From positions 30,717 to 94,716 of the IMG/VR virus record IMGVR_UViG_2675903066_000001: DNA of 64,000 nucleotides; one strand, 5' to 3'. Both the position numbers and the translations under genes were made by a program. The DNA comes from a virus. Its lineage: Duplodnaviria > Caudoviricetes. Shown in pieces: positions 1 through 64,000 of this stretch. A model generated the notes under the pieces. That model did not search any database and was not told the origin of the DNA. It saw nothing but the letters and a program-made list of their open reading frames with translations. The first letter of the stretch is position 1; the number at the start of each line of letters is the position of its first letter.

Positions 1-77
1 CGCTTCGAGGGGGAGATCCGCCGCGGCTGACCACGTCGATGCCGCCCACCTAGGGCAGTGCACGTGTCGATCTGGAG

Positions 78-1364
78 CTAGTACATGGGGACGGGTTCGA
101 GGAGGCGAATCCACGCCGCTTGCGTAGTGTGGACGGCGTACCGGAGGGCGTCCACGCTGTGGTCGTCCACCTTGACCGGGGCGTCGTCGCCCTTCTCGGC
201 TTTCTTGTCGTCCCAGGCGTAGCCGGCCATCTCGTCGAGGAGGTAGCGGCAGCTCTCGTGCACCCGCAGGTGATCGGCTGAGATCACGTTCGAGACGGTG
301 CGGATGCCGTCCAGCACGCTGTTGTCGGCCTGCATCGGCCGGTAGTGGTCCCGGTACAGCTGCTGGATGAAGCTGGCCGCGCTCGGGTCGACGATCAGCC
401 ACTCAGGCCTGACGCCGTGCGTGCCAGGCCCGTACGTGCCGGGGATGTTGTCCAGCCAGTCCGTCAGCCGCGCGCTGTACTCGCCGTCCGTGAGCTGCCT
501 GCGTTCCGCGCGGGAGTCGTACCGCAGTTCGGAGGCGACGTAGATGCGGCGCTGCCCGTCCCGGTCGGGGACGCTGACGCCGAGCAGGAGCGCGGCGAAC
601 GGGTTGGTCGTGCCATAGTCGATCCCCACGGACAGCCACTTCTCCATCAGCGGCAGCGCGGTGACGACGTGCTTGTCCTCGTCGAACATGTCGTAGATCG
701 CGCCTTCGGCCATGACCCACAGGCCGCTGATGAAGCGCTTGTACCAGAGCCCGCTGTACTCGCTCTTGAGCGCCTTGACATAGGCCGGGTCGAGGCTGTG
801 GTTGTCGTCGAGCGAGAAGTGCCAGCTCCTGAGGTCGAGCTCGTGGGCCCGGTCGAGGAAGTCCTTCTTCAGCCAGTGCGACGGCGCGTCAGGGTTCGTG
901 CTCCCGAACAACTTGGCGCCCGTTACGGACAGGCGGCTGAGCAGCATGTCCCAGAACGCCCGGTCGATCAGCGTGATCTCGTCAACGTACGCGCCAACCG
1001 CCGTCATGCCTCGCAGGCGGTTCTCCGCTCGGGCGTCGTTGGAGGTGACGATCTCGACGGTGCGGCCGAGAATCTTCGCGGTCGGCGCACCTCTGGTGTA
1101 GGTGATCCTTTTGGCGATCGGGCCGGTGATCGCGGGGTCCATGAGCGGCTCAAAGACGTTTCTGCCGACGGTGTCGCTCGTCTTGCCGACGACGACCAGG
1201 CTCCCACCTCGCGGCGCGTTCGCCACGAAGATCACCCAGCGAATAAGCGAGGCGATGGTTTTCCCCGACCGGATGGCCCCCTGCCAGATGTTCAGGCGGG
1301 CCGTCGACTCGGCGATGCTCTTCTCTTGCTTCGGCGACAGCTTGATCGCCATGGCCAGGCTCAC
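78..1364 (-). CDS. terL: Phage terminase large subunit (PBSX-like)
   Basis: Walker A GAIRSGKT, Walker B AYVDE, STNP coupling motif, C-terminal nuclease motifs GIDYG and DHSVDALRY. Confidence 0.95.
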   Translation of the reverse strand: MSLAMAIKLSPKQEKSIAESTARLNIWQGAIRSGKTIASLIRWVIFVANAPRGGSLVVVGKTSDTVGRNVFEPLMDPAITGPIAKRITYTRGAPTAKILGRTVEIVTSNDARAENRLRGMTAVGAYVDEITLIDRAFWDMLLSRLSVTGAKLFGSTNPDAPSHWLKKDFLDRAHELDLRSWHFSLDDNHSLDPAYVKALKSEYSGLWYKRFISGLWVMAEGAIYDMFDEDKHVVTALPLMEKWLSVGIDYGTTNPFAALLLGVSVPDRDGQRRIYVASELRYDSRAERRQLTDGEYSARLTDWLDNIPGTYGPGTHGVRPEWLIVDPSAASFIQQLYRDHYRPMQADNSVLDGIRTVSNVISADHLRVHESCRYLLDEMAGYAWDDKKAEKGDDAPVKVDDHSVDALRYAVHTTQAAWIRLLEPVPMY

Positions 1365-1855
1365 GCTTCGCCCCCGGCGTCGTCGTATCCGATCTCGCCG
1401 ATCACCTCGGCCTGAAGGATCACGTCCGTGTCCGGGTCGGGCACGTTGTGGCGCTGCTGCAGCTGGATCAGCATGTTGCCGAGCAGGCTGGCCATGTCGT
1501 TGTCGGCCGCGCCGTTCCGGTTGATCAGGTCCAGGCCGAGCAGGCTCGCCCGCTTGTTCACGATCTTCAGCGCGGCTTCGACGGCGTTGACCTCGCCCTT
1601 GATCACCTTCGGCCAGACCGCCGCCATCATCCGGTCGAGCCGGTTGATCTCCAGGTTCAGCAACTCCTCAGCCGCCATCGACTCCTGCTTGGCGGCCCGC
1701 TTCAACGCGGCCGTGATGTCCTTGGACACCAGCTGCGGCGACGAATAGCCGAGCCGCTGAGCGATCACCGCGTTGCTGACCCCGGCGATCCGCATCTGCA
1801 AGGCCTGGTAGCGGCGCTCATGCCGGGCCAATTTCGTCTGTGCGTCCTCAGCCAT
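1361..1855 (-). CDS. Putative terminase small subunit (HTH protein)
   Basis: N-terminal HTH (GVSNAVIAQRLGY); overlaps the terL start by 4 nt. Confidence 0.7.
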   Translation of the reverse strand: MAEDAQTKLARHERRYQALQMRIAGVSNAVIAQRLGYSSPQLVSKDITAALKRAAKQESMAAEELLNLEINRLDRMMAAVWPKVIKGEVNAVEAALKIVNKRASLLGLDLINRNGAADNDMASLLGNMLIQLQQRHNVPDPDTDVILQAEVIGEIGYDDAGGEA

Positions 1856-1882
1856 GAGGGGAGCCGCCTCCTTCCGTCAGCG

Positions 1883-2644
1883 TTACCGCTGGCGCTCTGC
1901 GTGCGTTCGCAGCGCTGCCACCACCACATCCGCGAGCGGCACGGCACCGTCCCGCGCGCGGATGGCCGCGATCAGGCCCGTCACCTCGTCGTGCTGCGCG
2001 GCCGTCAGCGGCACGATCAGCTCGACCAGCGCGCCCGCCTTCGGCCGAGGAGGAGGCGCGGCCGCCGCGGCGGGGCCAACGTCGCCGGCGTCGTCCTCTT
2101 CGTCCTCGTCGTCCTGGCCCTCGTCGGCCTGGTCGTCGTCGACGTCGGCCAACTCGTCCTCGTCAACGTCGCGGGCAGAGGCGGGGACCGGGGCCGGCGC
2201 GGGCCTCGGCTGGGCGGGCTCGTCCTGCACGATCTCGATCTCGTTGCCGAGGTCGTGCAGGATGTCCGCGAGGTCCTCCTCCCGCCACCCCGTGCCGTCG
2301 AGGTCGGGAAGCGACTGGAGCAGCTCGGCGAGCTTGCCGTCGTCGTACTCTCCGTACTCGGCGAGCCGGTTGTCCGCCAGCATGATCCGCTTCGCGGTCT
2401 CGTCGTCCACGTCGATGACGACGGTGGGCACGTGCTTCAGCCCGGCCTTGGTTGCGCCGCGCCAGCGGTGCTCACCAGCGATGATCCGCATCCGGGACTT
2501 CTGCGCGACGACGGACCCGTAGAAGCCGTGCTTCCGGATCGACGCCACGATCACGTCGATGTCGCCGCGGTGCGGGTTGTCCGGGTGCGGCTTCAGGTCG
2601 CGGACCGCGACCATCCGGTATTCCTGCGGCGCGATCTCCGCCAT
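1883..2644 (-). CDS. ParB/Srx N-terminal domain protein with acidic linker
   Basis: LKPHPDNPH...IIAGEHRWR...LADNR ParB-nuclease signature, a common neighbour of terminases. Confidence 0.85.
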   Translation of the reverse strand: MAEIAPQEYRMVAVRDLKPHPDNPHRGDIDVIVASIRKHGFYGSVVAQKSRMRIIAGEHRWRGATKAGLKHVPTVVIDVDDETAKRIMLADNRLAEYGEYDDGKLAELLQSLPDLDGTGWREEDLADILHDLGNEIEIVQDEPAQPRPAPAPVPASARDVDEDELADVDDDQADEGQDDEDEEDDAGDVGPAAAAAPPPRPKAGALVELIVPLTAAQHDEVTGLIAAIRARDGAVPLADVVVAALRTHAERQR

Positions 2645-2662
2645 CAGCCCTCCCGCAGCAGG

Positions 2663-2902
2663 TCAGTATTCGGGGTGGTCGTCATCGGCTGCCACGGCAT
2701 CGATCCACTGCGGCGGGGCCGGCTCGACGACCTCGACGGTCTGCTCGGTCACCCACATCGCGCGGGCGCCGATCTTCTCCGAGAAGTCGTTGAGCGACTC
2801 GGTGTCGTCGCCGGGCTGGGCCTGGTCCACGATCAGCGCGAACGGCTCCTCGTGGATGCCGCCCATCTCGATCAGCGGGAGCTGCAGGACTTGGATGCGC
2901 AC
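2663..2902 (-). CDS. Hypothetical phage protein
   Basis: Fits the leftward operon and abuts the next ORF. Confidence 0.55.
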   Translation of the reverse strand: MRIQVLQLPLIEMGGIHEEPFALIVDQAQPGDDTESLNDFSEKIGARAMWVTEQTVEVVEPAPPQWIDAVAADDDHPEY

Positions 2903-3198
2903 TACTCGCCCGCCGCGCCCAGCTCGGAGAACCGGCGCTCGAAGATCGACGCCGCGACGGGCCAGAACTCGCCCCCGCCGTCGTGCAGGACGTAGTCGCC
3001 GAGGTACGCGCGGCGCATCCCCTCAGGCGTCTGGATGTCGACGTACTCGCCCGAGCGGCCGCGGAGCGCTGTCCGGCCGATGATGCCCTTCAGGTTCGAG
3101 TGCTTGTTGATCCAGGCCACGACCTCCGGGACCTGGCCGCCGAGGACCTTGACGGCCTCGACCAGCTCGGGCACGTGCTGGTACTCCTTGATGTCCAT
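2902..3198 (-). CDS. Hypothetical phage protein (GDY-motif family)
   Basis: VEAVK...TPEG...LGDYVL...GEFWPV...IFE pattern typical of small phage proteins; GGAG RBS. Confidence 0.65.
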   Translation of the reverse strand: MDIKEYQHVPELVEAVKVLGGQVPEVVAWINKHSNLKGIIGRTALRGRSGEYVDIQTPEGMRRAYLGDYVLHDGGGEFWPVAASIFERRFSELGAAGE

Positions 3199-3278
3199 GC
3201 CGCCACTCCATTCTTAGCGTGCGCGTGAATTTCCGCATTAGGTGGTTCTCTACTTAGGGGGCTAGGTAGAGTAAGAGC

Positions 3279-3620
3279 ATGCCTAAACGAGCAGGGCCGC
3301 GGATGACGCTGCCCACGCAACTTGTCCTTCGAGCCCTGCTCGAAGACCCCACAAGAGAGATGTACGGGCTGGAGATATGCGCAGCCGCCGGTCTGCCCAC
3401 AGGTACTATCCACCCGATTCTCGCCCGCTTCGAAGGGCTAGGCTGGCTCACGTCACATTGGGAAGATGCCGACCCGCACGAGAAGGGTCGTCCTCGGCGC
3501 CGCTATTACAGACTCACGCCGGATGGCATAGTGCAGGCACGTGATGCCCTGGCCACGGCGCACACCCAGGTCGCCAGAATCTCTGCCGCAAGGCGTGGTC
3601 TGTTGGGCGGGACCGCATGA
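3279..3620 (+). CDS. PadR family transcriptional regulator
   Basis: MYGLEI...GTIHPILARFE..GW...RRRYYRLT.DG wHTH signature. Confidence 0.9.
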   Translation: MPKRAGPRMTLPTQLVLRALLEDPTREMYGLEICAAAGLPTGTIHPILARFEGLGWLTSHWEDADPHEKGRPRRRYYRLTPDGIVQARDALATAHTQVARISAARRGLLGGTA

Positions 3621-4480
3621 CTGCAGACGCGAACTCCCTATACGCGATCAGGCATCGTCAGCCCAGCCTGGAGGAGGCTTGCCTGATCTTGGAGTTTATA
3701 GCCAAGGAAATAGACAACGGAATCGAGCCACTCGCCGAACATGGAGCGTATGACTGTAGAGCCGTCACCACGTGGATGAATGAGCTAGCAGCTAGCCTCG
3801 AAGAGGCGAACATCCCCTCCTATGCAGGGAACGAGGTCTTCGAGCTCTTCCACCGTTTGGAGCGTGAGCTCGACGTTCTTCACGCTGCGGTCCGCAACTC
3901 CCGACCCAACTACGAGATTGCAAGCGTTGAGGATCGTGTGCGGCTGCTCGCTTACGAACTTCACCGCGTTCTAGACCGGCATCGGTTCAGACCTGCCGTG
4001 GTTCCTTATGAGAACGTCCAGCCGGTTTCCGACAAGCCTCGCGTTGAAGTCGCGCGCCCTGCCACGCGCATGGTTAAACTCGCCCTCTTCATGCTGCCCC
4101 ATGCTCACCGCGAACGCTACGACGAAGAAGCTCACAGCGAGTTGTACGACTTGGCACGAGCTAAGGCCACTGCCAGCATGCAGGTTTATCACGCCTTGCG
4201 ATACGGCATCCGAATGGTGCAGCTTCGCAGCGCCTTGAAGGATCCGGCCCGACGGAGTTGGGAACCCGTTCTACAGGTTACGTGCTGGATTTTGGCGACG
4301 GAGTTTCGGACATGGCTGATCATCGGCTCAGTGACGACCGCCGCTCTGATCAACGTCGTGGCGGAACAGGGATGGGGCTCCGCTGTACTCGCAGCTCCAA
4401 CCGCATGGATGTTTCACCACGGAGCACGATGGCTTCGCAAGCGCCTCGGCCTGTCATTGAAGGAGGGCGATGAGGAGTAA
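3617..4480 (+). CDS. Hypothetical protein with C-terminal membrane segments, coupled to PadR
   Basis: ATGA overlap with PadR, lower GC, two hydrophobic helices at the C-terminus. Confidence 0.7.
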   Translation: MTADANSLYAIRHRQPSLEEACLILEFIAKEIDNGIEPLAEHGAYDCRAVTTWMNELAASLEEANIPSYAGNEVFELFHRLERELDVLHAAVRNSRPNYEIASVEDRVRLLAYELHRVLDRHRFRPAVVPYENVQPVSDKPRVEVARPATRMVKLALFMLPHAHRERYDEEAHSELYDLARAKATASMQVYHALRYGIRMVQLRSALKDPARRSWEPVLQVTCWILATEFRTWLIIGSVTTAALINVVAEQGWGSAVLAAPTAWMFHHGARWLRKRLGLSLKEGDEE

Positions 4481-4485
4481 ATGGC

Positions 4486-5274
4486 CTAGCGATTGATCCA
4501 CACGGACTCCACGGCGTGCCTCCGCTCGTCTGAGCTGGAGGCGCGCACTCGGTAGTCGATGCGGCGCCAGTCGGAGAGCAGCTCGTCGTACAGCTCGCTG
4601 CGGTACCCGGACAGCACCACGGCTCCCTTGCAGGCGGCGAGGACCTCCAGGAGGCGGCGGTGCTCGGGCTCCAGGTCCATCTCCTTGACGTAGTGGCCAG
4701 AGCCGAACTCGTTCCGCGTGCTGCGCAGGTACGGCGGGTCGACGTACATCGCGGTCTGCGGCGAGTCCATCCGCTCGATCAGCTCGAACGCGTCCACCTG
4801 CTCGATGAACGCCTCCCGCAGCCGAGCCGCGTGCCAGCGCAGAGCCGCGGCGGCCCGCTTGGAGCCGGCCGGGTTGTTGACCCGCGTTCTCGAGGTCGGC
4901 CTGCGCCAGGAGGCGCCGGCCTCACCGCTGCGGGACTGCGTGCACTGGATCCACCAGCGGCGGGCGCGCTCCAGGTCTGACGCGGTGTTGTCGCCCAGCT
5001 TGGCGGCCTGGTGCTCGGCGCGGGCGTACGGCGTCAGCTCGATCGCGCGGATCAGCGATCGGGGCCGATCGCGCAGCGTCCTCATGAAGCAGATGAGGTC
5101 GCCGTTGATGTCGTTGATCGTCTCGATCTGGACGGGCTGCTTGGCGAAGAACACCGCGGCGCTGCCCGCGAAGGGTTCGACGTACACCTCGTGCGGCGGC
5201 AGGAGGCTGGCCAGGAACGGGCCCAGCCTGCCCTTGGCGCCGTAGTACTGGAACGGAGGGCGCAGGGCATCCAA
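4486..5274 (-). CDS. DNA adenine methyltransferase (Dam/D12 class)
   Basis: YYGAK, YVEPFAGSAAV (motif I), IND and DPPY (motif IV). Confidence 0.92.
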   Translation of the reverse strand: MDALRPPFQYYGAKGRLGPFLASLLPPHEVYVEPFAGSAAVFFAKQPVQIETINDINGDLICFMRTLRDRPRSLIRAIELTPYARAEHQAAKLGDNTASDLERARRWWIQCTQSRSGEAGASWRRPTSRTRVNNPAGSKRAAAALRWHAARLREAFIEQVDAFELIERMDSPQTAMYVDPPYLRSTRNEFGSGHYVKEMDLEPEHRRLLEVLAACKGAVVLSGYRSELYDELLSDWRRIDYRVRASSSDERRHAVESVWINR

Positions 5275-5319
5275 GGCGGGCCCTCCTCGCTATGGTGACG
5301 TAGTGGACGATTCGATCAG

Positions 5320-5619
5320 GTGTGCGATCCGGTGAAGCCGAACCCGTACGACGATGAGGCGTATCCGGTCCCGAAGCCGCCGCTGGTCGCGTACGCACCC
5401 GCGGGGGAGTTCGATGATCGGGGCGTGTTCCTGCTGGCCTGGCGGCGGGTGGACGGCGGCCGCTGGGAGGGCCTGGTGACGTGGGTGGTCACCACGCGGT
5501 CGGGGGCCGGGGAGATGCACCGGAAGTTCGTCGAGTGGGTACCCGCCGATGACCTGCATCAGGTCCCGGCTGAGGCAATGCGCGACAGGTACAAGGGAGT
5601 GCCGAGGTTCACTCAGTGA
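5320..5619 (+). CDS. Hypothetical protein
   Basis: Plausible Trp-rich small ORF divergent from the Dam gene. Confidence 0.5.
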   Translation: MCDPVKPNPYDDEAYPVPKPPLVAYAPAGEFDDRGVFLLAWRRVDGGRWEGLVTWVVTTRSGAGEMHRKFVEWVPADDLHQVPAEAMRDRYKGVPRFTQ

Positions 5620-5796
5620 CCGGTGCGAGCGTGGGAGCGCTTCTGTCTCTTGTGTCTCGCGTCATGGTGCGTGACCTGCGGAAACGCGCGAAAGAGCGCG
5701 TAATGATCATGGTGTGCGCGATGCTGTGACCAGCGGAAACGTGCTGTCGTCTCGCCTAAGGCACCGTGTCGCGGACCTATTCCCTTACATGCGGAA

Positions 5797-5843
5797 GCGC
5801 TAGATAGACGCTCAGCGTTGACTACAGCGCGTCTATCTAGCGC
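5797..5843. repeat. Perfect 15-bp inverted repeat with 17-bp spacer
   Basis: GCGCTAGATAGACGC at 5797-5811 and GCGTCTATCTAGCGC at 5829-5843. Confidence 0.9.
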
Positions 5844-6044
5844 GTTCTGGTCCGATCAAAGCGCAGCATCACCAGACACGGAGCAGCCGATACTGCTCGA
5901 CATCCTCAGCGTGCCCCACCGAGACGTGGCACCCAGTGCACACCGCGCGGTCAGCCCACGTACCCAGGTTGATCGCACCGCAGTGGTGCACCCACGCCGA
6001 CTTGTCCAGCGCGCTCGATCCCGACCTGGGCACGCAGCCTCCCT

Positions 6045-7019
6045 CTACTCCAGCGCCGACGCCACCAGCTGCGACGGATCCCGCTCCAACAGGCGGCCGG
6101 AGTGCACGTACCGCATGGTCGTATCCATCGACTCGTGGTCCAACGCGTCCTTGATCTCGAACGAGTCCGCGCCCAGCTCCGCAGCGATCGACGCCCACGT
6201 GTGCCGCAGGACGTGCGGCGTGATGCTCAACCCCGCCTGACGGCCGACCCGCGCCACCAGCTCCGACGCCGACGACCGGTAGAAACGGCCACCCGTGTCC
6301 GTCACGAAGATCCGCCCCGTCAGCTGCGACACCTCGACGCCGGCGCGGCGAGCCCGATCCTCCAGATACCGGTCAATCGCATACCCGGTCTCCACCGGCA
6401 AGCGGCGCCTCTTCGGCTTGGTGCCCTTACCGACGATCCTCAGGCTTCGCAGGCCGCGCTCATACCCGAGTGCGGCCAAGTCCGCCGACACTGCCTCCTC
6501 GATCCGGACCCCGGTCTGCACCAGCACCCGGATGAACGCCGACGTCCGCAGCCGGGCCGGCCCGTGGTCAGAGTCGGCCGCGGCAATCAGCTGACGGGCC
6601 TCGGCCAAGGTCAGCGCCGTCGTCTCGGAGTGGTTGCGCGACAGCTTCGGCCTGCGCGTGCCCTTGAACCGGTTGGCGTCGATGACCTCCTCGTCGACGA
6701 GGTAGTCGTACCAGGCCGACACCGACGACAGGCGCCGCGACATGGTGGCCGGGGGCACCGCCTTACCGGTCTTCTCCACGGCGCGGAGATCGAGCCAACG
6801 CTTGTAGACGTCGCCGTGCGACTTGCGCGCCTGGAGCGGGTCAAGCCCGGTCTCCCGGCAGAAGTCGAACCACATCGCGAGGTCGCGCCGGTAGCCGTCC
6901 CGCGTGTTCGGCGAGTCGTACGACAGCAGCCACGACATCGTCGCGTCCTGAGCGAAGCCGAGCAGACCGGGCGGGAACGCGAGTTCTCCGCCCCCGCGCG
7001 GCACCAGTTCGGCGGTCAC
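6045..7019 (-). CDS. Tyrosine recombinase (XerC/D-like resolvase/integrase)
   Basis: SPNTRDGYRRDL core-binding domain, TGVRIEE (Arg), GKG (Lys), PHVLRH, LDH and TTMRY (catalytic Tyr). Confidence 0.93.
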   Translation of the reverse strand: MTAELVPRGGGELAFPPGLLGFAQDATMSWLLSYDSPNTRDGYRRDLAMWFDFCRETGLDPLQARKSHGDVYKRWLDLRAVEKTGKAVPPATMSRRLSSVSAWYDYLVDEEVIDANRFKGTRRPKLSRNHSETTALTLAEARQLIAAADSDHGPARLRTSAFIRVLVQTGVRIEEAVSADLAALGYERGLRSLRIVGKGTKPKRRRLPVETGYAIDRYLEDRARRAGVEVSQLTGRIFVTDTGGRFYRSSASELVARVGRQAGLSITPHVLRHTWASIAAELGADSFEIKDALDHESMDTTMRYVHSGRLLERDPSQLVASALE

Positions 7020-7513
7020 GGCTCGCGCTCGGCCGAGCGGGAAGTGATCTCGGCGAGCGCCTCCTGCAGAGCCGGGTTGCCTGCGGCAAGCTGCTCCAGC
7101 TCAGGGCCGGCGATCTCGTAAAGGGCGGCGGCCTCCGGGGCGCGGGACTGCAGCGCGGCGGCGATGCCTTCCGGGGTAGCGTCGGGCCAACGAGTGTGGA
7201 CGCGACGCACCACCGCGGCGTACAGCTCGGCCGTTTCGCTCGCGGATGCTGCCGGGTCGAGCTCGATGGAGTTGGACGGCCGGGTGTCGTCGGTGCGGAG
7301 ATGCGTGCGAACGAGCTCATAGTTGCTGAGCATCCCGCCACCACGCACCGGCGCACCCTTGACCGCCTGGTGTGTCTTCCGCAGCAGGGCGAGCACCGCC
7401 CGCAGGTCCTGCGGGTCCAGGCCGGCCAGCGCGTTGACCGCGCGCCGATCCTCCGCGCCGAGGGGGACGCCCAGCTCGTCGAACAGGGCCACGATGTGCT
7501 GAAGGTTCCGCAT
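7016..7513 (-). CDS. Hypothetical protein coupled to the recombinase
   Basis: Stop codon overlaps the recombinase start. Confidence 0.6.
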   Translation of the reverse strand: MRNLQHIVALFDELGVPLGAEDRRAVNALAGLDPQDLRAVLALLRKTHQAVKGAPVRGGGMLSNYELVRTHLRTDDTRPSNSIELDPAASASETAELYAAVVRRVHTRWPDATPEGIAAALQSRAPEAAALYEIAGPELEQLAAGNPALQEALAEITSRSAEREP

Positions 7514-7547
7514 CAGAAACCACCGCCGACGCTGAAGGCCGTCACGT

Positions 7548-7790
7548 TCATAGCTCCACCTGCCGGAACACGACGGTGGCCTTGTAACGGCCGTCGTACT
7601 CGGGGTCCGGCTCGGACTCGGCCGACACGACGTGCAGCTCCGCGTCGTCGCCGAAGAAGCGTGCGGCTTCGTGGAGTGCGCGGCGTCGGAGTTCGTCTGG
7701 GCTGAAGCCGATGACGTGGACGCTGTGTTGGAAGGTGAAGTCGGGTGCGGCCGGGTTCGGCGGGCCGCCTTCCGCGTGGTTCATGATCAC
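7548..7790 (-). CDS. Hypothetical protein
   Basis: Small acidic ORF heading the recombinase operon. Confidence 0.5.
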   Translation of the reverse strand: MIMNHAEGGPPNPAAPDFTFQHSVHVIGFSPDELRRRALHEAARFFGDDAELHVVSAESEPDPEYDGRYKATVVFRQVEL

Positions 7791-7839
7791 TTTCTCTCTG
7801 CCGCAGGGGAGAGTACATGATCAGCCTAGCTAATGATCA

Positions 7840-7865
7840 ATGGTCATAACAGCGATTATGACCAT
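7840..7865. other. dif-like tyrosine-recombinase core site
   Basis: ATGGTCATAA-CAGCGA-TTATGACCAT: perfect 10-bp arms, 6-bp spacer, inner CATAA/TTATG ends as in Xer dif sites. Confidence 0.7.
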
Positions 7866-7916
7866 GTCTTAGCGATCTTGAGGTGAGTCCGCTTTCAGGC
7901 GTCGGAGATCGCGGCC

Positions 7917-8489
7917 GTGGCAGACAATGACCTCATGACAACTCCCCCACCACTAGCCCGGCTGCTTATCGTCGCCGCCAAAAAAGCCCTCGCGGCAGTC
8001 GGCCTGACGTTAGTGTTTCTTGTCGTCGGCACGACCGAAGGCATCTTTGATCCTGAGCCGGACTGGCTGCTCTGGCTCTTCAGTGGCGCAGCCGTGGTTT
8101 CCCTAGGGTCGTCGCTAGTGCTCAGCTGGTACACCGACAGACCGCGCCGCGCAGCAGTCGAGCAAGCCGAACGAAGCCCGTCCGAACGGCTACGCGAACT
8201 CAACACAATGGTCGAGTCCTCCATGGCGGTCACCGCCCAATTCATGGACCGACTCGTACGCGAACTCGAATCACAGAAAGCCGCCGCCGAGGCAACCATC
8301 GCGGAAGGTGAGGAGCGGGCTCGGTGGCTGGACATCAACAAGGGCGAAGCCGAGAAGATGCGGCAGCTCCTCGTCGGCGAGACGAAGGCGACCATCAGCG
8401 CCCAGCGTCGTCGCGACTGGATGCTCGTCGGCATCGGCGCGCTCATCTCGATCCCCATCGGAGCCATGATCAACTTGCTTGTGCCATGA
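7917..8489 (+). CDS. Membrane protein with coiled coil
   Basis: Two N-terminal TM helices, a coiled coil and a C-terminal TM helix. Confidence 0.7.
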   Translation: MADNDLMTTPPPLARLLIVAAKKALAAVGLTLVFLVVGTTEGIFDPEPDWLLWLFSGAAVVSLGSSLVLSWYTDRPRRAAVEQAERSPSERLRELNTMVESSMAVTAQFMDRLVRELESQKAAAEATIAEGEERARWLDINKGEAEKMRQLLVGETKATISAQRRRDWMLVGIGALISIPIGAMINLLVP

Positions 8490-8624
8490 AAACGAGACCT
8501 CACGGGCGACGGCGCCTTCTGCGTTTTGGGGGGTGGTGCCCCCTGGCGTGGTCGGGCGCGGGCCGGCTGGTTGTGGGTGGGTCTGCGTCGAGGAGGACCA
8601 GGCCGTCGTCGACGTGCGCCGCGG

Positions 8625-8822
8625 TCAGCGCAGGCCGGGGAACATCTGGTCTAGGTTCGCGGCGGCGGAGCTGGTCGCGAGGGCCAGGTGCAGCCGCGTC
8701 CATGCGTCGGCGAGGGTGACGCACGACTGGACGTGCACGGTGTCGTCGAGGTGCTCGGCCGCCTGGTCGAGGAGTTCGCCTGCTTTCGCCGCGGCGATGC
8801 TGGCAGCCTCCGAGGGGATCAT
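8625..8822 (-). CDS. Hypothetical protein
   Basis: MIPSEAASIAA...; ATGA overlap with the upstream HTH gene. Confidence 0.5.
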   Translation of the reverse strand: MIPSEAASIAAAKAGELLDQAAEHLDDTVHVQSCVTLADAWTRLHLALATSSAAANLDQMFPGLR

Positions 8823-9058
8823 GCGGACGCTCCGGCCGAGGTGGTCGTGTTCGTCTCGGTGCGGGAGCGGGTGTCGCCGCCGCGGTGTCGGAGTTCGGCG
8901 CCGGCCTCCTCGAGGAGCTGGTGCACGAACCCGTACGACCGGCCGATCGACAGGGCGATCGCGCGGATCGACTCGCCGGAGCGGTACCGGAGGGCTACGG
9001 CTTGGGCGGCCTGGGCGCGCTCGGCGCCGACGATGCGGACGTTGGGTCGCAGCTGCAT
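8819..9058 (-). CDS. Small actinobacterial HTH DNA-binding protein
   Basis: RYRSGESIRAIALSIGRSYGFVHQLLEEAGAELRHRGG resembles a conserved actinomycete HTH family; RBS precedes ATG 9058. Confidence 0.85.
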   Translation of the reverse strand: MQLRPNVRIVGAERAQAAQAVALRYRSGESIRAIALSIGRSYGFVHQLLEEAGAELRHRGGDTRSRTETNTTTSAGASA

Positions 9059-9098
9059 GGGGGGCCTTTCCTGTTGTCGAGGGTGGAGAATCGGGAGC

Positions 9099-9344
9099 AT
9101 GCAGACGTACGAGGCCGGACGCCCGGTCGAACTGGACGCCCGGGAGCGGTTGATCCTCGTGTACCGCCTCGTCGCCGCCGAGCCGCTGTCGCGCAAGCAG
9201 CTTGGCGCCGTCCTGGGCATCTCGGACGCCAGGGTCAGGCAGCTGGAGTCCAAGCTGATGAGCAAGCTTCGGTTCGGCCTGACCGTGGAGTTTCCCGCAT
9301 CCGAGCAGTACGAGGTGCCGGCCCCGCGGGACCTGCCGCGCTGA
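9099..9344 (+). CDS. Stand-alone sigma-70 region 4-like protein
   Basis: LDARERLILVYR...LSRKQLGAVLGISDARVRQLESKLMSKLR; GGGAG RBS. Confidence 0.8.
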   Translation: MQTYEAGRPVELDARERLILVYRLVAAEPLSRKQLGAVLGISDARVRQLESKLMSKLRFGLTVEFPASEQYEVPAPRDLPR

Positions 9345-9369
9345 CTCGGGACCGGTGCGTCGAGGGTGT

Positions 9370-9681
9370 TCAGGCTGCGCGGGCCCGGGCCAGGGTGGCG
9401 CGGAGCTCGTCGCGGTCTTCGGGTTTCGGGGGTACGGGGTCGCCGCGCCAGATGCAGCCTTCGATGGTGGCGAGGTCGTCGAGGTCGTAGACGACTTGGC
9501 GGCCGGCTCGGCCGAGGGTGCGGGCGGCGTAGCGGAACGCCCACTGTCGGATGGTCGAGGCTGCCCGGTCGAGGTGGTCGGCTGCTTGCTGGGCCGTGGC
9601 TGGGCGCACGCCGTCCTCCTGAGGCTCGGGGGGCAAATGGTGCGCTGGTGCGCTTTTGACGCGTTCCGGACAGGCAACCAT
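9370..9681 (-). CDS. Putative MerR/excisionase-like HTH protein
   Basis: ATAQQAADHLDRAASTIRQWAFRY...VYDLDDL. Confidence 0.6.
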   Translation of the reverse strand: MVACPERVKSAPAHHLPPEPQEDGVRPATAQQAADHLDRAASTIRQWAFRYAARTLGRAGRQVVYDLDDLATIEGCIWRGDPVPPKPEDRDELRATLARARAA

Positions 9682-10034
9682 GCGAGGTGGACGCGCTGTA
9701 GTCAGCGGAGGCGCACGAACAGAGTGGTTCGCATAGGCGAGTAAGGGTCAGCTAGCGATCTTGTTACAGGCGATCTCAGCGTCTCGCTAGCATTTCCGCA
9801 GGTCAGAGGCTCGCAACCGTGTAACGGGTACACCACACCTGTCGGCGCAAAGTGTTACACACCCGCCTCACCAGCCGCAACACCAGGCAACGAGAAAGGG
9901 CCGCCTCCCAGTCCCCCACGAACAGGAAGCGGCCCCAAGACCCCGCCCAAAGGGTCACCCACCAGACGAAGCGCTCTCGACCAACCGGATACGCCCGGCA
10001 CGGAGCGTAGCACCCCCAACGATCACGCACAGCA

Positions 10035-10250
10035 TCACCGCCGTTCAACGGTGACGATCACCTGCCAGGTGGCATCGAGCTCGATAGAGATCAACTTCCA
10101 GCCCAAGTCCGCCGCGTAGTCGAGCGCCTGACGACGGAGATCGTCCGCGCCGGTGACGTCGAGCATGAACGGCTCAACGTCGTGGTCCTCCTCCCACAGG
10201 ATCTTGACCACTGCCACGTAGCGGCCCGCCCGCACCGACAGCTCGCTCAC
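10035..10250 (-). CDS. Hypothetical protein
   Basis: GTG at 10250 overlaps the stop of the upstream gene. Confidence 0.45.
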   Translation of the reverse strand: MSELSVRAGRYVAVVKILWEEDHDVEPFMLDVTGADDLRRQALDYAADLGWKLISIELDATWQVIVTVERR

Positions 10251-11059
10251 GCGCCCACCTCGTCGACGACCAGGCCCCGCTCGGCGACCTCGCTGACATG
10301 CCCGCCGCACGTCGAACACACAAACGCGCCCAACCCCGCGTCCCAGCGCAACGACCGCTCACCACACGCCGAACACCGAGCGTGCGACTCCTCCGGCTCC
10401 TCCCCCACCGCCGCGCGTAGCCGCTCCTCCCAACCGAGCGACCACTCCACCAGCTGCACCGGCTCAGCATCCGCCGGCCGGAGCGCCGACACCACACCCA
10501 GGTCCTCCACCGCGAGCACCGCGACCAGCTGCTCTACCAACCACGCCACCGACCGAGACCGAGCAACCCCCGACCGAGCACCACGAACCCGCGCCGCGCA
10601 CCCCAACCGCTCCCTGGCCAGGTCCTCGAAGTCGAGCAGCTCCCCCACCAGCACATCCAGCAGCTCCGCATCCGGCGACACCACCGGCCGCGGCCGCGAC
10701 CCCGACACGCGAGACCAGCGCGACGCCGGCCTCAACCCATCCCCACGAGCAGACACCACCGCCGCCAGCGCATCCACTTCCAACAGCGCGCGCCTCGTCG
10801 TCGCCCGACAGCGACCACACACCAGCGGATCCCCCGCACGCCACGCCACGTCAGGCTGAACCGGCTCGAGCGGCATCTCCCCCACACCGCCCTCCGCGAG
10901 CCACCGATCCACCGCATCCGCATGCACCTCACGAGCACGAAGAAACGACGCCCACACGCGACGCGCACCACCATTGCACGGGCCAACACACACCTGACCA
11001 GCCAACACACACCCCCGGTGACAGACCCCCACACAGTACAAGATCAAATCCTTTCGCAC
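10247..11059 (-). CDS. Cys-rich (zinc-finger) phage protein; start uncertain
   Basis: CVGPC, CGRC, CSACG and CSTCG pairs; unusual GT-rich codons. Confidence 0.6.
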   Translation of the reverse strand: MRKDLILYCVGVCHRGCVLAGQVCVGPCNGGARRVWASFLRAREVHADAVDRWLAEGGVGEMPLEPVQPDVAWRAGDPLVCGRCRATTRRALLEVDALAAVVSARGDGLRPASRWSRVSGSRPRPVVSPDAELLDVLVGELLDFEDLARERLGCAARVRGARSGVARSRSVAWLVEQLVAVLAVEDLGVVSALRPADAEPVQLVEWSLGWEERLRAAVGEEPEESHARCSACGERSLRWDAGLGAFVCSTCGGHVSEVAERGLVVDEVGA

Positions 11060-11118
11060 AGAACCAAGCCGAAGAGGGCCAGCCGGCTTCGCTGACGAGC
11101 GGGTCCGGGGCGCGCGAA

Positions 11119-11149
11119 AACCCCGCGCGACTGGCTGTCGCGCGGGGTT
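11119..11149 (-). terminator. Intrinsic terminator
   Basis: AACCCCGCGCGAC/GTCGCGCGGGGTT stem with a T run on the minus strand, just downstream of the ORF ending at 11166. Confidence 0.7.
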
Positions 11150-11165
11150 CGCTGGGCGGTTCGCG

Positions 11166-11891
11166 CTACGCGCGCGGGCGGCGCGTCGGGATCGCTGCGA
11201 GTCGGCTCCGCGCCGCTTCGCTGGCTCGCGCTACTCCGTAGATCTCGTCAAGCGCTCCGCTGTCGGCAAGCTCGGCCATGCGGCGGAGCGATCGGAGCGC
11301 GGCCACGCAGTAAGAGGCTTCCTGCTGCGCCCTGCCGGTGGCGTGGGCGCGGGTGTAGGTCGCCTGCGTCTCGTACCGGGCGAACATGGGCGCGTCATAG
11401 GTGATGCTGACCTTGCCGTGTTCGGCGGTCACCCGCACGTGCAGGAGCTGTCCGCACGTGGCGAGTAGGCGCGTGATCTCTGCGGCTGCGGTCCGGACGG
11501 CGGCGAGGACGCCGGTCGGCTCGGCTTCGATCGGACGGCGGACATCGCTTACCGCCACGTCTTCGATGATCGCACCCGTGCCGGGCTTGATCAGGAGGAA
11601 CGTGGCATGCAGCGACTTGCGGCACGTGTCGCCGATGCTCCACACCCCGTGCAAGTGGACGGCGGGGCCGTGGTACTCGACGGTGCTGCCGGTCGGCGCG
11701 TAGTCCAGCAGGGCCGCGCGGGCGGTCTGGCTGGCCATGTAGACGCGCCGCTGAAGGTCGGCGCGCGGGTTGCACGGCTGGTGCCACATGCACCGCTGGC
11801 AACTGGTCCGGCCGTGTCCCTCGTACGCGCTCTGCGCGTCCCTCACGGCTTCGATGGCGGCGTAAGCGGCGTTCTTCTTGATCTGGTCCAT
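11166..11891 (-). CDS. Hypothetical protein
   Basis: MDQIKK start with GGGAG RBS. Confidence 0.6.
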   Translation of the reverse strand: MDQIKKNAAYAAIEAVRDAQSAYEGHGRTSCQRCMWHQPCNPRADLQRRVYMASQTARAALLDYAPTGSTVEYHGPAVHLHGVWSIGDTCRKSLHATFLLIKPGTGAIIEDVAVSDVRRPIEAEPTGVLAAVRTAAAEITRLLATCGQLLHVRVTAEHGKVSITYDAPMFARYETQATYTRAHATGRAQQEASYCVAALRSLRRMAELADSGALDEIYGVARASEAARSRLAAIPTRRPRA

Positions 11892-11952
11892 GACTGGTTC
11901 TCCCTGTGGTGGTGGGGGTGCCGCGCCCCGGTGCGGGGCGCGGCGGGTGGGG

Positions 11953-12639
11953 CTACTTCTGGTCGGTGGCGGCGTCGTCTTCGGCGTCGTCGGCCTTGAC
12001 CTTCTTCGCGGCGCGCTCGGCGGCGGCCTTCTCGCGCCTCTCCAGCTCGGCGCGGCCTTCCGGCGTGAGCCTGGCGACGAACATCTCGCGCATGTCGTCG
12101 TCGGTGGCGAGCTGCATGATTGCCTTAATCCGCTTGGTCTCCTCCTCCGGGAGCTTCGCGGCGGTCTCCGACTTCGCCTTGGGCGTGAGCAGCAGGGCAA
12201 GCGCGTTGGACGGGTCGGCCATCGGCTCGCCCATCGTGAAATCGACCTTCTCGCCGATGACCTGCGCGATAGCGCGGGTGATCTGCGGGTGAGACAGGTT
12301 CCCGGCTGCCTCGCGGTCAACGAGCGGGCTCGCGTCGTCCTGGCCCATGCCCTTAGCGCCCTTGGCAACGAGGTCCTTGGGGGACACGTCCCAAGGCTGC
12401 GGGTTGGTGCCGTAGTCGCCCGCCCAACCGTGCTCGATGACGGCGGCCACCATGCCCGCGACGGGCATGGAGAACGCGCGCCACATCAGGCGGGCGGGGG
12501 TGCTGGCGTCGCTGGCGCGGTTGATTACGCCGTTAGCGGCGCGACGGAACCACGTCAGAACGACGGTGAGAGCGGCGGTCACCTGCTCGTCGGTGTAGCG
12601 CTCGGCGGTCTGGGCCTTGGCCTTAGCGGGAGTAGCCAT
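11953..12639 (-). CDS. Hypothetical protein
   Basis: MATPAK start with AAGG RBS; charged C-terminus. Confidence 0.65.
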   Translation of the reverse strand: MATPAKAKAQTAERYTDEQVTAALTVVLTWFRRAANGVINRASDASTPARLMWRAFSMPVAGMVAAVIEHGWAGDYGTNPQPWDVSPKDLVAKGAKGMGQDDASPLVDREAAGNLSHPQITRAIAQVIGEKVDFTMGEPMADPSNALALLLTPKAKSETAAKLPEEETKRIKAIMQLATDDDMREMFVARLTPEGRAELERREKAAAERAAKKVKADDAEDDAATDQK

Positions 12640-12704
12640 TTTGGATCTTGCCTTTCGGTTGGGGTGCCCGCCCCCGGTCGGGGGCGGGCGTAGGGGATGG
12701 TTTG

Positions 12705-13532
12705 TCAGTGGTTCCGCTGGCGCTTCATGCGCACCGAAAGCACGTAGATGGCCAGGGCGGCACCTACCAGCAACCAGGCGCAGACCTGCACCCACAGGGG
12801 CAACCACGGTTCATCCGTCGCCACGGGCGTCGGGGTCGGCGTGGTCCGCGTAGGCGTGGCGCTGGCGGTCGGGACGGCGCTACGGCGCGTGCTGGACGCG
12901 GTGCCCGTGGCGGACGGCGTAGCGGTGACCGTAGGGGCGGGCGAACCGTCCCGACCGTTCCTGCCGTCCCTGCCGGGCGTACCGGCGTTGCCCTGCGGGC
13001 CGGTCGTACCGGCAACGCCAGGCGTACCGGCGGGACCGGTCGCACCGGGCGCGCCCTTCTCGCCCTTCTCGCCCTTCGGACCTGCCGGGCCCTGGTCGCC
13101 CTGGTCACCCTTCGGGCCCTGGGGGCCTGCCGGACCCTGCTCGCCCTTCGGACCCTGCGCCCCTGCGGGTCCAGGGTCGCCGGGGTCGCCCTTCTCGCCC
13201 TTCTCGCCGGGCTCGCCCTGCGGACCCTGCGAACCGTTAACACCGGGCTCGCCCTGCGGTCCCTGCGGACCCTGCTCGCCCTGGTCGCCCTGCACGGACA
13301 CGTAGGGGATGCACACCGCGAACGAGAGTGCGGCCCCGCTGTCCATCGCGGTCGCCGTGACGGTCGGGCAGAACGTGCCCGTAAGGGTGACGGTCGGCGC
13401 TGCGACCGGTGTGGCACCGATCGCGCTGGGCGCTAACCCTGCCGTGATGGCCAGTACGGCGGCGGTGAGTGCGACGCTCGTAAGCGCCGCCCCCGCTGCC
13501 TTGGCCTGTCGTGTGTTCTTCATGGCGATCAC
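12705..13532 (-). CDS. Membrane-anchored collagen-like protein
   Basis: Signal-peptide-like N-terminus, about 39 uninterrupted Gly-X-Y triplets, Thr/Pro linker, C-terminal TM helix and basic tail. Confidence 0.9.
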
Positions 13533-13981
13533 TCTCGTTCCCTACGTAATGGGACGTCCAGGGCTGTCAAGTTTTTGTTATCGACACGTTATGAAAATCG
13601 GGCGCTGACATACCCCCGCCCCCTATCTGACCAGCGGTTCAGCATTAGGAAAGAAACCTAACTAAACTCCAGGCCGCGCCGAACCAAGATCCAACCACCC
13701 ACAAACAGCCGCCGGCATAGCCCACCCACACATCTCTTGGGCTGGTTGCCTTCGACTTGCTGTTGTCGCTTCTGAGGGCCTCTGTGGTGTGTCTGGTCTC
13801 CTTGTACCGGTGCGCGTGTGTTCGTTCGCGTGTGTGGACGCTGTCAGGTCTTTTGAGCGTGTTCTGTCTGCGTTGTCGCTTGCGCTTTGCGTTGTGCGCT
13901 CATGCGAAAACCCGCCATCGACGACCAGGTGCGTTGGCCTGGGTGCGTCGGTGACGGGTTTCGGGGTGGTGTCGCCTTGGG

Positions 13982-14779
13982 TCAGTCGGCGGCGAGTCGG
14001 TCTGCTGCGCAGGCTCGGCAGGGTTCTTCCATGTACGGGTGGGTGGGGCACATGCGGCCTACGCCTCGGTGCGCTCCTGGTAGGGGTTCGGGCTTGGGCA
14101 GGTGTTCATGGGGGTTGGCGCGGAGTGCGCGTTGCACGTACCTGGCGGGGTTTTTCACGGTGCTGCGGGCTCTGCTGAGGATGTGGTCTCTGATGTGTGC
14201 GGCTTGCTGGTCGGTGATGGGGTGCGCGGCGAGCGCAGCGAGTTCGCGCTTCACCATGGCGTCTACTGCTGAAAAGTCCTGTCCGTCTGTCTGGTTGTCG
14301 TCGCGTTCGCGAGCGGGGTACGGCGGGATAGATGACTGACTAGAGAAGTTGTTTTGGGAGTGGGATTGGGATGGGATTGGGGCAGCGTCTTCAGACACGT
14401 CGCCGGACACGTCTTGAGACGCGTCTCCGCGTGATCTTGTGCGGTCGCGTTTCCCTTCCAACCACCGCTCTTGACGTGCACGTTTAGCCTCACGCCCCTC
14501 CCTGATCTTCTCAGCGGACGGTTGATATTCGAGGTAGTCGTGCACGCACCAACCTGAGTCCGTTTCCTCCCACAATCCGACCGAAACCAGCTCACTCGCG
14601 TACCGTTTCGGAGCTCGTACGTCGCTCACAAACTTCAGCTCACGCTCCGGGATCTGCCCATCGGACAGGTTGGCGTTGCACCAGCACAACGCCGAAACGT
14701 ACAACCGGAACGCCTGGTCAGACAGGTGCCGCACCTTCCGATGCGTGGGGAAGGGATCATCGAGTCGAACCCACGCCAT
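13982..14779 (-). CDS. Phage-type replication initiator-like protein
   Basis: MAWVRLDD...HRKV...DG...LW...HDYLEYQPS N-terminal domain typical of actinophage Rep-like proteins; NPARY motif and C-terminal CxxH/CxxC. Confidence 0.7.
   Translation of the reverse strand: MAWVRLDDPFPTHRKVRHLSDQAFRLYVSALCWCNANLSDGQIPERELKFVSDVRAPKRYASELVSVGLWEETDSGWCVHDYLEYQPSAEKIREGREAKRARQERWLEGKRDRTRSRGDASQDVSGDVSEDAAPIPSQSHSQNNFSSQSSIPPYPARERDDNQTDGQDFSAVDAMVKRELAALAAHPITDQQAAHIRDHILSRARSTVKNPARYVQRALRANPHEHLPKPEPLPGAHRGVGRMCPTHPYMEEPCRACAADRLAAD
14382..14425. repeat. 12-bp-periodic iteron-like repeats inside the Rep-like gene
   Basis: GCAGCGTC at 14382, GACACGTC at 14394 and 14406, GACGCGTC at 14418. Confidence 0.6.
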
Positions 14780-15267
14780 CAGACCCGCGCCCCCTTCCTG
14801 CTGTTGCAGGACCGGCACAGCACCCGCAGGTTCTCCACGGTGTCCTCTCCGCCCAATGACCATGGAAAGATGTGATCAAGGGTCAGGTCTTGGATGGCGC
14901 CGCACAGAACGCAGCGGTCGCCGTCGCGGTCGAAGACGAAGACCCGGACGTTAGACGGTATGGTGCGGCGGTAGTCGTCCCTTTCGACCGTCCACAAGGC
15001 GATCGGCCGGCCGCCTGGAACAGCCGGTACGGCGTGAGGCATCAGCCAGCCCTCCCCCGACCGTTCCCATAGCCGAGTGCGGACCAGGTCAGCGACATGA
15101 GCGCGCCGAGCGCCGAGCGAACGAGGTGTCCCCTCTGGAATGAACCCCGCCGTCGAGTAGGCCACGCACCATGACCCAGCCATCGCCCACAAGCCAAGAG
15201 CCGCTGGGCTCGCCGCTAGGACCGCTGGATGCGAGTGAAATCCGTCATCGACCTTGAACCACGGCAT
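14779..15267 (-). CDS. HNH endonuclease with Rep-like N-terminal domain
   Basis: RDGDRCVLCG...LDHIFP...GG...NLRVLCRSCNSRKG; N-terminus MPWFKVDD...HP. Confidence 0.88.
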   Translation of the reverse strand: MPWFKVDDGFHSHPAVLAASPAALGLWAMAGSWCVAYSTAGFIPEGTPRSLGARRAHVADLVRTRLWERSGEGWLMPHAVPAVPGGRPIALWTVERDDYRRTIPSNVRVFVFDRDGDRCVLCGAIQDLTLDHIFPWSLGGEDTVENLRVLCRSCNSRKGARV

Positions 15268-15361
15268 GCTGTGTGCCGCCTTCCTTCCCTATATGCGAAG
15301 CGGGGGCCGCCACCGAGGGAAGTGGTCGGCCCCTACCGTAAGCGGTCGCTGGCGCACGTCG

Positions 15362-15886
15362 TCAACGAGCCCGCGGTGGACGCCCCGACAGGTCGTACAT
15401 GTGGCGCCGCTCCGAGTTGGACAGCACGTCGTACGCCTCGGTCACGCCTTTGAACCGTTCGGCCGCCGCGGAGTCGCCCGGGTTCTTGTCGGGGTGGAGC
15501 TCGCGCGCGAGACGCCGGTACGCGGTCTTGATGTCCTGCTGCGTGGCGGCCTGGTCGACGCCGAGCCGCTCGTACAGCTCGCCGGCGCGCGGCCGCGGCC
15601 TTGGCCTGGGCGGCGGCTCCTCCTTCTTCCGCTTTCTCGGGCCGGGGCACGTCGCGGTGTGCGGCATCATCAGCTTCTCGTGCGGGGCGATCGGCTGGTC
15701 CTTGGTGACGCGCCTCGACCGGAGCACGCCGTGCAGGTCTTTTCGCACCGCGGTGTTGCCGCCCGGGTCCGGCTGGAGGTCGACGGCGAGCCACTTGCCC
15801 GCTTCTGTCTTCGTCCACCGGACCATCCGGCCGCATCCGGGCCGGCCGTGGTCGCCGCACCGGCCGACGTCAACCTTGGAGAACAC
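15362..15886 (-). CDS. J-domain (DnaJ-like) protein with N-terminal Zn-binding region
   Basis: LYERLGV...IKTAYRRLARELHPDKN...FKGVTEAYDVLS with intact HPD motif. Confidence 0.9.
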   Translation of the reverse strand: MFSKVDVGRCGDHGRPGCGRMVRWTKTEAGKWLAVDLQPDPGGNTAVRKDLHGVLRSRRVTKDQPIAPHEKLMMPHTATCPGPRKRKKEEPPPRPRPRPRAGELYERLGVDQAATQQDIKTAYRRLARELHPDKNPGDSAAAERFKGVTEAYDVLSNSERRHMYDLSGRPPRAR

Positions 15887-15901
15887 GCACCACCTCGCCG
15901 C

Positions 15902-16276
15902 TCACCCGCCGCCGCCCCCTCCCGACCGGCCGAACCCTCCGCGCTGGATCACAGTCCCCCTGCGGGTGGTGATCTCCGCGTTCGCTGGCTTGAGGCTGGT
16001 GCCGCCGCGCACGTATCCGGGCCGGCTCGTGGTCGACGAGCCGTACAGCCAGTGGTAGTAGGCGGCGTGGGATCCGCCGTCGCAGTACCGGTCGTCCACG
16101 ATCTGGTAGGTGCCGTCGGCCTGCTTGGTGGCGAGCACGCAGTCGGCGACCACCTCGGGGTCGTCGTCCGGGGCTGTGGCGATCAACGCGACAACGGCGC
16201 TGGCGAGGATGGTCAGCGTGACCACTGCGAGGCCGCATCCGTCTCCGTCTCCGCTGCGGCGCCGGTAGCTAGGCAT
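15902..16276 (-). CDS. Membrane/secreted protein with RGGFG tail (YgiB/DUF1190-like)
   Basis: N-terminal TM helix, Cys pair and C-terminal TVIQRGGFGRSGGGG. Confidence 0.55.
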   Translation of the reverse strand: MPSYRRRSGDGDGCGLAVVTLTILASAVVALIATAPDDDPEVVADCVLATKQADGTYQIVDDRYCDGGSHAAYYHWLYGSSTTSRPGYVRGGTSLKPANAEITTRRGTVIQRGGFGRSGGGGGG

Positions 16277-16282
16277 CGGCGG

Positions 16283-16507
16283 TCACCGCCTCGGACCGGA
16301 CCACGGACACCGGGCAGACACACGCCGCGATGAAGCACACGTACAGTACGTGAGGCCGCGCCGCATCTGCTGGACGTGCCGGTCGCACGTGAGGCCCTCG
16401 CGGGTGTGCCCGTGCTCGCACCGCGCGGTGACCTTGGTCGTGCTGTCGGCGCCGCACGGCGTGCCCAGGGCGATCGCGGTCACGGCCGTGCAGACGAGCG
16501 CGGTCAT
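16283..16507 (-). CDS. Small Cys-rich protein
   Basis: Multiple Cys/His pairs; ATGA coupling. Confidence 0.45.
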   Translation of the reverse strand: MTALVCTAVTAIALGTPCGADSTTKVTARCEHGHTREGLTCDRHVQQMRRGLTYCTCASSRRVSARCPWSGPRR

Positions 16508-16950
16508 CGGGTTCCCTCCGTGTTGACGAAGAAGCGGGACAGCTCCCGCATCGCCTGGTCGGTCGCGGTCTTGCGGCGTCGCTGCACCTCGTCGTCGAGG
16601 TAGCGCTTGAAGTCGTCCGGGTACTGCTGGACGAGGCGGTCGAGCGCCGCACCGTGCGAGGCGTTGGCCAGCTCGGCCGCGCCTTCCGCGAACGGCAGGT
16701 GCAGCGGGCACAGCGAGCGGTACCGGCCGCCGACAGCTTCCGGGGCGGTCCGGTCGGGCCGGCTCGACGTGTGCTGGACGAGGACGACCGCGACGGGCGG
16801 GCCGCACGGGATGCCGCGCGCCTTGCGGGTGATGGCGCACGCGGGGTGGTCACCTTCGCGCCAGCGACGTATCCACGTGCTGCGGTGCCGGTAGGTGTGG
16901 TTCGTGTCGCCGAGCAGCACGAACCCGTGGCCAGGGGCCATCTCTCTCAC
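16504..16950 (-). CDS. Hypothetical phage protein
   Basis: Translationally coupled in the early operon. Confidence 0.55.
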   Translation of the reverse strand: MREMAPGHGFVLLGDTNHTYRHRSTWIRRWREGDHPACAITRKARGIPCGPPVAVVLVQHTSSRPDRTAPEAVGGRYRSLCPLHLPFAEGAAELANASHGAALDRLVQQYPDDFKRYLDDEVQRRRKTATDQAMRELSRFFVNTEGTR

Positions 16951-17282
16951 CAGTTCACCGCCTCATCGACGATGACGAGGTTCGCGGTGGCGCCCTTGAA
17001 CGGGCCGTGCTTGGCGCGGCGGTCGTCGGCCTGGGCGAGGTATTCGCGGCCGGAGTCCGTCAGCTGGACGCGCCACACGCCGAGCCGGGGGTGGTCGACG
17101 GCGATGTGCCCGAGCTGGGACGGCACGCGGAACGTCTCCTCTCGGGTGGAGTACTCGGTGCCGTCGAGCCGGCGGCATCCTCGAGGTGCGGGCTGGAACA
17201 GAACGCCGTCGCCCTGGTCGTGCTCGGCGATCTGGCGGAGCAGCGCGACGGAGGCGCGCTTGAGCGGCTGAGGGGAGGTCAC
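16947..17282 (-). CDS. Hypothetical phage protein
   Basis: GTG start with GGAG RBS. Confidence 0.5.
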   Translation of the reverse strand: MTSPQPLKRASVALLRQIAEHDQGDGVLFQPAPRGCRRLDGTEYSTREETFRVPSQLGHIAVDHPRLGVWRVQLTDSGREYLAQADDRRAKHGPFKGATANLVIVDEAVNW

Positions 17283-17286
17283 GGCG

Positions 17287-17670
17287 CTACTCCCCCTCGG
17301 GGTCCTGGTCGGCGCCGCCCTCTTGGTCAAGGAACCGCTTGCGGACGAGCTTGATCCCGTATGCGTCGCCACCGCGGGCGTGGGCCTTCGTGAACTCCCA
17401 CGTGGGCGGCCGGTCAGCAAGGACTGTGCCGTGGTCCATCACCGTGTTCTTGACGACGGCGAACGCGCGCTCGCTGTCCATCGGGAAGACCCGGTGGCCG
17501 TGGACCTCCTGCCAGAGGACGTACTTGCCGTAGCCCTGGGCGGCGCGGACGTTGTGCAGCCTCAGGTACGCCTCGAACGGGTCGGCGCCGCCCCAGACGA
17601 TCTCTTCGGGGTGCGGGTAGCGGTGGGGGTGGCGGATCAGGTTGCCGAGCTGGTCAAACGGGACCTGCAT
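17287..17670 (-). CDS. Hypothetical phage protein
   Basis: MQVPF start with AAGGAGG RBS. Confidence 0.6.
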   Translation of the reverse strand: MQVPFDQLGNLIRHPHRYPHPEEIVWGGADPFEAYLRLHNVRAAQGYGKYVLWQEVHGHRVFPMDSERAFAVVKNTVMDHGTVLADRPPTWEFTKAHARGGDAYGIKLVRKRFLDQEGGADQDPEGE

Positions 17671-17962
17671 CGTGGTAACCCTCCTTATCAGGGTCGGATT
17701 TGAGGTTGAGCCAGCGCCGCGCGAGGGCCGCGCCACGCTGGTACGTCTCGGTGTGGTCGCCTCGTGGTGTGGGGGCCCAGGTGCTGCGTTTGGCCTCGGT
17801 CGGCCGCCAGCCGTGACCGACCTGCGCGGTCACGTACGACAGGGCGAACGCGTGCGCGTCGGATCTCTCCTCCTCGGGGAGCTCGTCGCGCTCGTGCACG
17901 CGGTGCGCGAGCGCCCGGGCGGCCTCCTCGATAGCGCGCTGCAGCGCCTGGGCCGACGTCAC
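17654..17962 (-). CDS. Hypothetical phage protein
   Basis: GTGA coupling with the upstream gene. Confidence 0.5.
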   Translation of the reverse strand: MTSAQALQRAIEEAARALAHRVHERDELPEEERSDAHAFALSYVTAQVGHGWRPTEAKRSTWAPTPRGDHTETYQRGAALARRWLNLKSDPDKEGYHDAGPV

Positions 17963-18279
17963 GACCGCGCCTTGCGCTGCGGCCTGCGCTCCACCAGCTT
18001 GTAGTGGCAGGCAGCGGCGATGTAGCGGTCGATCATCCTGCGGCTTCTGCCGGTCTCGGTGCAGATCTGGTCGACGGTCAGCCCCTCGTTGACGAGCTGG
18101 GCGACCTTCTCCACGGCGGCCCGGCCGAGGCGGCCCTTGGGCAGCCAGACCGGGGCGCCGGTGTCGGGTTCGTCGATAACGCATCCGGCCTCGAACAGTT
18201 CCCGGATGATGATCTTGGCCGTGGGAGTGGCCTTCCTCCGCAGGACTCGGCTGATGACCTGCTCGGCGGTGCTGGGCAT
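17959..18279 (-). CDS. HTH DNA-binding protein
   Basis: GLTVDQICTETGRSRRMIDRYI. Confidence 0.65.
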   Translation of the reverse strand: MPSTAEQVISRVLRRKATPTAKIIIRELFEAGCVIDEPDTGAPVWLPKGRLGRAAVEKVAQLVNEGLTVDQICTETGRSRRMIDRYIAAACHYKLVERRPQRKARS

Positions 18280-18291
18280 GGTGTGGTTCTC

Positions 18292-18486
18292 CTACTGCGA
18301 TGCCGTGGCGCGGAGCGCGAGCTGTCGCGCTGCTGCGATGTCGTCCGGGGTGACGTGGCCCTCGACGACGGCGAGCAGGGTCGCGCCGTCCGAGGACCAA
18401 ATAGCCGTGTTACGCGGTATGGCCTTCTTGTTTCGGCTGCGGTTCCGCTTGCGCTTTACGTCGAGCGCGTCGGCGGGAGTTAGCAC
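18292..18486 (-). CDS. Small hypothetical protein
   Basis: GTG at 18486 with AAGGAG RBS; contains a copy of the 19-bp motif. Confidence 0.45.
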   Translation of the reverse strand: MLTPADALDVKRKRNRSRNKKAIPRNTAIWSSDGATLLAVVEGHVTPDDIAAARQLALRATASQ

Positions 18487-18761
18487 GCTGTGTCTCCTTC
18501 GGGTCAGGTAGGGGAAGCTGGTAGCCGACGATCTCACCGTCGACGATGACGGGCTCGCCGAGTTGCTTCGGCTTGCGTGGCATCAGGTCCTCGGCTTGTC
18601 GTCGTCCTTGGTGAGGCCCATGAGCCGGAAGTACGGCGCGGCCACGAACCCGACCATGCAGACGAGGAAGATGAGGACACCGCCCGGCTTGCTGTCCTGG
18701 TAGGTGATCCAGGACGCGCCGCAGGTGACGGCCACCATGACGAGGAACGCGACCAGGCGGC

Positions 18762-19310
18762 TCACGCGGACACCCGCCTTACGGTGTTGACGTCCTTGAG
18801 GACTCGCCGATGCGTGGCCGGGAGATCGAACGCAGGGTGACCGAGGTAGTCCAGGCCGAGCCAGCGCAACCACGCGGCGTCGCACTCGTCCTCGGTGGCG
18901 AACTCAACGCCGGCCCGCTTGAGCGCGGCGGTGGCCATCTGGCTCTTAGTCGCGTCGCCTCTACTGGTGGCGTAGATCTTGAGGTGCATCACGTTGACCA
19001 ACGCGAGCGTCACGCCAGACCGCCAGCAGGCGAGCCGGACGTTGCCGCTGATCTCCGCTAGGCGGTGCGCCGCTGCGGAGCGCAGGCTGGCCGCGTAGTC
19101 CTCCAGCACAAGCATGTCCGGCTTGAGCCGGAACAGCACGTCGTAGACGTGGGCCTGGATGTGGTCCATCCGGGCCAGGTCGTCGGCGAGAGACCTGGCG
19201 CCCTTCACCTTCGGAGCAACGATCGCTTCGGTGCTGCCGTCCGGGAGCGCGAGCCCGGACTGCTCGGCCGCGAGGTCAAGCCCTACGACGCGGGGAAATG
19301 TCATGTCCAA
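18762..19310 (-). CDS. RuvC-like Holliday junction resolvase
   Basis: VVGLDLA, VLEDY, LKIYAT...ATKSQM, DECDA acidic catalytic motifs. Confidence 0.82.
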   Translation of the reverse strand: MDMTFPRVVGLDLAAEQSGLALPDGSTEAIVAPKVKGARSLADDLARMDHIQAHVYDVLFRLKPDMLVLEDYAASLRSAAAHRLAEISGNVRLACWRSGVTLALVNVMHLKIYATSRGDATKSQMATAALKRAGVEFATEDECDAAWLRWLGLDYLGHPAFDLPATHRRVLKDVNTVRRVSA

Positions 19311-19549
19311 TCCTTCGGGGTGTCGATGTCGTGCAGGTCGTGATCAACCACGTAGTCGAGCCAGGCGGCTAACCCTGCCTGGCCGGTGACGTCGTCCGGT
19401 TTCAGGGCTCGGGCCCGCCTGTCGCGTCGCGCGCGAGCGGCCCGCTTGTGCTGGCGACGCAGCCACAGCCCGTACAAGACCAACCCGGCCGCGGCCGACA
19501 CCGTGATGGTGCCGACCACGGCCAGGAGGGAGACGACGAGGTCTTTCAC
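19301..19549 (-). CDS. Small membrane protein
   Basis: N-terminal TM helix. Confidence 0.5.
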   Translation of the reverse strand: MKDLVVSLLAVVGTITVSAAAGLVLYGLWLRRQHKRAARARRDRRARALKPDDVTGQAGLAAWLDYVVDHDLHDIDTPKDWT

Positions 19550-19965
19550 GGGGTGGGCTGGGTCTCCGCGACGGCGTCGAGTTCCTCGGTGTCGTCGTTG
19601 GGCGAGATTCCGGCCTCGGTCAGGCGGGCGCGGAGCGTCGCCTGTCGCAGGTGCGCGAGCGCGAGGTCGCGCCGCAGCTCGTGAACCTCCCCGGCGAGGT
19701 CGGCGTGCGCCTGGATCGCGCGGTGTGCCGCGTCGACGGCGTTATCGTGCTGGGCCTCGGTCAGTTGCATGCGGCGTTCGAGCTCGCGCCGCGTTGCCTC
19801 CTGGCCGAAGGCGTAGCTGAGCGGGCAGCACACGATGAGCACGAGCTGGACCGTGATGAACGTCCAGATCCCCGCCGACACGAAGCTGAGGCCGAGGTAC
19901 GCGGCCGCGGCCGCGACGACGAGCCCGCGCTGGCGTCGGGTCAGCCGGTTCCACCACTCTTCCAT
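19546..19965 (-). CDS. Membrane protein with coiled coil
   Basis: MEEWWN start and two TM helices. Confidence 0.55.
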   Translation of the reverse strand: MEEWWNRLTRRQRGLVVAAAAAYLGLSFVSAGIWTFITVQLVLIVCCPLSYAFGQEATRRELERRMQLTEAQHDNAVDAAHRAIQAHADLAGEVHELRRDLALAHLRQATLRARLTEAGISPNDDTEELDAVAETQPTP

Positions 19966-20330
19966 CAGGCGGCCTGCCCTTCGAGTGCGCCCAGCACGTC
20001 GACGAGCGTCGCGCGGTCGTTCCAGAAGGCCAGCCACCGCGGCGGCGACGCCTCGTCCTTGGGCCGGCCGAGCACCGCGGCGATCTCGGCGCAGACCTGC
20101 TGCGCGACGTCCCAGCGGGCGAGGTAGCCGGGGTCCGTGCTGGACGGCTTGACGCAGGCCAGCTCCGTGACGGGCAGGCCCGCAGCGAGGCTGATGGCTC
20201 CCACCAGGTCGAAGCCGGGTGTCGTGGGACTCTCGGAGTAGTACCTGCCCTGGATCCAGCCGCCCGTCCTGAGCATGTCGGCGGCTCCGGCCCGGACGGC
20301 GGCCGTGCCGGGGACGGTGAGGGTGGTCAT
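19965..20330 (-). CDS. Hypothetical phage protein (DUF6197-like)
   Basis: AADML...GWIQG...LVGAI...WND...V pattern. Confidence 0.55.
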   Translation of the reverse strand: MTTLTVPGTAAVRAGAADMLRTGGWIQGRYYSESPTTPGFDLVGAISLAAGLPVTELACVKPSSTDPGYLARWDVAQQVCAEIAAVLGRPKDEASPPRWLAFWNDRATLVDVLGALEGQAA

Positions 20331-20451
20331 TTGACGATCTCGCTTTCCAGGAGAAACGGGGACGACGCGGCGAGGATGACCGCAGCGGCCAGGACCGCGA
20401 GCAGCACCAGCCCGATCAGCGCCCACAGATCTGGGCGGTCGTCGCGTCGGT

Positions 20452-20697
20452 TCACTGGCCACCGCCAGGCGCCCAGTCGAGTTCGTCTGGCGTGACCTGC
20501 ACGAGCTCGACGCGAGTCGGGGAGCCGGTTGCGCGCGCCTGGTCGGCCAGCCGCCGCCATTCGCCTGCGGCGTGCTCGATCGTGAGTAGCTGGTCTGGGT
20601 TCATCGCCGTGTTGTTGACGAAGACCAGCCAGTACGTCTCTGTCGCTGGGTCCCCGGAGGCCTTCGGGAAGGCGTCTGGTGTGAGTTTTGTCGTCAC
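20452..20697 (-). CDS. Hypothetical protein
   Basis: Coupled in the operon. Confidence 0.5.
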   Translation of the reverse strand: MTTKLTPDAFPKASGDPATETYWLVFVNNTAMNPDQLLTIEHAAGEWRRLADQARATGSPTRVELVQVTPDELDWAPGGGQ

Positions 20698-21095
20698 GCG
20701 CGGCTCGACTCCGGGAGTCGAGCCGGCTGGGCGGCGGTGGCGAGGGGTTCACTTTTGCACTGATCACCCGCAGGCTCGGGCTTGCCGTCGATGTCGTGGT
20801 ACCAGCCGAAACCGGTCATCCACTTGGCGGTGCGGCCGCACGTGGTGCACTCGGTGGTCTCAGAGGGCTGGCTGCTGCTGGGGTCGCGGTTCAGGTCGGC
20901 GTACCGGATGAGGGCTTCCAGCTGGCGGGCACGCTGCTTCAGGCCCGCGATTTCCTGGTCGGCGCGTTGCCGGACCTGCTCGGCCTGCCCCAGCAGGCTG
21001 TTGCGCTGGCCGACGAGCATCTGGATCGTGTCGGCGGTGAACATCGTGCCGAGCGGGTCGTTGGGGCTGATGCCGAACTGCTCTTCGCTGGTCAT
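20694..21095 (-). CDS. Hypothetical protein (coiled coil plus CxxC)
   Basis: MTSEEQF start with AAGG RBS. Confidence 0.55.
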   Translation of the reverse strand: MTSEEQFGISPNDPLGTMFTADTIQMLVGQRNSLLGQAEQVRQRADQEIAGLKQRARQLEALIRYADLNRDPSSSQPSETTECTTCGRTAKWMTGFGWYHDIDGKPEPAGDQCKSEPLATAAQPARLPESSRA

Positions 21096-21172
21096 AGCCA
21101 GTCCTTCCAAGGGGAGAGTCAGGGGTTGGTGCCGTCCGGGCGTCCTGGCTGTGCGCGGACGCCCGGACGGGG

Positions 21173-21568
21173 CTATCGGTTGCGGCCGGGCTCGCTGCTC
21201 CGGGTGATGGACGTTCCGCCAATCGAGGCGAACTCGATGCGGCGGACGATCACGCAGCCGGTGCACTTGCACTCGGCGAGCAGGTCGCGCTCGTTGTTGT
21301 TGCGGTACGCCCAGGTCGCGTGTCCGGCGAGTTCCTCGCGCATGACGCGGAGCATGTGGTCCCGCTCCCAGCGCACTTCTGCGAGGTTCTCGGCCAGCTC
21401 AGCCTCTCGGCAGTCGCACGCGGGGTGGTGGTCTGCGCAGGCTCGCCAGCGCGGATCCATGGTGTTCTTCGGCAGCGGCAGGACCAGCGGAATCTCCGGG
21501 CGCTTCTCGCGCCACCGGGGCGGTCTGAACCGCACCACGTGGCGCACGGCCACCTCTGTGGACGCCAT
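21173..21568 (-). CDS. Hypothetical Cys-containing protein
   Basis: Coupled to the RecT-like gene. Confidence 0.55.
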   Translation of the reverse strand: MASTEVAVRHVVRFRPPRWREKRPEIPLVLPLPKNTMDPRWRACADHHPACDCREAELAENLAEVRWERDHMLRVMREELAGHATWAYRNNNERDLLAECKCTGCVIVRRIEFASIGGTSITRSSEPGRNR

Positions 21569-23028
21569 CAGAAGCCGCCGCCCTGCTGCTCACCCTGCTG
21601 GGCCTCGGCCGCCTGCTTGGCGGCGCTAACCATGGTCTCCCAGGTGGCGCGGGGCTGCTCCGCGCCGAGCGCCGCCTCCAGCAGCTGGGCCACCGCTTCC
21701 ACCTGCTCGAATGTCAGGTCGTCGGCGTTCATGATCGGCTGCTCCAGGATGATGGACAGGTCCTGGAAGCGGTCCTCGCCGTTGGTGATGCCGATCCGGG
21801 TGAAAGACTCGTCGATCTGCTTGTAGAGGCTGAGCCGCCGCTTGGCGCGCTCAACCAGGAGCCGCTTCAGCTCGTCGATGGCGGACTGCGCCTGGCCGTG
21901 GGTGAGGTTCTTCGTCGAGCCCTCGACCGGGACCTTCAGGAACTCGGACAGCCACGCGAACCGTGCCTCGTCGTTCAGCTTCGTCGATCCGCGCCCAGTG
22001 TGCACGGTGATCCCGGCGTCCGTCATGAGGATGCCCAGCTCGCGCAGCTGATCCTTGTTCGCGGGCTCGTCCTCGACGACGTCGCCCTCGACGGGCTCGT
22101 CGGCGTCGGCCGGAGGCTGCTCGCCGCCGGCGAGCTTCTCGTCCGGCGCCGCGGCGACCGGCCCGCTGGCGGGCTCGGCGCTCGCCTGCGCCTCCTCCGG
22201 CTCCATCACGGTGGGCGGCAGGTGCTCGCCCCGGCCGAGCGCGCTCTCCACCGCGGCGGCCTGCGCCGGCGTCAGGTCAGCCGCCGACCGGAAGGTGTAG
22301 TCCGGGTGGACGAGATGCAGGTAGCCGAGCTTGTCAGTCACGCCCTTCTCGTCCATCAGCTTGGCCAGGCGGCGAAGCTGATCGGTGGTGGCCTTGACCA
22401 CGCCGGTCACCTCCTGCGAGGCCGTGGCTGCCTCGCGCACCGAGGCGCCCGCCTCCACCCTGGCGTCGGTGACGACGTACGAGCCGTCCGGGTTCATCTC
22501 CGCGCCCAGCTCCTCCGGCACGTAGGTGAAGCCGAGCAGCGCCTCCTTGCAGGCTTCCCGGGCGCATTCGGACACCGAGCGGGCCTTGAGCATCTGCTCG
22601 GGGTACTTGAGGTAGTTCTCGTTCTGCTTGATCAGCCCGGCCTTCCGGGCCCGGTCCATCGTCCACGTCGCCCGGAACTCGAAGTCCGGGTCGTCGGCAC
22701 GGATGATGGTGGTGACGGCCTTGACGACGTTGCCTTCGTCGTCGTGCTCCACCCACGTGCGCAGCTTGTGCCCGGCCTTACGGACCAGCGCCGACATGAG
22801 GCCTGCCGACGCGGTCGGCTTGCCCTTGATGATGTGGACCTCGGTGATGGCGACCATCGGCTCGACGCCGAGCGCGATGCCCCACTCGACCGCGTACAGC
22901 ACGTTGGCGGGCTGCTTGCGGTAGGCGTCCGGCAGCAGGCCCGCGTTGGACAGGTCCTGCGCGTACTTGATGCGGGCAGGCATGTCCCACGTGGCGATAG
23001 CGGGCAGGTTGGGGGTTGCTGCGGTCAT
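21568..23028 (-). CDS. RecT-like single-strand annealing protein with long C-terminal extension
   Basis: LLPDAY..QPAN...LGVEPM.A...IIKGKP...YPEQML.AR; directly downstream of the YqaJ exonuclease. Confidence 0.75.
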   Translation of the reverse strand: MTAATPNLPAIATWDMPARIKYAQDLSNAGLLPDAYRKQPANVLYAVEWGIALGVEPMVAITEVHIIKGKPTASAGLMSALVRKAGHKLRTWVEHDDEGNVVKAVTTIIRADDPDFEFRATWTMDRARKAGLIKQNENYLKYPEQMLKARSVSECAREACKEALLGFTYVPEELGAEMNPDGSYVVTDARVEAGASVREAATASQEVTGVVKATTDQLRRLAKLMDEKGVTDKLGYLHLVHPDYTFRSAADLTPAQAAAVESALGRGEHLPPTVMEPEEAQASAEPASGPVAAAPDEKLAGGEQPPADADEPVEGDVVEDEPANKDQLRELGILMTDAGITVHTGRGSTKLNDEARFAWLSEFLKVPVEGSTKNLTHGQAQSAIDELKRLLVERAKRRLSLYKQIDESFTRIGITNGEDRFQDLSIILEQPIMNADDLTFEQVEAVAQLLEAALGAEQPRATWETMVSAAKQAAEAQQGEQQGGGF

Positions 23029-23975
23029 GCTGCGACTCCTTGCAGTTCAGGGGTGGGAAGGTCGGATTCGACGACCAGGAAGGGGGTGCCGCCGCCCTTC
23101 GCCTGGCGGCGAGCCACGTTGTCGAGGCCGAACCGGGCGCGGCCGGCCAGACCCATCGCATCGAGCAGCTCGGCGCGGGCCTTCTCAGCTCGGGCCTTGG
23201 CCGACTTCGCTTCGGCGGCCGCCGCCTTCTCCTCCGCGAGGGCGGGGAGCCAGCGGGCGGCCTGCTCGTCGGTGATGTCGTAGATGAGTTCGTTGTCGAT
23301 GTCGGGGTGCCGCTTGCGGATGGCCTTGACGGTGGCCTTGTGGCCGTCGACGGGCGGCATCTCGTCCCACGCGATGCTGAGCAGGAACTCCTCGGCCTGC
23401 CTGCGCATCCACTCGGCGTCGGCTTCGTCGGGCAGGATGTGGTACTCGCGGAAGTCGAAGCCGCGGCCGATGACGACTGCGACCTTCCACCACGGCAGGC
23501 CGGTCACGTCGAGGTACCAGCGGACCTGGGTGAGGTAGTGGAACGGGATCTCTGCGGTTCCGGAGGTCCCCCAGCCGCGGCCGTCAGCGTCGGTCTTGAT
23601 CTCCAGTCCGCCGACCACGCGACCGTCCTGCAGAAGGAACCGGTCGGGGTTGGTGAGCTGCCAGTCCCGATCCGGGTCAGCGTGCACGTACGTCCCGGCT
23701 TCGACGACCTCGAACTCGGGGTGCTCGTGAGCGAACCAGGCGGCCACGCCAGGCTCCAGGAAGTGGCCGCGTGACTGCTGGTCGTTCTGGGGGTCGGGTT
23801 CGATGAGTCCGGCTTTCTCGCACCACAGGCTGTACTTGGACTGCCACTTGGACAGGCCGATGATCGCGGCGACGTCGGATCCGCCGATGCGGTGCTGACG
23901 TGCTGCGTGCCACTCGGGGCTTCCGGAGGCCCACCGGCCGAGGTACCGGCCGGTGGGTGTGACGAGGGTGGTCAT
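23025..23975 (-). CDS. YqaJ/lambda-exonuclease family recombination nuclease
   Basis: EWHAARQHRIGGSDVAAI, GHFLEP, NPD...LEIKT, YLTQVRWY. Confidence 0.92.
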   Translation of the reverse strand: MTTLVTPTGRYLGRWASGSPEWHAARQHRIGGSDVAAIIGLSKWQSKYSLWCEKAGLIEPDPQNDQQSRGHFLEPGVAAWFAHEHPEFEVVEAGTYVHADPDRDWQLTNPDRFLLQDGRVVGGLEIKTDADGRGWGTSGTAEIPFHYLTQVRWYLDVTGLPWWKVAVVIGRGFDFREYHILPDEADAEWMRRQAEEFLLSIAWDEMPPVDGHKATVKAIRKRHPDIDNELIYDITDEQAARWLPALAEEKAAAAEAKSAKARAEKARAELLDAMGLAGRARFGLDNVARRQAKGGGTPFLVVESDLPTPELQGVAA

Positions 23976-24364
23976 CAAAACGGGGGCTCCTGGAACTTGC
24001 GCTCGCGCCCCTCGCGGACCAGGTGCCACGGTCCCCGGATGGACAGCATGTCGTCGAGGTCTTCCACGGCGAAGTTCCCGCCCGTGTTGACCAAGGTGAC
24101 CTCTCGGTTTCCATGTCGGCGGACCGCGTACCACTCGACGTCCTGGCCGTCTTCCCAGATGTCGCCCTCGATGGGCGGCCACTTCTCGGGGGTGAGGACC
24201 TCGACGTTGATGCCTTCGGTGTGCAGCGGGATCTCGCCGACGAACTTGGTGACGCCGTTGGGCTGCGGGAGGCTGACGAACAGCTGGTCGCCGTGCTTGA
24301 GCTCGTCGGCCTCGCACAGGATGGTGATCCTCAGGCGATCACCGGGCCGGATCTTCGGCGTCAT
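23975..24364 (-). CDS. Hypothetical protein
   Basis: TGATG coupling on both sides. Confidence 0.6.
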   Translation of the reverse strand: MTPKIRPGDRLRITILCEADELKHGDQLFVSLPQPNGVTKFVGEIPLHTEGINVEVLTPEKWPPIEGDIWEDGQDVEWYAVRRHGNREVTLVNTGGNFAVEDLDDMLSIRGPWHLVREGRERKFQEPPF

Positions 24365-24552
24365 CAGTCCTCCCGCTCGCGCTCGTAGACCCACCGGTCG
24401 AAGAGGGTCAGGGCCTTCTCGGCCGGGTTGGTCTGGTCTCGCCACACCAGGCGGCGGGCCGGCTGGATCACTGGGTCGCTGGGGTGCGGGGCGCGGATGG
24501 CGTGGAGCATGTCCGTGATCTCGTCGTCGGACGGCGTGGGCAGGAGCTTCAC
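24364..24552 (-). CDS. Hypothetical protein
   Basis: Coupled small ORF. Confidence 0.5.
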   Translation of the reverse strand: MKLLPTPSDDEITDMLHAIRAPHPSDPVIQPARRLVWRDQTNPAEKALTLFDRWVYERERED

Positions 24553-25532
24553 TCGGTCACCTCGCCGATGGCCAGCTGGTAGATGGTGTTGCGGTCCCGG
24601 ACCGAAGTTGCTTCAGCGACGCGGACGAGCCGCTCGACCAGGTCCATGGGGCTGCTCATCGGCACGCCGAGCGCTGCGCAGTTGATGCGGTGGATCGCCA
24701 CCGGGAGCGTCGTGTACGCGGCGGGCGCTTCGGGAACGGTCTGGACCTCGACGAGGAAGCCGCTGTTCATCCAGTGGAAGATGCCGAGCCCGTCCTCGGT
24801 GAGGCCTCCCTTCCACACGTCTGGGTAGCGCTCGACGAGCCGCTCCATGTGCGCGGCCACCCGAGCCGGAGTCGCGTCGAGCGGGACGTACGCCTCAGCA
24901 AACGGGATCACGCCTGCGCTTCGCCGAGGGTGGATCACCGGGAAGTCGCTGGTGACGTCGCGGCCGGTCGCGTCGCTTACGGTGATGTCCCACACGCGGC
25001 TCAGGTGACCGGGCGGCAAGGAGGCGCGGCGGGCGAGCCCGATGCCGAGCCGGGCGTTGAACCGCTCTGCGGTGATGCGTAGCATCTCGCGCGGCCCTTC
25101 GGCGGTCTGCCACCGCGCGTTGTAGACGGGCGCGGCCACCTTGATGAAGACGGGGCTGGTGGCGCCCTCGATCGGGATGACCTGGCCGTCGCCCTGCTCC
25201 AGGTCGATCGTCACCTCGCACGCCAGGCCGTGGTACAGGCAGAGGTAGGCGGCGAGCTGGTTGGCCAGGTGGGCGGCGTTGAGGGCGGCCAGCAGGATCG
25301 CGTTGGGGAGGCGGTCGCACTCAACGCGGAACACCGGGTCGTTCTCGACGTCCTTGACGCGCTGGTTGATCATGCGGTCGGCGGCCTGCCCGTCACCGTC
25401 GAGGAGTTGGACGAGCCGGTCTCGGGCTGCCACGCCGACGTCGGTGAGCCGGTTGTTGATGACACCGTCGACGAGTTCGTCGAGGCGCTTTCCCGTGACT
25501 CTGAGGGCGGGTGCGGGGGGCGTGATGGTCAT
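24549..25532 (-). CDS. Hypothetical protein, first gene of the leftward early operon
   Basis: AGGAG RBS; a 19-bp motif lies about 20 bp upstream. Confidence 0.7.
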   Translation of the reverse strand: MTITPPAPALRVTGKRLDELVDGVINNRLTDVGVAARDRLVQLLDGDGQAADRMINQRVKDVENDPVFRVECDRLPNAILLAALNAAHLANQLAAYLCLYHGLACEVTIDLEQGDGQVIPIEGATSPVFIKVAAPVYNARWQTAEGPREMLRITAERFNARLGIGLARRASLPPGHLSRVWDITVSDATGRDVTSDFPVIHPRRSAGVIPFAEAYVPLDATPARVAAHMERLVERYPDVWKGGLTEDGLGIFHWMNSGFLVEVQTVPEAPAAYTTLPVAIHRINCAALGVPMSSPMDLVERLVRVAEATSVRDRNTIYQLAIGEVTE

Positions 25533-25685
25533 TCACTCTCCTGGCTTTGTCAGTGGTACCGCTTGCGCTTTTGGCGAGGTGTTACGTGTGGTGTCCTCGC
25601 TTGGGGCTCGGTTCCGTTTCTGCTGGTTATTGCGGTCTCGGTGCCCTATTTGATCTTGTTTCGGACAGGCTGAACCGAGATCTCA

Positions 25686-25715
25686 ACCATATCGTGAGCA
25701 TGTCCTGTGTGTCCA
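25686..25715 (-). promoter_or_regulatory. Putative leftward housekeeping-type promoter
   Basis: TGGACA-N18-TATGGT on the minus strand, divergent from the repressor. Confidence 0.5.
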
Positions 25716-25864
25716 CTTTGGTGCGTACATACGTGACAGACGCGACACTCTTGCACGTGATTTCATGATCACCTTTAGTGATCGCTTTTTTGTCCAGCCC
25801 TGGGCGACATGGCGTACACGTTGGTACTGTTGCGACAATTACGCCACGAAAGAAGGACGCCACC

Positions 25865-26371
25865 GTGCCCACCCCACCGCAGAGGCCTGCCGACGCGGCA
25901 CTCCTCCACCACCTCCGCACCCGGCGAGACGAGCTGCTGCCCGAAGTCCCTCTCAAGGCCATCGCCGACAAGGTCGCACGGACGGCGGGCTACAACTTCT
26001 ACCCCAACAAGCTGCGCCGCATCGAAAGCGGCGAGACCAGTGCCAGCGATCTCGACTACGCCTGGGTTGCCTGGGCAGTCAACGCCACGCCCAACCAGGT
26101 CGAGGAAGTCGGCCGGCCCGAGGCCGCCCGCCTGCTTCGCGAGATCATCGACAAGCACTCCCCCAAGGACACCATCCTGTCCGCAGTGCTCGCTCCCGAC
26201 GTAACCCCCGACGCCGTGCAAAAGCATCTCCGGCAGAAGCTTGAGGAGATCAGGTCGGCACCAAATTTCACGCCCGAGGAGCGGGCCAGCATGGAGGAGT
26301 TCCTCATCGCCCAGATCGAGCTTCTGCTCCAGAATGTTGGGCGTCAGATGGAGATGCTCCGCTCACGCTGA
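25865..26371 (+). CDS. XRE-like HTH repressor (candidate immunity repressor)
   Basis: LRTRRDE...LKAIADKV...LRRIESG; divergent from the early operon; GTG 25865 with GAAGG RBS. Confidence 0.65.
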   Translation: MPTPPQRPADAALLHHLRTRRDELLPEVPLKAIADKVARTAGYNFYPNKLRRIESGETSASDLDYAWVAWAVNATPNQVEEVGRPEAARLLREIIDKHSPKDTILSAVLAPDVTPDAVQKHLRQKLEEIRSAPNFTPEERASMEEFLIAQIELLLQNVGRQMEMLRSR

Positions 26372-26381
26372 CCCGCAGAGA

Positions 26382-27341
26382 TCAGTTCAGCCAGTTACGC
26401 GCGGCATGGAAGATCAACGCTGGGCGGGAATCAACTTCCGCGAGGTCCCGCATCCGCTTGATCCGCCGCAGGATCGTCGACTTGGACACATCCATCAGCC
26501 GGGCCATCTGTTCGTCCGTCTGCCCTGCCACGATGTACTGCAGGATCGACATGTCGACCGGATCCAGCTCGGTGTGCTTATCGGCGGCGGCCAGGCGGGG
26601 ATCGCGCAAGGGAACTGCCTCGTTCCAATGATGCTCGAACACTACGATCATGGATTCCAGCAATGACCCGCCACGGATGAGAAGCGTGGACATCTGATCC
26701 GGATATCCACGAGGCCACCTCGGCACCAACGCCTTCTCGCGGTCGGAGATGATCAGCTTGAACGGCAGACTCTTGGCCACCCTCACGTCTGTGCCCAGTG
26801 CCACCACGTTCCGCAGCCCGGACATGGCGTTCTCATCGTCCAGCACCGCCTGCTCGTAGATGAAGCGACGCTTCGGCCGGCGCACCGTGCCGTCCGGGTT
26901 GCGTCGCGCCGGGTCCCCCGGTGCATGCACCCTCGTAAGCGGGATGAACGGGTAAGTGGCGAACTGCATCACCTCTCGGTGTGCTCCGAGAGTGAGATCG
27001 TCGATCGCGGCCCCGACGCGCTGACGCGATTTGAGGACCTCCACGGGCGCGTTCGGGCCGTACTGAGTGTTCGCCTCGTACACCTCGCGCAGTTCTTCCG
27101 CCTGCAGCTTCAGACGCGCGAGGCTCACTTCCGCCTGTGCCACGACAGGCTGCAGAGCGAAGTCCGGGTGGCGCGCAGTGGCGGGTTCACCAACGACAAG
27201 TCCGACATCACGCAAGCGTTCGAGTGCGTACTCGGCGGGCAGACCGCCGAAACGTTCCAAAAGCTGCTGCGTCGACGTTGGGCCTTCCTCGATCAAGTAG
27301 ATGTAGATCGAGGCCCCGGTGTCGCCGATCCCCATGGGCAC
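26382..27341 (-). CDS. TrmB-like/LuxR-type transcriptional regulator
   Basis: N-terminal wHTH, central LPFKLIISDRE..LVP domain, C-terminal GQTDEQMARLMDVSKSTILRRI HTH. Confidence 0.88.
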   Translation of the reverse strand: MPMGIGDTGASIYIYLIEEGPTSTQQLLERFGGLPAEYALERLRDVGLVVGEPATARHPDFALQPVVAQAEVSLARLKLQAEELREVYEANTQYGPNAPVEVLKSRQRVGAAIDDLTLGAHREVMQFATYPFIPLTRVHAPGDPARRNPDGTVRRPKRRFIYEQAVLDDENAMSGLRNVVALGTDVRVAKSLPFKLIISDREKALVPRWPRGYPDQMSTLLIRGGSLLESMIVVFEHHWNEAVPLRDPRLAAADKHTELDPVDMSILQYIVAGQTDEQMARLMDVSKSTILRRIKRMRDLAEVDSRPALIFHAARNWLN

Positions 27342-27372
27342 GGCTTGATCTCCTTCGTTGCATCCCGGTTGG

Positions 27373-27633
27373 TTACAGCCGCGCCCGCGCTGGTTGGTGG
27401 AGCAGCGCGGCGGTGCTGCGTGCATGTTCCAGGCCGAAGCGGTAGGCCCGGCGCCAGGCCGCCACGGCGCGGTGGACCACGACCGCCAAGGTCGCGACTA
27501 GCACTGCTACGCCGGCCCACAGCAGGATGACCGCCCCGGTCATGCCGGAAAGGCCTGTTGCGATGGTGGCGGCGGCCACCGCGGCGGCCACCGAAGTGGC
27601 CGCCGCGGCGATGTACATGGTGAGCGTTTCCAA
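27373..27633 (-). CDS. Small two-TM membrane protein
   Basis: Two hydrophobic helices followed by AYRFG..HA. Confidence 0.6.
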   Translation of the reverse strand: METLTMYIAAAATSVAAAVAAATIATGLSGMTGAVILLWAGVAVLVATLAVVVHRAVAAWRRAYRFGLEHARSTAALLHQPARARL

Positions 27634-27636
27634 GAT

Positions 27637-28017
27637 CTACCAGCCTCCGGCGTCGCTGTCGGCTGACGCCGAGACCTTGGTGGTGGTCACGGTGGTCGTC
27701 GACTCGGTGACGGTGCGGGTGATGGTCTTGCTGCCGTCAGGGTTGTAGACGGTCTGGATGGTCTCGGTCTTGGTGCGGGTGCCTGGCTTGGTGGTGCTGG
27801 TCGGCGTCGCGCTCGCCTCAGGGGTGGGCGGGTTGAGGGTGAGCTCCGCGGTGGGGGTGGGCTGCGCAGTGGCAGTCGCGCTTTCGGATGCGGACACGCT
27901 CGGCGAGGGAGAAGGGCTGACAGGGTCGGCCCAAGCAGAGGAAGAAGCGCTTACGGCGACGAGCAGAGCGGTGCCGGAGATAGCGAGGGCGGCGCGAAGA
28001 CGCGTGATCATTGTCAA
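27637..28017 (-). CDS. Secreted Ser/Thr/Pro-rich protein ending in DSDAGGW
   Basis: Sec-type signal peptide (..SSSAWA/DP) and a low-complexity mature region. Confidence 0.75.
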   Translation of the reverse strand: MTMITRLRAALAISGTALLVAVSASSSAWADPVSPSPSPSVSASESATATAQPTPTAELTLNPPTPEASATPTSTTKPGTRTKTETIQTVYNPDGSKTITRTVTESTTTVTTTKVSASADSDAGGW

Positions 28018-28162
28018 GAGCTGCTTTCAAAGCGAGATGGGTAGCGCGTAGGTGCGACACGGAAGCCGGATAGCGGTTTCCGCTTGGCTGGCATTACGCA
28101 CCGTGCGCGTCGGAGCGATCCATGTAAATCCTTGAATGACGGGTATGTCCAGATGAACGGGT

Positions 28163-28187
28163 TGACACTTTAGACACATGACACTTT
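28163..28187. promoter_or_regulatory. Direct repeats in a divergent promoter region
   Basis: TGACACTTT at 28163 and 28179, with GACAC between them. Confidence 0.45.
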
Positions 28188-28336
28188 GTTGTCACCGTCA
28201 GACAAGCCGGAAAGGAACCGTCCGTAACGATCGGGCATCAGCGGCGGTTCAGCAGTACCCCGGTGTTTCGCACCTGACCATGACTGGCTAAGTTGACCAC
28301 GGCCCTATCTGTGGGTTGACCCCCTAAGGAACGCAC

Positions 28337-28546
28337 ATGACACGCATCGCCGCGATCGCCATGAGCATTGTCTTCATCGTGGCGCTCATCGAGCACGCCC
28401 TAAAAGGCACTGCGCCCGCCATGCTCGTCGCCCTGGCCGCGCTCGCCATGGTGAGCGTCACCGCGACCGCGGCACTCGGCCGCCCCCGCCGCCTGGCCGG
28501 CCTCGCCTACCGCCGCGGCTATCAGGACGCCAGCCGGACGCCTTAG
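28337..28546 (+). CDS. Small two-TM membrane protein
   Basis: Two hydrophobic helices followed by AYRRG..DA; AAGGA RBS. Confidence 0.65.
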   Translation: MTRIAAIAMSIVFIVALIEHALKGTAPAMLVALAALAMVSVTATAALGRPRRLAGLAYRRGYQDASRTP

Positions 28547-29244
28547 CTCTCCTCGCGTTCCTTGACGAAGGTGCCCTTCGCGGCCACCGTCACGACCAGG
28601 CCCTGCTCCTGCAGCAGGGCGATCGCGGCCCGCACCACCTTTCGGGACATCTGGAACTGCTCAGCCAGCGCCACCTCTCCCGGCAGGCAGTCGCCCGGCA
28701 TGTAGCGGCCGTCGCGGATCTGCGCGGCGATCGCCTCGGCCAGCTTCTCGCCCTTCGTCGCCTCTCGACGAACTTGCGTTCCCTCAGGGCCGACGAAACG
28801 GCCGTGCCGACCGCGTGAGTGGATCAGACCCTCCTGGCGCAGCTCCCGCAGAGCCGCGCGGATCGCCGGCGAGGACAGCTTGTAGGTGGCCATCAGCTCT
28901 GGCTCCTTGGGCAGCTGATCTCCTGCCTTCAAGGTGCCCTTCGCGATGCCTTCGCGAATGTCGTGCAGCATCCGCCCGGTCGCTGACATCGGCGGCGTAC
29001 AGCCTTTGGGATCGGTGACGAACGAGCCGGAGCCTTGCACGGTGACGATCAAGCCCTTCCGCCTCAGGCGCTCGAGACCAGATCGGACGGCCGCGCGGCC
29101 GACGCCATACGCGGCTTGCAGGTACGGCTCGGACGGTAGCTGGTCACCTGGACGGAGTCTGCCCGCCTCGATATCGGCCAGCACGCCAGTCGCGACGCGC
29201 TCCCCCGGCGTCATGGCGGGGGCCTCGTCGAGGGATGTGGTCAC
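28543..29244 (-). CDS. Protein of three tandem GntR winged-HTH domains
   Basis: GDQLPSE, GDQLPKE and GDCLPGE units, each ending in a G.FV wing. Confidence 0.9.
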   Translation of the reverse strand: MTTSLDEAPAMTPGERVATGVLADIEAGRLRPGDQLPSEPYLQAAYGVGRAAVRSGLERLRRKGLIVTVQGSGSFVTDPKGCTPPMSATGRMLHDIREGIAKGTLKAGDQLPKEPELMATYKLSSPAIRAALRELRQEGLIHSRGRHGRFVGPEGTQVRREATKGEKLAEAIAAQIRDGRYMPGDCLPGEVALAEQFQMSRKVVRAAIALLQEQGLVVTVAAKGTFVKEREES

Positions 29245-29282
29245 GCGACTACGGTACCCCCGACACCCGACAACAGGTACAC

Positions 29283-29759
29283 CTATTGGGACGCGTTGGG
29301 TGGTTTTGGGTAGGTGCCCCGGCCCGGGACGGTGTAGACGACGTCCTGCTCGCGCAGAAGCCCGAGCGCCCGCCGCACCGTACCCTTGGCCACGCCGTAC
29401 TCCTGGGAGAGCTGCGTCTCGGACGGCAGCGGTGTCTCCTCGCTGAACCGGCCGGCCCGGACCTTCGCGGCCAGGTCGTCGGCGATCGACTGGAACTGCC
29501 AGCCGGCGCGGGCCTCCCGCGGTGCATTTTGCGGCCCGACGAACGAGCCTTCCCCTCGCACGGTATAGATCAGGCCCGCCTCGCGCAGCTCCTTGATGGC
29601 TCTGCGGGCGGTGATCCGTGCGACGCCATACTGCGCCATCAGCTCCGACTCCGAAGGGACCAACGCGCCCGGGCCCAGCTCGCCGTCATCGATGCGCTTG
29701 CGGAGCGCATCGGCGAGCTGGTCGTAGAGCGGCCGCGGGCCGCGCGGGTTGAGCTGCAC
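29283..29759 (-). CDS. Protein of two tandem GntR winged-HTH domains
   Basis: VPSESELMAQYGVAR and LPSETQLSQEYGVAK units; no effector domain. Confidence 0.9.
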   Translation of the reverse strand: MQLNPRGPRPLYDQLADALRKRIDDGELGPGALVPSESELMAQYGVARITARRAIKELREAGLIYTVRGEGSFVGPQNAPREARAGWQFQSIADDLAAKVRAGRFSEETPLPSETQLSQEYGVAKGTVRRALGLLREQDVVYTVPGRGTYPKPPNASQ

Positions 29760-29884
29760 GTCACGGACGCTAGATGTCCTGGTACGTGCTCCCATCGGCG
29801 ACTACATGTAGTTAGCAATTCTAATCCTTCTATTAAATCGTCTAGTACAAGCCCTAGACCGATAGGGACAGGTGCCATTACCGT

Positions 29885-30223
29885 GTGGATATGCCACCCA
29901 GAGACCACCACACCTCACGCATTCCGCCGGACAACACCGGGCTGCCTCAGGGCCTGGAGGAAGCCCTGGTTGTACTGGCTCACGACATCTGCGTCTGCGG
30001 AAAGCCGATCGTCCTCATGGGAAACGGCAAGTACCGCTCCACTGAGTGGCAACTCGCCGTTGACCGGTTGAAATGCCTCATCAACAGGTACCACCGGCCC
30101 GCCACGGAGGAAGACAAGGCCGCCCAGACAGCGCAGGTGCCCGCGCCCCATCAGTCGACGAGACGCATCCGGGTCACCGCACCCTGCAACCGTCCGACGC
30201 TTGGCGCGGGAGACTGGATGTGA
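29885..30223 (+). CDS. Hypothetical protein
   Basis: Divergent from the GntR gene; CxCG motif. Confidence 0.5.
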   Translation: MDMPPRDHHTSRIPPDNTGLPQGLEEALVVLAHDICVCGKPIVLMGNGKYRSTEWQLAVDRLKCLINRYHRPATEEDKAAQTAQVPAPHQSTRRIRVTAPCNRPTLGAGDWM

Positions 30224-30936
30224 GCGGCTACACCATCATTCCCCAGGTCATTGCCTACAGCGGCGAGATCGTCGACGACCCGATCATCTACGTACCGGAC
30301 GACGGCACCGACCGAGGAGAGAGGCTCTCTTACCAGGACCCGAAGTCGTCCGACTACCTCAACGGTGTGCTGCGCGCCCGCGTGAAAACGAACCGGGCTG
30401 GTGTGGTCCGCATGCGCAAGCTGAACACCCGGCGGCAGTGGGCGTGCATGGATCACGGCATGTGCCAGGTGTGCGGCAAGTTCGCGCGCGATCCGCAGAC
30501 GAAGCGCCTCTGGTGGCTGCTCGTGCCCCCGGTGTTCGAGCAGGTCGACGTCGACTCCGGCCGCACCAACGCGCCACCCATCTGCCAGACCTGCATCCCG
30601 TTCGCGCTGCGCGACTGCCCCATGCTGCTCAGGAACGTCACGTTGTGGTCGGTGGGCTGGACGGAGTCAGCCGGAGTGCTGGGCGACCTGTACCGGCCTA
30701 ACGTCTGCGGCATCCCGCACCTGAAGCTCAAGAACGTGTTCGTCCCGTGGGACAACTTCCGCCGCCTGCCGGACACGCTCGCCACGAGCCAGGTCCTGCT
30801 GCTGAAGGACATGCGGCAGCACGACCTCCCCGAGCCGGCGCCACCGGACCCCGAACCGATCCATCCTGTGGGGGTGCCTGAGCTGGCGTGGCCACCACCT
30901 CGCACCCAGGACCGCGCTTCCCCGCACAGGTCCTGA
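30220..30936 (+). CDS. Cys-rich hypothetical protein of actinomycete mobile elements
   Basis: RQ..CM...CQVCG...PPICQTC...CP; GTGA coupling. Confidence 0.7.
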   Translation: MSGYTIIPQVIAYSGEIVDDPIIYVPDDGTDRGERLSYQDPKSSDYLNGVLRARVKTNRAGVVRMRKLNTRRQWACMDHGMCQVCGKFARDPQTKRLWWLLVPPVFEQVDVDSGRTNAPPICQTCIPFALRDCPMLLRNVTLWSVGWTESAGVLGDLYRPNVCGIPHLKLKNVFVPWDNFRRLPDTLATSQVLLLKDMRQHDLPEPAPPDPEPIHPVGVPELAWPPPRTQDRASPHRS

Positions 30937-30987
30937 TGGGGTCCAGCCGCACGGTGCCCCGGTGGTGGCCACGCCACCCGGAAACGA

Positions 30988-31023
30988 CGAAGGCCCTGAT
31001 CCCAGATGGGATCAGGGCCTTCG
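30988..31023. terminator. Bidirectional terminator hairpin
   Basis: CGAAGGCCCTGATCCCA/TGGGATCAGGGCCTTCG between convergent genes. Confidence 0.8.
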
Positions 31024-31058
31024 CGATGAAGAACGGCCAACAGGCCAGTGATCAAAGC

Positions 31059-31523
31059 CTAGCCGATGGGCTTCGCGTTCGAGCGGGTCCGCGACAGAAC
31101 GGGCATCGCGTCCCGCGTGACCTCGAACGCCGCCAGATACCCGCCGTCACTCTCGCTGATCAGCCCCACGCCGTAGTCGACGCCGCACGGCTGGCACCGT
31201 ACCGAGAACTCCAGCCAAGCATCCGCCTTCAGGTGCGCCCACCGCGGGCAGCACGGCATCATCGACCACAGCATGCCGCCCCGCGCCAGCTCGGTGTACC
31301 GGTGGATGACGACTCCCTGGACCAGCTCGCGGTCCCCGATCGTCTTCGTCGGCCCGTACACGGTCGGCGTCGGGGCTTCGCTGGTCGACCAGGTCTTCGC
31401 GACGATCTCGTACCCGGCGCGTTCGATCGTGTCCTCCATCTGCCCGATCAACTGCTCGGGCTCCAGCGCGAGCTGGCCTGGGTCGCCCAGCAGCACGCGC
31501 AGGTCCTGCCGGTAGCCAGTCAT
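31059..31523 (-). CDS. Hypothetical protein
   Basis: GGAGG RBS; Cys pairs. Confidence 0.55.
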   Translation of the reverse strand: MTGYRQDLRVLLGDPGQLALEPEQLIGQMEDTIERAGYEIVAKTWSTSEAPTPTVYGPTKTIGDRELVQGVVIHRYTELARGGMLWSMMPCCPRWAHLKADAWLEFSVRCQPCGVDYGVGLISESDGGYLAAFEVTRDAMPVLSRTRSNAKPIG

Positions 31524-31939
31524 GCCACCTCCAACGCCGTGGCGTAGTGCGCGAGATACGTCTCGAGCCCATCGTCGTCGCCGGCGCGGCGGAAGTCCGG
31601 GCCGATGAAGCTCGTCATGAGCTTCGCCCCGCCGAGGAGAGTGGCGACCAACTCGGCCAACTGCTCGGGCGTCGGGAGCACGCGGTCACCGAACCAGGTC
31701 ATCTTGTCGACCACGTCGAACGGGCTCTCGCCAGGGACGCACCTGCTGTACGCCCAGCCGCGCTCCTCATCCCAGTAGAACAGCCGGTCGCCGGGCGCCT
31801 CGTTCGGGTCGCCGAGGTGCAGCACGCCCGCGCGTATCGGGTCGTTCGTGGTCTGGAGCCCGTTGATCTCGACGCCTCGGGCGATGACGGCGTTGCCGCA
31901 CGCCTCCATGTACGGCTCGTGCAGGGTCTCGCCGATCAC
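31520..31939 (-). CDS. DUF6292-like protein
   Basis: WDEERGW...VLPTPEQLA motif. Confidence 0.6.
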   Translation of the reverse strand: MIGETLHEPYMEACGNAVIARGVEINGLQTTNDPIRAGVLHLGDPNEAPGDRLFYWDEERGWAYSRCVPGESPFDVVDKMTWFGDRVLPTPEQLAELVATLLGGAKLMTSFIGPDFRRAGDDDGLETYLAHYATALEVA

Positions 31940-32262
31940 TGCTGTCCCTCCGGGCGGTAGGTGATTTCTTCGCGGATCTGCGGCTTCCACGCGTCGACGT
32001 CGACGGCCTCCAGGTCGGACAGGACGCGCGACAGCAGCTGCTCCCACTCCTCGACGCGGGCCCGCTGAGAGACGGGGATGGGGTAGGAGGACGGGCCGTT
32101 GAGCTGTCCACGCAGCATTTCGACGGCCGAGCCGATGCGCGACCGGCACGTCTTGACCTCCGTGCCAGCGTGTACCATCGCGCCCCACGGGCGGCGCCTC
32201 TCGTGGAACTCCCGCTGTCCTTCGCCCGGCTGCTGCTGCTCGGGCAGCTTGCCCTTAGCCAC
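31936..32262 (-). CDS. Hypothetical protein
   Basis: GGAGG RBS; coupled. Confidence 0.55.
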   Translation of the reverse strand: MAKGKLPEQQQPGEGQREFHERRRPWGAMVHAGTEVKTCRSRIGSAVEMLRGQLNGPSSYPIPVSQRARVEEWEQLLSRVLSDLEAVDVDAWKPQIREEITYRPEGQQ

Positions 32263-32364
32263 GGTTCTTCTCCTCCAGGTACTTGGCGAGGCTGTTCGCC
32301 CACTCTCGCGGGATCTGCGCGCGCGCCTCGGACAGCAGTCGGGCCGGGTCCAATCTGCTGGACA

Positions 32365-32691
32365 TCACAGGCCTCCGTTCTGCTCGGCACGGAACTCTGC
32401 GGCGGCCGGCTCGCAGCACACCGGCTCACCGACGACCTGGCCCTCGTAGGCCTCGGGGTGCTCGGCGAGATCCGCCTCGGTGACGGTCTCCCAGTCGTAT
32501 CCGCAGAATGAGCACACGGCGCGCTTGTCGAACTCGACCTTGACGCCGCGCACGTGGTCGACGTGGCGGTGTGTGGCGGCCGCAACCCTGTCGAGCAGGA
32601 GCAGAGTCGCAGCGTGGTCGCCGCGCGGGAGCACGTCTCGCAGGTCGGGCGTGATGACGAGACGGTAGTTGGAGTGGATCTCGCGTCTCAT
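32365..32691 (-). CDS. Hypothetical protein (CxxC)
   Basis: MRREIHS start; ATGA coupling. Confidence 0.55.
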   Translation of the reverse strand: MRREIHSNYRLVITPDLRDVLPRGDHAATLLLLDRVAAATHRHVDHVRGVKVEFDKRAVCSFCGYDWETVTEADLAEHPEAYEGQVVGEPVCCEPAAAEFRAEQNGGL

Positions 32692-32951
32692 CGGCAGTGA
32701 CCTTTCAAGGCGGCTTCCGCGCGCAGCCGCAGCAGCGCGTGGGCGATAGCGCCTACGGGGCCGCGGTGCTGGCCGCCCGCGTTGAAGTAGTCCTCGGCGG
32801 TTCGGCAGAGGAAGCGGAACTGCAGCTCGCCGTCGCTGTTGATGCACTGCTCACCATCGAGGGGCGGGCGCGCGGCCATCCTCTTCACAACGGGATCGAG
32901 CACGAGCTCGTCGACGGCGGACCGGTAGTGCGCGGGGGGCGGGGCGGTCAT
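32688..32951 (-). CDS. Hypothetical protein
   Basis: AGGAGG RBS. Confidence 0.5.
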   Translation of the reverse strand: MTAPPPAHYRSAVDELVLDPVVKRMAARPPLDGEQCINSDGELQFRFLCRTAEDYFNAGGQHRGPVGAIAHALLRLRAEAALKGHCR

Positions 32952-33172
32952 CAGTTTTCCTCCTGGTCGAGGGCCGCGCGCAGGGAGTGGACGAGCTTCT
33001 CGGCCTCGTCGAGGGCCATTTCGCTGAGGCTGCCGTCGAGGGTGCGGCCGCCGGGCAGCGGGTCGATGCAGATCGTGTTGCCGTCGTCGTGGCGGGAGAC
33101 CGCGACCGGGCTTCCGGCGACGGTGTACTCGTACGGATCGCCGACCCGGCTCGCCGTGGCTCTGTGCTTCAT
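32951..33172 (-). CDS. Hypothetical protein
   Basis: MKHRAT start, 17 bp downstream of a 19-bp motif copy. Confidence 0.5.
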   Translation of the reverse strand: MKHRATASRVGDPYEYTVAGSPVAVSRHDDGNTICIDPLPGGRTLDGSLSEMALDEAEKLVHSLRAALDQEEN

Positions 33173-33447
33173 ACTGTCCCTTCCGAATGCGCTACCGCTT
33201 GCGCTTTCTATGCGTCTTCCGCTGCGTTCGCGTGTGCGTGTAGTCGGTGCTGTGGTGGTCGGAGAGCGCGCATCGCTCATCTCCGATGCTATCCGACCGT
33301 CAGACAGGTTTATACCGTTAGGGGACATCTCAGAGCCCCTCAAAACCGGACATAACGGAACATTTGAGACGCGACAAAGCAGCGGCCGAACCAATACGGT
33401 GAGACACAGCACCAACCCGCCCCGCCACCACCACCCGGAGCAGCACC

Positions 33448-34287
33448 ATGCCCCGCAAGAAGTCCGACCCCAGAACGGTTGCGTTCGTCGAACCCGGAAA
33501 AGCGCAAGCGGAACCACAGGCACCTCGCAGGCCAATGCGCGTCCGGGAAGCCCAATGGACGAATCTCCACACCACCAGCGCCCGCCTCGACTCCACCACC
33601 GACGATCGGCTCACCGCCGCCGTGCAGCGCACCGGGCAAGGCCCGCAGGAGATCTGGGAAGACGCCATCAACTTCTTCTCCGATCGAACCGGCATCCCCG
33701 AGGAGATGCCGGCCACTGCGGACCTGAAGCTTCCAAGCCCCACGGAGTACCGCAAGGGCGGGCAGGACCTCCTCCAAACCACCGTTCGGCTCACCACCAA
33801 CACCAGAGCGCGTCTCGCTGCCGCAGCGTCGCGCCTCGGCCTGGGCGGAGCCGAGACCATCATCGAGGCACTCAACGCCTGGTTCGACGAGCTGGGCATC
33901 CCCGGCGAATACGACCGTGACAAGGTGTTCCAGCGGCCCACCCTGTACTCCACCGCCGCCAAGCTCGACGAGGCGACGCGCGCGCGAGTGAAAGCCGCCG
34001 CCGAGCAGACAGGCCAAAGCATTCAAGGGGTGTGGGAGACCGCGATCAACGCGTACGCCGGCCGCCATGGTGCACCCAAGCAGATGCCGGAAGGTTCGGA
34101 GGTGGCGTTGCCGACACCGCGAACGAAGAAGCGAGGCGGAGATGACAAGCCGACGGCTGTCCGGTTGACGGAGAACACCCGGGCCCGCCTGGTCGCGGTG
34201 TGCAGTCGCCAGTCCAGGACTGGCAGCGACGTGATCGCCGACGCATTGACGGCGTACTGTGATCGTCTCGATATCCCTGCGCCCTGA
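33448..34287 (+). CDS. Protein with four tandem ribbon-helix-helix domains
   Basis: Four repeats of T(S/T/A)(A/V)(R/K)L...T..R(L/V)...A(I/L).. ending in G/D-I/A-P. Confidence 0.75.
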   Translation: MPRKKSDPRTVAFVEPGKAQAEPQAPRRPMRVREAQWTNLHTTSARLDSTTDDRLTAAVQRTGQGPQEIWEDAINFFSDRTGIPEEMPATADLKLPSPTEYRKGGQDLLQTTVRLTTNTRARLAAAASRLGLGGAETIIEALNAWFDELGIPGEYDRDKVFQRPTLYSTAAKLDEATRARVKAAAEQTGQSIQGVWETAINAYAGRHGAPKQMPEGSEVALPTPRTKKRGGDDKPTAVRLTENTRARLVAVCSRQSRTGSDVIADALTAYCDRLDIPAP

Positions 34288-34457
34288 TCAGCACAGCTAT
34301 GATCGTTCTCCTCAGGCACGATCGCCTGGGTTGCTCGAAAGGCCGCTCCCGTCCACCCGGGGCGGCCTTTCTGCGTGCTTGCAGCTGATCACCTCTCTAG
34401 GATGTCGAATGTGTCGCAGTTGTCGGCGACACCACCCCGCCACCACAGAGGAGAAGC

Positions 34458-35321
34458 ATGCAACCCACCACCGTCGCCCCGCCTCCAACTGGCGACGAGC
34501 TTCCGCCGTGGCTCCGACCTCGCGTCCCGAATGGTTTCCGACCGCTCGACGCGCCCGCCCGGATGACCTGCGTCATGCAGAAGGGCGGCTCCGGCAAGTC
34601 CACCACCGCGGGCTGCATCGCCTGCGAGCTGGCGCTCATGGGATACCGCGTCCGCCTATGGGACGTCGACGCTCAGGGCGGCGGCGTCACCCACTGGTTC
34701 CAGCCAGCTCAGGCCGGCCAGGGCGAGCCGCTCAACCTGCTGCACCTGTTCAAGGGCGAAGCGACGGCCGACGAGGTCACCTACGCGACCCGCGTCCCGA
34801 ACCTCTACATCGTCCCGTCATTCACGAGCCTCAAGCAGGTGGAGCTCGGCCCGCCTCCCGGCGTTGAGTACGTCATCGACCAGGCCATCAAGGAGACCAC
34901 CGAGCCGATCGACGTTGAGATCATGGACTGCGGGCCCTCGCTCGGCCAGCTCACCATCGCGGCCCTGGTCGCCGCACCCAACGTCGTCGTTCCGTTCAAG
35001 GCCTCCGGGTTCGACCTCAACTCGCTGCGGGACCTGAACCGGACGCTGGCGCTGACGAAGAAGCGGCTGACGCCGGATCAGCGCATCCTCGCCGTGGTGT
35101 TGTCCGAGGTGCTGAAGTCGAACCTGACACGGGACGTGTTCGACGCCATGTGCAACGATTTCCCGGACGCGCTCGTCATGGGTGTCCGGCAGAGCGTGAA
35201 GGCGCGCGAGGCGACCTTGGAGTCGATCCGGCTGCCGCTGCACGAGTACGCGCCCGACGCCACGGTCCGCCAGGACTTCCAGTACCTGACCAGGATGCTC
35301 GTCGCTCCGAAGGCCGGGTGA
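34458..35321 (+). CDS. parA: ParA family partition ATPase
   Basis: QKGGSGKSTT deviant Walker A, DVDAQG and DCGPSLG. Confidence 0.93.
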   Translation: MQPTTVAPPPTGDELPPWLRPRVPNGFRPLDAPARMTCVMQKGGSGKSTTAGCIACELALMGYRVRLWDVDAQGGGVTHWFQPAQAGQGEPLNLLHLFKGEATADEVTYATRVPNLYIVPSFTSLKQVELGPPPGVEYVIDQAIKETTEPIDVEIMDCGPSLGQLTIAALVAAPNVVVPFKASGFDLNSLRDLNRTLALTKKRLTPDQRILAVVLSEVLKSNLTRDVFDAMCNDFPDALVMGVRQSVKAREATLESIRLPLHEYAPDATVRQDFQYLTRMLVAPKAG

Positions 35322-35323
35322 CG

Positions 35324-36061
35324 ATGGCGGCCAAATTTACTGTCGCGTCGACGCAGCCTGAGACGGGTTCCAGCGTCCTGGACGAGCTGATCGGCGCGGT
35401 GCCGGCGCAGTCTCCGGCGCCCGCGGGAAACAAATTTGTTTCTCAGCTCGACGCCAACTCTCCGCTGGACGAGGTGGAGAGCCGTATCACGGCGGCCACG
35501 AACGAGTACGTGGTCGAGGTCGGCACGCTGCTCGGCCTGGTCCGCGACAACGAGATGTGGAGGAAGTCGGAGACGCCGTACACCTCATGGGAGGAGTACC
35601 TGCGCATCCGGTGGGACTGGACGCCGCAGTACGCCAACCTCCTGATCCGGCTCGTCCCTATCGTCCAGGCGGTCAGCCCGCACTCCGATCGGCCCGTCAA
35701 CGCCGGGCAGGGCAAGGCGCTGTGGCCGATCTGGACGCAGGACGGCGGCCACGATAAGGCCGTCGAGGTTTTCAAGCAGACCCCCGGCAAGAAGTCGGCC
35801 GCGGCCATCACGCGTACCGCTGTGGCGCTGGGCTACATCGACGAGGAGACGAAGCCTCAGAAGGAGGCGAGAGCGGCCGCGCCGCCTGCGGTTCTGTCGC
35901 GGTTCCGTGAGTTCGCTGATCTGGTCAGCGAGGGCGATGGCAAGCACCTCATCGAGGCGGCCAAGGCCGACCCGGACTGGGGCAAGGGCGCGCTGCTCCC
36001 GACCCTTCGGCAGGCTGTGTGGATGCTGGAGTCAGAGTTCGGGGACCCCAGCGACGACTAA
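35324..36061 (+). CDS. ParA partner / putative centromere-binding protein
   Basis: Directly follows parA; G.LL..VRD..MWR...Y.SWEEY...RW....AN.LI helical domain; no classical ParB motif. Confidence 0.6.
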   Translation: MAAKFTVASTQPETGSSVLDELIGAVPAQSPAPAGNKFVSQLDANSPLDEVESRITAATNEYVVEVGTLLGLVRDNEMWRKSETPYTSWEEYLRIRWDWTPQYANLLIRLVPIVQAVSPHSDRPVNAGQGKALWPIWTQDGGHDKAVEVFKQTPGKKSAAAITRTAVALGYIDEETKPQKEARAAAPPAVLSRFREFADLVSEGDGKHLIEAAKADPDWGKGALLPTLRQAVWMLESEFGDPSDD

Positions 36062-36076
36062 CTGTCCCCGCCGACA

Positions 36077-36113
36077 ACGAAGGGCGCCCGCCGTGCTGGC
36101 GGGCGCCCTTCGT
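36077..36113. terminator. Bidirectional terminator hairpin
   Basis: 16-bp perfect stem between convergent genes. Confidence 0.8.
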
Positions 36114-36129
36114 GATGCGGGACGGCAGA

Positions 36130-36483
36130 TCAGTTGTCTCGTCTTGCGTTGAGGTCAACCTCGACGCCGAGGTGCCCCACAGCATTGTGGTAGCGACTGG
36201 CCGCTTCCTGAGCTTCCTCCAGCGCTGACCGCAGCGACGCCACATGCACCATGGCAGCGCGCCGATGCGTCGCGGGGTCTGCCTCGTTGTCGGAGCGGAG
36301 GATCACCCGCTGGGGCAGCATTTCCAGTTCCTCAAACACCTGCTGGGAGAGCGACTTCAGCGCCGCCAGCGTCTCTCCGAAGTGGCTGCCGGCCGCGTAC
36401 AGGTCGTCGACCGTCACGTCCTGGAGGTCCCTCGCGGCCTGGTGGAGGCGCTCTGCGCCAGCCTCAAAGTCGTCGATGCGCAT
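36130..36483 (-). CDS. Hypothetical helical protein
   Basis: Follows the PIN-like gene. Confidence 0.6.
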   Translation of the reverse strand: MRIDDFEAGAERLHQAARDLQDVTVDDLYAAGSHFGETLAALKSLSQQVFEELEMLPQRVILRSDNEADPATHRRAAMVHVASLRSALEEAQEAASRYHNAVGHLGVEVDLNARRDN

Positions 36484-36489
36484 GGGTTC

Positions 36490-36909
36490 CTACTCGTCTA
36501 GTTGAGACACCTGGACCACGACGAGGTGCCCCCATAAGGCTCTCGCCGTGGTCTCCCAGTGCGTGCCGTCCACCGTGAGGATGGGGCAGCCACGGAGAAC
36601 AGCTTGGAGAGCAGTCTGGACGTCCCACAGGTCGCCCTCCATCTCCTTGCGCATGTGCGCCAGATCCACGCTGTCATCAAACACGGAGAGAGCGGCCAGA
36701 CGAGTCGAGCCGAGCCGGCCGACGCCTCGCATGACGGCGAGCTGGTCGGCGGTGGCGGCTGTCTCCACGGTGGCGCCGGTGATGGCCAGGGCGGGGACGA
36801 TCATGGGGATCTGGGACGCGTCCAGCTCTTGGAGGAGGGCGATCACGTCGGGATCGCCGCGGCTTACTTCGGCGAGCAGGAGCGCGTCGAGGACGTACCC
36901 GTCAGCCAT
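36490..36909 (-). CDS. PIN-domain (VapC-like) toxin
   Basis: YVLDA N-terminus and D..D...A......ILTVD. Confidence 0.6.
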   Translation of the reverse strand: MADGYVLDALLLAEVSRGDPDVIALLQELDASQIPMIVPALAITGATVETAATADQLAVMRGVGRLGSTRLAALSVFDDSVDLAHMRKEMEGDLWDVQTALQAVLRGCPILTVDGTHWETTARALWGHLVVVQVSQLDE

Positions 36910-37150
36910 TCAGCAGTTCCCGCGCCTTGGCCGCGCGGCGCTGTGCCCGGTGTGTGACGGCGGGGTCCTGGTGGGCGCGTTCAACGGCTTCCTGCCATGC
37001 GAGGTCGGCGCGGCGGTCCTCCTCCATCTGGTGCAGGGCTGCCTGGTTGAAGAAGCTGGAGACGGATCGGGCGCGCCCGGCTTGGACCTGCTGCTGGGCG
37101 TAGGCGTGGGCCGCCTCGTCCACGGTGATGGTGATCGGCTTGGTGCTCAT
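36902..37150 (-). CDS. RHH antitoxin
   Basis: ITITVD...V.AGRA.SVSS...QA; overlaps the PIN gene. Confidence 0.65.
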   Translation of the reverse strand: MSTKPITITVDEAAHAYAQQQVQAGRARSVSSFFNQAALHQMEEDRRADLAWQEAVERAHQDPAVTHRAQRRAAKARELLNG

Positions 37151-37241
37151 ATATTCATCATATATTCGGGGCGGCCGAATGTCCCGTGGAAAACAGAAGG
37201 GCGAGACCGCCCCCGCAGCCTCGCCCTCCCATCCCAGACCT

Positions 37242-37514
37242 CTACGACTTCGGGCCCGCCGCCACCACGCGCTTCCAGTCGGAGCCGGCCGAGAACCTTG
37301 GGACCCTCTTGGGCTTCGTCGTCATCGTCTCGCCCGTGGACGGCACCCGCACCGTGCGCGCGGCCGCTTCCACCGGCTTGACCGTGAACGCCCCCGTGAG
37401 CTGCACCGTGTCGCCAGCCGCGACGGCCCCCACGATGTAGTCGAGGATCTCGTTCAGCTTCTGCATCGTCACGCCCGTGGCCTTGGCCACGTCATCCTTG
37501 GTCCTCTTCGCCAT
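37242..37514 (-). CDS. HU family DNA-binding protein
   Basis: TKDDVA...GDTVQL.G.F......AR..R.P.TGE......VPRF.AG. Confidence 0.88.
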   Translation of the reverse strand: MAKRTKDDVAKATGVTMQKLNEILDYIVGAVAAGDTVQLTGAFTVKPVEAAARTVRVPSTGETMTTKPKRVPRFSAGSDWKRVVAAGPKS

Positions 37515-37729
37515 CAGGTTTCTCCCGTCTCTCCATAGGTCTGGCGAAAGCGTAGCGGATTCTGCAAGCGGTAGCGCTGTCTGAATCAGCATTTCTAGTC
37601 GGGCAGGGACTGCCGGCGTGAGCGGTGCCGTGGCGATGGGCGGGGCTGGTTGTGAAGGAAGCACCGCGCACCTGGGGCTGCCTTGCTCCTGCAACAGCCG
37701 GTGCCGCGCGGCCGCGCCGCACACCTCGC

Positions 37730-38011
37730 TCACTCCTCCTCCGCCCGGTCCCGGTAGTACATGACGGTCTGGTGCGTCACCCCGAACCGCTCGGCCAGCT
37801 CGGTCAGCGTCGCTGTCCCGTCGGCCAGCGCCTGCTTGGTCTCAGCCGCGCGCTCGTCGGTGGCGCGGTCTCGAGGTCGGCCGCCCTTGCTGGGCGGTGG
37901 CGGCCCGGTGTCGGGCCGGCCCGCACGCTGCCAGCGCTCGTTGCAGGCTCGGCACAGGAGGCGCTTACGCACGTAGACGGGCTTCTTCGCGCAGCACGAG
38001 CACATGGTCAT
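37730..38011 (-). CDS. Zn-finger plus HTH protein
   Basis: CSCC/CRAC and LTELAERFGVTHQTV. Confidence 0.6.
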   Translation of the reverse strand: MTMCSCCAKKPVYVRKRLLCRACNERWQRAGRPDTGPPPPSKGGRPRDRATDERAAETKQALADGTATLTELAERFGVTHQTVMYYRDRAEEE

Positions 38012-38454
38012 GGCCGGTGCTCCGGGGCGAGCCAGTACCACACCGTGAGGCGATTCTCGGTGCGGTAACCGCGGGAGTTGTAGGGCCGTTCTTCGGACAC
38101 AATCAGGCCCTCTTCCTCCATCTTTCGCAGCGTCGGCTTCAACTTGGTCCCGTTGTACCCCGCGTCGCTACCGGGGTAGGCAACGCCCAGCACGCGCGCC
38201 AATTCCCCGGACGTAAACTCCGAATCCGGGTAGCGCTTAAGGTGCTCCAGCACCCTGGGCATGAGTTGCGGGTAGCGGTACTTGGAGCGTGGTCCTTCCA
38301 GGTCACGCAGGTACCGCCAGATCGTCCGATCGGTCACCTTCAGCCGAGCGGCGATGGCGTAGGGGTTCTCGCCCTGCGCGTGCAGGTCGCAGAACTGCTC
38401 GAACCGGCTTCGCTTGTGCACCCTCATCGTCTTCGGATCCACTGCGGGCGTCAC
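38008..38454 (-). CDS. Double HTH DNA-binding protein
   Basis: IAARLKVTDRTIWRYL and FTSGELARVLG. Confidence 0.65.
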   Translation of the reverse strand: MTPAVDPKTMRVHKRSRFEQFCDLHAQGENPYAIAARLKVTDRTIWRYLRDLEGPRSKYRYPQLMPRVLEHLKRYPDSEFTSGELARVLGVAYPGSDAGYNGTKLKPTLRKMEEEGLIVSEERPYNSRGYRTENRLTVWYWLAPEHRP

Positions 38455-38735
38455 GGCGCTACCTCCTTGATCATCGCGGCGGCCTTCAGCTGCGCGTCGT
38501 GCCACGTCAGGTGCTCGTGCTCGACGAGCGCGCTGATCAGCCGGTGCCATTCGATGGCGGCCGTCCAGGCGTAGAAGACGGTCATCATGTCTGCGCAGAG
38601 CGGCTCGACGAGCTCGTAGAACCACGTCTCCGATTCGGCGCAGGCGGCGAGGTAGCCGAGGTGGCTGTGTCGGCACCCGGTGCTCGAACGTCCGCATGGC
38701 GGGCAAATCGTACTGTCGAGTTGAGTCATGATCAT
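38451..38735 (-). CDS. Hypothetical protein
   Basis: Coupled small ORF. Confidence 0.45.
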   Translation of the reverse strand: MIMTQLDSTICPPCGRSSTGCRHSHLGYLAACAESETWFYELVEPLCADMMTVFYAWTAAIEWHRLISALVEHEHLTWHDAQLKAAAMIKEVAP

Positions 38736-38739
38736 CTCC

Positions 38740-39477
38740 CTAAAAGAGGGCCTCTTGCAGGCCAGGTGCGGCCACGTCGACCTCGAGCGGCGTCGGCCGC
38801 CGGGGCTGCGTGAGGAGGTACGACTGGTCACGGAAGTCCGCGATATCCGGCAGGCTGACCGGCTCCTGTCGCTCGACGTCGGCCCGCCAGCCGAGCACGT
38901 AGGGCAGCAGCTTGTCCGGGGCCTTAACGAGATACGTGCCGTCCACCGAGTCGCAGCCGATCGCCGCGGCGTACCGGTACCGCTTGAGGCTGCTGACGCG
39001 GCCCATGTGCACCCATTTGCCGATCTCGACTGCGTAGGCGGCGAGCGCTGCAGCGGCCCTGCTGAGCTTGAACGCGTCGGTCCCGGCGATGAACAGCACG
39101 TCGTAGTCGTCGTCGTGATCCCACGTGTCGAGGTCCATCAGGTCCTGGGCGGCCAGCGCCGCGGGGAACCCCGCATCCCGGATCCGGCGCAGCATGTCGC
39201 GGGACCGTCGCCAGGTGCCGGGATGGTTGAACGGCACGTCCGGCGCGACCACGAACCGGCACCACTGCCGCAGGTGGCGGAGCTTCCGCAGGAGGCGTAG
39301 GAACTCGTCGTCGCCGACGTACCGGCCGCTGAACGCGCCGTTGTCGATGCAGAACTCCCAGCCCTCCTCCAGCTTGTTGCCCTGCCGCGGCGTGCAGATG
39401 GCGCCGAGCCGGCCCGCGCGGATTTGTTCGCGGATCGGCTCGGTCGACGACGGCGTCATGTAGATCGGCGCCCGCAT
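38740..39477 (-). CDS. TGT/DpdA-like (tRNA-guanine transglycosylase fold) protein
   Basis: IDNGAFS, VAPDV, VHMGR and DSVDGT resemble TGT-fold catalytic motifs. Confidence 0.6.
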   Translation of the reverse strand: MRAPIYMTPSSTEPIREQIRAGRLGAICTPRQGNKLEEGWEFCIDNGAFSGRYVGDDEFLRLLRKLRHLRQWCRFVVAPDVPFNHPGTWRRSRDMLRRIRDAGFPAALAAQDLMDLDTWDHDDDYDVLFIAGTDAFKLSRAAAALAAYAVEIGKWVHMGRVSSLKRYRYAAAIGCDSVDGTYLVKAPDKLLPYVLGWRADVERQEPVSLPDIADFRDQSYLLTQPRRPTPLEVDVAAPGLQEALF

Positions 39478-39480
39478 CGC

Positions 39481-39882
39481 TCACTCCGGCGTGGGGATGC
39501 GGCCGGCCTTGACGAGCAGATGGACGGCCATCAGGTAGACGGCGACGAAACACGAACAGTCGCTGAGCACGGTGCCGCCGCACCGCTCGTGGTCGCCGGT
39601 GTCGTCGTCGACGTGCTGCTCGTGCTCGTCGGCCGCTTCTCGGAAAACGGCCGCGAGCGGCTCGGCCAGGGTGGGGTCCGTCAGCGCCATCCATTCGGCG
39701 TCGCCGAAGCACTGGTAGGCGATGGCGACGTACGTGCCAGGGCTGTTCACGCTGTTGCCGTCCGGCCGCCACGGCGTCGAGCTGGTGACCGCCGCGGCGT
39801 CGAGCACCGCGGCGGCGGCCTCGCGCAGCAGCTCCCGATCCCTCAGGATGCGGGCCCTGATAGCGCGCTCGATACCGCTCAT
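39481..39882 (-). CDS. Hypothetical protein
   Basis: Coupled; TPW...DAEWMAL.DP motif seen in phage proteins. Confidence 0.55.
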   Translation of the reverse strand: MSGIERAIRARILRDRELLREAAAAVLDAAAVTSSTPWRPDGNSVNSPGTYVAIAYQCFGDAEWMALTDPTLAEPLAAVFREAADEHEQHVDDDTGDHERCGGTVLSDCSCFVAVYLMAVHLLVKAGRIPTPE

Positions 39883-40238
39883 CGCGCACGCTCCTGCAGC
39901 CCGTTGTCCGCCAGCTCGTACGCCAGCAGCAGCAGGCCAGCGATCATCGGAGTGTGTCGTCGGGGCAGCGGCGGCTTGTCCTGGTCGCGGAGCACCCGCG
40001 CGTGAGCGATGGCGGCGGCCAGGCAGTCGTCGGGGTCGTCGTGGACGCCGCCGGCGAGCGACCAGTGCATGCGGCCGAGGTGGCCTGCGAGGTAGGCGTA
40101 CCCCTGGTAGGCAACGCCGTCTTTGAACGGCCCGTGCGGGGACGACAGGATGATGATGGTGGGGGTGTCGTCGTCCGGCTCGGGCCGTGCCACGTAGTGC
40201 AGGCCGACGTCGACGGGGCGGCTGTGGTTCTTCTTCAT
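39879..40238 (-). CDS. Hypothetical protein
   Basis: AGGAG RBS. Confidence 0.55.
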   Translation of the reverse strand: MKKNHSRPVDVGLHYVARPEPDDDTPTIIILSSPHGPFKDGVAYQGYAYLAGHLGRMHWSLAGGVHDDPDDCLAAAIAHARVLRDQDKPPLPRRHTPMIAGLLLLAYELADNGLQERAR

Positions 40239-40257
40239 GAGGGGATGTCTCCTGGGT

Positions 40258-40857
40258 CTAGTAGTCGCTGGGGTGCAGGTAGCGGGAGCCCGCGTAGCGG
40301 CCGGTCTCCTCGTCGAACTCGGCGAGCCGCTCGTGGTAGTCGCGGTCGACGTTCGTGATCGGGTACAGCCAGGCGTGGATGTGCGGGTTGAGCCGCACGG
40401 CGAGGACCTGGTCCAGCTCGCGGGTGTCGATGTGGGAGTGGCCCTGGTACTTGGTCGCCATCCAGAGGCGGCCGACGTCGATCAGCGCGTCGGCCAGCGC
40501 CCGTGTGGGGCTTCCCTCCGGGTAGTCGTCGATCAGCGCCGACAGGAACTTCTCCAGGTCCCCCAGCTGCGTGAACGGCTCGTAGGCGGAGAACGGCGGC
40601 CGGATCCGGTAGTGGCCCCATTCCACGTCCTCGGTCATCAGGCAGACGGTGTTGGTGCGGCGGGAGCCGGTGCCTTGGATGACGTAGCCGCGGCCGAGCC
40701 TCGTCGAGAACGGGGTGATGGCGCGCCGGTGGATGTTGTGCTCGCGACACAGCTCCATGAGCTGCTCTTTCGTGCCGTGGACGATGTTGTCGCCGTCGAG
40801 TTCGACGAGGTCGAGGGGGACGCGGGCGTAGGTGGGCAGCCATGCCGGTTGCTGCAT
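40258..40857 (-). CDS. Hypothetical protein
   Basis: MQQPAW start with AAGGAG RBS. Confidence 0.65.
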   Translation of the reverse strand: MQQPAWLPTYARVPLDLVELDGDNIVHGTKEQLMELCREHNIHRRAITPFSTRLGRGYVIQGTGSRRTNTVCLMTEDVEWGHYRIRPPFSAYEPFTQLGDLEKFLSALIDDYPEGSPTRALADALIDVGRLWMATKYQGHSHIDTRELDQVLAVRLNPHIHAWLYPITNVDRDYHERLAEFDEETGRYAGSRYLHPSDY

Positions 40858-40936
40858 CAGGGTCTCCTTGCGGGTGGGCCCCGCCCCGGCCGCCGGGGCG
40901 GGGTGAGGTTGCATGCGGTAGCGCTGGCGCTATCTG

Positions 40937-41389
40937 TCAGCTTTCACGGGCGGCCACGTACCACTGCGGCGCCCCCGGCTCGGGGATGCCGAGTGCGTCG
41001 AGCGCGGCTCGCAGCATTTGCGTGGCAGCGGGCTCGTGCTCGACGAGCTCGGCTACGGTGATGCGCTGGGCGGGGGATCGTTCGGACGCGTCTGTGCGGT
41101 ACGACACCACGAGCCAGCGTTCGGCTCCTTCGCTTCCGTAGTCGACCAGGTGGACGCCCCACAGGTCGTCGGCGAACCCGCGGTCGAGGCCGTCCATCGC
41201 CGGGGTTTCGCCCTTGAGGGTGATGAGGTGGGCGGCGGCCTGCTCACCGAACCCGATGTTGTGGGGGTCGGCGGGGTCGTACCAGTCCACGGCGGGGTGG
41301 CCGCTGGCGGTTGTGGGGATCTTCCAGCCGAGCGGAGCGCCGGGCCCGCCGAGGTCGTAGCCGAAGACGAGCATTCCGGTGGCGGTCAT
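40937..41389 (-). CDS. Hypothetical protein
   Basis: MTATG...LVFGYDLG start with AAGG RBS. Confidence 0.65.
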   Translation of the reverse strand: MTATGMLVFGYDLGGPGAPLGWKIPTTASGHPAVDWYDPADPHNIGFGEQAAAHLITLKGETPAMDGLDRGFADDLWGVHLVDYGSEGAERWLVVSYRTDASERSPAQRITVAELVEHEPAATQMLRAALDALGIPEPGAPQWYVAARES

Positions 41390-41423
41390 GAGTAGTGCCT
41401 TTCTGCCAGCGGTTGCGCTGGCG

Positions 41424-43349
41424 CTATGCGGTAAGGGCGTAGTCGTGGGCGAACCGGTCGAACTCGACGTTGAGGATCGCCTCGATGACAGCACACGCGA
41501 GGATCTCGGCCATGGGCGGAGGTACCGCGTTGCCGATCAGCTTGACCTTGTCGCGCGCGGTGTCGGCGACGAACCGGTAGTCGTCGCGGAACGACTGGGC
41601 ACGCTGCAGTTCCTTGAGCTTGAGCATCCGGAACTTGATGGACTGCACGTCGATCTGGCCGTCCGGGGTGAGCAGCGCCCATCGGTCGCGAGTCGGAACC
41701 GTTCCCAACGGCTCGTTCACGCCCTGCACGCGGCCGTTGCCGTAGTACGCCATCAGCAGCGTCTCGGGCATGGGCAGGCCGGGCGGAGCGGTGACGAGCG
41801 ACTGGTGCCCGGTCGTGGTGACCGTGCGCATGTGCTCGCTGGTCGGCGTGACGTGCTCGCGCCCGTCTCCCTTGGAGCCGTTGTTGCGCATCAGGAGCGA
41901 AGGCGGAGGCGACCAGCCGGGAGGGACGCCGAGCCCGTGATGGAAGCCGCCGGCCGTGACCGCATGCGCGGGGTCCTCGAACGCGGGCCTCGACCTGAAC
42001 TCGTCTCCACCGCCACGGAACGGGAACATCAGCGGCAGCATCCCGTCCTTCATGTCGGGGTCGCTGGCCAGCGCGTGGTTGGAGCCGTCCGAGACGAGGG
42101 TGGCCAGCGGGTCCGTGGTCGGGTTGGTGTTCCGCGCCCGGTCCGACCGCATCAGGGACAGGAACGCCGGGAACGCGCCGAGCTGCGAGTCAGGGTTGAA
42201 CGCGATGGCGTCTTCCAGCCGAGTCGTGCTGGTTCGTTTCGGCATGCTGGTCGGCCGGGCCTTCTTGCCGTCGCGCCCTTCGCACGGCACGACAAGCGCG
42301 TTGGCCTCGCGCGTGGTGAGCGCGGAGATCGGCTCGTCCACTCCTCTGGGGCCGTCGTTCCACGTGCCGCCCGCGGGAGTGATGAACGGCTTGATCCAGT
42401 GCTCTTCGACGCCAGCACGGATACGGGCGATCGTCTTCGGCGCCAGGCCCTCAGGCTTCTGCTTCGTCTTCTTCCTGGAGCCGATCGGCGTGCCGAGGTC
42501 GGTCCAGTCCACCGCGTAGGCGGCGGGGAGCACCGGAGGTTCGATGATCTGCCCCTGGCAGGACACCTCGGGACACACCCACACGTACTGGCCGTGCTTG
42601 ATGCCGTAGACGCCCATGTCCACGCCGTGGCGCTTCCACGCCCTGACGGCCTGCACCCATCCTCCGTGGCTGGGACAGAAGGCGTACGGGTCGAACCACT
42701 TGGAGTAGTTCGGGGTACGGCCCACGGACTCGTGGACGGCCGAGACGAGCATCCGGTCGCGGGACTGCGGGGTGGGCAGCGTGGTCCGGCCTTGTACGTG
42801 CGCGGCGTTGACGGCGTGGATCTGGACGATGTACCCGAGCTTCCGCAGCTCGCGGATCCACCGGTCCCAGTGCGCCCACAGGCGCGCTTGGACCACGTTC
42901 TCGACGCCGAAGCCCAGCACCGGCTTGCCGTGCTTCTCCTGGCAGTGGCGCAGGTAGGTGACGACCTCCTCCATCAGGGCGCGACTTCGGATGCGGGTCT
43001 TCTGGTGCTCGTCGAGGTCGTCCAGGTCGTCGGCCCAGAGGGCCATCTGGTTCTCTTTGTCGAAGTACCGCGTCTCGCCCGAGGCCGTACTGAACGCCGG
43101 ACACGCCGGAGATGCCCAGAAAAAGCTGGCGTAGGGGAACTTCTCGATGGCGTCGGCCGCCTGGACGTCGCCGAGCCAGAAGTCGACGTCGGGGTGGTTC
43201 GCGACGTACGTCCACTTCGCCGTCTTCGCGTGGTTGGCGGCGAACTTCAGCTTGGTGCCGGGGACGGCCGCGATTCCGGTTCCGGAGCCGCCGCCACCTG
43301 CGAACATCTCGACAACGTCGATGTCGTCGGGGAAAAGCCGGTTAAGCAC
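41424..43349 (-). CDS. DNA cytosine-C5 methyltransferase with long variable region
   Basis: FAGGGG (I), SPAC (IV), ENV (VI), QSRDR (VIII), RML...E..RAQSF (IX), GNAVPP (X). Confidence 0.93.
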   Translation of the reverse strand: MLNRLFPDDIDVVEMFAGGGGSGTGIAAVPGTKLKFAANHAKTAKWTYVANHPDVDFWLGDVQAADAIEKFPYASFFWASPACPAFSTASGETRYFDKENQMALWADDLDDLDEHQKTRIRSRALMEEVVTYLRHCQEKHGKPVLGFGVENVVQARLWAHWDRWIRELRKLGYIVQIHAVNAAHVQGRTTLPTPQSRDRMLVSAVHESVGRTPNYSKWFDPYAFCPSHGGWVQAVRAWKRHGVDMGVYGIKHGQYVWVCPEVSCQGQIIEPPVLPAAYAVDWTDLGTPIGSRKKTKQKPEGLAPKTIARIRAGVEEHWIKPFITPAGGTWNDGPRGVDEPISALTTREANALVVPCEGRDGKKARPTSMPKRTSTTRLEDAIAFNPDSQLGAFPAFLSLMRSDRARNTNPTTDPLATLVSDGSNHALASDPDMKDGMLPLMFPFRGGGDEFRSRPAFEDPAHAVTAGGFHHGLGVPPGWSPPPSLLMRNNGSKGDGREHVTPTSEHMRTVTTTGHQSLVTAPPGLPMPETLLMAYYGNGRVQGVNEPLGTVPTRDRWALLTPDGQIDVQSIKFRMLKLKELQRAQSFRDDYRFVADTARDKVKLIGNAVPPPMAEILACAVIEAILNVEFDRFAHDYALTA

Positions 43350-43426
43350 AGATTCTCCGTAGGTAGTGAAGGGAACGGCCCCGCCTCGTGGGGAGGCGGG
43401 GCCGTGAGTGGGGGTATGGCGGCGCT

Positions 43427-45079
43427 CTACTCCTCGGCCGGGATGACCACGAGCACCGTGCTCACGTTGGTCCCGGCCGATGCGAACGCGTCGTCGGGCA
43501 GTTGCGTGATGCTGCCACCGCGGGCCTCGACCAGCTCGCGGAACTCCTTGGCGACGTTGGCGACATGGTGGGCGACGCCGTTACTCATGACGGCGACCAG
43601 CCGACCGCCAGGCTTGAGGAACCGGAGCGCGTGCGTGACGTGCCGGATGTCCTGGCCTTTCGAGAACGGCGGGTTCATGACGACCCGGTCGAACCGGTAC
43701 GGGTAGTTGTCCGGCTCGACCTGGAGGAAGTCACCCGAAGTCACGTCGGCAACGGCATCCATGTCCAGCAGGTCTGGCGCGAACGGCGCGTACAGCTCCA
43801 CGCAGTGGACCGCGAGAGCGCCCGCCAGGGCGGCCGCCTTCACGAGCGCGCCCCGCCCTGCTGACGGTTCGAGGACCGTCATGCCGGGACGGATCTCGGC
43901 CGCCTCGATCACCCGCTCGACCACCATGGGCGTGGAGAAGAACGTCTCCAGGCCGCGCGGAACCTCCAGGGCCGCCGTCTCGATCTTCGCCGCGAGCTCG
44001 GCCACGTCCAACCTCGGCGCCTGGACCGTGCGCCGCGCAGGCGCCGGAGGCGGGGGCGGGGCGGGGCTGTCGGACTTGGGCTTGGCGGCCGGGAAGATGG
44101 TGTCCTCGTGCGGGCACTCGACGGCGCGGATCTCGGTGAACTTCACCTTGTCCGGCCACGAGTACCCGGACTCGACACTCACCGTCACCTTGTTGACCTT
44201 CACCACGGTGCGAGGCTGCAGTCCCCAGTAGCGGACGACGTCGCCGACGTGCACGTTGTGCTTGCCCCACTCGACGTACTGACCCGCCTCCACCGCGGCG
44301 TCCAGCTGCGCACGGTCGTACTGGAGCTGGTTCTCCAACTGGGCCTTGCGGGCGAGCAGCCGTTCTCGGTAGTCGCCGGTGGCGGGCTTGTGGACCTCGA
44401 TGTAGTACGGCTCGCCCGCGTGGTCGAGATGCCTGCGCTCGTGGCCGTCCAACGCCTTCTGAATCTTGCGCAGCTCGGCCTCGGCCGTCTTGATGCGGCG
44501 AGCCGTCACGGCCGGGGTCGCGGAGCGACGCATCTGCGAGCCGACCGCGCTGGCGCGGCGGGCCACCTCGTGCGCCGCCTTGTCCTCGTCGACGCTCTTG
44601 CGCATCGCGGCGTGCATCTTCTCCCGGTCCCGACGTGCGCCCGGCTCCGAGTGGTGGCCGACGAGGATGGGCTGACCGCCCGCGAACCGTTCGCTGAGCT
44701 GCGACGCCCGCTCGTGAGCGGAGGCCGCCGCGCCGGCGTGGCGTTCGACCTTCCGCTCCAGCGCGTCGCGGCGGTCTTCCAGCCGGTCGGCCTTGTCCTC
44801 CAGGACCTGGGCGCGGTCGCGAAATTCGTCGTCGATCTCGACGGTGACGTCGAACCCGGCAGCGCGCAGCGCCTCAGCCGCCTGGTTGATGCGGTAGCGG
44901 TCGGCCACCTGATCGCGGCTGCTGCGGATACCAATACAGGGCAGGCCCTGCCTGGCCATGCTGGGGAAATAGGCGAATCGGCCGTTCTCCCACTTCTTGA
45001 CGATGTCGAGCACCCCGTCGCCCTTGACGGTCCCGTACACGAGGGTGCCGTCCTCATGGTTGTGCTTAATCGTGATCAC
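43427..45079 (-). CDS. DUF3560 domain fused to N6/N4-type methyltransferase
   Basis: GQPILVGHHSE (DUF3560), then FF.TP, VLEPSAG.G and VMNPPF. Confidence 0.88.
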   Translation of the reverse strand: MITIKHNHEDGTLVYGTVKGDGVLDIVKKWENGRFAYFPSMARQGLPCIGIRSSRDQVADRYRINQAAEALRAAGFDVTVEIDDEFRDRAQVLEDKADRLEDRRDALERKVERHAGAAASAHERASQLSERFAGGQPILVGHHSEPGARRDREKMHAAMRKSVDEDKAAHEVARRASAVGSQMRRSATPAVTARRIKTAEAELRKIQKALDGHERRHLDHAGEPYYIEVHKPATGDYRERLLARKAQLENQLQYDRAQLDAAVEAGQYVEWGKHNVHVGDVVRYWGLQPRTVVKVNKVTVSVESGYSWPDKVKFTEIRAVECPHEDTIFPAAKPKSDSPAPPPPPAPARRTVQAPRLDVAELAAKIETAALEVPRGLETFFSTPMVVERVIEAAEIRPGMTVLEPSAGRGALVKAAALAGALAVHCVELYAPFAPDLLDMDAVADVTSGDFLQVEPDNYPYRFDRVVMNPPFSKGQDIRHVTHALRFLKPGGRLVAVMSNGVAHHVANVAKEFRELVEARGGSITQLPDDAFASAGTNVSTVLVVIPAEE

Positions 45080-45726
45080 TGCTCGGAGTCCTCGCCCTCG
45101 CCGTCGACGTCGGCCGGGAAAAACCCGATGTCGTCCTTCAGCACCCGGTCGAGCAGTTCGCGGACCTCGTCGCGAGTCGGCGCGGGACCGCGCACCACCT
45201 CGTAGACAGCGCAGGTCTCCGGGCAGCGCAGGCCCACGTGGGTGCCGCAGTGGTCGCAGGGCCGGTTCTTCGGCACGGTGTCGCGCACGTCGAACACCCG
45301 CTCCGACGTGAACCCGCTCCACTCGCCCGCGTCGACCTCTTCGGTCTGGCCGGTCTCCTTGTTCTCGAACTCCTCGACCTTCTTGCCGCCGCGGCGGCGG
45401 GCGATGACCCGCATCGGCTCGGCGGTCTTCAGGACGGCGCGGTCCTCCTTCGCCCAGAAGAACGCGGAGTTCACCCGCGTCGCGTTCGGGTTCTGGGCGA
45501 GCATGGCCAGCGCGTTGCGCAGCGTGCGGTGGCCCTGCACACGGGCCGCGTACTCGCGGAACGCGTCGATCAGGTCCGGCCGCTGCGAAAGCGCCCGGGC
45601 GCCCATCACGACCGCGTCGCTGACGATCTTCTTGTCAGCGTCCTTGCTTTCGCGCCACACCTGCTTCTCGGCCTCGGTCCAGCTGGCGCGAGGACGGGTG
45701 CGGCGGCGTCGACTCTTGAGAGTCAT
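45076..45726 (-). CDS. ArdC-like ssDNA-binding domain protein
   Basis: RNAL...QNPNAT.V.....W....R.V.K...F....VFDV.DT. Confidence 0.7.
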   Translation of the reverse strand: MTLKSRRRRTRPRASWTEAEKQVWRESKDADKKIVSDAVVMGARALSQRPDLIDAFREYAARVQGHRTLRNALAMLAQNPNATRVNSAFFWAKEDRAVLKTAEPMRVIARRRGGKKVEEFENKETGQTEEVDAGEWSGFTSERVFDVRDTVPKNRPCDHCGTHVGLRCPETCAVYEVVRGPAPTRDEVRELLDRVLKDDIGFFPADVDGEGEDSEQ

Positions 45727-45811
45727 TCGGGTTCCTTTTCTCGATGCGCAAGCGGCACCGCTGGCGCTTTGTGCGTCAGCGGTGCCGGTGGTGGTTGCGG
45801 GGTTTGCGGAG

Positions 45812-46231
45812 TTACGGGTACGAGAGCTCGTAGCCGTCCGGCAGGGACACGCGCCGGGAGCACTGCTCGCACTCGAAGCCGTCGTTCTCGAAGCAGCTGT
45901 CGCCGAGTGCAACGCTGATGACGCCCGGCCTGATGATGGTCAGCTCGTTGGACCGGGTGGCCACGTCGAGCTCGACGATCTCGTCGGTGGCGCTGCAGTC
46001 GGCGTAGGGGCAGACGAGCTTGCCGTCCAGAACGAGCACGGCGGGCTCGTCGTCCTGGTCGTCCGCCGTCCCGGACAGTGGGGCCTCGCAGCACTTGGAC
46101 ACGATCGTCGCCCGCGAGTCGCCGCGGGTGATGATGCGCGAGTTGGTGCCGCACGAGGGGCAGATGCGCCGTTCGACGTCAGGCAGCTCGTAGTCCTCGT
46201 CGCCGAAGGTGAGGTCGTTGTCCGTCATCAC
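45812..46231 (-). CDS. Cys-rich hypothetical protein
   Basis: CPSC, CC, CPYADC and CEQC. Confidence 0.6.
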   Translation of the reverse strand: MMTDNDLTFGDEDYELPDVERRICPSCGTNSRIITRGDSRATIVSKCCEAPLSGTADDQDDEPAVLVLDGKLVCPYADCSATDEIVELDVATRSNELTIIRPGVISVALGDSCFENDGFECEQCSRRVSLPDGYELSYP

Positions 46232-46731
46232 GCCTGCCCTTCCGGGAGCATCGGGAGGCCGTACCGCTTGTCGGGCGGGCCGAGGATCACGGTGATGCCG
46301 AGCGCCTTGGCGCGGTCGAGCGCGGCCTGCCCGTCAGCGGCCCACTCACGGACCTGCCACCGGCCGCCGCTCTGGTTGACCAGCGCATACTCGCCGAACT
46401 CCACGTCCCGGTCGCCGTGGCGGCCGTGCGCGATCGGGCCCATCGGCCGGTACCGCTTGCCGCCGTCCGGGAGGACAACGTGGTGGCCAGCGTGCGGCAG
46501 GCACCGGTCACAGCCGAGCGTGCCAGCGGTGTAGGAGCACAGGTCACCGTAGGTGCCGGTGTCCTCCCGCGTGACGGGATGCTCCTGCAGCAGCGGGCAG
46601 CCCGCGATGTGCATCCACTCGCGGCCCTCGCCGCGGGCCGTCATCACGTACGGGTGACGTCCGTTCGGGTCCTGGTACGGGGCGCTGTTGAGCATCGCCA
46701 CGGAGAACTTGATCGGCTTCATGGTGGTCAT
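46228..46731 (-). CDS. Hypothetical protein
   Basis: ATGA coupling; HIAGC and CDRC. Confidence 0.55.
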   Translation of the reverse strand: MTTMKPIKFSVAMLNSAPYQDPNGRHPYVMTARGEGREWMHIAGCPLLQEHPVTREDTGTYGDLCSYTAGTLGCDRCLPHAGHHVVLPDGGKRYRPMGPIAHGRHGDRDVEFGEYALVNQSGGRWQVREWAADGQAALDRAKALGITVILGPPDKRYGLPMLPEGQA

Positions 46732-47144
46732 GCGACGGCCCTTCGGAGGTGCTGCGCGGACGTGACATACGGGTTGGCGCGCTCCTCGCCCTCGACGTAC
46801 GAGACGACCAGCCGGACGGGGCACGCCCGGCTGGTGAGCGCGGTCGGCGTCTCGACGTACATGTCGACGACCTGGCCGACCCGATCGCCGACCTTCACCG
46901 GGTCGCCGACACGGAACTCGGTCATCTGGTCGCGTCGGCCGCGCACGTGCGTCGTGATGTCGCGGCGGTTCAGGTGCCGCCAGCCGGCCGATCCGGGAAC
47001 GCGGACGACGGCCTTGACCGGCGCTGTCCCGTCGAACAGGACGCGGATGGTCCAGCCGTCGCGCTCCAGGACGAGCGCCTGGCCGTCCCTAGCGACGGTC
47101 CAGTGCCCGAGGTTGGCACGGGCCATTAACGTCTGCGGGTTCAT
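46728..47144 (-). CDS. Hypothetical protein
   Basis: MNPQTL start with AAGGAGG RBS. Confidence 0.55.
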   Translation of the reverse strand: MNPQTLMARANLGHWTVARDGQALVLERDGWTIRVLFDGTAPVKAVVRVPGSAGWRHLNRRDITTHVRGRRDQMTEFRVGDPVKVGDRVGQVVDMYVETPTALTSRACPVRLVVSYVEGEERANPYVTSAQHLRRAVA

Positions 47145-47776
47145 ACCTGCTCCTCCTTGGTGGGTTGGGTGATGGTCATCTGCGTCGACCGGGCGTGACG
47201 GCCGACCGGCTGTTCGGGGTGGACGGCCAACTCGACCACGGCCACGCCGCGCATCTCGCTGCGCTCGACGTACCGCGCGATCCGCATCCCCGGCGCGTCC
47301 GGGTGCGGCTCGCCCAGCTCGATGAACTGCCACCGGACGCCGGTCGTCGCGTACCGTATGTGCACCTCGGCGCCAGGCTGCAGCTCCCACCAGGCGGTGG
47401 GGTCGTCCGGCATGGGGTCGGTGCGCCAGTCGGTGGTGTCGCGGGGGGTGTAGAAGTCGCCCCACAGGGCTTCGATCTCGGCGTCGACCAGCGCGAGCAG
47501 CTGCGGCCGCGCGGTCTGCCGGATGTCGCGGTCGGCTTGGTCCTCGATGCGGCGAGCGATGTCGAGCTCGCGCTTGGCCTCGTCGTACCGCTTCTCGGCG
47601 CGCTGGCGCCGCTCGGCGGTGCCGTGGAAGCCGTTTCGCGTGTGGTCGCGCTTCTGCGCCTCCCGAAGGCTGGTCTCGGCGTCCTCCAGCTGGCGCTGCG
47701 GGTACCGCATGCCGCGCGACAGTAAAAGGAAGGCGTCGAGGTACTGGTCGCCGGTGGCGACGAGCTGGTCACGCAT
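47141..47776 (-). CDS. Hypothetical protein
   Basis: Coiled-coil N-terminus; coupled. Confidence 0.6.
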   Translation of the reverse strand: MRDQLVATGDQYLDAFLLLSRGMRYPQRQLEDAETSLREAQKRDHTRNGFHGTAERRQRAEKRYDEAKRELDIARRIEDQADRDIRQTARPQLLALVDAEIEALWGDFYTPRDTTDWRTDPMPDDPTAWWELQPGAEVHIRYATTGVRWQFIELGEPHPDAPGMRIARYVERSEMRGVAVVELAVHPEQPVGRHARSTQMTITQPTKEEQV

Positions 47777-48114
47777 TCGTGGTCTCCCGTTCGGGTGATG
47801 TGGTCAGGTCAGTGGTGTAGCCAGGGATCAGTTCGGCGTCTTCGAGGCAGAGCGGGTACCGCTGCCCGTCGATGATCACAGCAGTGGTGATCTCCTCGAC
47901 GGAGCAGCCGACTGCTTTGCATGGGCCGTGCTCGTCTGGGCTGAGCCGGTCCCACGCGATGCCCTCGGCCGTCCCGGTCACAGGCCCGGGTCGGCGTCGG
48001 AGATGCCGTCGTCGACCCATTCGCTGGGGTCCTGCATGAGGACGCAGTCGGGGTCGCAGTCCTGGCCCGCGGCGGCCTTGCACTTTGGGCATGGCTCGTT
48101 GGTGGAGTACAGGT

Positions 48115-48399
48115 TCACAGGACTCCGGCCTCCTCCAGCCGCGCGTACGCGGCCGTCCGGTCAGCGTTCAATTCCCGCGGGGTGGCGACCTTCCTGCAGA
48201 AGCGGCACCGCTGGTGTCCCTCGGGCACGTCCGGCCGGTCGCCGTGGCCGGCCACGACGCCGTGTAGGCAGATGCCCATCTCGTCGCACGCGGCGTACAG
48301 GGCGTCGCCCGCGGCGTCCATGTCGGCCTGCTCCAGGTCAGCGTCCATGCGGGCGGACTCGATCGCTTCGGCGTCGGCGCCGAAGTCGTCGTCGAACAT
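48115..48399 (-). CDS. Hypothetical acidic protein
   Basis: GGGAG RBS; CLH and CRFC. Confidence 0.55.
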   Translation of the reverse strand: MFDDDFGADAEAIESARMDADLEQADMDAAGDALYAACDEMGICLHGVVAGHGDRPDVPEGHQRCRFCRKVATPRELNADRTAAYARLEEAGVL

Positions 48400-48563
48400 G
48401 GTGATCTCCCGTTGCTCTCTACGTGTACGGGTACGGGTGCGTTAGGGTGGTGGAAGCACCTAGTGGCCGACTCTCTTGGCGGCCGTTGCTGGTTCTACTT
48501 TCGAGCTGTGGTGGCTCGGGGTTTGGATGGCCGGACCTGGCGACAGGTCCGGCCATCTGCGGT

Positions 48564-48833
48564 TTAAGACGGCGGGAACACCAGGTGGCGGGCGTCGATG
48601 ACGATCTCGCCGCAGCCGCCGCACCAGTAGTAGCCCTCCCAGGCGGGGTTCTCCTCGCCGTTGAGGTAGAGGCCGACCGCCATGAGGTTGCCGTCTCGGT
48701 CGCTGGCGTGGAATCCGCCATACTCGGCGATGTTCCGGCACCCGCAGACGAACGACTCATCCGGCAGCAGAAGCACCTGGTCGGGCCGCGGCGTCGCGCC
48801 GAAGCCGGCCCGCTCGGGAACGATGACGGTCAT
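48564..48833 (-). CDS. Small Cys-rich protein
   Basis: CGC.N...GF...YWCGGCG. Confidence 0.55.
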   Translation of the reverse strand: MTVIVPERAGFGATPRPDQVLLLPDESFVCGCRNIAEYGGFHASDRDGNLMAVGLYLNGEENPAWEGYYWCGGCGEIVIDARHLVFPPS

Positions 48834-49405
48834 TAGAGCTGCCCGTCCATCTCCGCGATGGCCTGGTTGATGGCGACGCCGGTCGTCAGCGCGTGCCCGA
48901 TCGACTCGATGGCCAGCTTCGGACCCACCGACTGCGTGAGCAACAACTCGTAGAGTGCCGCCTGGGCCTTGCCCGCGACAGGGGCGAAGTGCTTGCCGAA
49001 CTCGACCTGCAGCGCTCTGGCCATCCTCAGCCCGTCGAGCAGGTGGTCGGCCAGCGCGATCGGGGTGGGCGGCTCCTCGTCCGGCTGGTCGAGCTCGCCG
49101 CAGTCGACGATGACGTGCTTGATGACCTTCTGCTGGTCGTCGCCGGACAGGGCGTCGAACGTCGCGTCGGGCGGGTACGGCGTCGCGCCGGTGTTCAGCT
49201 CGTACGCGGCCGACAGGCAGTCGAAGTGAAAGCCCGCCAAGTCGAAGACGTTGGCCGAGGCCAGCTCGAACTCCTCCGGCGTCGCGGCCGGCTCGGCCAC
49301 CATGCGGGCGATGGTGTGGAGCATGTGCGTGGTGGAGCCGCCCGCGTCGCGGACCTCCGTCACGGCCTTCAGCAGTTCGGAGCGGGTGGGGGTGGTCGTC
49401 TGCAT
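48833..49405 (-). CDS. Hypothetical protein
   Basis: AAAGG RBS; TAATG coupling. Confidence 0.65.
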   Translation of the reverse strand: MQTTTPTRSELLKAVTEVRDAGGSTTHMLHTIARMVAEPAATPEEFELASANVFDLAGFHFDCLSAAYELNTGATPYPPDATFDALSGDDQQKVIKHVIVDCGELDQPDEEPPTPIALADHLLDGLRMARALQVEFGKHFAPVAGKAQAALYELLLTQSVGPKLAIESIGHALTTGVAINQAIAEMDGQL

Positions 49406-49432
49406 CGTGATGTCCTTTCGGGGGTGGTGTGA

Positions 49433-49969
49433 TTAGCGGGCGTTAACGGACACGGAGTAGTCGTTGAGCCGCTCGACCCACACGCCGGGCGGCAACTCGG
49501 CCTCGGGGTACTCGATCCCGTCCGCGTTGAAGCCGCCGTAGGGGAACATGGGGGTCCACTCGACGCCCGGCCAGGTGATGACCCATTGGTGGTCGCTGTC
49601 GTCCCACTCGGGCAGCAGTTGCAGGCCGTGGACGTAGTCGGGCTTCATGTCGAGCTGCTTGCAGGCGGCCACGCGGACCTGCTCGGCCATCGCCTGCGTC
49701 ACGACGGGCGCCTGCATCAGCCGCATCGTCTCCTGCAGCGTCGCGCTCGGGTCGAGCATGACGGCCCTGATCACTTCGTCGGCCTGGTTCGCGCCCCAGC
49801 CCTGCGTGCGCAGCAGCTCCACGAGAGCCGCGTTGATGTGCCCGAACACGCCGGGCTGGCGGGCGATCACCTGCTCGGTGCAGGTGTCAGCGGCGCGGAG
49901 CAGCTGCACGAGCTGCTCGCCGATCTGCACGGGGGTGGCCTGGGTCCTGGTCGCCGTGGTGGTGGTCAT
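49433..49969 (-). CDS. Hypothetical protein
   Basis: AAAGG RBS. Confidence 0.65.
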   Translation of the reverse strand: MTTTTATRTQATPVQIGEQLVQLLRAADTCTEQVIARQPGVFGHINAALVELLRTQGWGANQADEVIRAVMLDPSATLQETMRLMQAPVVTQAMAEQVRVAACKQLDMKPDYVHGLQLLPEWDDSDHQWVITWPGVEWTPMFPYGGFNADGIEYPEAELPPGVWVERLNDYSVSVNAR

Positions 49970-50063
49970 CGGGGTTCGCCTTTCTGAGAGAACAGGAACG
50001 CCCCGCCCGAGGTGGGCGGGGCGAGTTAAGCCTGCAATACCGCTTGCGCTTTATGCTGTGTGA

Positions 50064-50711
50064 TCAGTTGGCCGGGAGAGCGATGACGGCCAGGCGGTCG
50101 AGCAGCGCCTTCGCGGTGGCGTCGTCGAGCAGGTCGAACACTCCCTCGTCGCGCCGGGCCGGGGCCTTGCCGGTGTGGCCCTCGATGTAGGCGAGCGCGT
50201 GGTACATCACGAACTCGCGCGCCTCCCGCAGCTCGGTGTAGCGGCACAGTGGGTTCGGGTTGACCCGCTGGCAGAGCGCGGTGCCCTTCGGCCAGATGTG
50301 CGCGGCCGCGCGCTCGGTGATGATTCGTCCGACGCGCGTGCGGGTGGTGGCGACGCCGTTACGCTCGGCGTACTCGTACGCGCGGCCCTGGAACAGGTGG
50401 TCGTCGGCGGCCATGACGGCCTCGTGCACGAGGGAGCACCAGGTCCACGTCTTGCCGAAGTGGTCGGCCGTGTAGGTGCGGGCGCTGCCGTACAGCTGCA
50501 CGGCGATGTCGTCGCGCACCTGGTGGAAGGGGATCAGCGGGTGGTGGCCCGCGAGGAGGTCGGTGGCGGCCATCCAGGCGACGCCGTCGATCACGTTCCG
50601 GGTGGCGCCTGCCGAAGTCGCGACGATGGCGGCCATCTCGTCGGGCGTCCAGTAGAAGTCGATGGCCGGACGATCGTCGACGACGGGGGTATCGCTCTTC
50701 ATGGCGATCAC
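50064..50711 (-). CDS. Hypothetical protein, first gene of the second leftward operon
   Basis: AAGGAG RBS; flanked by two copies of the 19-bp motif. Confidence 0.65.
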   Translation of the reverse strand: MIAMKSDTPVVDDRPAIDFYWTPDEMAAIVATSAGATRNVIDGVAWMAATDLLAGHHPLIPFHQVRDDIAVQLYGSARTYTADHFGKTWTWCSLVHEAVMAADDHLFQGRAYEYAERNGVATTRTRVGRIITERAAAHIWPKGTALCQRVNPNPLCRYTELREAREFVMYHALAYIEGHTGKAPARRDEGVFDLLDDATAKALLDRLAVIALPAN

Positions 50712-50915
50712 TTGGTCTCCTTCGTGGTGGCGGGAGTGGTTGCGGTGCCGCTTGCGCTATCTGCGATCTCTTTCGTGGCCAGCTCGACGAGGTGGCCGAG
50801 GAGTTGCCGGTTGGTGGCACGGGCGGCGGTGGTGGCCGGGCTGGTCACGCGCCCTTCTCCTTCGGTGTTTTCCCTGGTCGGTGCGGTTTTGATCTTGTTA
50901 TTCAGTTGGATCTCG

Positions 50916-50945
50916 ATCATACCAGGATCACCGCACGTATGTATA
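50916..50945 (-). promoter_or_regulatory. Putative leftward promoter
   Basis: TATACA-N18-TATGAT on the minus strand. Confidence 0.45.
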
Positions 50946-51137
50946 CCTAAAGAGGACAGGACAGGAGATCACGACGAAACACCACGTCAGACCTGCTGTA
51001 GTCGCTTCTGAGAGCCTTGGACATCTCCGATACCGCTAGGACTTGATCGGACCTGATCGCGCCTCACCGTGGACAACGACAGGTCTAGCGCGGGTATCTG
51101 CGAGGCGCTGCTACCGGTCGCGTCCCAACGCTGTTGC

Positions 51138-51338
51138 GACATTTACGACAAATCTACGTTGTAAAGCCGGGTCCCGTAGACGGGCCGGCCCGTCCCGAAG
51201 GGCGGCAACACCAGCATCGACGCCGGGAATCTGCCCGCGTGTCCGGTATGACGATGAGGGGGAGCCACCCCAGCCGGGTGGCTCCCCCTCCGCCGTGTGC
51301 AGCGCGCGGCTTTACTTCGTAGATCTGTCCAAAATGTC
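51138..51338. repeat. 32-bp imperfect inverted repeats enclosing palindromes
   Basis: Arms 51138-51169 and 51307-51338 match at 27 of 32 positions; internal 16-bp palindrome and 15-bp hairpin. Confidence 0.85.
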
Positions 51339-51630
51339 TTACGCGGACTCGGACGGCTGGGAAGCACCATACGAAACCCGGTTCTCCACCCAGCCCCAGG
51401 TGCGGCCGCAGCTCAGGCAGCTCCACGCGAGCCCGTGCTCCGGGTGAGGAACCCTGTCGGACCCGCAGCATCGGCCGGCGTGCCGTACGAACGGCATCGG
51501 CTCTCGGCATTCGAAGCAGTGATAGTCACCAGTCCCCATGCCTTTGATCCGCTCCTGACCTCCGCGTCGAGGATGAGTGCAGCTCTCAGGTGTGGGGGGT
51601 TGAGGGGTGGCGTTCTCGATCATCGCCCCA

Positions 51631-51966
51631 TCATGCATGATCACCCGACCGCCCCTCACGCTCAGACCGCGCACGAGCACGAGCCCGCGCCAGCGACGTC
51701 TCCCGCCGCAGGGCCTCCTTCGCCGCTTCGATCTCCTCCGGGCTCGGGCCGGCCGCTACCTCGGGCTCCGTTGCCCACTCGGCGTGCTCGAGGTCCTCGT
51801 CCGCTTCGTGGTCGGCACGCTTCCACCGCCAGCCGCCCTCCGGCGCCGCGTCATGGCGACTCCTCCGGGCCTCCAGCTCACGCGCCTGCATCGCCCTCGC
51901 AGCGTTCGGCGAGGTGACCGCCAGCCATTCACGGGCCAGAGCCGCCCACTGACGCGCGTCCGTCAC
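51631..51966 (-). CDS. Hypothetical protein coupled to Rep
   Basis: GTGA overlap with the rep stop. Confidence 0.5.
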   Translation of the reverse strand: MTDARQWAALAREWLAVTSPNAARAMQARELEARRSRHDAAPEGGWRWKRADHEADEDLEHAEWATEPEVAAGPSPEEIEAAKEALRRETSLARARARARSEREGRSGDHA

Positions 51967-53285
51967 GACATCCTCCGAGCCCGGTAGGCGGCGAGCATCT
52001 CCAGCTCGGCCGCTTCCTTCTCCCGGCGACGACGCTCCATCTCGACACGCACCGACCGGTAGTCAGCACTCGGACCATCCGAGGCGCGATCAGCGATAGG
52101 AGCCGGAGCCAGCGCCTCAGCGCGGCTCATCCTCGGCTCCTCCACGAGCTCCACGCCGGCCGCGGCCGCCGCCGCGTGACGCGCCTGCTTGCGCATCTCC
52201 TGCTCCGCGCGCCGTACGGCGTCGGCCGCGGCCGCCAGCTGCGACCGCGAAGGCAGCGCCTCTTCGTTGTCGTCGAGCCAGGCCGCGAGGCGGTGCCGCA
52301 CCCAGCCGGGTATGTGCCGGATCTCGTGGACGCTCGACCACGTGTACGTCCACCGGCTGTCGTCGGGGCGTACGTCGAGGGCGTGCAGCACGTCGGCCGC
52401 TGTCCAGCCAGCGACGAAGAAGGGCTTCAGCAGCCAGCGCAGGAACCACGGCGTCATGTGCCGCAGCACGGTCGACTCCTTCCGGAGTCGTTCGCATGTG
52501 GCCAGTCTGTCGCGTTTAGTCCTCGGCGATTCGTGCAATGCCCATGTCGGCGAGATACGTAGTTTGCGGCCAGCAGTCCGGGGAGCCTCGCGCGTGCGCG
52601 TGGGACCTTCCTTGTCTCTCTCAGGGAGAGAGACAGAGGGGGGTTCATTTATGCCTTTAGCCTGGTCAGCGCTAGTGTCGTTGGTCGGAACAGGCGTGAT
52701 GTCGCGAGGAACGCAGATCACCCAGACGGCCGCCCGGTTGCCCAGGCCGTCGTCGACCAGGCCCGCCGAGGTGCCCTTCCGGAACCGCACCGTCGTGCCC
52801 TGCTCGACGACGCCGAGCCAGCCGTGCTCACGTAGCCAGCGGACCCACCGCTTGACGGAGGCCTTGGACAGGCCGGTCTCCTCGACGACCTTCGCGATCG
52901 TCGGGCGGGAGCACATGGTGTCCCAGTCGGCTGCCCAGGCGATCTCCTGAGCGATGCGCAGCAGGTTGCCGTAGCCGTCGTAGCGGAGTTCCAGCACGTC
53001 GGCGTCTTCGCGTAGGGCGCGCAGGAACGACTGCTGGTCGGAGGCGCGGCGCATGCCCCGCGGCACGGCCGCGAGGATGAGCGCCTTGGAGGGCGCCGTC
53101 CGTAGAAGGTTGGGGAGGTCCGACACGCCGGAAACCGGAAGTCGTGTCGCGTTCTGTCCATGCGGCTGACGTGCCGGTTTTGTCGCCGGTGTCGTGTCCG
53201 GCACGGTTGGGGTTTCCGGGCATGCTGGCATGAGCCCCCGGTCGCCAGTTATCATGGCGATGCCTTTCTTAGCGGTGAGGCACAA
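51963..53285 (-). CDS. Plasmid-type replication initiator (HTH Rep); start uncertain
   Basis: ADWDT..SRPT + HTH (GLSKASVKRW..WL...GWL), AGWT..DV..ALD, P.GW...RL..W, resembling actinomycete plasmid Reps. Confidence 0.7.
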   Translation of the reverse strand: MCLTAKKGIAMITGDRGLMPACPETPTVPDTTPATKPARQPHGQNATRLPVSGVSDLPNLLRTAPSKALILAAVPRGMRRASDQQSFLRALREDADVLELRYDGYGNLLRIAQEIAWAADWDTMCSRPTIAKVVEETGLSKASVKRWVRWLREHGWLGVVEQGTTVRFRKGTSAGLVDDGLGNRAAVWVICVPRDITPVPTNDTSADQAKGINEPPSVSLPERDKEGPTRTREAPRTAGRKLRISPTWALHESPRTKRDRLATCERLRKESTVLRHMTPWFLRWLLKPFFVAGWTAADVLHALDVRPDDSRWTYTWSSVHEIRHIPGWVRHRLAAWLDDNEEALPSRSQLAAAADAVRRAEQEMRKQARHAAAAAAGVELVEEPRMSRAEALAPAPIADRASDGPSADYRSVRVEMERRRREKEAAELEMLAAYRARRMS

Positions 53286-53476
53286 GTAAGCCCGCTCGAC
53301 GGCCTTGCCGGGCCACCGAGTGGGAAGGCGGACGATCCTCCTCGTCGCTCAGCTCCGTACGCCGGCCAAAGCATTCGGGAGCCGAGCCACTTAGTGGACC
53401 GTCACGACTGAGACAGCCGGGCTCTGCCCGGCTTTCTTAGTGTCTGGGGGTTCTCCTCCGTTGTTCGTGGGGCCGG

Positions 53477-53728
53477 TCAGGCCGCCACGATCGCCTTTCG
53501 CGTCGTGTCGAGCGGAAGCTGCTGCTGGGCTTGCTGCGCCCGAGCCTGCTCCTCGATGGTCGTCGGTGTACGGCCGAGGGCTTGGGCTGCCAGGGCCTCG
53601 ACGACATGCGCCAGCGGCAGACCCGTCTTCTCCTGCAGGGCCTTCACCTCGTCCCACACGGAGGAGTCCCTCCAGGACATGGGATGCTTGGCGACCACCA
53701 CGCGTGGTCGGCCTACCTGTCCGCTCAT
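53477..53728 (-). CDS. Small putative DNA-binding (RHH/CopG-like) protein upstream of rep
   Basis: GRPR...WDEVKAL..KTGLPLAHVVEAL. Confidence 0.5.
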   Translation of the reverse strand: MSGQVGRPRVVVAKHPMSWRDSSVWDEVKALQEKTGLPLAHVVEALAAQALGRTPTTIEEQARAQQAQQQLPLDTTRKAIVAA

Positions 53729-54016
53729 GGTCGTCAATCATGGCGCATTCTGGATTTCGAAATCTAGAAGTACGCGGGTGTGTCGCACGCGAATTTTCGA
53801 TCATCGGCTTCGCAGGCCTTCCGTGCTGAGGGGTGGCGGGCGACTGTTCGGGCTGGGACTCATGGCCACGAGACCCGTGAGGCGTGTCTCGTTTGTCGTT
53901 CCAGTCGTGACAGTCGCGACTCGAACACCTTAGCGCGATGTGTGTGTTTGTCCAGTATGCGAGGTCAAAGCGCGTAGAAGAACGTGCGTGTGTCGCATTT
54001 GTCTCAAGCGTGGCGG

Positions 54017-54322
54017 TCACTCTCGACCGCCGTCACCCCAGCTCAGCACCATGACCATGACCACCGCAGACGCCACCAGCGCCGACCCCCACCCCATGCC
54101 CCACGTCAGGGCCGCCAGGATCCACGACGACGTCACCGTTAACGAGACAGGCCACAGACGAGCCCCCATCGCCACGAGGGGCACCAATGCCGACGACAGC
54201 AGGGCTGCGAAGGGCACCACCATGCTCAGGTCCGCAGGCACCTCCACCCAGACCACCGCCATCACCTGCCACCAGACCAGCCAGGCCAGAACCACCAGCA
54301 ACCGCGCCATCGTCGTCATCAC
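54017..54322 (-). CDS. Hydrophobic membrane protein downstream of traB
   Basis: Almost entirely hydrophobic; GTGA coupling. Confidence 0.55.
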   Translation of the reverse strand: MMTTMARLLVVLAWLVWWQVMAVVWVEVPADLSMVVPFAALLSSALVPLVAMGARLWPVSLTVTSSWILAALTWGMGWGSALVASAVVMVMVLSWGDGGRE

Positions 54323-56280
54323 GCCACACGCTCCCCGTCCGCGATCACATAACGATCACCGTCCATGTGAGCCCGGCCCTGCTCGACCAGCGACGCAGCA
54401 ACCCGGAACGCGACCGGCAGAGGCAGACCCGACCGCGTCACCAACTGCGGCCCCGTCAGCCCCTGGCCGGCGTCGGCCAGCAGGGACAGCACCGTCGTCT
54501 GCGCCGCGGCGGCGTCGGCCTGCGCGATGGTCGGCATCTGCACGGTCGTGTCGAGGTCGACCACGTCGGCCGTCGCGATCGCAGGCGAGCGACGCCCCTT
54601 GCCGCCGCGCTTTTTCCGCGCCGGCGCGGCGTCGTCGTGCTCGACAGCGATGTTCGGCAGCTTCACCGTCATGGCGGGCACGCCGCGCATGACCGCGCCC
54701 ATCCTCGGGATGTGGCGAGCACGCATCATCACCGGCCTGTCGGTGGCGCCCAGCAGGTAGCCGCAGCCCTTCGTCTTCTTCTGCGTACCGGGGAAATGAA
54801 TCTTGATCAGGTGCGGGTACGCGTTCATTCGCTCCCCGAACGTGGCCGACGCGATCCGGCGGTCGGAGACACGCAGCACCACGATGTTGCCGGAGTTCAC
54901 CAGGGCGAGAATGTCGCCGCCGCCCATCCCGCCGACGTACACGTTCTGGTCGAGCGTCCACACCGTCATGCCGCACTTCGAGCCCTCGGCGAGGATGTCG
55001 TGCACGATCGTGGCCAGGTCCTCGTGTCGCGCGACCAGGTGGAACTCGTCGATGGCGATGACCAGCATCGGCATGCCATGCACGCCCGGGTGGTCGTAGG
55101 ACTGCACTCCGCGCTGCGTAACCCCGTCCTCGTCGACCCACTCGATCTGCGACAGCAGCGCGCGGCGCCGCTGCATCTCCGCCTGGTAGGCGTACAGCCG
55201 CTGACGGATGGCATTGATGCCGAGCGCGTGCGGCACGTACGGCAGCAGCGACGGGCAGCTCTGCCCGTCCTGCGGGTCGAGGTAGTCGAGCACGATCCGG
55301 CCCTCGGTGCGGGCGAACTCCGCTGAAGCGATCTTCAGGATCGACGACTTGCCCGTCCGCATCGCGCCGAAGATCCCGACCGGCAGCGGCCCCGACCCCG
55401 GCTCCCACACCTGCAACGCGCCATCGCCCGCGCCGTCCTCGAACGGGCCGATCGGCAGGACACCGGTGTCCATGTCGAGCAGCGGCTCAGTCCACAGCTC
55501 CGGCTCCAGGACAGCGAGCTGCTTCAGGAACGTCACCATGGCGGCGTTCTGCTCGCCACCGGGCGGCTCCTCCACGTGCACGAAGTTGATGGCCACCCCG
55601 AAGTCGGAGCAGATCCGCTTGCGCGCCTGCATGGCGTCCTCGGTGGTGTGCCCGTCCAGCACGATCCGGTAGCGCGTCCCCGCAGCGCCGCCGCGCTGAA
55701 ACTCCTCGCGGTTGGTCAGCTTGGAGTCGACCAGGGCGCCCTTCCGACCCGCCGTCTTCTGCGCCCACCGGATCACGATCGGGTCGGACGCCTCCAGCTC
55801 CTTGGCCTGCGCCGCCGCTTCCAGCGCGCGGCGCTTGCCCTTCGGACGGGTGATGTAGTTGCGGTGACGCCACACGTGCGGGACGGTCCACAGGCCGGCC
55901 GCCGCGAAGTACGCGCTCTGCATCACGCCGAACGCGCCCAGCTCGGCCGCGCCCGGCAGCCACGCGGCCGCGCCGGCCTGCCACCACCGCCACGCGAGGG
56001 CCTCGCGCGTCTTCGGGAACAGGGTGCGGACCGTCGCCGCGGTGGCGGCGGCGGCGGCCTCACCGACGAGGGCCTGCCACGCTGGCACGTCGGCCAGGTG
56101 AAGGAGCGCGCCCGTGCCCCACACGCCGGCGGCGGTGACGTGCGGGGCGACCGCGCGGCCGTAGCGGTGCGCGGCGCTCCTGGCGAACGCGGACGCGGCC
56201 TCGGCGAGGGCCTCGGTCTCGTCCTCGTGCTGGTCGGGCTGCGCTTCGGGCTGCTGGTCGGGCGTGGTGTGGCGGGCCAC
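54319..56280 (-). CDS. traB: FtsK/SpoIIIE-family conjugative DNA translocase (TraB-like)
   Basis: N-terminal TM region, Walker A GAMRTGKS, EMQRR, Walker B IAIDE, G.GY, C-terminal wHTH. Confidence 0.85.
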   Translation of the reverse strand: MARHTTPDQQPEAQPDQHEDETEALAEAASAFARSAAHRYGRAVAPHVTAAGVWGTGALLHLADVPAWQALVGEAAAAATAATVRTLFPKTREALAWRWWQAGAAAWLPGAAELGAFGVMQSAYFAAAGLWTVPHVWRHRNYITRPKGKRRALEAAAQAKELEASDPIVIRWAQKTAGRKGALVDSKLTNREEFQRGGAAGTRYRIVLDGHTTEDAMQARKRICSDFGVAINFVHVEEPPGGEQNAAMVTFLKQLAVLEPELWTEPLLDMDTGVLPIGPFEDGAGDGALQVWEPGSGPLPVGIFGAMRTGKSSILKIASAEFARTEGRIVLDYLDPQDGQSCPSLLPYVPHALGINAIRQRLYAYQAEMQRRRALLSQIEWVDEDGVTQRGVQSYDHPGVHGMPMLVIAIDEFHLVARHEDLATIVHDILAEGSKCGMTVWTLDQNVYVGGMGGGDILALVNSGNIVVLRVSDRRIASATFGERMNAYPHLIKIHFPGTQKKTKGCGYLLGATDRPVMMRARHIPRMGAVMRGVPAMTVKLPNIAVEHDDAAPARKKRGGKGRRSPAIATADVVDLDTTVQMPTIAQADAAAAQTTVLSLLADAGQGLTGPQLVTRSGLPLPVAFRVAASLVEQGRAHMDGDRYVIADGERVA

Positions 56281-56290
56281 CGGGCGCTCC

Positions 56291-57250
56291 CTAGTTCTCG
56301 TAGAAGCTGAACTTGCGGACGATCCGGACGGGCGCGGACCGCACCGAGCGGGCGACGTCGCCGTGTCCGTAGTCGAGCGCGCTGATCACAGCCGCCACGG
56401 TCGGCTGACCACCGCCGCACGCGGTCACCGTCTGGGCGGTGGCGTGCGTGGCCAGCGCGGCCGCGGAAGCCTCTTGCTCGGCCTGGGCCAGCGCCTCCCA
56501 CATGCGGGTGACCGTCCGAGAGTCCAGGCCGTCCGACTGAACGGCTTGGAACGCCTGCAACGCGAGGACGTACTTGTTGCGGGCCCGGGCGGCGACGTGC
56601 ATGGCGTCCTCGTGCACGTTGCGCGCGTCGGCCTCGAGGACGCCGCTGGCGCGGAAGAACGCCCGCAGCCAGGTCATGAACCGCTCGAACCCGCCGGTGG
56701 CCAGCGCCTCCTGCAGCTGGGGGACGGTAGGCAGTTGCATGGAGGTGCCGTCGTTGGCAGGCACGATGGGAGCCTGCGACATGTCGACTCCTTCCAAGTC
56801 GATGAGGTTCCAGTCGGGGCGCGGCCGCTCGACGACTTCGGCGGGCTTGACCTCGCCTTCGAGCTCGGGCCGGCCCATGGTCGGTTTCGGCCGGTCGACG
56901 ACCTCGACCTCCAGCGCGGGCGGCGGGGCGAGAGCTGGACGAGCCGGCTCCGCAGGCCGGGGCGGGGCCTGCGGGCGGACCTGCTCGACGAGCACGAGGT
57001 CAATCGGCTGCAGCTGCTCGTCGTCGCCTTGGTCACCGCCTTGGTGCTCGGGCCGGCCCGGCCCGAGCGCACGCCCGAACCAGGCGATCGCGACGTTCAT
57101 GGTCTTGGCGGTCCATGTCCGCTCGACGGTGTGCTCGACCGGCTGGTCGGGCTGCTCGTCGCCGGGCTTGCGGAAGAAGAACCAGCCGCCGACGACGAAC
57201 AGCGCGAGCGACACCACGACGGCGAACACCGCCATGAGGGCGTCGCTCAT
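56291..57250 (-). CDS. Transfer-region protein with N-terminal TM
   Basis: Directly upstream of traB; C-terminus ends FYEN. Confidence 0.65.
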   Translation of the reverse strand: MSDALMAVFAVVVSLALFVVGGWFFFRKPGDEQPDQPVEHTVERTWTAKTMNVAIAWFGRALGPGRPEHQGGDQGDDEQLQPIDLVLVEQVRPQAPPRPAEPARPALAPPPALEVEVVDRPKPTMGRPELEGEVKPAEVVERPRPDWNLIDLEGVDMSQAPIVPANDGTSMQLPTVPQLQEALATGGFERFMTWLRAFFRASGVLEADARNVHEDAMHVAARARNKYVLALQAFQAVQSDGLDSRTVTRMWEALAQAEQEASAAALATHATAQTVTACGGGQPTVAAVISALDYGHGDVARSVRSAPVRIVRKFSFYEN

Positions 57251-57696
57251 GACCAGTTCTCCACGGCCTGCCGCATCACTTCGGCGGTGAACTCCGCGTA
57301 CTCGACCGGGCCCCAGACTGAGCCGTACGCGATCCCGCCGAAGATCCACAGGACGGAGCAGGCCACGAAGGTCGGCATGTCCGGCTTGGCGTCCTTGGCG
57401 ATGTCCTTGACGACGGCGCCGGCGAGGAACGAGAACGCGGCGGCGAGCAGGAACAGCACCACGGACCCGAAGAGGGTCGCCATCGAACCGCGCGCGGCCA
57501 TTTCCACGAGCCACGCGCCGAAGTTCACGAACAGGTACCCGGTGGGCAGCAGGAACATGCTGGCCGAGAACACCAGCAGCAGGAGCACCGCGAGCACGCC
57601 GAGCGGTTTGCCGGGCAGCTTGTCCTTCTTGCGGATGCCCGCGAAGACCCAGCCGAGGCCGAAGGAGAATCCGCCGCCGAGAACGAGACCGATCAT
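57247..57696 (-). CDS. Multi-TM membrane protein (Spd-like)
   Basis: About four hydrophobic helices in the transfer operon. Confidence 0.65.
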   Translation of the reverse strand: MIGLVLGGGFSFGLGWVFAGIRKKDKLPGKPLGVLAVLLLLVFSASMFLLPTGYLFVNFGAWLVEMAARGSMATLFGSVVLFLLAAAFSFLAGAVVKDIAKDAKPDMPTFVACSVLWIFGGIAYGSVWGPVEYAEFTAEVMRQAVENWS

Positions 57697-57709
57697 GAGG
57701 GGTGGCCTT

Positions 57710-58264
57710 TCAGATGAGGGACAGCAGGATGGGCAGCAGGATGGGCAGGGAGATCATCAGCAGGTAGAACCCGGCCGTGATCGGGCCCCAGAACTTCAGG
57801 CCCGGCCAGCAGACGGCGGACCAGAAAGCGACCCACGCGCGGGGGAAACCGGACAGGGTCTTCAGTCGCGGCAGCTGCGCGCGGCACAGGCCGGGGAGGC
57901 CTTCCTCGCGGAACTTCGTCAGGCGGCGGCGGTAGTCGCCCGCGCCGAGGAACGCGATCGAGGTGCACCCGAAGCACCAGGCGACGGCGAACCAGCCGTG
58001 CACGCGCGCGGGCAGGTCGAGGAGCTCGGCCTCCCACGGGACGTACTCGCGTTCCCGGTGGTAGGCGCGCACCGTGGCGACCGAGGGAAGTCGCGCCGTA
58101 CGCAGGCCAGGCATGCGCGCCCGGTCCTCCAGGACCTGGACCCACGAGGGCCTGCGCGCCGGCGAAGACGTCGGCGCGACCTCGGCTGCGGGGGCGACCT
58201 GCTCGGTCGGCTCCGTCTTCGACTGGTCGACGGGCAGGCCAGCAGGGGCGTTGTACTGGAACAT
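57710..58264 (-). CDS. Membrane protein in the transfer operon
   Basis: MFQYNAP start; TGATG coupling; hydrophobic C-terminus. Confidence 0.55.
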   Translation of the reverse strand: MFQYNAPAGLPVDQSKTEPTEQVAPAAEVAPTSSPARRPSWVQVLEDRARMPGLRTARLPSVATVRAYHREREYVPWEAELLDLPARVHGWFAVAWCFGCTSIAFLGAGDYRRRLTKFREEGLPGLCRAQLPRLKTLSGFPRAWVAFWSAVCWPGLKFWGPITAGFYLLMISLPILLPILLSLI

Positions 58265-58503
58265 CACTGGCCACCGCCCGCCTGTTTGTTGAGCGCCTCC
58301 GCGAACTGGCGGGTCTGCTCGGCCAGGTCGGTGCAGGCCTTTTGCGCCTGGCGCGGGTCGCGCTTGTACAGCTCGGCCAACTCCGACATGAGCCAGCACG
58401 CCGTCCGCCAGTACAGCCGCCACGGCGTGGCCGTCTCCCGGGCCGCGGCCGCGATGTTCGCGACGTGCTCGGCGCGCCGGTTCGCGGCGCGATTCGACAC
58501 CAT
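58264..58503 (-). CDS. Hypothetical protein
   Basis: GGAGG RBS. Confidence 0.55.
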   Translation of the reverse strand: MVSNRAANRRAEHVANIAAAARETATPWRLYWRTACWLMSELAELYKRDPRQAQKACTDLAEQTRQFAEALNKQAGGGQ

Positions 58504-58652
58504 CTGTCCTCCGCTACGGTGCGTGATTCGTGTTACGGTGGCCTCGCGCGCGCAACGCGCAACGCGCAACGCGCCCGCGCGTTGGGCCCCCCGCACACCC
58601 GGCCTTGACCTGGTCTGCAGCGTTACGAGCCCACGAGCGCGATCACGGACAG

Positions 58653-59039
58653 TCACAGCGAACCCCCGGCGCACTCCCTCGCGAACGCGTCCCAATCCGG
58701 CTCGTGAGCGATCTCCGGCAGGGTGTCCAGGTGGCTCGCGAGCACCGAGCGAGGAACCCGCAGCGCGACCGGCTCTGCCCCCGGCACCCGGACGTCCCAC
58801 CGGATGGACTCCTCGTCCATCGGCCACGCGGACAGCGCCGCGCACTCCGCGCGCCCGACCCGGCCCGCGGCGAGCACGTCCAGCGGGACGTCGACGCCGG
58901 CGCCGCCCTCGACGGAGAGGCGGACGTGGTACGGGCTGTCGGCGCGGAACTCCAGCTCGGTCATGACGATCGCCGCGGCGTCGTCGGCGAGGTGGTCCCA
59001 GGCCGGGATCGGCATGTATTGGGCGGCGGCCGCGGTCAC
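58653..59039 (-). CDS. Divergent SsgA-like (SALP) protein
   Basis: ELEFRADSPYHVRL...DVL.AG........WP...P.....LRVP...L..HL resembles the SsgA pattern Y..DPYAV...RDLL.EG...VWP. Confidence 0.55.
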   Translation of the reverse strand: MTAAAAQYMPIPAWDHLADDAAAIVMTELEFRADSPYHVRLSVEGGAGVDVPLDVLAAGRVGRAECAALSAWPMDEESIRWDVRVPGAEPVALRVPRSVLASHLDTLPEIAHEPDWDAFARECAGGSL

Positions 59040-60541
59040 TCTGCATCTCCTGTCGTGGCGGTCTGCATGGTCCGGACGAGCGGCTGCTCGGCGGCTACGT
59101 CTGGTCCGGTGCTTGGTCCGGTCGTGCGGCCCCCGCGGGCGGCGCGCTGGACCGGTTTGCCCGGCCCGGAGAGAACCCGGACCAACTCGTTCGCGACGTC
59201 GGTCGAGGCGGAATGGCCCTCAGCGCGTAGCGCGTCCTGCAGACTGCGGCGGGTCAGCCGGACGCCCTCGCGCCGGAGCCGCGCAGCGATCCGCTTACCT
59301 TGCGGGAGCAGCGCGTTCACCCGATCCGCTGGTCCGGTCGAACCGGTCCCGGCGGGCCGCTTGCTGGTCCGGTTGGTCCGGTCATGCCGACCCGGGCCCG
59401 GCGCGTCGGCCGGAAGCGTTTGGTCCGAATGGTCCCCTGCGGCGACCGGACCAACAGCGCGCCTTCGAGCCCGCCTCTTGGTCCGGATCGGCAGCCGGTA
59501 TCGGTCCCGGATCCGGGTCCGGAATCGCGGCCGCGGTGCGGTCTCCCCCACCTGCTTTTGGTCCGGTTGGTCAGCGGGCACAGGCGGCGTCTGGTCCGCC
59601 TCGACAGCCGGACCAAGCGGCGGCCGGTAGCGCGGCACCAGGCCGACGCCGACCTCGTTCACGAACACCGCGATGTCGTGCACCGCCTCGGCCGCCCGCG
59701 GGTCGGGTCCGTGAATTTCCTCCGCGAGCGCCGCCATCCGAGTCAATGTCAGCTGCAGCTGCGAGCGCTGCGCCTCGATGACCGCGCGCTGGGCCTCGAC
59801 CATCGACTTCCACGTCTTCTTCACGCGGCGGCGCTGGCGAACTACCTGCACCGCGATGCTCGGAGACTGGACACCCTCGCCGACCGCCCACCGAAACGCC
59901 TTGAACGTCTCAGGCAGGTGCAGCAGCCAACGCATCGGCGAGAACTTCGGCGCTCTCGGGTCGATGAGGCCCTTTTCGCGCAGGTCCTTGCGGTGCAGGT
60001 GACGCGAGTGCATCGACCACAGCCACGGGGACGCGAGCGAGCACGCCGCGAACAGCTCCGGGTAGTCCTCCACGTGCGTGTACGACAGGTACCCCGCGCC
60101 CGCGCCGACCAGATACGAAAGCATCCGGGTCGTCCAGGCGGCGTCACCTTCCCGAAGAGCGACGTGCGCGTGCCAGGACACGTACACCGCGACCGACTCG
60201 ACGATCGCGGCCGCGAGTATGGCCCACAGCGGGGGAAGACCACGCGCCATGAAGGCCATCGCCTGGCCGGAGACGGCGACGCCGTTGACGCCGATGTTCG
60301 TCACCGACATGACGGCCATGTGGCCGGCTGTCTTTGCGCGGGTCTTCCATTGCTCGACCGAGCGGCGGCGGCGCTTCTCTCGATCGGTACGGGCGGACTC
60401 GTCTCGTGCTCGGGCTTCCTCTTCGGACGCCCGAGCGTCCTCGCGCCGGGCCTCTTCGGACAGGCGGCGGCGCTCGATCCGGAGGCGCTCGGCTTCGAGA
60501 GCGTCCCTTTCCTTCCGGGGATCGGGCCTACGCAGGAACAT
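59036..60541 (-). CDS. DUF2637/SpdB-like spread protein
   Basis: Coiled coil, TM helices, PKFSPMRWLLH..ET..A motif, Pro/Arg-rich tail; GGGAG RBS before ATG 60541. Confidence 0.7.
   Translation of the reverse strand: MFLRRPDPRKERDALEAERLRIERRRLSEEARREDARASEEEARARDESARTDREKRRRRSVEQWKTRAKTAGHMAVMSVTNIGVNGVAVSGQAMAFMARGLPPLWAILAAAIVESVAVYVSWHAHVALREGDAAWTTRMLSYLVGAGAGYLSYTHVEDYPELFAACSLASPWLWSMHSRHLHRKDLREKGLIDPRAPKFSPMRWLLHLPETFKAFRWAVGEGVQSPSIAVQVVRQRRRVKKTWKSMVEAQRAVIEAQRSQLQLTLTRMAALAEEIHGPDPRAAEAVHDIAVFVNEVGVGLVPRYRPPLGPAVEADQTPPVPADQPDQKQVGETAPRPRFRTRIRDRYRLPIRTKRRARRRAVGPVAAGDHSDQTLPADAPGPGRHDRTNRTSKRPAGTGSTGPADRVNALLPQGKRIAARLRREGVRLTRRSLQDALRAEGHSASTDVANELVRVLSGPGKPVQRAARGGRTTGPSTGPDVAAEQPLVRTMQTATTGDAE
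59068..59615. repeat. Cluster of 8-bp TGGTCCGG repeats (candidate clt/TRS)
   Basis: Eight direct copies (59068, 59102, 59114, 59330, 59365, 59374, 59479, 59559) and three inverted copies (59177, 59446, 59608), plus near matches. Confidence 0.75.
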
Positions 60542-60595
60542 CAGAACTCCCAATGTGGTGGCGGTACCGCTGGCGCTTTTTGCGAAGCTGCAGGG

Positions 60596-61042
60596 TCATT
60601 GAGTGGGGCGGCTGCAGGTCTCCGTATGCCCCATTGCGGCGGCCTTGCGCTGGGCCCGGTCGCCCCTGATGTCCGCCAGGACCTGCTTGACCTCCGGCGC
60701 GCGGGCGGGACCGGTGAGCCCGCCGCGTGCCCCGTGCAGGTCGTGGATCGAGCCGCCGTGGGTGTCGATGGCCAGTGCCTCCTCGAGTACGGCCAACCGC
60801 AGGCAGGCGCCGCGCGCCCGGCACGGCTTGCACAGGAGTCGGGCGCGACGCTGGGTCAGGCCCTGCGCGGTCCATGCGTCGCCGGCACTGCGCGAGCAGA
60901 TGCCGTCCTCGCCGACCTTGTCGGCGAGGCTGCGGACTTCGGCGCGGAGCAGGTGCTCCAACGGCGGGCGGGGGGCCGTGCGCTTGTCGGTCGTCTGGTC
61001 GGCGGCGGCTTCGGCGGATGCCGTGATGGTGCTCATCGTCAC
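60596..61042 (-). CDS. WhiB family Fe-S transcription factor
   Basis: C...CKPC.....C four-Cys pattern and GARGGLT turn motif. Confidence 0.75.
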   Translation of the reverse strand: MTMSTITASAEAAADQTTDKRTAPRPPLEHLLRAEVRSLADKVGEDGICSRSAGDAWTAQGLTQRRARLLCKPCRARGACLRLAVLEEALAIDTHGGSIHDLHGARGGLTGPARAPEVKQVLADIRGDRAQRKAAAMGHTETCSRPTQ

Positions 61043-61253
61043 CTGATTTCTGTCGGAAGGAGAGGGTGGGTGATGCGGGGCCCTGGGACTTGCTCATGGG
61101 CCGTCATCGCTGGTTGGGAAATTCGCGGCGGAAGGGCACCAGGTGCAGCGGTGGTTGCCCGCTAACCTGTTGGTAGGTTCATGGTAGGGCTACCAAACCC
61201 ATACCGCAACCCGTGTATCTCTGCCGTGCATCCCCGCCACTCCCAGGCGGATC

Positions 61254-61976
61254 ATGGATGCCTCTAAGGTGGAACCCGACCAAGGAGCACATGGAGACCG
61301 GATGCCGATGCCGCCCGCGAAGGCCGAGCGCATAGCTGACGTGCTCGCCCAAGCCATCAGGCGAGGCGACCACCCGCCAGGCAGCCGACTGCCCTCCGAA
61401 CGCGATCTGGCGAGCACTCACGGGGCGGACCGGTCCACCATCCGCAACGCCATCAGCCTGCTCGTCGACCAGGGCCTCGTCTCCCGCATTCCTCGGCAAG
61501 GCGTCAAAGTCTCTGACCCTGGCGTCCCCGTTCCCGTCAGAGAGCCGGCCAGAGCGGAATCCGAGATCGCTTGCGGACGGCCGCACGCTTGCCGCACGCT
61601 TGCCGGTATGACGGCATGGCTGACATCCCAGGACAGACTGACGGTCGTGCGGGTCGACGACATCGTGTCCGTGCAGATCGTCGTCCCGGGCGAGGCCGAT
61701 GAGCGCCTGCACCCGACGAAGCGCCTGGATCGCGCCGAGGAGGCGCGGATCGTGGTCGGTAGCAGCTCCGGCGTCACGATGTGCGCGGCGACGTGCCCCG
61801 GCCGAGATGCGCTGTGGGCCTGGTCCGAGCTGATGGCCGTGGTGTCCTCGCTGATGCAGCCGACTTCGGAACACAGGGAGATGTACGTGCATGCGCCTGC
61901 GTCGTGGCCACGCCGGAGGCCGGAGCGGTTGTGGCAGGTTTCGTCGAAGATGCCCGAGCCCGAACTGGTCCACTAG
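61254..61976 (+). CDS. GntR wHTH regulator with atypical C-terminal domain (Kor/TraR-like)
   Basis: PGSRLPSERDLA...RSTIRNAI..L..QGLV; divergent from the transfer operon. Confidence 0.8.
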   Translation: MDASKVEPDQGAHGDRMPMPPAKAERIADVLAQAIRRGDHPPGSRLPSERDLASTHGADRSTIRNAISLLVDQGLVSRIPRQGVKVSDPGVPVPVREPARAESEIACGRPHACRTLAGMTAWLTSQDRLTVVRVDDIVSVQIVVPGEADERLHPTKRLDRAEEARIVVGSSSGVTMCAATCPGRDALWAWSELMAVVSSLMQPTSEHREMYVHAPASWPRRRPERLWQVSSKMPEPELVH

Positions 61977-61981
61977 TAGCC

Positions 61982-62005
61982 CCACCGTTCCCTAGGGAAC
62001 GGTGG
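61982..62005. promoter_or_regulatory. Perfect 24-bp palindrome upstream of the GntR/UTRA gene
   Basis: CCACCGTTCCCTAGGGAACGGTGG. Confidence 0.7.
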
Positions 62006-62017
62006 TACGGTACTTGC

Positions 62018-62752
62018 ATGTCCCGCTTCGCCGAGATCGCCGACGACATCAAGGGAAAGATCAAGAGCGGACAATACCGCCCCGGACTACCCCTCCCCCA
62101 CCAGGATCTCCTCGCGCTTGAATACGGCGCCTCAAATCAGACGATCTACCACGCCATCCAGGTCCTGAAGGCCGAGCAGCTCGTCATCCGCAGCGTCACT
62201 CAAGGGATGATCGTGCAGCCGCCGCCCATTGTCGTGGACCTCGTCCTGCACGGCCCCCACGGCAACGGCCCGCTCCCCTGGGCCGCGTGCTGCGAACGCT
62301 CCGGCGCCGAGGGCAAGATGATCACCGGGAAGGTAGACACCGTCGAACCCTCCCCCGACGTCGCCGACCTCCTCAAGCTCGACAGCGGCGACAAGGTGGT
62401 CATCCGCAACCGCCAAGCCACCATCAGCGACAACGTGGCCCGCCTCGACCAGGCGGTCTACCCTCACAGCGCCGTGGCCGACACCCCAATCGCCAAGCGC
62501 GACCAAGTCCCCGGCGGCATCTACCGCGCCCTGACCGACGCCGGCCTGGAGCCGTACTCGATCGTGCGGCGCGTCATCGGCGCCCGCATGGCCACCAACG
62601 AGGAAGCGAAAGCGCTGAAGGTCGTGAAGCGCTCCCTAGTCCTCACCTACGACCAGGTGATCGCCACCCGCGAAGGCCAGCTCGTCGAGCTGCTGCGGTT
62701 CGTCGCGAACCCCACCCGCATCAGGTTCGTAGACGAGGACATGTCGCTGTAG
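62018..62752 (+). CDS. GntR/HutC family regulator with UTRA domain (KorSA-like)
   Basis: N-terminal wHTH and UTRA motifs (VADLL....V..R.R; AR.AT.EEA..L). Confidence 0.85.
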   Translation: MSRFAEIADDIKGKIKSGQYRPGLPLPHQDLLALEYGASNQTIYHAIQVLKAEQLVIRSVTQGMIVQPPPIVVDLVLHGPHGNGPLPWAACCERSGAEGKMITGKVDTVEPSPDVADLLKLDSGDKVVIRNRQATISDNVARLDQAVYPHSAVADTPIAKRDQVPGGIYRALTDAGLEPYSIVRRVIGARMATNEEAKALKVVKRSLVLTYDQVIATREGQLVELLRFVANPTRIRFVDEDMSL

Positions 62753-62869
62753 AGACGCCGGACAGCGGGACAGCAGCAATACGGCGGATTCGTGCGCCTC
62801 GAGCACCTCAGCCGTGTACAAAGGGTTCCGGCGTTTCCAAGGGATCCGGTCATCTTTTAGAGGAGAAAG

Positions 62870-63061
62870 ATGACGATGAAGATCCTGGTGATCGTTATTG
62901 TGCTGCTTACGGCCACCATCGCGGCGCTCATCACGGGCATCCTGACCAGGTGGAACGAGGCATCGGCAACGACAGCGATCATCGCAGGTGGGACCGCGTT
63001 CGCCGGGACCACCTATCTGGGGCTGGAGATCCTCTCGAAGCTAGGAATCCTTCCTTCTTAG
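62870..63061 (+). CDS. Small membrane protein
   Basis: AGGAG RBS; two hydrophobic helices. Confidence 0.6.
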   Translation: MTMKILVIVIVLLTATIAALITGILTRWNEASATTAIIAGGTAFAGTTYLGLEILSKLGILPS

Positions 63062-63209
63062 GGATCGCCGCCCGGCCCGGACGGCCACAGTGGGCTCAGC
63101 TGTTGCCCACTGTGGCCAGGCCCGCGAGCCGCCGGTTACGGCAGAAACGGGCCACGCGTCGTACCTCTGGCTCTAGCTGCGAGGCTGAACTTGGGCCAGA
63201 GTGGAGGCC

Positions 63210-64000
63210 GTGAAGCCTGTTCCGACGGTGATGACTGTGATCGGCGCGGCGCTGGTGGCGGGGATCGTCTGGGTGCTGGGCCCGGGGGCGCGCTGGGTAC
63301 TGGAGCACATCGACGGAGTCGCGATCGGCGAGCCGTCAGGTCTGGTCGGAAGAGATCTGGCGGCAGCCCTAGATGCGGTCCGCGGCCGGGTACTCGCCGT
63401 GGCGACCGGGCTGGCCGCGCTGGTCGCCGTCTACTACACCGCGCGTAACGCCGACACTGCCCGGCGCACCTTCCAACTCGGCGAGCGCGGCCACGTGACC
63501 GACCGCTACGGCAAGGCCGTAGAGCAGCTCGGCAGTGCCGAGGCCCCGGTCCGTTTAGGTGGCCTGTACGCCCTGGAGCAGCTCGCCCAGGACAACCCCG
63601 ACCCGCATTTCCGGCAGACCATCGTGGACGTGATCTGCGCATACCTGCGCATGCCATATACCCCGCCCCCGGCCGCCCAGATCACGGACGAGCCTGCCGT
63701 GCCGCGCCCTACTGAGGATGGCGTCGCCGCGCCAACGGGTCGAGATCCATTCGAGGAGCGCCAGGTCCGGCTGACCGCCCAGCGCATCCTCGCCGCACAC
63801 CTGCGCTACCGGGACCAGCCCACCCGCCGCTGGTGGCGATTCCGCAGCGGTAACCTCAACGCCCGCCACTGGCCGGACATCCGCCTCGACCTCACCGGCG
63901 CCGCCCTAATCGACTTTAGCCTGGCCAACTGCCGCGTCAGCGAGGCCGCGTTCGTCGAGGCGACCTTCACCGGCCGCGCCTGGTTCGACCGGACGACCTT
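63210..64000 (+). CDS. Membrane-anchored pentapeptide-repeat protein (truncated by window end)
   Basis: Translated by hand: VTDRYGKAVEQLG...VRLGGLYALEQLA...ICAYLR...LDLTGAAL..F...ATF; start approximate. Confidence 0.8.
   Translation, partial: MKPVPTVMTVIGAALVAGIVWVLGPGARWVLEHIDGVAIGEPSGLVGRDLAAALDAVRGRVLAVATGLAALVAVYYTARNADTARRTFQLGERGHVTDRYGKAVEQLGSAEAPVRLGGLYALEQLAQDNPDPHFRQTIVDVICAYLRMPYTPPPAAQITDEPAVPRPTEDGVAAPTGRDPFEERQVRLTAQRILAAHLRYRDQPTRRWWRFRSGNLNARHWPDIRLDLTGAALIDFSLANCRVSEAAFVEATFTGRAWFDRTT

What the first reader, a model, noticed from the sequence alone, without database searches (positions are those of the whole stretch)
1880..60579. Element-wide regulon: a 19-bp motif repeated 13 times and oriented with transcription
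Seen (+ strand text): 1880 GCGTTACCGCTGGCGCTCT; 12708 GTGGTTCCGCTGGCGCTTC; 13870 GCGTTGTCGCTTGCGCTTT; 18439 GCGGTTCCGCTTGCGCTTT; 25553 GTGGTACCGCTTGCGCTTT; 33189 GCGCTACCGCTTGCGCTTT; 40915 GCGGTAGCGCTGGCGCTAT; 41409 GCGGTTGCGCTGGCGCTAT; 45752 GCGGCACCGCTGGCGCTTT; 50034 GCAATACCGCTTGCGCTTT; 50742 GCGGTGCCGCTTGCGCTAT; 60561 GCGGTACCGCTGGCGCTTT. All 12 lie in leftward-transcribed regions. The single reversed copy (33499 AAAGCGCAAGCGGAACCAC) lies in a rightward gene. Most copies sit about 17-70 bp upstream of a start codon, and several overlap or abut the previous stop codon. At three sites (12708, 40915, 50034) a GC hairpin lies between the motif and the next RBS. The core GCGG-TA-CCGC is a dyad, and the 45752 copy extends into a near palindrome. 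Established analogues are mycobacteriophage L5 stoperators, phiC31 conserved inverted repeats and phage-specific promoters, and the ArdK-bound CUP repeats of IncN plasmids. Inference: one regulator coordinates packaging (terS), recombination, anti-restriction, partition and conjugation genes, acting as a switch between the phage and conjugative lifestyles.
Basis: partly seen in the sequence, partly recalled or inferred. Interest (0 to 1): 0.85.

Follow-up and report, generated by a model that had tools for sequence, protein, structure and literature searches.

The report
Oriented operator repeats on a phage-plasmid
A roughly 29-base DNA signal that sits between genes about 15 times on a 95-kb virus-like plasmid of a soil actinomycete is real, specific to that element and kept at the same gene junctions in its relatives. 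It is most likely the docking site of one element-encoded regulator, much like the known 'stoperator' sites of other actinomycete phages.

Summary
All 13 listed copies are at the stated coordinates (14 matches, 0.07 expected by chance). The window is the last 64 kb of a 94.7-kb contig (C75), which carries two more copies. A 29-position matrix scores 15 sites on C75 and none in the other 8.17 Mb of the genome.

In gene orientation the motif is CRnAAAGCGCMAGCGGTACCGCWGnCAnA. It is a decayed 26-28-bp palindrome whose upstream half is better kept than its downstream half.

Six related Nonomuraea elements carry their own variants at the same junctions, before the genes for tape measure, major head protein, terS, the first early gene and others.

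C75 encodes no RNA polymerase, sigma region 2 or NusG paralogue. At the early operon the motif lies about 100 nt downstream of a conserved sigma-70-type promoter.

The best reading is a dispersed operator for one element-encoded DNA-binding regulator that acts on transcription through gene junctions, as stoperators do. The conserved single-chain 4xRHH protein is the best candidate binder, ahead of the cI/XRE-like repressor. The sigma-r4 candidate is excluded, being absent from 6 of 6 relatives.

A 'switch between phage and conjugative lifestyles' is not supported. No RNA data exist, so the mechanism is inferred. This is a new variant of a known kind.

The parts
1880..1898 (-). Motif copy. It contains the stop codon of the ParB_N gene and lies 24 nt before the terS start (1855). 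The full 29-mer spans start-7 to start+21 for this and every other plus-strand-listed copy.
   Evidence: the junction is kept in 4 of 4 close relatives
12708..12726 (-). Motif copy, abutted by the stop codon of the gene before it. It is followed by a GC hairpin, then the RBS and the start of a 228-aa gene at 12639.
   Evidence: kept in 3 of 3 relatives that have the orthologous gene
12666..12689 (-). GC-rich hairpin (10-bp stem) between the motif and the RBS.
   Evidence: orthologous junctions keep a hairpin with a different stem sequence
13870..13888 (-). Degenerate motif copy (core GCGACAACGC) in a 1.2-kb A/C-rich stretch where I called no gene.
   Evidence: a similar copy occurs in G402
18439..18457 (-). 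Motif copy before a run of small genes; the next well-supported start is 18279.
   Evidence: kept in 4 of 4 close relatives
25553..25571 (-). Motif copy 20 nt before the first gene of the early operon (327 aa, then YqaJ and a RecT-like gene). It lies in the 5' leader about 100 nt downstream of the predicted early promoter.
   Evidence: kept in 4 of 4 close relatives at 9-20 nt
25686..25715 (-). Sigma-70-type promoter candidate, TGGACA-18-TATGGT, for the early operon.
   Evidence: equivalent -35/-10 pairs are read in G470, G457 and G402 (my reading of the printed sequences)
25644..25669 (.). Separate inverted repeat just downstream of the early promoter. It is a candidate operator of the cI/XRE-like repressor and is unrelated to the motif.
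25865..26371 (+). cI/XRE-like repressor candidate (168 aa), divergent from the early operon.
   Evidence: No Pfam hit. AF2 model pLDDT 77.6; fold hits to ClgR, DdrO and lambda cI at weak E-values. Present in 6 of 6 relatives.
33189..33207 (-). Motif copy 16 nt before a 73-aa gene (start 33172). It is the left member of a divergent pair.
33499..33517 (+). The single reversed copy. It is co-oriented with the 4xRHH gene and begins 51 nt after that gene's ATG (codon 18 onward).
   Evidence: by my arithmetic on the coordinates the offset is the same in G470 and G457
33448..34287 (+). Single-chain protein with four ribbon-helix-helix units (279 aa). This is the best candidate binder.
   Evidence: Weak ParG, TraY, RelB and PutA-RHH hits. 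AF2 pLDDT 79 with four beta-alpha-alpha units. Fold hits to F-relaxosome ~110-aa chains, AvtR and single-chain Arc. Homologues carry only Nonomuraea labels plus one [Actinomadura] parvosata label.
37556..37584 (.). Weak, nearly symmetric copy (15.8 and 9.9 bits in the two orientations) at the edge of the G000-specific ParA insertion.
40915..40933 (-). Motif copy, then a GC hairpin, the RBS and an ATG at 40857.
40879..40903 (-). GC-rich hairpin (11-bp stem).
41409..41427 (-). Motif copy 19 nt before a 150-aa gene.
   Evidence: kept in the one relative with the gene
45743..45770 (-). Near-palindromic copy (both strands match) 91 nt before a 194-aa gene that heads the DUF3560-methylase and C5-methylase genes. 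A second degenerate copy lies at 45772-45800.
   Evidence: kept in 4 of 4 close relatives, and as a tandem double site in G470 and G457
50034..50052 (-). Motif copy, then a hairpin with a T-rich tail, the RBS and the start of a 178-aa gene at 49969.
50000..50022 (-). GC hairpin followed by GTTCCTGTTCTCTC; it looks like a terminator.
50742..50760 (-). Motif copy 30 nt before a 215-aa gene.
60561..60579 (-). Perfect-consensus copy 19 nt before a 501-aa gene that heads the operon ending in the FtsK-like 653-aa protein.
   Evidence: kept in 2 of 2 close relatives with the gene

Best explanation
The motif is a dispersed double-stranded-DNA operator. It is read by one regulator that the element itself encodes.

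Its ancestral form is a 26-28-bp palindrome, AAGnCGCAAGCGG-NN-CCGCTTGCGnCTT. In this element the half that an incoming RNA polymerase meets first (AAAGCGCMAGCGG) is strictly kept, and the far half has relaxed to CCGCWGnCA.

The sites lie between a promoter or an upstream gene and the next ribosome-binding site. The bound protein therefore most likely acts on transcription passing through the junction, as a polar roadblock or silencer, the way stoperators do. This would keep structural, early, methylase and putative transfer operons quiet together while the element is carried.

The most likely binder is the conserved single-chain four-RHH protein (33448-34287), which carries a copy of the site inside its own 5' end. 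The cI/XRE-like protein (25865-26371) is the second candidate.

Shown here: enrichment, element specificity, polarity, positional conservation, co-variation of the site with the element, and the absence of an element RNA polymerase, sigma region 2 or NusG paralogue.

Inferred: protein binding, the identity of the binder, repression rather than activation, and action on elongation.
For: (1) Real and element-specific. There are 14 matches against 0.07 expected; 16 of 28 genome-wide matches lie on one 94.7-kb contig; and there are 15 matrix hits at 20 bits or more on C75 against 0 elsewhere.

(2) Sequence is conserved, not just structure. 11 of the 19 core positions are invariant in 15 of 15 copies. 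Yet 7 of 15 copies (A at position 7, mostly A at 19) cannot pair beyond GCGG/CCGC. By contrast, the adjacent GC hairpins keep their structure with different stem sequences in relatives.

(3) Positional conservation. Wherever the downstream gene has an orthologue in the four close relatives (proteins 60-90% identical), a site is present. It is found before terS in 4 of 4, the first early gene in 4 of 4, the 194-aa gene in 4 of 4 and the 106-aa gene in 4 of 4. It precedes the major head gene in 6 of 6 relatives, reading the G457 site. Distances are similar: 19, 20, 19 and 9 nt at the early gene, and 24, 23, 21 and 23 nt at terS.

(4) The site co-varies with the element: GCGC[C/A]AGCGG here; GCGACAGCGG in three relatives; CGT[A/C]AGCGG in G479; and CCGCAAGCGG, fully palindromic, in the two distant relatives.

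(5) Polarity. The upstream half carries more information than the downstream half in 7 of 7 elements when sites are chosen by a symmetric rule. By matrix orientation, 52 of 60 sites in five elements read with the nearest gene (my count). 5 of the 8 exceptions score within 6 bits in the two orientations.

(6) It is not the promoter at the one place where this can be judged. A sigma-70-type -35/-10 pair, conserved in 4 elements, lies about 100 nt upstream of the 25553 copy. Only 2 of 10 divergent intergenic gaps on C75 carry the motif, while 12 of the 15 strong copies lie between co-directional genes.

(7) No element RNA polymerase or sigma was found. There is no PF02357 or PF04542 hit on C75, no PF00940 hit, and no DxDGD motif in a called gene other than an HNH protein.

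(8) The binder.
- The RHH and XRE-like proteins are present in 6 of 6 relatives.
- The RHH protein models as four beta-alpha-alpha units. Its best fold matches are single-chain tandem RHH DNA binders.
- The four elements with a 4xRHH protein show the stronger half-site asymmetry (2.2-3.4 bits). The three with a 2xRHH protein show 0.7-1.2 bits.
- The XRE-like recognition helix is the same in G000, G402 and G457, although their site consensus differs at position 6.
- The immunity region holds separate palindromes that could serve the XRE-like protein.

(9) Precedent. Cluster A repressors bind more than 20 asymmetric sites in promoters and short intergenic spaces. Those sites are oriented with transcription, and repression is lost when they are reversed (passages of PMC9283540). 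R4-type stoperators are reported in Streptomyces phages (passage of PMC10276819).
Against: - No binding, expression or transcript-end data exist.
- At three junctions the motif sits just upstream of a conserved terminator-like hairpin, where an extra roadblock seems redundant.
- The arm differences are not random. 56 are of the type that still gives G-U pairs in the antisense-strand RNA, against 19 for the sense strand. The antisense fold is more stable in 14 of 15 copies here, whereas control intergenic windows split 217 to 195. A simple operator model does not predict this.
- Orientation with transcription is confounded with strand, because 121 of 141 called genes share one strand. Relatives' sites are orthologous, so counts across elements are not independent.
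- The 4xRHH-versus-asymmetry correlation rests on 7 related elements.
- In G479, 3 of 6 scored sites point against the genes.
- G402 shows no site at the 5' end of its RHH gene.
- My gene calls come from a home-made codon-usage caller. Start codons, and so distances, are approximate.
Confidence: 0.5

Rival explanations
1. RNA-level signal in the sense transcript. Once transcribed into the 5' leader or the intercistronic spacer, the motif would be read by an RNA-binding protein or a nuclease. It would control processing, mRNA stability, translation of the next gene, or read-through of the hairpin that follows at some junctions.
For: Every strong copy is on the transcribed strand, 16-91 nt before a start codon, and none lies deep inside a gene. 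At the early operon the motif is in the 5' leader. Three copies are followed by conserved terminator-like hairpins, so read-through must be allowed somehow. T7 RNase III sites and BglG-type RAT elements are precedents; these are recalled, not checked here.
Against: The sense-strand hairpin is the weaker one, with a mean of -7.5 against -11.2 kcal/mol. 7 of 15 copies cannot form more than a 4-bp stem. The arm differences are mostly C-A mismatches in the sense RNA. A 13-nt linear RNA recognition sequence would be unusual. Fully palindromic forms in relatives, and half-sites that co-vary with the element, are typical of duplex DNA read by a dimer or tandem protein. No RNA-binding domain was seen among the 45 distinct proteins scanned against Pfam, PHROGs or NCBIfam, but most small genes were not scanned.
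Confidence: 0.15
2. Element-specific internal promoters. The motif would be recognised by host RNA polymerase redirected by a small element-encoded factor, or it would be a promoter with an operator built in. The hairpins that follow some copies would then be 5' stabilisers of the new transcripts.
For: The motif is a long asymmetric consensus oriented with the genes, a short fixed-range distance before ribosome-binding sites, with an invariant C followed by a frequent A at +22/+23 that could be a start site. This layout resembles T7-type promoter sets (recalled).
Against: - No RNA polymerase, sigma region 2 or NusG paralogue was found on C75.
- The only sigma-like gene (region 4 alone) is missing from 6 of 6 relatives.
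- There is no TANNNT-type -10 in the motif and no conserved sequence at promoter distance on either side.
- Only 2 of 10 divergent gaps carry the motif.
- The early operon has its own conserved sigma-70-type promoter upstream of the motif.
- The motif is absent from the host chromosome, so a host alternative sigma is unlikely.
- In relatives many copies are perfect palindromes.
Confidence: 0.12
3. Strand-specific hairpin on the antisense (window plus) strand. This would be weak terminators or insulators against antisense transcription (hairpin followed by GCGCTTT), or a single-stranded-DNA hairpin signal used in replication or transfer.
For: The antisense fold is more stable in 14 of 15 copies here, and in 45 of 62 sites across 7 elements against 15 where the sense fold is more stable. 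Controls show no such bias. There are 56 antisense-wobble against 19 sense-wobble arm differences. The conserved AAA upstream becomes a TTT tail after the hairpin on that strand.
Against: 99 of the 174 arm differences are transversions, which break the pair on both strands. The wobble-type bias sits at two positions (4 and 6), as a different half-site preference would. The T tract is only 3-5 nt. A terminator needs no conserved stem sequence, yet this stem is conserved across elements. The one reversed copy follows its gene, not the strand.
Confidence: 0.08
4. DNA sites for recombination or genome architecture. These would be targets of the element's XerC/D-like tyrosine recombinase (an 11-6-11 layout around GGTACC), or hot spots for module exchange, rather than signals for gene expression.
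For: The motif is 28 bp long with one arm better kept, which recalls dif-type sites (recalled). A tyrosine recombinase is conserved in 4 of 4 close relatives. Some variable genes are bracketed by copies, such as 40915/41409, and a weak copy lies at the edge of the G000-specific ParA insertion. Cluster O phages show a gene flanked by their 17-bp repeat (passage of PMC4351075).
Against: Fifteen directly repeated active recombination sites would delete the genome between them, yet gene order is kept across relatives. The inverted arms are separated by only 2 bp. The sites keep a tight relation to start codons. The two distant relatives with the motif lack a clear orthologue of this recombinase in the stretches fetched.
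Confidence: 0.05

Closest known systems
Repressor-stoperator systems of Cluster A mycobacteriophages (L5 gp71, TipsytheTRex) and of Streptomyces phage R4 and its relatives
   Same: Both have many copies of one site dispersed over a temperate actinophage genome, in short intergenic spaces and near the early lytic operon. In both, orientation correlates with the direction of transcription, and some Cluster A phages are likewise maintained with partition genes. The Cluster A properties are quoted from passages of PMC9283540; R4 and phiScoe come from a passage of PMC10276819.
   Different: The site here is 26-29 bp and derives from a palindrome with two unequal halves. It is not a 13-bp fully asymmetric site read by a monomer. 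At the early operon it lies about 100 nt downstream of the predicted promoter rather than on its -35. Neither candidate binder matches any phage record. The XRE-like model matches cI/ClgR-type folds, and no Cluster A repressor appears among the listed hits. The favoured binder is an RHH protein.
17-bp dyad repeats of Cluster O mycobacteriophages (TGTTCGGNNNCCGAACA)
   Same: They are dyad-symmetric, number more than 30 copies per genome, are mostly intergenic or at gene 5' ends, and their function is unknown (abstract and passages of PMC4351075).
   Different: The Cluster O repeats show no meaningful orientation, and about a third lie in coding regions (same passages). Here the copies are polar and, apart from the RHH-gene copy, are kept out of coding sequence.
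C1 operators of phage-plasmid P1 and the conserved inverted repeats of phiC31
   Same: One repressor with many dispersed operators controls a large temperate element. P1 is a phage-plasmid of about 94 kb, and phiC31 is an actinomycete phage.
   Different: As recalled, the P1 operators overlap sigma-70 promoters and are 17-bp asymmetric sites. The phiC31 repeats are 17-bp palindromes without polarity. No homology of sites or proteins was tested.
Single-chain or tandem RHH regulators: TraY of F, AvtR of an archaeal lipothrixvirus, and omega of pSM19035
   Same: The best fold matches of the candidate binder are the ~110-aa chains of the F relaxosome, AvtR and single-chain Arc. The NCBIfam TraY model gives a weak hit. 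As recalled, omega and AvtR act on several promoters of their replicon through short repeated subsites in direct and inverted order. That resembles the AGCGC/AGCGG/CCGCT subsites seen here.
   Different: The protein here has four RHH units in one chain, that is, two TraY-like modules. Its homologues carry only Nonomuraea labels plus one [Actinomadura] parvosata label. No dispersed, polar set of about 15 sites is known to me for an RHH protein. Binding is not shown.

Membership tests
Repressor-stoperator system (Cluster A / R4 type) | Many copies of one repressor site dispersed over the phage genome, in short intergenic spaces | tested here: met
   15 strong copies on 94.7 kb, all in gaps or at gene edges apart from the RHH-gene copy
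Repressor-stoperator system (Cluster A / R4 type) | Site orientation correlates with the direction of transcription | tested here: met
   15 of 15 strong copies on C75 and 52 of 60 in five elements are co-oriented with the nearest gene. The test is confounded by the strand bias of the genes.
Repressor-stoperator system (Cluster A / R4 type) | Short (13-14 bp) fully asymmetric site read by a monomer | tested here: not met
   The site is 26-29 bp with a dyad core, and is fully palindromic in distant relatives
Repressor-stoperator system (Cluster A / R4 type) | Repressor related to L5 gp71 / TipsytheTRex (HTH plus stoperator domain) | tested here: not met
   tblastn of both candidates against 50,697 phage records gave no match at E of 0.01 or less. 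No such repressor appears among the listed fold hits.
Repressor-stoperator system (Cluster A / R4 type) | One site overlaps the early lytic promoter | tested here: inconclusive
   The copy at 25553 lies about 100 nt downstream of the predicted -10. The promoter is a consensus match only.
Repressor-stoperator system (Cluster A / R4 type) | Orientation-dependent block of transcription elongation | not testable with these tools
   This needs reporter assays; no RNA runs are available
Intrinsic terminator / REP-like hairpin | Structure is conserved while sequence is free; a stable stem followed by a U tract in the direction of transcription | tested here: not met
   Sequence is conserved. 7 of 15 copies lack a stem beyond 4 bp, the sense fold is weak, and no U tract lies downstream. 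True hairpins next to the motif behave differently.
Phage RNA-polymerase promoter set (T7 type) | The element encodes its own RNA polymerase or sigma factor | tested here: not met
   No PF00940, PF04542 or PF02357 hit on C75 and no catalytic DxDGD motif in a candidate gene. The control genomes for PF00940 do not contain the family, so that search alone is weak.
RHH-operator regulon (omega / TraY / AvtR type) | The regulator has the ribbon-helix-helix fold | tested here: met
   AF2 model with four beta-alpha-alpha units, pLDDT 79. Weak family hits and fold hits.
RHH-operator regulon (omega / TraY / AvtR type) | The regulator binds the repeated subsites | not testable with these tools
   Only indirect support exists: conservation in 6 of 6 relatives, a site within its own gene, and asymmetry that tracks the 4x versus 2x form

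The most novel reading that the evidence does not exclude
A stoperator-like silencing system built on a different protein fold. A single polypeptide with four ribbon-helix-helix units (two TraY-like modules) would read a two-part, polar 28-bp operator. From about 15 gene junctions it would hold down transcription of an entire ~95-kb Nonomuraea element that combines a tailed-phage genome with plasmid-partition genes and possibly actinomycete-type transfer genes. Duplication of the RHH module (2x in some relatives, 4x here) would have allowed the once-symmetric operator to become polar.
Probability: 0.25. Interest if true: 0.7.

Novelty: new variant of a known kind. Interest (0 to 1): 0.5.

Why it matters
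Dispersed, oriented repressor sites that stop RNA polymerase mid-operon are so far tied to one repressor family in Cluster A mycobacteriophages and R4-like Streptomyces phages. How orientation matters there is still unexplained.

An independent system would give a second, comparable case for studying polar roadblocks. This one has a dyad-derived site, a likely RHH binder and natural symmetric and asymmetric variants in seven related elements.

It also gives a simple handle for recognising and delimiting an uncharacterised family of ~95-125-kb temperate elements in Nonomuraea, a genus of antibiotic producers with few genetic tools. The handle is the motif plus the regulator. Such elements might be engineered into vectors or tightly silenced expression cassettes.

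Tried and rejected
- The look-up of sequencing runs was busy twice. When it answered it listed three DNA holders and no RNA holder. There is therefore no transcript evidence either way, and read laying was not used.
- Megablast of 20 kb of the window found no phage record and only one 73%-identical 566-bp plasmid stretch.
- A 17-mer with 2 mismatches over 401 genomes of the family was uninformative. Every genome had 5-90 chance matches, fewer than the reversed-pattern control.
- ops/RfaH-like recruitment was considered because of the shared GCGGTA. It was dropped because the only NusG gene in the genome is on another contig.
- An N4-type hairpin promoter and a T7-type promoter were dropped for lack of any RNA polymerase gene.
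- A -35-like reading of CTGACA at the 3' edge was dropped, because a -10 at 17 bp would fall on or past the start codon at the closest sites.
- An invertible-promoter reading of the divergent pair 33189/33499 was dropped, because 13 further copies lie in direct orientation.
- A profile search of the XRE-like family against PDB sequences gave nothing below E=0.3.
- An exact-pattern scan of IMG/VR gave 18 loci. Only one 99-kb viral contig had two matches, and I did not analyse it further.
- The Pfam FtsK_SpoIIIE search gave E=0.34 on C75, so 'conjugation' stays a lead.
- The supplementary tables of PMC10276819, which list stoperator sites, could not be seen. I therefore did not compare the R4 site sequence with this motif.

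Full report
**1. The observation**

- The consensus with up to three mismatches matches 14 times in the window, against 0.07 expected.
- All 13 copies in the finding are at the stated coordinates. The extra match is the opposite-strand reading of the near-palindromic 45752 copy.
- The window is the last 64 kb of a 94,716-bp contig, C75, of an 8.27-Mb, 70.9% G+C genome in 85 contigs.
- Genome-wide, 16 of 28 matches lie on C75, including two upstream of the window. The other 12, with 2-3 mismatches each, are scattered over 9 other contigs.
- Aligned in gene orientation, the motif extends to about 29 bp: CRnAAAGCGCMAGCGGTACCGCWGnCAnA, with an invariant C at +22.
- A matrix of these 29 positions finds 15 sites at 20 bits or more on C75 and none in the remaining 8.17 Mb. 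The matrix was trained on those sites, so only the absence elsewhere counts.

**2. The element**

- C75 carries the following:
  - a large terminase, a terS-like HTH protein, a ParB_N protein, a D12 methylase and a tyrosine recombinase;
  - a YqaJ exonuclease, a RecT-like protein, ParA, a C5 methylase and a DUF3560-methylase;
  - upstream of the window, a portal, a minor head protein, a scaffold-like protein, a major head protein and a tape measure.
- A 653-aa P-loop protein with a C-terminal winged helix has only weak FtsK/EccC-type hits. Its language-model neighbours are FtsK-plus-wHTH proteins of actinomycetes. A transfer function is a lead, not a finding.
- Homologues of two element proteins carry Nonomuraea labels, apart from one RHH homologue labelled [Actinomadura] parvosata.
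- Genes at the two ends of C75 are neighbours in a relative, so C75 is probably circular.

**3. Where the copies sit**

I used a home-made codon-usage gene caller, so start codons are approximate.

- All 15 strong copies lie in gaps or at gene edges and read in the direction of the next gene.
- The next start codon follows 16-91 nt after the 19-mer in 12 cases.
- Three copies contain or abut the previous stop codon.
- Of the 62 gaps of 25 bp or more that I listed on C75, 13 hold a copy.
- Only 2 of 10 divergent gaps hold one, while 12 of the 15 strong copies lie between co-directional genes.
- Three copies are followed by GC hairpins with 9-11-bp stems before the ribosome-binding site. In relatives the same junctions keep a hairpin whose stem sequence differs. 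These hairpins are therefore structure-selected, unlike the motif.

**4. Relatives**

- A search with the RecT-like protein in 100 other genomes of the genus found five close relatives (63-69% identity) and two distant ones (42-44%).
- Four close relatives and both distant ones were fetched. The close ones are syntenic with C75 at 60-90% protein identity.
- Each carries 6-14 matrix hits of a related motif.
- Wherever the downstream gene has an orthologue, a site is present at the same junction and at a similar distance:
  - terS: 4 of 4 close relatives, at 21-24 nt;
  - first early gene: 4 of 4, at 9-20 nt;
  - major head gene: 6 of 6 relatives, the G457 site being read;
  - the 194-aa gene: 4 of 4;
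  - the 501-aa gene: 2 of 2 close relatives plus one distant relative.
- The consensus shifts with the element. In the two distant relatives it is a full 26-28-bp palindrome, AAGnCGCAAGCGG-NN-CCGCTTGCGnCTT.

**5. Polarity**

- I chose sites by a symmetric rule: the core AGCGGNNCCGCT with at most one mismatch, and G at position 5 of both halves.
- Under that rule, the outer part of the upstream half carries more information than that of the downstream half in 7 of 7 elements. The differences are 2.6, 2.6, 2.2 and 3.4 bits in the four elements with a 4xRHH protein. They are 0.7, 1.2 and 1.0 bits in the three with a 2xRHH protein.
- By matrix orientation, 52 of 60 sites in five elements point with the nearest gene. 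5 of the 8 exceptions score within 6 bits in the two orientations.
- Sites in different elements are orthologous, so these counts are not independent.
- On C75 most genes share one strand. The single reversed copy, in the plus-strand RHH gene, is thus the main evidence that orientation follows genes rather than a DNA strand.

**6. What the motif is not**

- Not a promoter for an element polymerase. C75 has no PF00940, PF04542 or PF02357 hit and no polymerase-type DxDGD motif.
- The one sigma-like gene (region 4 only, 9099-9344) is absent from 6 of 6 relatives.
- At the early operon, a sigma-70-type promoter (TGGACA-18-TATGGT) has equivalent -35/-10 pairs in three relatives. It lies about 100 nt upstream of the motif, so the motif sits in the leader there.
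- Not a generic terminator or a REP-type hairpin. Specific bases are conserved, 7 of 15 copies cannot pair beyond 4 bp, and the sense-strand fold is weak.

**7. An unexplained bias**

- The antisense-strand fold is more stable than the sense fold in 14 of 15 copies on C75, and in 45 of 62 sites overall against 15 for the sense strand. Control intergenic windows split 217 to 195.
- Arm differences are 56 of the antisense-wobble type, 19 of the sense-wobble type and 99 transversions. The wobble-type bias is concentrated at positions 4 and 6.
- This may reflect a different base preference of the downstream half-site, selection against a stable hairpin in the mRNA, or a function of the antisense strand. 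I cannot tell which.

**8. Who binds**

- Two DNA-binding regulators are conserved in 6 of 6 relatives. A third HTH protein, the terS-like one, is also conserved in 6 of 6 but is read as the small terminase and is not considered a candidate.
- The 168-aa protein divergent from the early operon models with a cI/XRE-type helix-turn-helix. Its fold hits are ClgR, DdrO and lambda cI, at weak E-values.
  - Its recognition helix is identical in three elements whose motif consensus differs at position 6.
  - Separate palindromes in the immunity region could be its operators.
- The 279-aa protein at 33448-34287 models as four beta-alpha-alpha units with pLDDT 79.
  - Its best fold matches are the ~110-aa chains of the F relaxosome, AvtR and single-chain Arc.
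  - Weak TraY, RelB, ParG and PutA-RHH family hits agree with this fold.
  - It carries a motif copy 51 nt into its own reading frame, at the same offset in two relatives (for the frames; offsets computed by me from coordinates).
  - Three relatives have a two-unit version, and those have the more symmetric sites.
- I therefore favour the RHH protein, at roughly one chance in three. Binding is not shown.

**9. Mechanism and comparison**

- The anatomy matches repressor-stoperator systems. Those have many sites in short intergenic spaces and near the early operon, oriented with transcription, and repression is lost when a site is reversed (passages of PMC9283540; R4-type sites in Streptomyces phages, passage of PMC10276819).
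- It differs in site architecture: a 26-29-bp decayed dyad against a 13-bp asymmetric site. It also differs in placement at the early operon and in the candidate binder. Neither candidate matches any of 50,697 phage records.
- The Cluster O 17-bp dyad repeats are similar in number and placement but lack orientation (PMC4351075).
- I therefore do not file this as a member of the Cluster A family. I read it as a system that probably works like one.

**10. Verdict**

This is a real, conserved, element-specific regulatory repeat. The mechanism is inferred and no expression data are available. It is a new variant of a known kind and of moderate interest.

Noticed in passing
window 53127-54016 (C75:83843-84732): The Rep-like gene and the FtsK-like operon are neighbours on C75. 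In relative G402 they lie about 87 kb apart, at the two ends of the homologous region inside a 9.07-Mb contig, and the 98.5-kb contig of G457 breaks at the same point. This gap may hold the attachment site or the ends of the element. C75 itself looks like the circular, non-integrated form.
   Followed up: partly
window 34563-37150: ParA, a 247-aa protein and three small genes next to the RHH gene have no counterpart in 6 of 6 relatives (ParA and the 247-aa protein tested; the small genes). This looks like a recent insertion of a partition module, which could explain plasmid-like carriage of this copy.
   Followed up: partly
window 28543-29244 and 29283-29759: A 233-aa protein consists of three tandem GntR-type winged-helix domains with no effector domain. 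Next to it is a 158-aa paralogue. It is conserved in the 4 close relatives. This architecture is unusual and its target is unknown.
   Followed up: no
window 54319-56280 and 62018-62752: A P-loop protein with weak FtsK/EccC similarity and a C-terminal winged helix, together with a HutC/GntR-type regulator, recalls the TraB and KorA/TraR pair of actinomycete conjugative elements (recalled). Here the pair sits inside a tailed-phage genome. If real, this would be a phage-AICE hybrid.
   Followed up: partly
window 25644-25669 and 25767-25783: Two inverted repeats unrelated to the motif lie in the immunity region. One is just downstream of the predicted early promoter and is conserved in three relatives. 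They are likely operators of the cI/XRE-like repressor.
   Followed up: partly
window 13533-14778: This is a 1.2-kb A/C-rich stretch where I called no gene, holding a degenerate motif copy. An HNH-motif reading frame starts just beyond it, at 14779-15267. It could be a missed gene, an RNA or an origin.
   Followed up: no
window 45743-45800; G470:C14:107494-107549; G457:C133:4189-4238: The junction before the 194-aa gene carries two tandem sites about 22-28 bp apart in three elements. This is the only double site seen.
   Followed up: no
all motif copies on C75: The downstream arm differs from the upstream arm mainly by G-to-A changes on the sense strand. As a result the antisense-strand RNA folds better in 14 of 15 copies. 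This is unexplained.
   Followed up: partly

What the first reader, a model, noticed from the sequence alone, without database searches (positions are those of the whole stretch)
25865..28546. Candidate peptide-signalling cassette next to the repressor (arbitrium-like logic with unrelated parts)
Seen: a leftward operon convergent with the XRE-like repressor. It encodes a Sec-secreted Ser/Thr/Pro-rich protein whose only distinctive sequence is the extreme C-terminus (SADSDAGGW), a two-TM peptide, and a TrmB-like/LuxR regulator with a central putative ligand-binding domain. TGACACTTT direct repeats lie upstream. From recollection, not verified here, actinomycete TrmB-LuxR genes often neighbour short secreted ORFs ending in D..GW. 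Established: Bacillus phages use secreted AimP peptides sensed by AimR, and Gram-positive conjugative elements use Rap/Phr. Inference: a processed ...GW peptide could report element density to the regulator and control lysis or transfer through a receptor that is not of the RRNPP family.
Basis: inference. Interest (0 to 1): 0.75.

Follow-up and report, generated by a model that had tools for sequence, protein, structure and literature searches.

The report
Candidate phage peptide-signalling cassette, actinomycetes
A prophage of a Nonomuraea-like actinomycete carries, beside its repressor-like gene, a conserved gene set for a secreted peptide precursor, a tiny membrane protein and an unusual regulator, which looks like a phage communication system of a kind so far known only from Bacillus-type bacteria.

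Summary
Window 25865-28200 holds four linked genes. X is an XRE-like protein at the cI position. S is a Sec-type secreted Ser/Thr/Pro-rich protein. M is a 2-TM hairpin. R is a regulator with a TrmB-like wHTH, a PLD-like domain and a LuxR HTH. In 30 of 32 related prophage loci (six genera of one family) S is present. Only its tail is conserved: x-[H/D/T/N]-x-G-G-[W/M]-COOH, kept at protein level and not as an RBS. None of 47 chromosomal R paralogues has such an ORF. A distant R lineage in Streptomyces phages (cultured phage Chymera gp29-gp30, plus 7 prophage loci) pairs with small secreted precursors. These carry 2-3 exact copies of D-x-G-W-G, the last at the C-terminus. The residue x is identical within a precursor and differs between loci. 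Starting from the peptide motif alone, 3 of 3 hits had an R gene adjacent. This is the signature of a processed pheromone with pherotypes. No binding, processing or phenotype data exist. Verdict: probably a non-RRNPP phage peptide-signalling module that I did not find described, with its function still unproven.

The parts
25865..26371 (+). X: 168-aa XRE-like HTH protein with a helical C-terminal domain. It is divergent from the leftward early (RecT/RecE) operon, the cI position, and its 3' end abuts R.
   Evidence: ORF. A homologue lies next to the cassette in 28 of 31 fetched loci. AF2 model pLDDT is 87. The top Foldseek hits are all XRE-type HTH proteins (ClgR, EspR, DdrO, lambda cI NTD), but with weak E-values of 0.04-0.6. 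No Pfam hit.
26382..27341 (-). R: 319-aa regulator with an N-terminal winged HTH, a coiled coil, a PLD-like central domain and a C-terminal LuxR/GerE HTH.
   Evidence: AF2 pLDDT is 86.6. Foldseek gives TrmBL2 5bpd at E 5e-12, TrmB 3qph at 2.5e-6 and Nuc 1byr at 1.5e-5. The profile search against PDB sequences hits VraR/NarL HTH at E 1.7e-7 over positions 243-315. Pfam GerE scores 19.8 bits, below the 23.5 cut-off.
27373..27633 (-). M: 86-aa two-TM hairpin with a short outer loop and a basic cytosolic tail (WRRAYRFGLEH).
   Evidence: ORF and alignment A3. A homologue is adjacent in 29 of 30 S-bearing loci. In clade D it lies downstream of R. No family match.
27637..28017 (-). S: secreted precursor of 126 aa (likely ATG at 28011, giving 124 aa). 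It has a signal peptide, an S/T/P-rich linker, a Thr-rich NPDGS module and the tail.
   Evidence: GC3 is 0.83. It is the only small signal-peptide ORF ending GG[W/M] in the 8.27-Mb genome.
27640..27660 (-). Codons of the S tail D-S-D-A-G-G-W, the proposed signal peptide region.
   Evidence: In 30 homologous tails, position -2 is G in 30 and position -3 is G in 29. The last residue is M in 17, W in 12 and V in 1. The Gly codons vary synonymously.
28121..28151 (-). Candidate S-operon promoter: TGGACA, 19 nt, TACATG.
   Evidence: The same T[A/G]GACA-N16-20-TATGGT/TACATG arrangement lies about 80-140 nt upstream of S in 17 of 28 loci scanned with a simple pattern. This is inference; no transcript data exist.
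28163..28194 (.). Operator-like repeats: TGACACTTT twice, 16 nt apart, and the palindrome TGACA-N6-TGTCA.
   Evidence: The stretch is conserved in clade A. Other clades carry different palindromes at the same place. It also matches a consensus promoter GTGACA-17-TAAAGT.
28097..28109 (-). Hairpin or palindrome in the 5' leader (GCGCA-N3-TGCGT).
   Evidence: Seen, with both arms changed together in L093 (ACACA...TGTGT). Not tested further. No Rfam match.
25686..25715 (-). Promoter-like site of the leftward early operon (TGGACA-18-TATGGT). Context only, not part of the cassette.

Best explanation
This is a phage-borne signalling module of four genes, X-S-M-R, placed directly downstream of the cI-position gene X in a family of temperate phages of Streptosporangiaceae-like hosts.

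S is exported by Sec. Its variable, largely disordered body serves as a carrier, and a short C-terminal oligopeptide is released outside the cell. In this window that peptide is about (S)DAGGW; the general form is x-[H/D/T/N]-x-G-G-[W/M].

The peptide accumulates with the density of lysogens or infected cells. It is taken up, and the host has 20 family-5 peptide-binding proteins that could do this. It then changes the activity of the cytoplasmic regulator R. R acts at the clade-specific palindromes upstream of the S-M-R promoter (autoregulation). Directly, or through transcription converging on X, R biases the phage's lysogeny/lysis control. M is an accessory membrane component whose role is open.

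Shown here: the gene set, its conservation and position, the tail motif, the tandem-copy precursors in the Streptomyces lineage, and the fold of R.

Inferred: cleavage, uptake, binding to R, the operator assignment and the effect on the phage switch.
For: 1. S is linked to R in 30 of 32 subfamily loci across six genera. The two loci without S are the lowest-scoring R genes and also lack X.

2. Only the tail of S is conserved. In A2 the invariant columns are the two Gly. S length ranges from 63 to 182 aa, and 8 of 26 S proteins are just a signal peptide, a short linker and the tail.

3. Conservation is at protein level. The Gly codons are GGC/GGA/GGT/GGG and all three stop codons occur. A GGAGG string occurs in 1 of 23 loci.

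4. The negative control is clean. None of 47 chromosomal R paralogue loci has an S-like ORF on either strand, while the same scan found 29 of 29 positive loci.

5. An independent lineage shows the same pairing. The R-like genes here are distant: 57-84 bits against the A1 profile, but hhalign gives probability 97.8%. Streptomyces phage Chymera gp29 lies beside its integrase and immunity repressor, with gp30 divergent from it. gp30 is a signal peptide followed by DPGWG...DPGWG-COOH. Four further loci found through R carry DSGWG x3, DSGWG x3, DIGWG x2 and DIGWG x2.

6. The reciprocal test passed. Three of 3 two-copy D-x-G-W-G ORFs found by motif alone in IMG/VR have a divergent R gene next to them.

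7. The residue x is the same in all copies of a precursor in 8 of 8 loci. R proteins with the same x are each other's closest relatives (77, 95 and 65% identity, against 33-46% otherwise). In the window's type the -5 residue follows the R clades.

8. Tandem pheromone copies are a known feature of Phr propeptides of Bacillus phages (PMC11343458, abstract read).

9. The operator-like palindromes upstream of S differ by R clade.

10. The host has 20 SBP_bac_5 genes.
Against: There are no data on processing, uptake, binding or phenotype.

The polar residues conserved in R's central domain (R159, E163, R187, K195, D200, F235, W239) are equally conserved in the peptide-less paralogues, so no peptide-specific pocket is visible.

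The closest fold, TrmBL2, lacks the sugar-binding subdomain of TrmB (my recollection of the structures; the fold match itself is).

S is long for a propeptide, and 18 of 26 S proteins carry a Thr-rich NPDGS module.

M is present in 29 of 30 loci, which hints at a membrane step that the uptake model does not need.

The operator motif occurs only at the cassette's own promoter in the 64-kb window. A link to lytic or lysogenic promoters is therefore not shown.

The X/R orientation is not fixed: X is co-directional in 6 clade-D loci plus L109 and convergent in the other 22 of the 29 loci that have X. Convergent interference therefore cannot be the general output.

Co-variation of tail and R cannot be separated from simple co-inheritance of neighbouring genes.
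Confidence: 0.5

Rival explanations
1. Transmembrane relay. The S tail, on the intact or trimmed protein, is sensed outside the cell by the 2-TM protein M. The conserved cytosolic tail of M holds or releases R (or X) at the membrane. No peptide uptake is needed.
For: M is present in 29 of 30 S-bearing loci, even where the gene order changed. It has an invariant Trp at the outer end of TM2 and a conserved basic tail, (R/K)RAYxLGxEH. R's conserved central residues are not peptide-specific.
Against: The outer loop of M is only about 5-10 residues. The Streptomyces-type loci keep S and R but no M homologue. Only an unrelated small membrane protein was seen, in 2 of 8 loci (Chymera gp31 and L172). 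L109 has S and R without M.
Confidence: 0.17
2. Lysogenic-conversion or exclusion genes. S and M are effectors expressed from the prophage, for example surface or membrane proteins that block superinfection. R is merely their dedicated transcription factor, and the tail serves effector function or anchoring.
For: The position directly downstream of the cI-like gene is where prophages often carry exclusion genes such as lambda rexAB or Ltp/Sie; this is my own knowledge, not a call. The cassette has its own promoter and a unique operator. A structure look-alike of M was a 2-TM effector family, SLATT, but below the tool's bar.
Against: S has no conserved folded domain, lipobox or anchor. Its body is replaceable and is predicted disordered (Atlas model pLDDT 0.34; alignment). 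Tandem exact copies of a 5-residue motif separated by Pro/Thr linkers are hard to explain for an exclusion protein. No PADLOC match.
Confidence: 0.15
3. S is the precursor of a secreted antimicrobial or otherwise bioactive peptide. M is its immunity protein and R is the regulator.
For: The layout of a small secreted precursor next to a small membrane protein resembles bacteriocin-immunity pairs (my own knowledge).
Against: No modifying enzyme, protease or dedicated exporter is in the cassette. The proposed peptides are short, acidic or neutral and Gly-rich. M is missing from most Streptomyces-type loci.
Confidence: 0.04
4. The conserved GG[W/M] is a by-product of nucleotide-level signals for translating the next gene: a Shine-Dalgarno inside the S codons and a GTGA stop/start overlap.
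For: In the window the tail codons read GGA GGC TGG TAG, which contains GGAGG about 10 nt before the TTG of M. Several loci have TGG TGA overlapping the start of M.
Against: GGAGG occurs in 1 of 23 loci, and GGC GGC dominates with synonymous variants. All three stop codons occur. In many loci M starts 20-50 nt further on with its own ribosome-binding site. In clade D no gene follows S for about 80 nt.
Confidence: 0.01

Closest known systems
Arbitrium (AimR-AimP-AimX) of SPbeta-like Bacillus phages
   Same: Both are encoded by temperate phages in the lysogeny-control region. Both have a Sec-type propeptide whose functional part is the C-terminal few residues. The peptide has conserved and variable positions that differ between phage clades, and a transcription-factor gene is adjacent.
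   Different: The receptor fold is TrmB-like wHTH + PLD-like + LuxR HTH, not a TPR protein. The precursor is longer, at 63-182 aa. The window's type has an extra 2-TM gene. The host phylum is Actinomycetota. Peptide activity is unproven.
Rap-Phr cassettes of Bacillus phages and ICEBs1 (ImmR/ImmA/RapI-PhrI)
   Same: A secreted propeptide sits next to its sensor on a mobile element beside an XRE-type repressor. Tandem copies of the pheromone occur within one propeptide (PMC11343458, abstract), as in the Streptomyces-type precursors.
   Different: There is no Rap/TPR protein and no ImmA-like protease in the cassette. Here the sensor candidate is itself a DNA-binding protein.
TrmB / TrmBL2 family regulators (archaeal; structures 3qph, 2f5t, 5bpd)
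   Same: The N-terminal winged HTH, long helix and PLD-like domain of R superpose on them.
   Different: R has a LuxR-type HTH in place of TrmB's sugar-binding C-terminal subdomain. Pfam's TrmB model does not match R. The known ligands of TrmB are sugars (my own knowledge).
LuxR-type quorum-sensing receptors and LuxR solos
   Same: Both have a C-terminal GerE/LuxR HTH. The palindrome upstream of the -35 is reminiscent of lux-box activation.
   Different: R has no autoinducer-binding domain. The N-terminal two thirds of R are of an unrelated fold.

Membership tests
RRNPP(A) peptide quorum sensing (includes arbitrium, Rap-Phr, PlcR-PapR) | Cytoplasmic receptor with a TPR-type peptide-binding domain | tested here: not met
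   The AF2 model of R (pLDDT 86.6) matches TrmBL2/TrmB, PLD-fold proteins and LuxR HTH domains. No TPR protein is among the listed matches.
RRNPP(A) peptide quorum sensing | Adjacent small secreted propeptide whose C-terminal residues are the signal | tested here: met
   The gene-level pattern only. S is linked to R in 30 of 32 loci and only its tail is conserved. The Streptomyces lineage has tandem-copy precursors. Maturation was not shown.
RRNPP(A) peptide quorum sensing | Uptake by an oligopeptide permease and binding of the peptide to the receptor | not testable with these tools
   The host has 20 SBP_bac_5 genes, which shows only that a route exists.
TrmB family transcription regulators | Winged HTH + coiled coil + PLD-like effector-domain architecture | tested here: met
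   Foldseek: 5bpd_C at E 5.4e-12, 3qph_A at 2.5e-6, 2f5t_X at 1.4e-4.
TrmB family transcription regulators | Match to Pfam TrmB (PF01978) and a sugar-binding C-terminal subdomain | tested here: not met
   R has no PF01978 hit at E <= 0.01. Residues 243-315 match LuxR-type HTH domains instead.
LuxR/GerE HTH regulators | C-terminal GerE-type HTH above the Pfam gathering score | tested here: inconclusive
   The window's R scores 19.8 bits against a cut-off of 23.5. Homologues pass: L157 34.9, L158 27.8, L111 26.3, L115 26.4 and L102 24.2. The A1 profile hits VraR/NarL at E about 1e-7.
XRE/cI-type phage repressors (for X) | XRE-type HTH domain; divergent from the early lytic operon | tested here: inconclusive
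   No Pfam or NCBIfam hit. The profile search against PDB sequences found nothing significant. The best fold matches are all XRE HTH proteins, but at E 0.04-0.6. The position divergent from RecT holds in both gene orders, in the 8 of 10 loci listed that show both X and RecT.
Prophage superinfection-exclusion lipoproteins (Ltp/Sie type) | Membrane anchor or lipobox plus a conserved folded effector domain | tested here: not met
   S has an AxA-type signal peptide without a lipobox Cys. It has no conserved domain, and the Atlas model has pLDDT 0.34.

The most novel reading that the evidence does not exclude
Temperate phages of Actinomycetota use genetically encoded oligopeptide pheromones of the form D/H/T-x-G-(G/W)-(W/G/M), with a variable 'pherotype' residue. 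The peptides are cut from Sec-exported precursors and sensed by a new receptor class, TrmB-like wHTH + PLD-like domain + LuxR HTH, to decide between lysogeny and lysis. On this reading, arbitrium-like communication arose independently, with unrelated parts, in a phylum where signals are thought to be small molecules. One tractable example is Streptomyces phage Chymera (gp29/gp30) on S. venezuelae.
Probability: 0.4. Interest if true: 0.9.

Novelty: new variant of a known kind. Interest (0 to 1): 0.78.

Why it matters
Peptide communication between phages is known from Bacillota and uses RRNPP-type receptors. An introduction I read states that signals in Actinomycetota are typically enzyme-made small molecules (PMC10075063, passage read).

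A peptide system with a different receptor fold in actinophages would have three consequences.
- It would show convergent evolution of viral communication.
- It would add a new ligand-sensing role for the widespread but uncharacterised bacterial TrmB-PLD-LuxR family, which has 1,100 clusters at E <= 1e-30.
- It would give a directly testable model, because phage Chymera and its host S. venezuelae are cultured.

The clade-specific tails and operators would also offer orthogonal peptide-regulator pairs for engineering in antibiotic-producing actinomycetes.

Tried and rejected
RBS or overlap artefact for GG[W/M]: rejected by codon analysis.

Nothing was folded and no other tool was used for it.

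Expression: no RNA holder was listed for the stretch, and read laying was not used.

Known families for S, M and X: no match at the thresholds used, except that S gave one weak PHROG match of unknown function (phrog_4544, E 0.008). Libraries searched were Pfam, PHROGs, PADLOC and NCBIfam. Rfam gave nothing for the region. Atlas look-alikes were below the tool's bar.

DNA similarity to sequenced phages: only a 117-nt GntR-gene match.

The search for related loci: the A1 alignment failed because it has no conserved stretch. Single R proteins found only close relatives. The two IMG/VR relatives of L158 are cut at the contig end, so their peptide side cannot be judged.

X-like genes outside the family: 2 weak hits without a cassette.

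Operator elsewhere in the window: TGACA-N6-TGTCA and TGTCA-N11-TGTCA occur only at the S promoter, so no regulon could be derived.

Peptide-specific pocket in R: not found.

Earlier findings of this scan were not open.

Literature: searches found nothing on actinophage peptide signalling, on Chymera gp29-31 or on the motifs. This holds only for the searched library. Supplementary files were not consulted.
Full report
**Anatomy.** The window is high-GC (about 0.65-0.72). Homologues of the regulator are named Nonomuraea in public records.

The finding lies in a prophage. A terminase large subunit is at 78-1364. ParB-like and DNA methyltransferase genes and a tyrosine integrase (6045-7019) follow. 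RecT is at 21568-23028 and a RecE-like exonuclease at 23025-24317.

The early genes run leftward from a promoter-like site at 25715-25686. Divergent from them is X (25865-26371, +, 168 aa). Converging on X, with a 10-nt gap and no predicted terminator, is a leftward set of three genes:
- S at 27637-28017
- M at 27373-27633
- R at 26382-27341

S has a signal peptide ending AWA. Its mature part is 53% Ser+Thr+Pro, and its tail is ...SADSDAGGW. M is a two-helix hairpin with a basic tail.

R folds with pLDDT 86.6 into a winged HTH, a long helix and a PLD-like domain, most like TrmBL2 and TrmB. It also has a C-terminal LuxR-type HTH. The window's R scores below Pfam's GerE cut-off, but five of seven homologues tested pass it.

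X gives an AF2 model of pLDDT 87. Its best fold matches are all XRE-type HTH proteins, though with weak E-values.

TGACACTTT occurs twice, at 28163 and 28179. This is not more than chance by count.

**Is the cassette conserved?** With the window's R as query, 32 of 110 genomes of the genus had a match at E <= 1e-30. The S query hit right next to R homologues in ten places.

I examined 30 loci (L001, L007-L035). In 23, an ORF ending GG[W/M] followed by a stop lies within 900 nt upstream of R. One locus is a 717-nt fragment. Six loci (L029-L033, L035) have none; these form a separate group of 317-329-aa chromosomal paralogues.

The Gly codons rule out a nucleotide-level cause:
- The first Gly codon is GGC in 21 loci, GGA in 1 and GGT in 1.
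- The second is GGC in 18, GGT in 2, GGA in 2 and GGG in 1.
- All three stop codons occur.
- GGAGG occurs only in the window.

A profile of 22 cassette regulators (A1) was searched in 401 genomes of the order. The broad family is in 229 of them. The cassette type stands apart: 24 places score 292-449 bits and the rest score 250 bits or less. The cassette type includes five further genera of the same family.

In 401 genomes sampled from the class, nothing outside the window's own genome exceeded 201 bits. That tally includes one unpublished genome, G729, which had a 147-bit paralogue match; no specific claim rests on it.

Among 1.84 billion representative proteins, 8 clusters score at least 290 bits and 12 score at least 239 bits. 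There are 1,100 clusters at E <= 1e-30.

**Twenty-kb loci.** I fetched 31 loci. I left out the six-locus paralogue group above and its relatives in G084:C2 and G089.

With the window this makes 32 loci:
- 28 have S ending strictly in GG[W/M].
- L109 ends GGGV.
- L119 ends AGM.
- L122 and L123, the lowest-scoring R genes, have none.
- In L101 the S frame lacks a signal peptide.

In alignment A2 (26 S proteins) the only invariant columns are the two Gly. Lengths run from 63 to 182 aa. Eight proteins are only a signal peptide, a short linker and the tail. Eighteen also carry a Thr-rich NPDGS module.

Tail counts over 30 loci:

| Position | Residues |
|---|---|
| -7 | N 15, S 5, Q 4, T 2, Y 2, D 1, M 1 |
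| -5 | H 13, D 7, T 5, N 2, S 2, V 1 |
| -4 | variable |
| -3 | G 29, A 1 |
| -2 | G 30 |
| -1 | M 17, W 12, V 1 |

M is adjacent in 29 of 30 S-bearing loci. In clade D it has moved downstream of R. In L114 it is truncated, and L109 has none.

X is adjacent in 28 of 31 fetched loci. Two arrangements occur:
- X converges on R, with gaps from -14 to 53 nt.
- X is co-directional, in the order X-S-R-M, in six clade-D loci; L109 has X-S-R.

In the 8 of 10 loci listed that show both X and RecT, X is divergent from RecT.

Synteny by tblastn: RecT in 22 of 31 loci, the tandem GntR genes in 17 of 31, and the 279-aa gene at 33448 in 22 of 31.

The cassette is therefore a fixed part of the immunity-like region of a family of related, mosaic prophages.

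**Controls.** None of 47 loci of lower-scoring R paralogues has an S-like ORF. These paralogues score at most 205 bits and come from the window's own genome, the genus, the order and the class.
- On the same strand.
- On both strands: a motif scan found exactly one such frame in 29 of 29 positive loci. In the paralogue loci it found only two Arg-rich out-of-frame artefacts among 47. An earlier scan used a GC3 filter that removed the Chymera control, so I do not rely on it.

In the window's own genome, 40 frames of at least 40 codons end GG[W/M]. Three pass simple filters for signal peptide, size and GC3. Only S is a small Ser/Thr/Pro-rich secreted protein.

**A second, distant lineage.** tblastn of R against 50,697 phage records found only Streptomyces phage Chymera, present as two records of one genome, at 28% identity over 82% of R.

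Its gp29 lies beside the integrase gp32 and the annotated immunity repressor gp33. Divergent from gp29 is gp30. It consists of a signal peptide followed by a 29-residue part that begins DPGWG and ends NDPGWG. gp31 is a small membrane protein unlike M.

Relatives of gp29 were found in 2 of 301 genomes of that family, at 3 places, and in one further contig. All four have a divergent small secreted ORF with repeats: DSGWG x3, DSGWG x3, DIGWG x2 and DIGWG x2. In each, the last copy is at the C-terminus.

These R genes score only 57-84 bits against A1. They are nevertheless homologous over 264 columns (hhalign probability 97.8%).

I then ran a reciprocal test. I scanned IMG/VR with a loose DNA pattern for two copies of the motif followed by a stop. 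Three of them hold in-frame two-copy signal-peptide ORFs: DVGWG x2, DVGWG x2 and DLGWG x2. All three have a divergent R-type gene next to them, at 38-45% identity to the others.

In 8 of 8 loci every copy within a precursor has the same x. R proteins sharing x are each other's nearest relatives (77, 95 and 65% identity, against 33-46% otherwise).

The window's D-A-G-G-W differs from D-x-G-W-G by the order of the last two residues.

**Regulatory DNA.** About 80-140 nt upstream of S, 17 of 28 loci scanned with a simple pattern show T[A/G]GACA-N16-20-TATGGT/TACATG. Just upstream lie palindromes that differ by clade:
- clade A: TGACA-N6-TGTCA
- clade B: GACATG-N3-CATGTC
- clade D: ATGAC-N8-GTCAT
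- clade F: TGGCAC-N4-GTGCCA

That motif is unique in the window. This fits autoregulation but gives no link to other promoters. Which protein binds there is inference.

**Weighing.** The gene-level signature is what is seen for processed peptide pheromones:
- a replaceable carrier
- an invariant core tail with variable positions
- exact tandem copies in one lineage
- strict pairing with one regulator family across deep divergence and changed gene order
- absence from paralogues that lack the phage context

Tandem copies are described for Phr propeptides of Bacillus phages (PMC11343458, abstract read).

Against the model:
- There is no functional evidence of any kind.
- The conserved polar residues of R's central domain are shared with peptide-less paralogues.
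- M is nearly universal in the window's type.
- The output to the phage switch is unknown.

On the R tree the last residue needs at least two W/M changes. The -5 residue follows the clades. This fits co-diversification but equally fits co-inheritance.

I put the peptide-signal reading with R as receptor at about 0.5, a relay through M at about 0.17, and effector or exclusion genes at about 0.15.

**Novelty.** My literature searches found nothing on peptide signalling in actinophages, on Chymera gp29-31 or on the motifs. The terms covered arbitrium with actinobacteriophage; TrmB/LuxR/prophage; Streptomyces phage with lysis-lysogeny; TrmB family with Streptomyces and LuxR; phage Chymera; and the motif strings. 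This covers only the held library.

One introduction states that Actinomycetota signals are typically small molecules and that peptide systems belong to Bacillota (PMC10075063, passage read).

I file the finding as a new variant of a known kind (peptide communication of mobile elements) with a non-RRNPP receptor.

Noticed in passing
window 28543-29244 and 29283-29795 (-): Two adjacent genes made only of repeated GntR-type winged HTH domains: three repeats in the first and two in the second, with no effector domain. Homologues are found in 17 of 31 related loci. They may be further switch regulators.
   Followed up: partly
window 28337-28546 (+): A 69-aa two-TM ORF divergent from the cassette. 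Its tail (LAYRRGY) recalls the RRAYRxG tail of M, but the profile match is not significant (E 0.67). A homologue was found only in L093.
   Followed up: partly
window 25600-25720: The X/early-operon intergenic region holds three copies of a TCTCGGT/ACCGAGA motif. It also holds a promoter-like TGGACA-18-TATGGT of the same type as the proposed S promoter. These are possible operators of X.
   Followed up: no
window 28097-28109 and the same place in L093-L096: A small hairpin or palindrome in the S leader, with both arms changed together in L093. In clade E a GTCAC-N7/8-GTGAC palindrome sits right after the -10. These may be a second operator or an RNA element.
   Followed up: no
L100:11287-11835 and alignment A2: The Thr-rich module TVTNPDGSKTIT is present in 18 of 26 S proteins and three times in L100. 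Its N-x-D-G start loosely resembles the tail, so it could be a decayed peptide copy or a separate beta-hairpin domain.
   Followed up: no
window 33448-34287 (+): A 279-aa protein conserved in 22 of 31 related loci. It has weak ribbon-helix-helix matches (RelB-like, TraY-like), all below cut-off.
   Followed up: no
window 4486-5274, 41424-43349, 43427-45322; 1883-2644: The prophage carries at least three DNA methyltransferase-like genes and a ParB-like gene. The contig continues 30.7 kb to the left of the window, where the structural genes presumably lie.
   Followed up: no
FastTree of R family: Chromosomal peptide-less R paralogues, including Streptomyces and other families, branch inside the phage-borne GG[W/M] group in a midpoint-rooted quick tree. 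This would mean 'solo' regulators derived from phage ones, but the rooting and support were not tested.
   Followed up: no
L172:1241-1582 (-) and L156:3192-3458 (-): A small membrane protein with a shared motif, LR(A/T)EVAC(L/A)RIE, is present in Chymera (gp31) and in one IMG/VR prophage near the peptide gene. It is unrelated to M of the window.
   Followed up: partly
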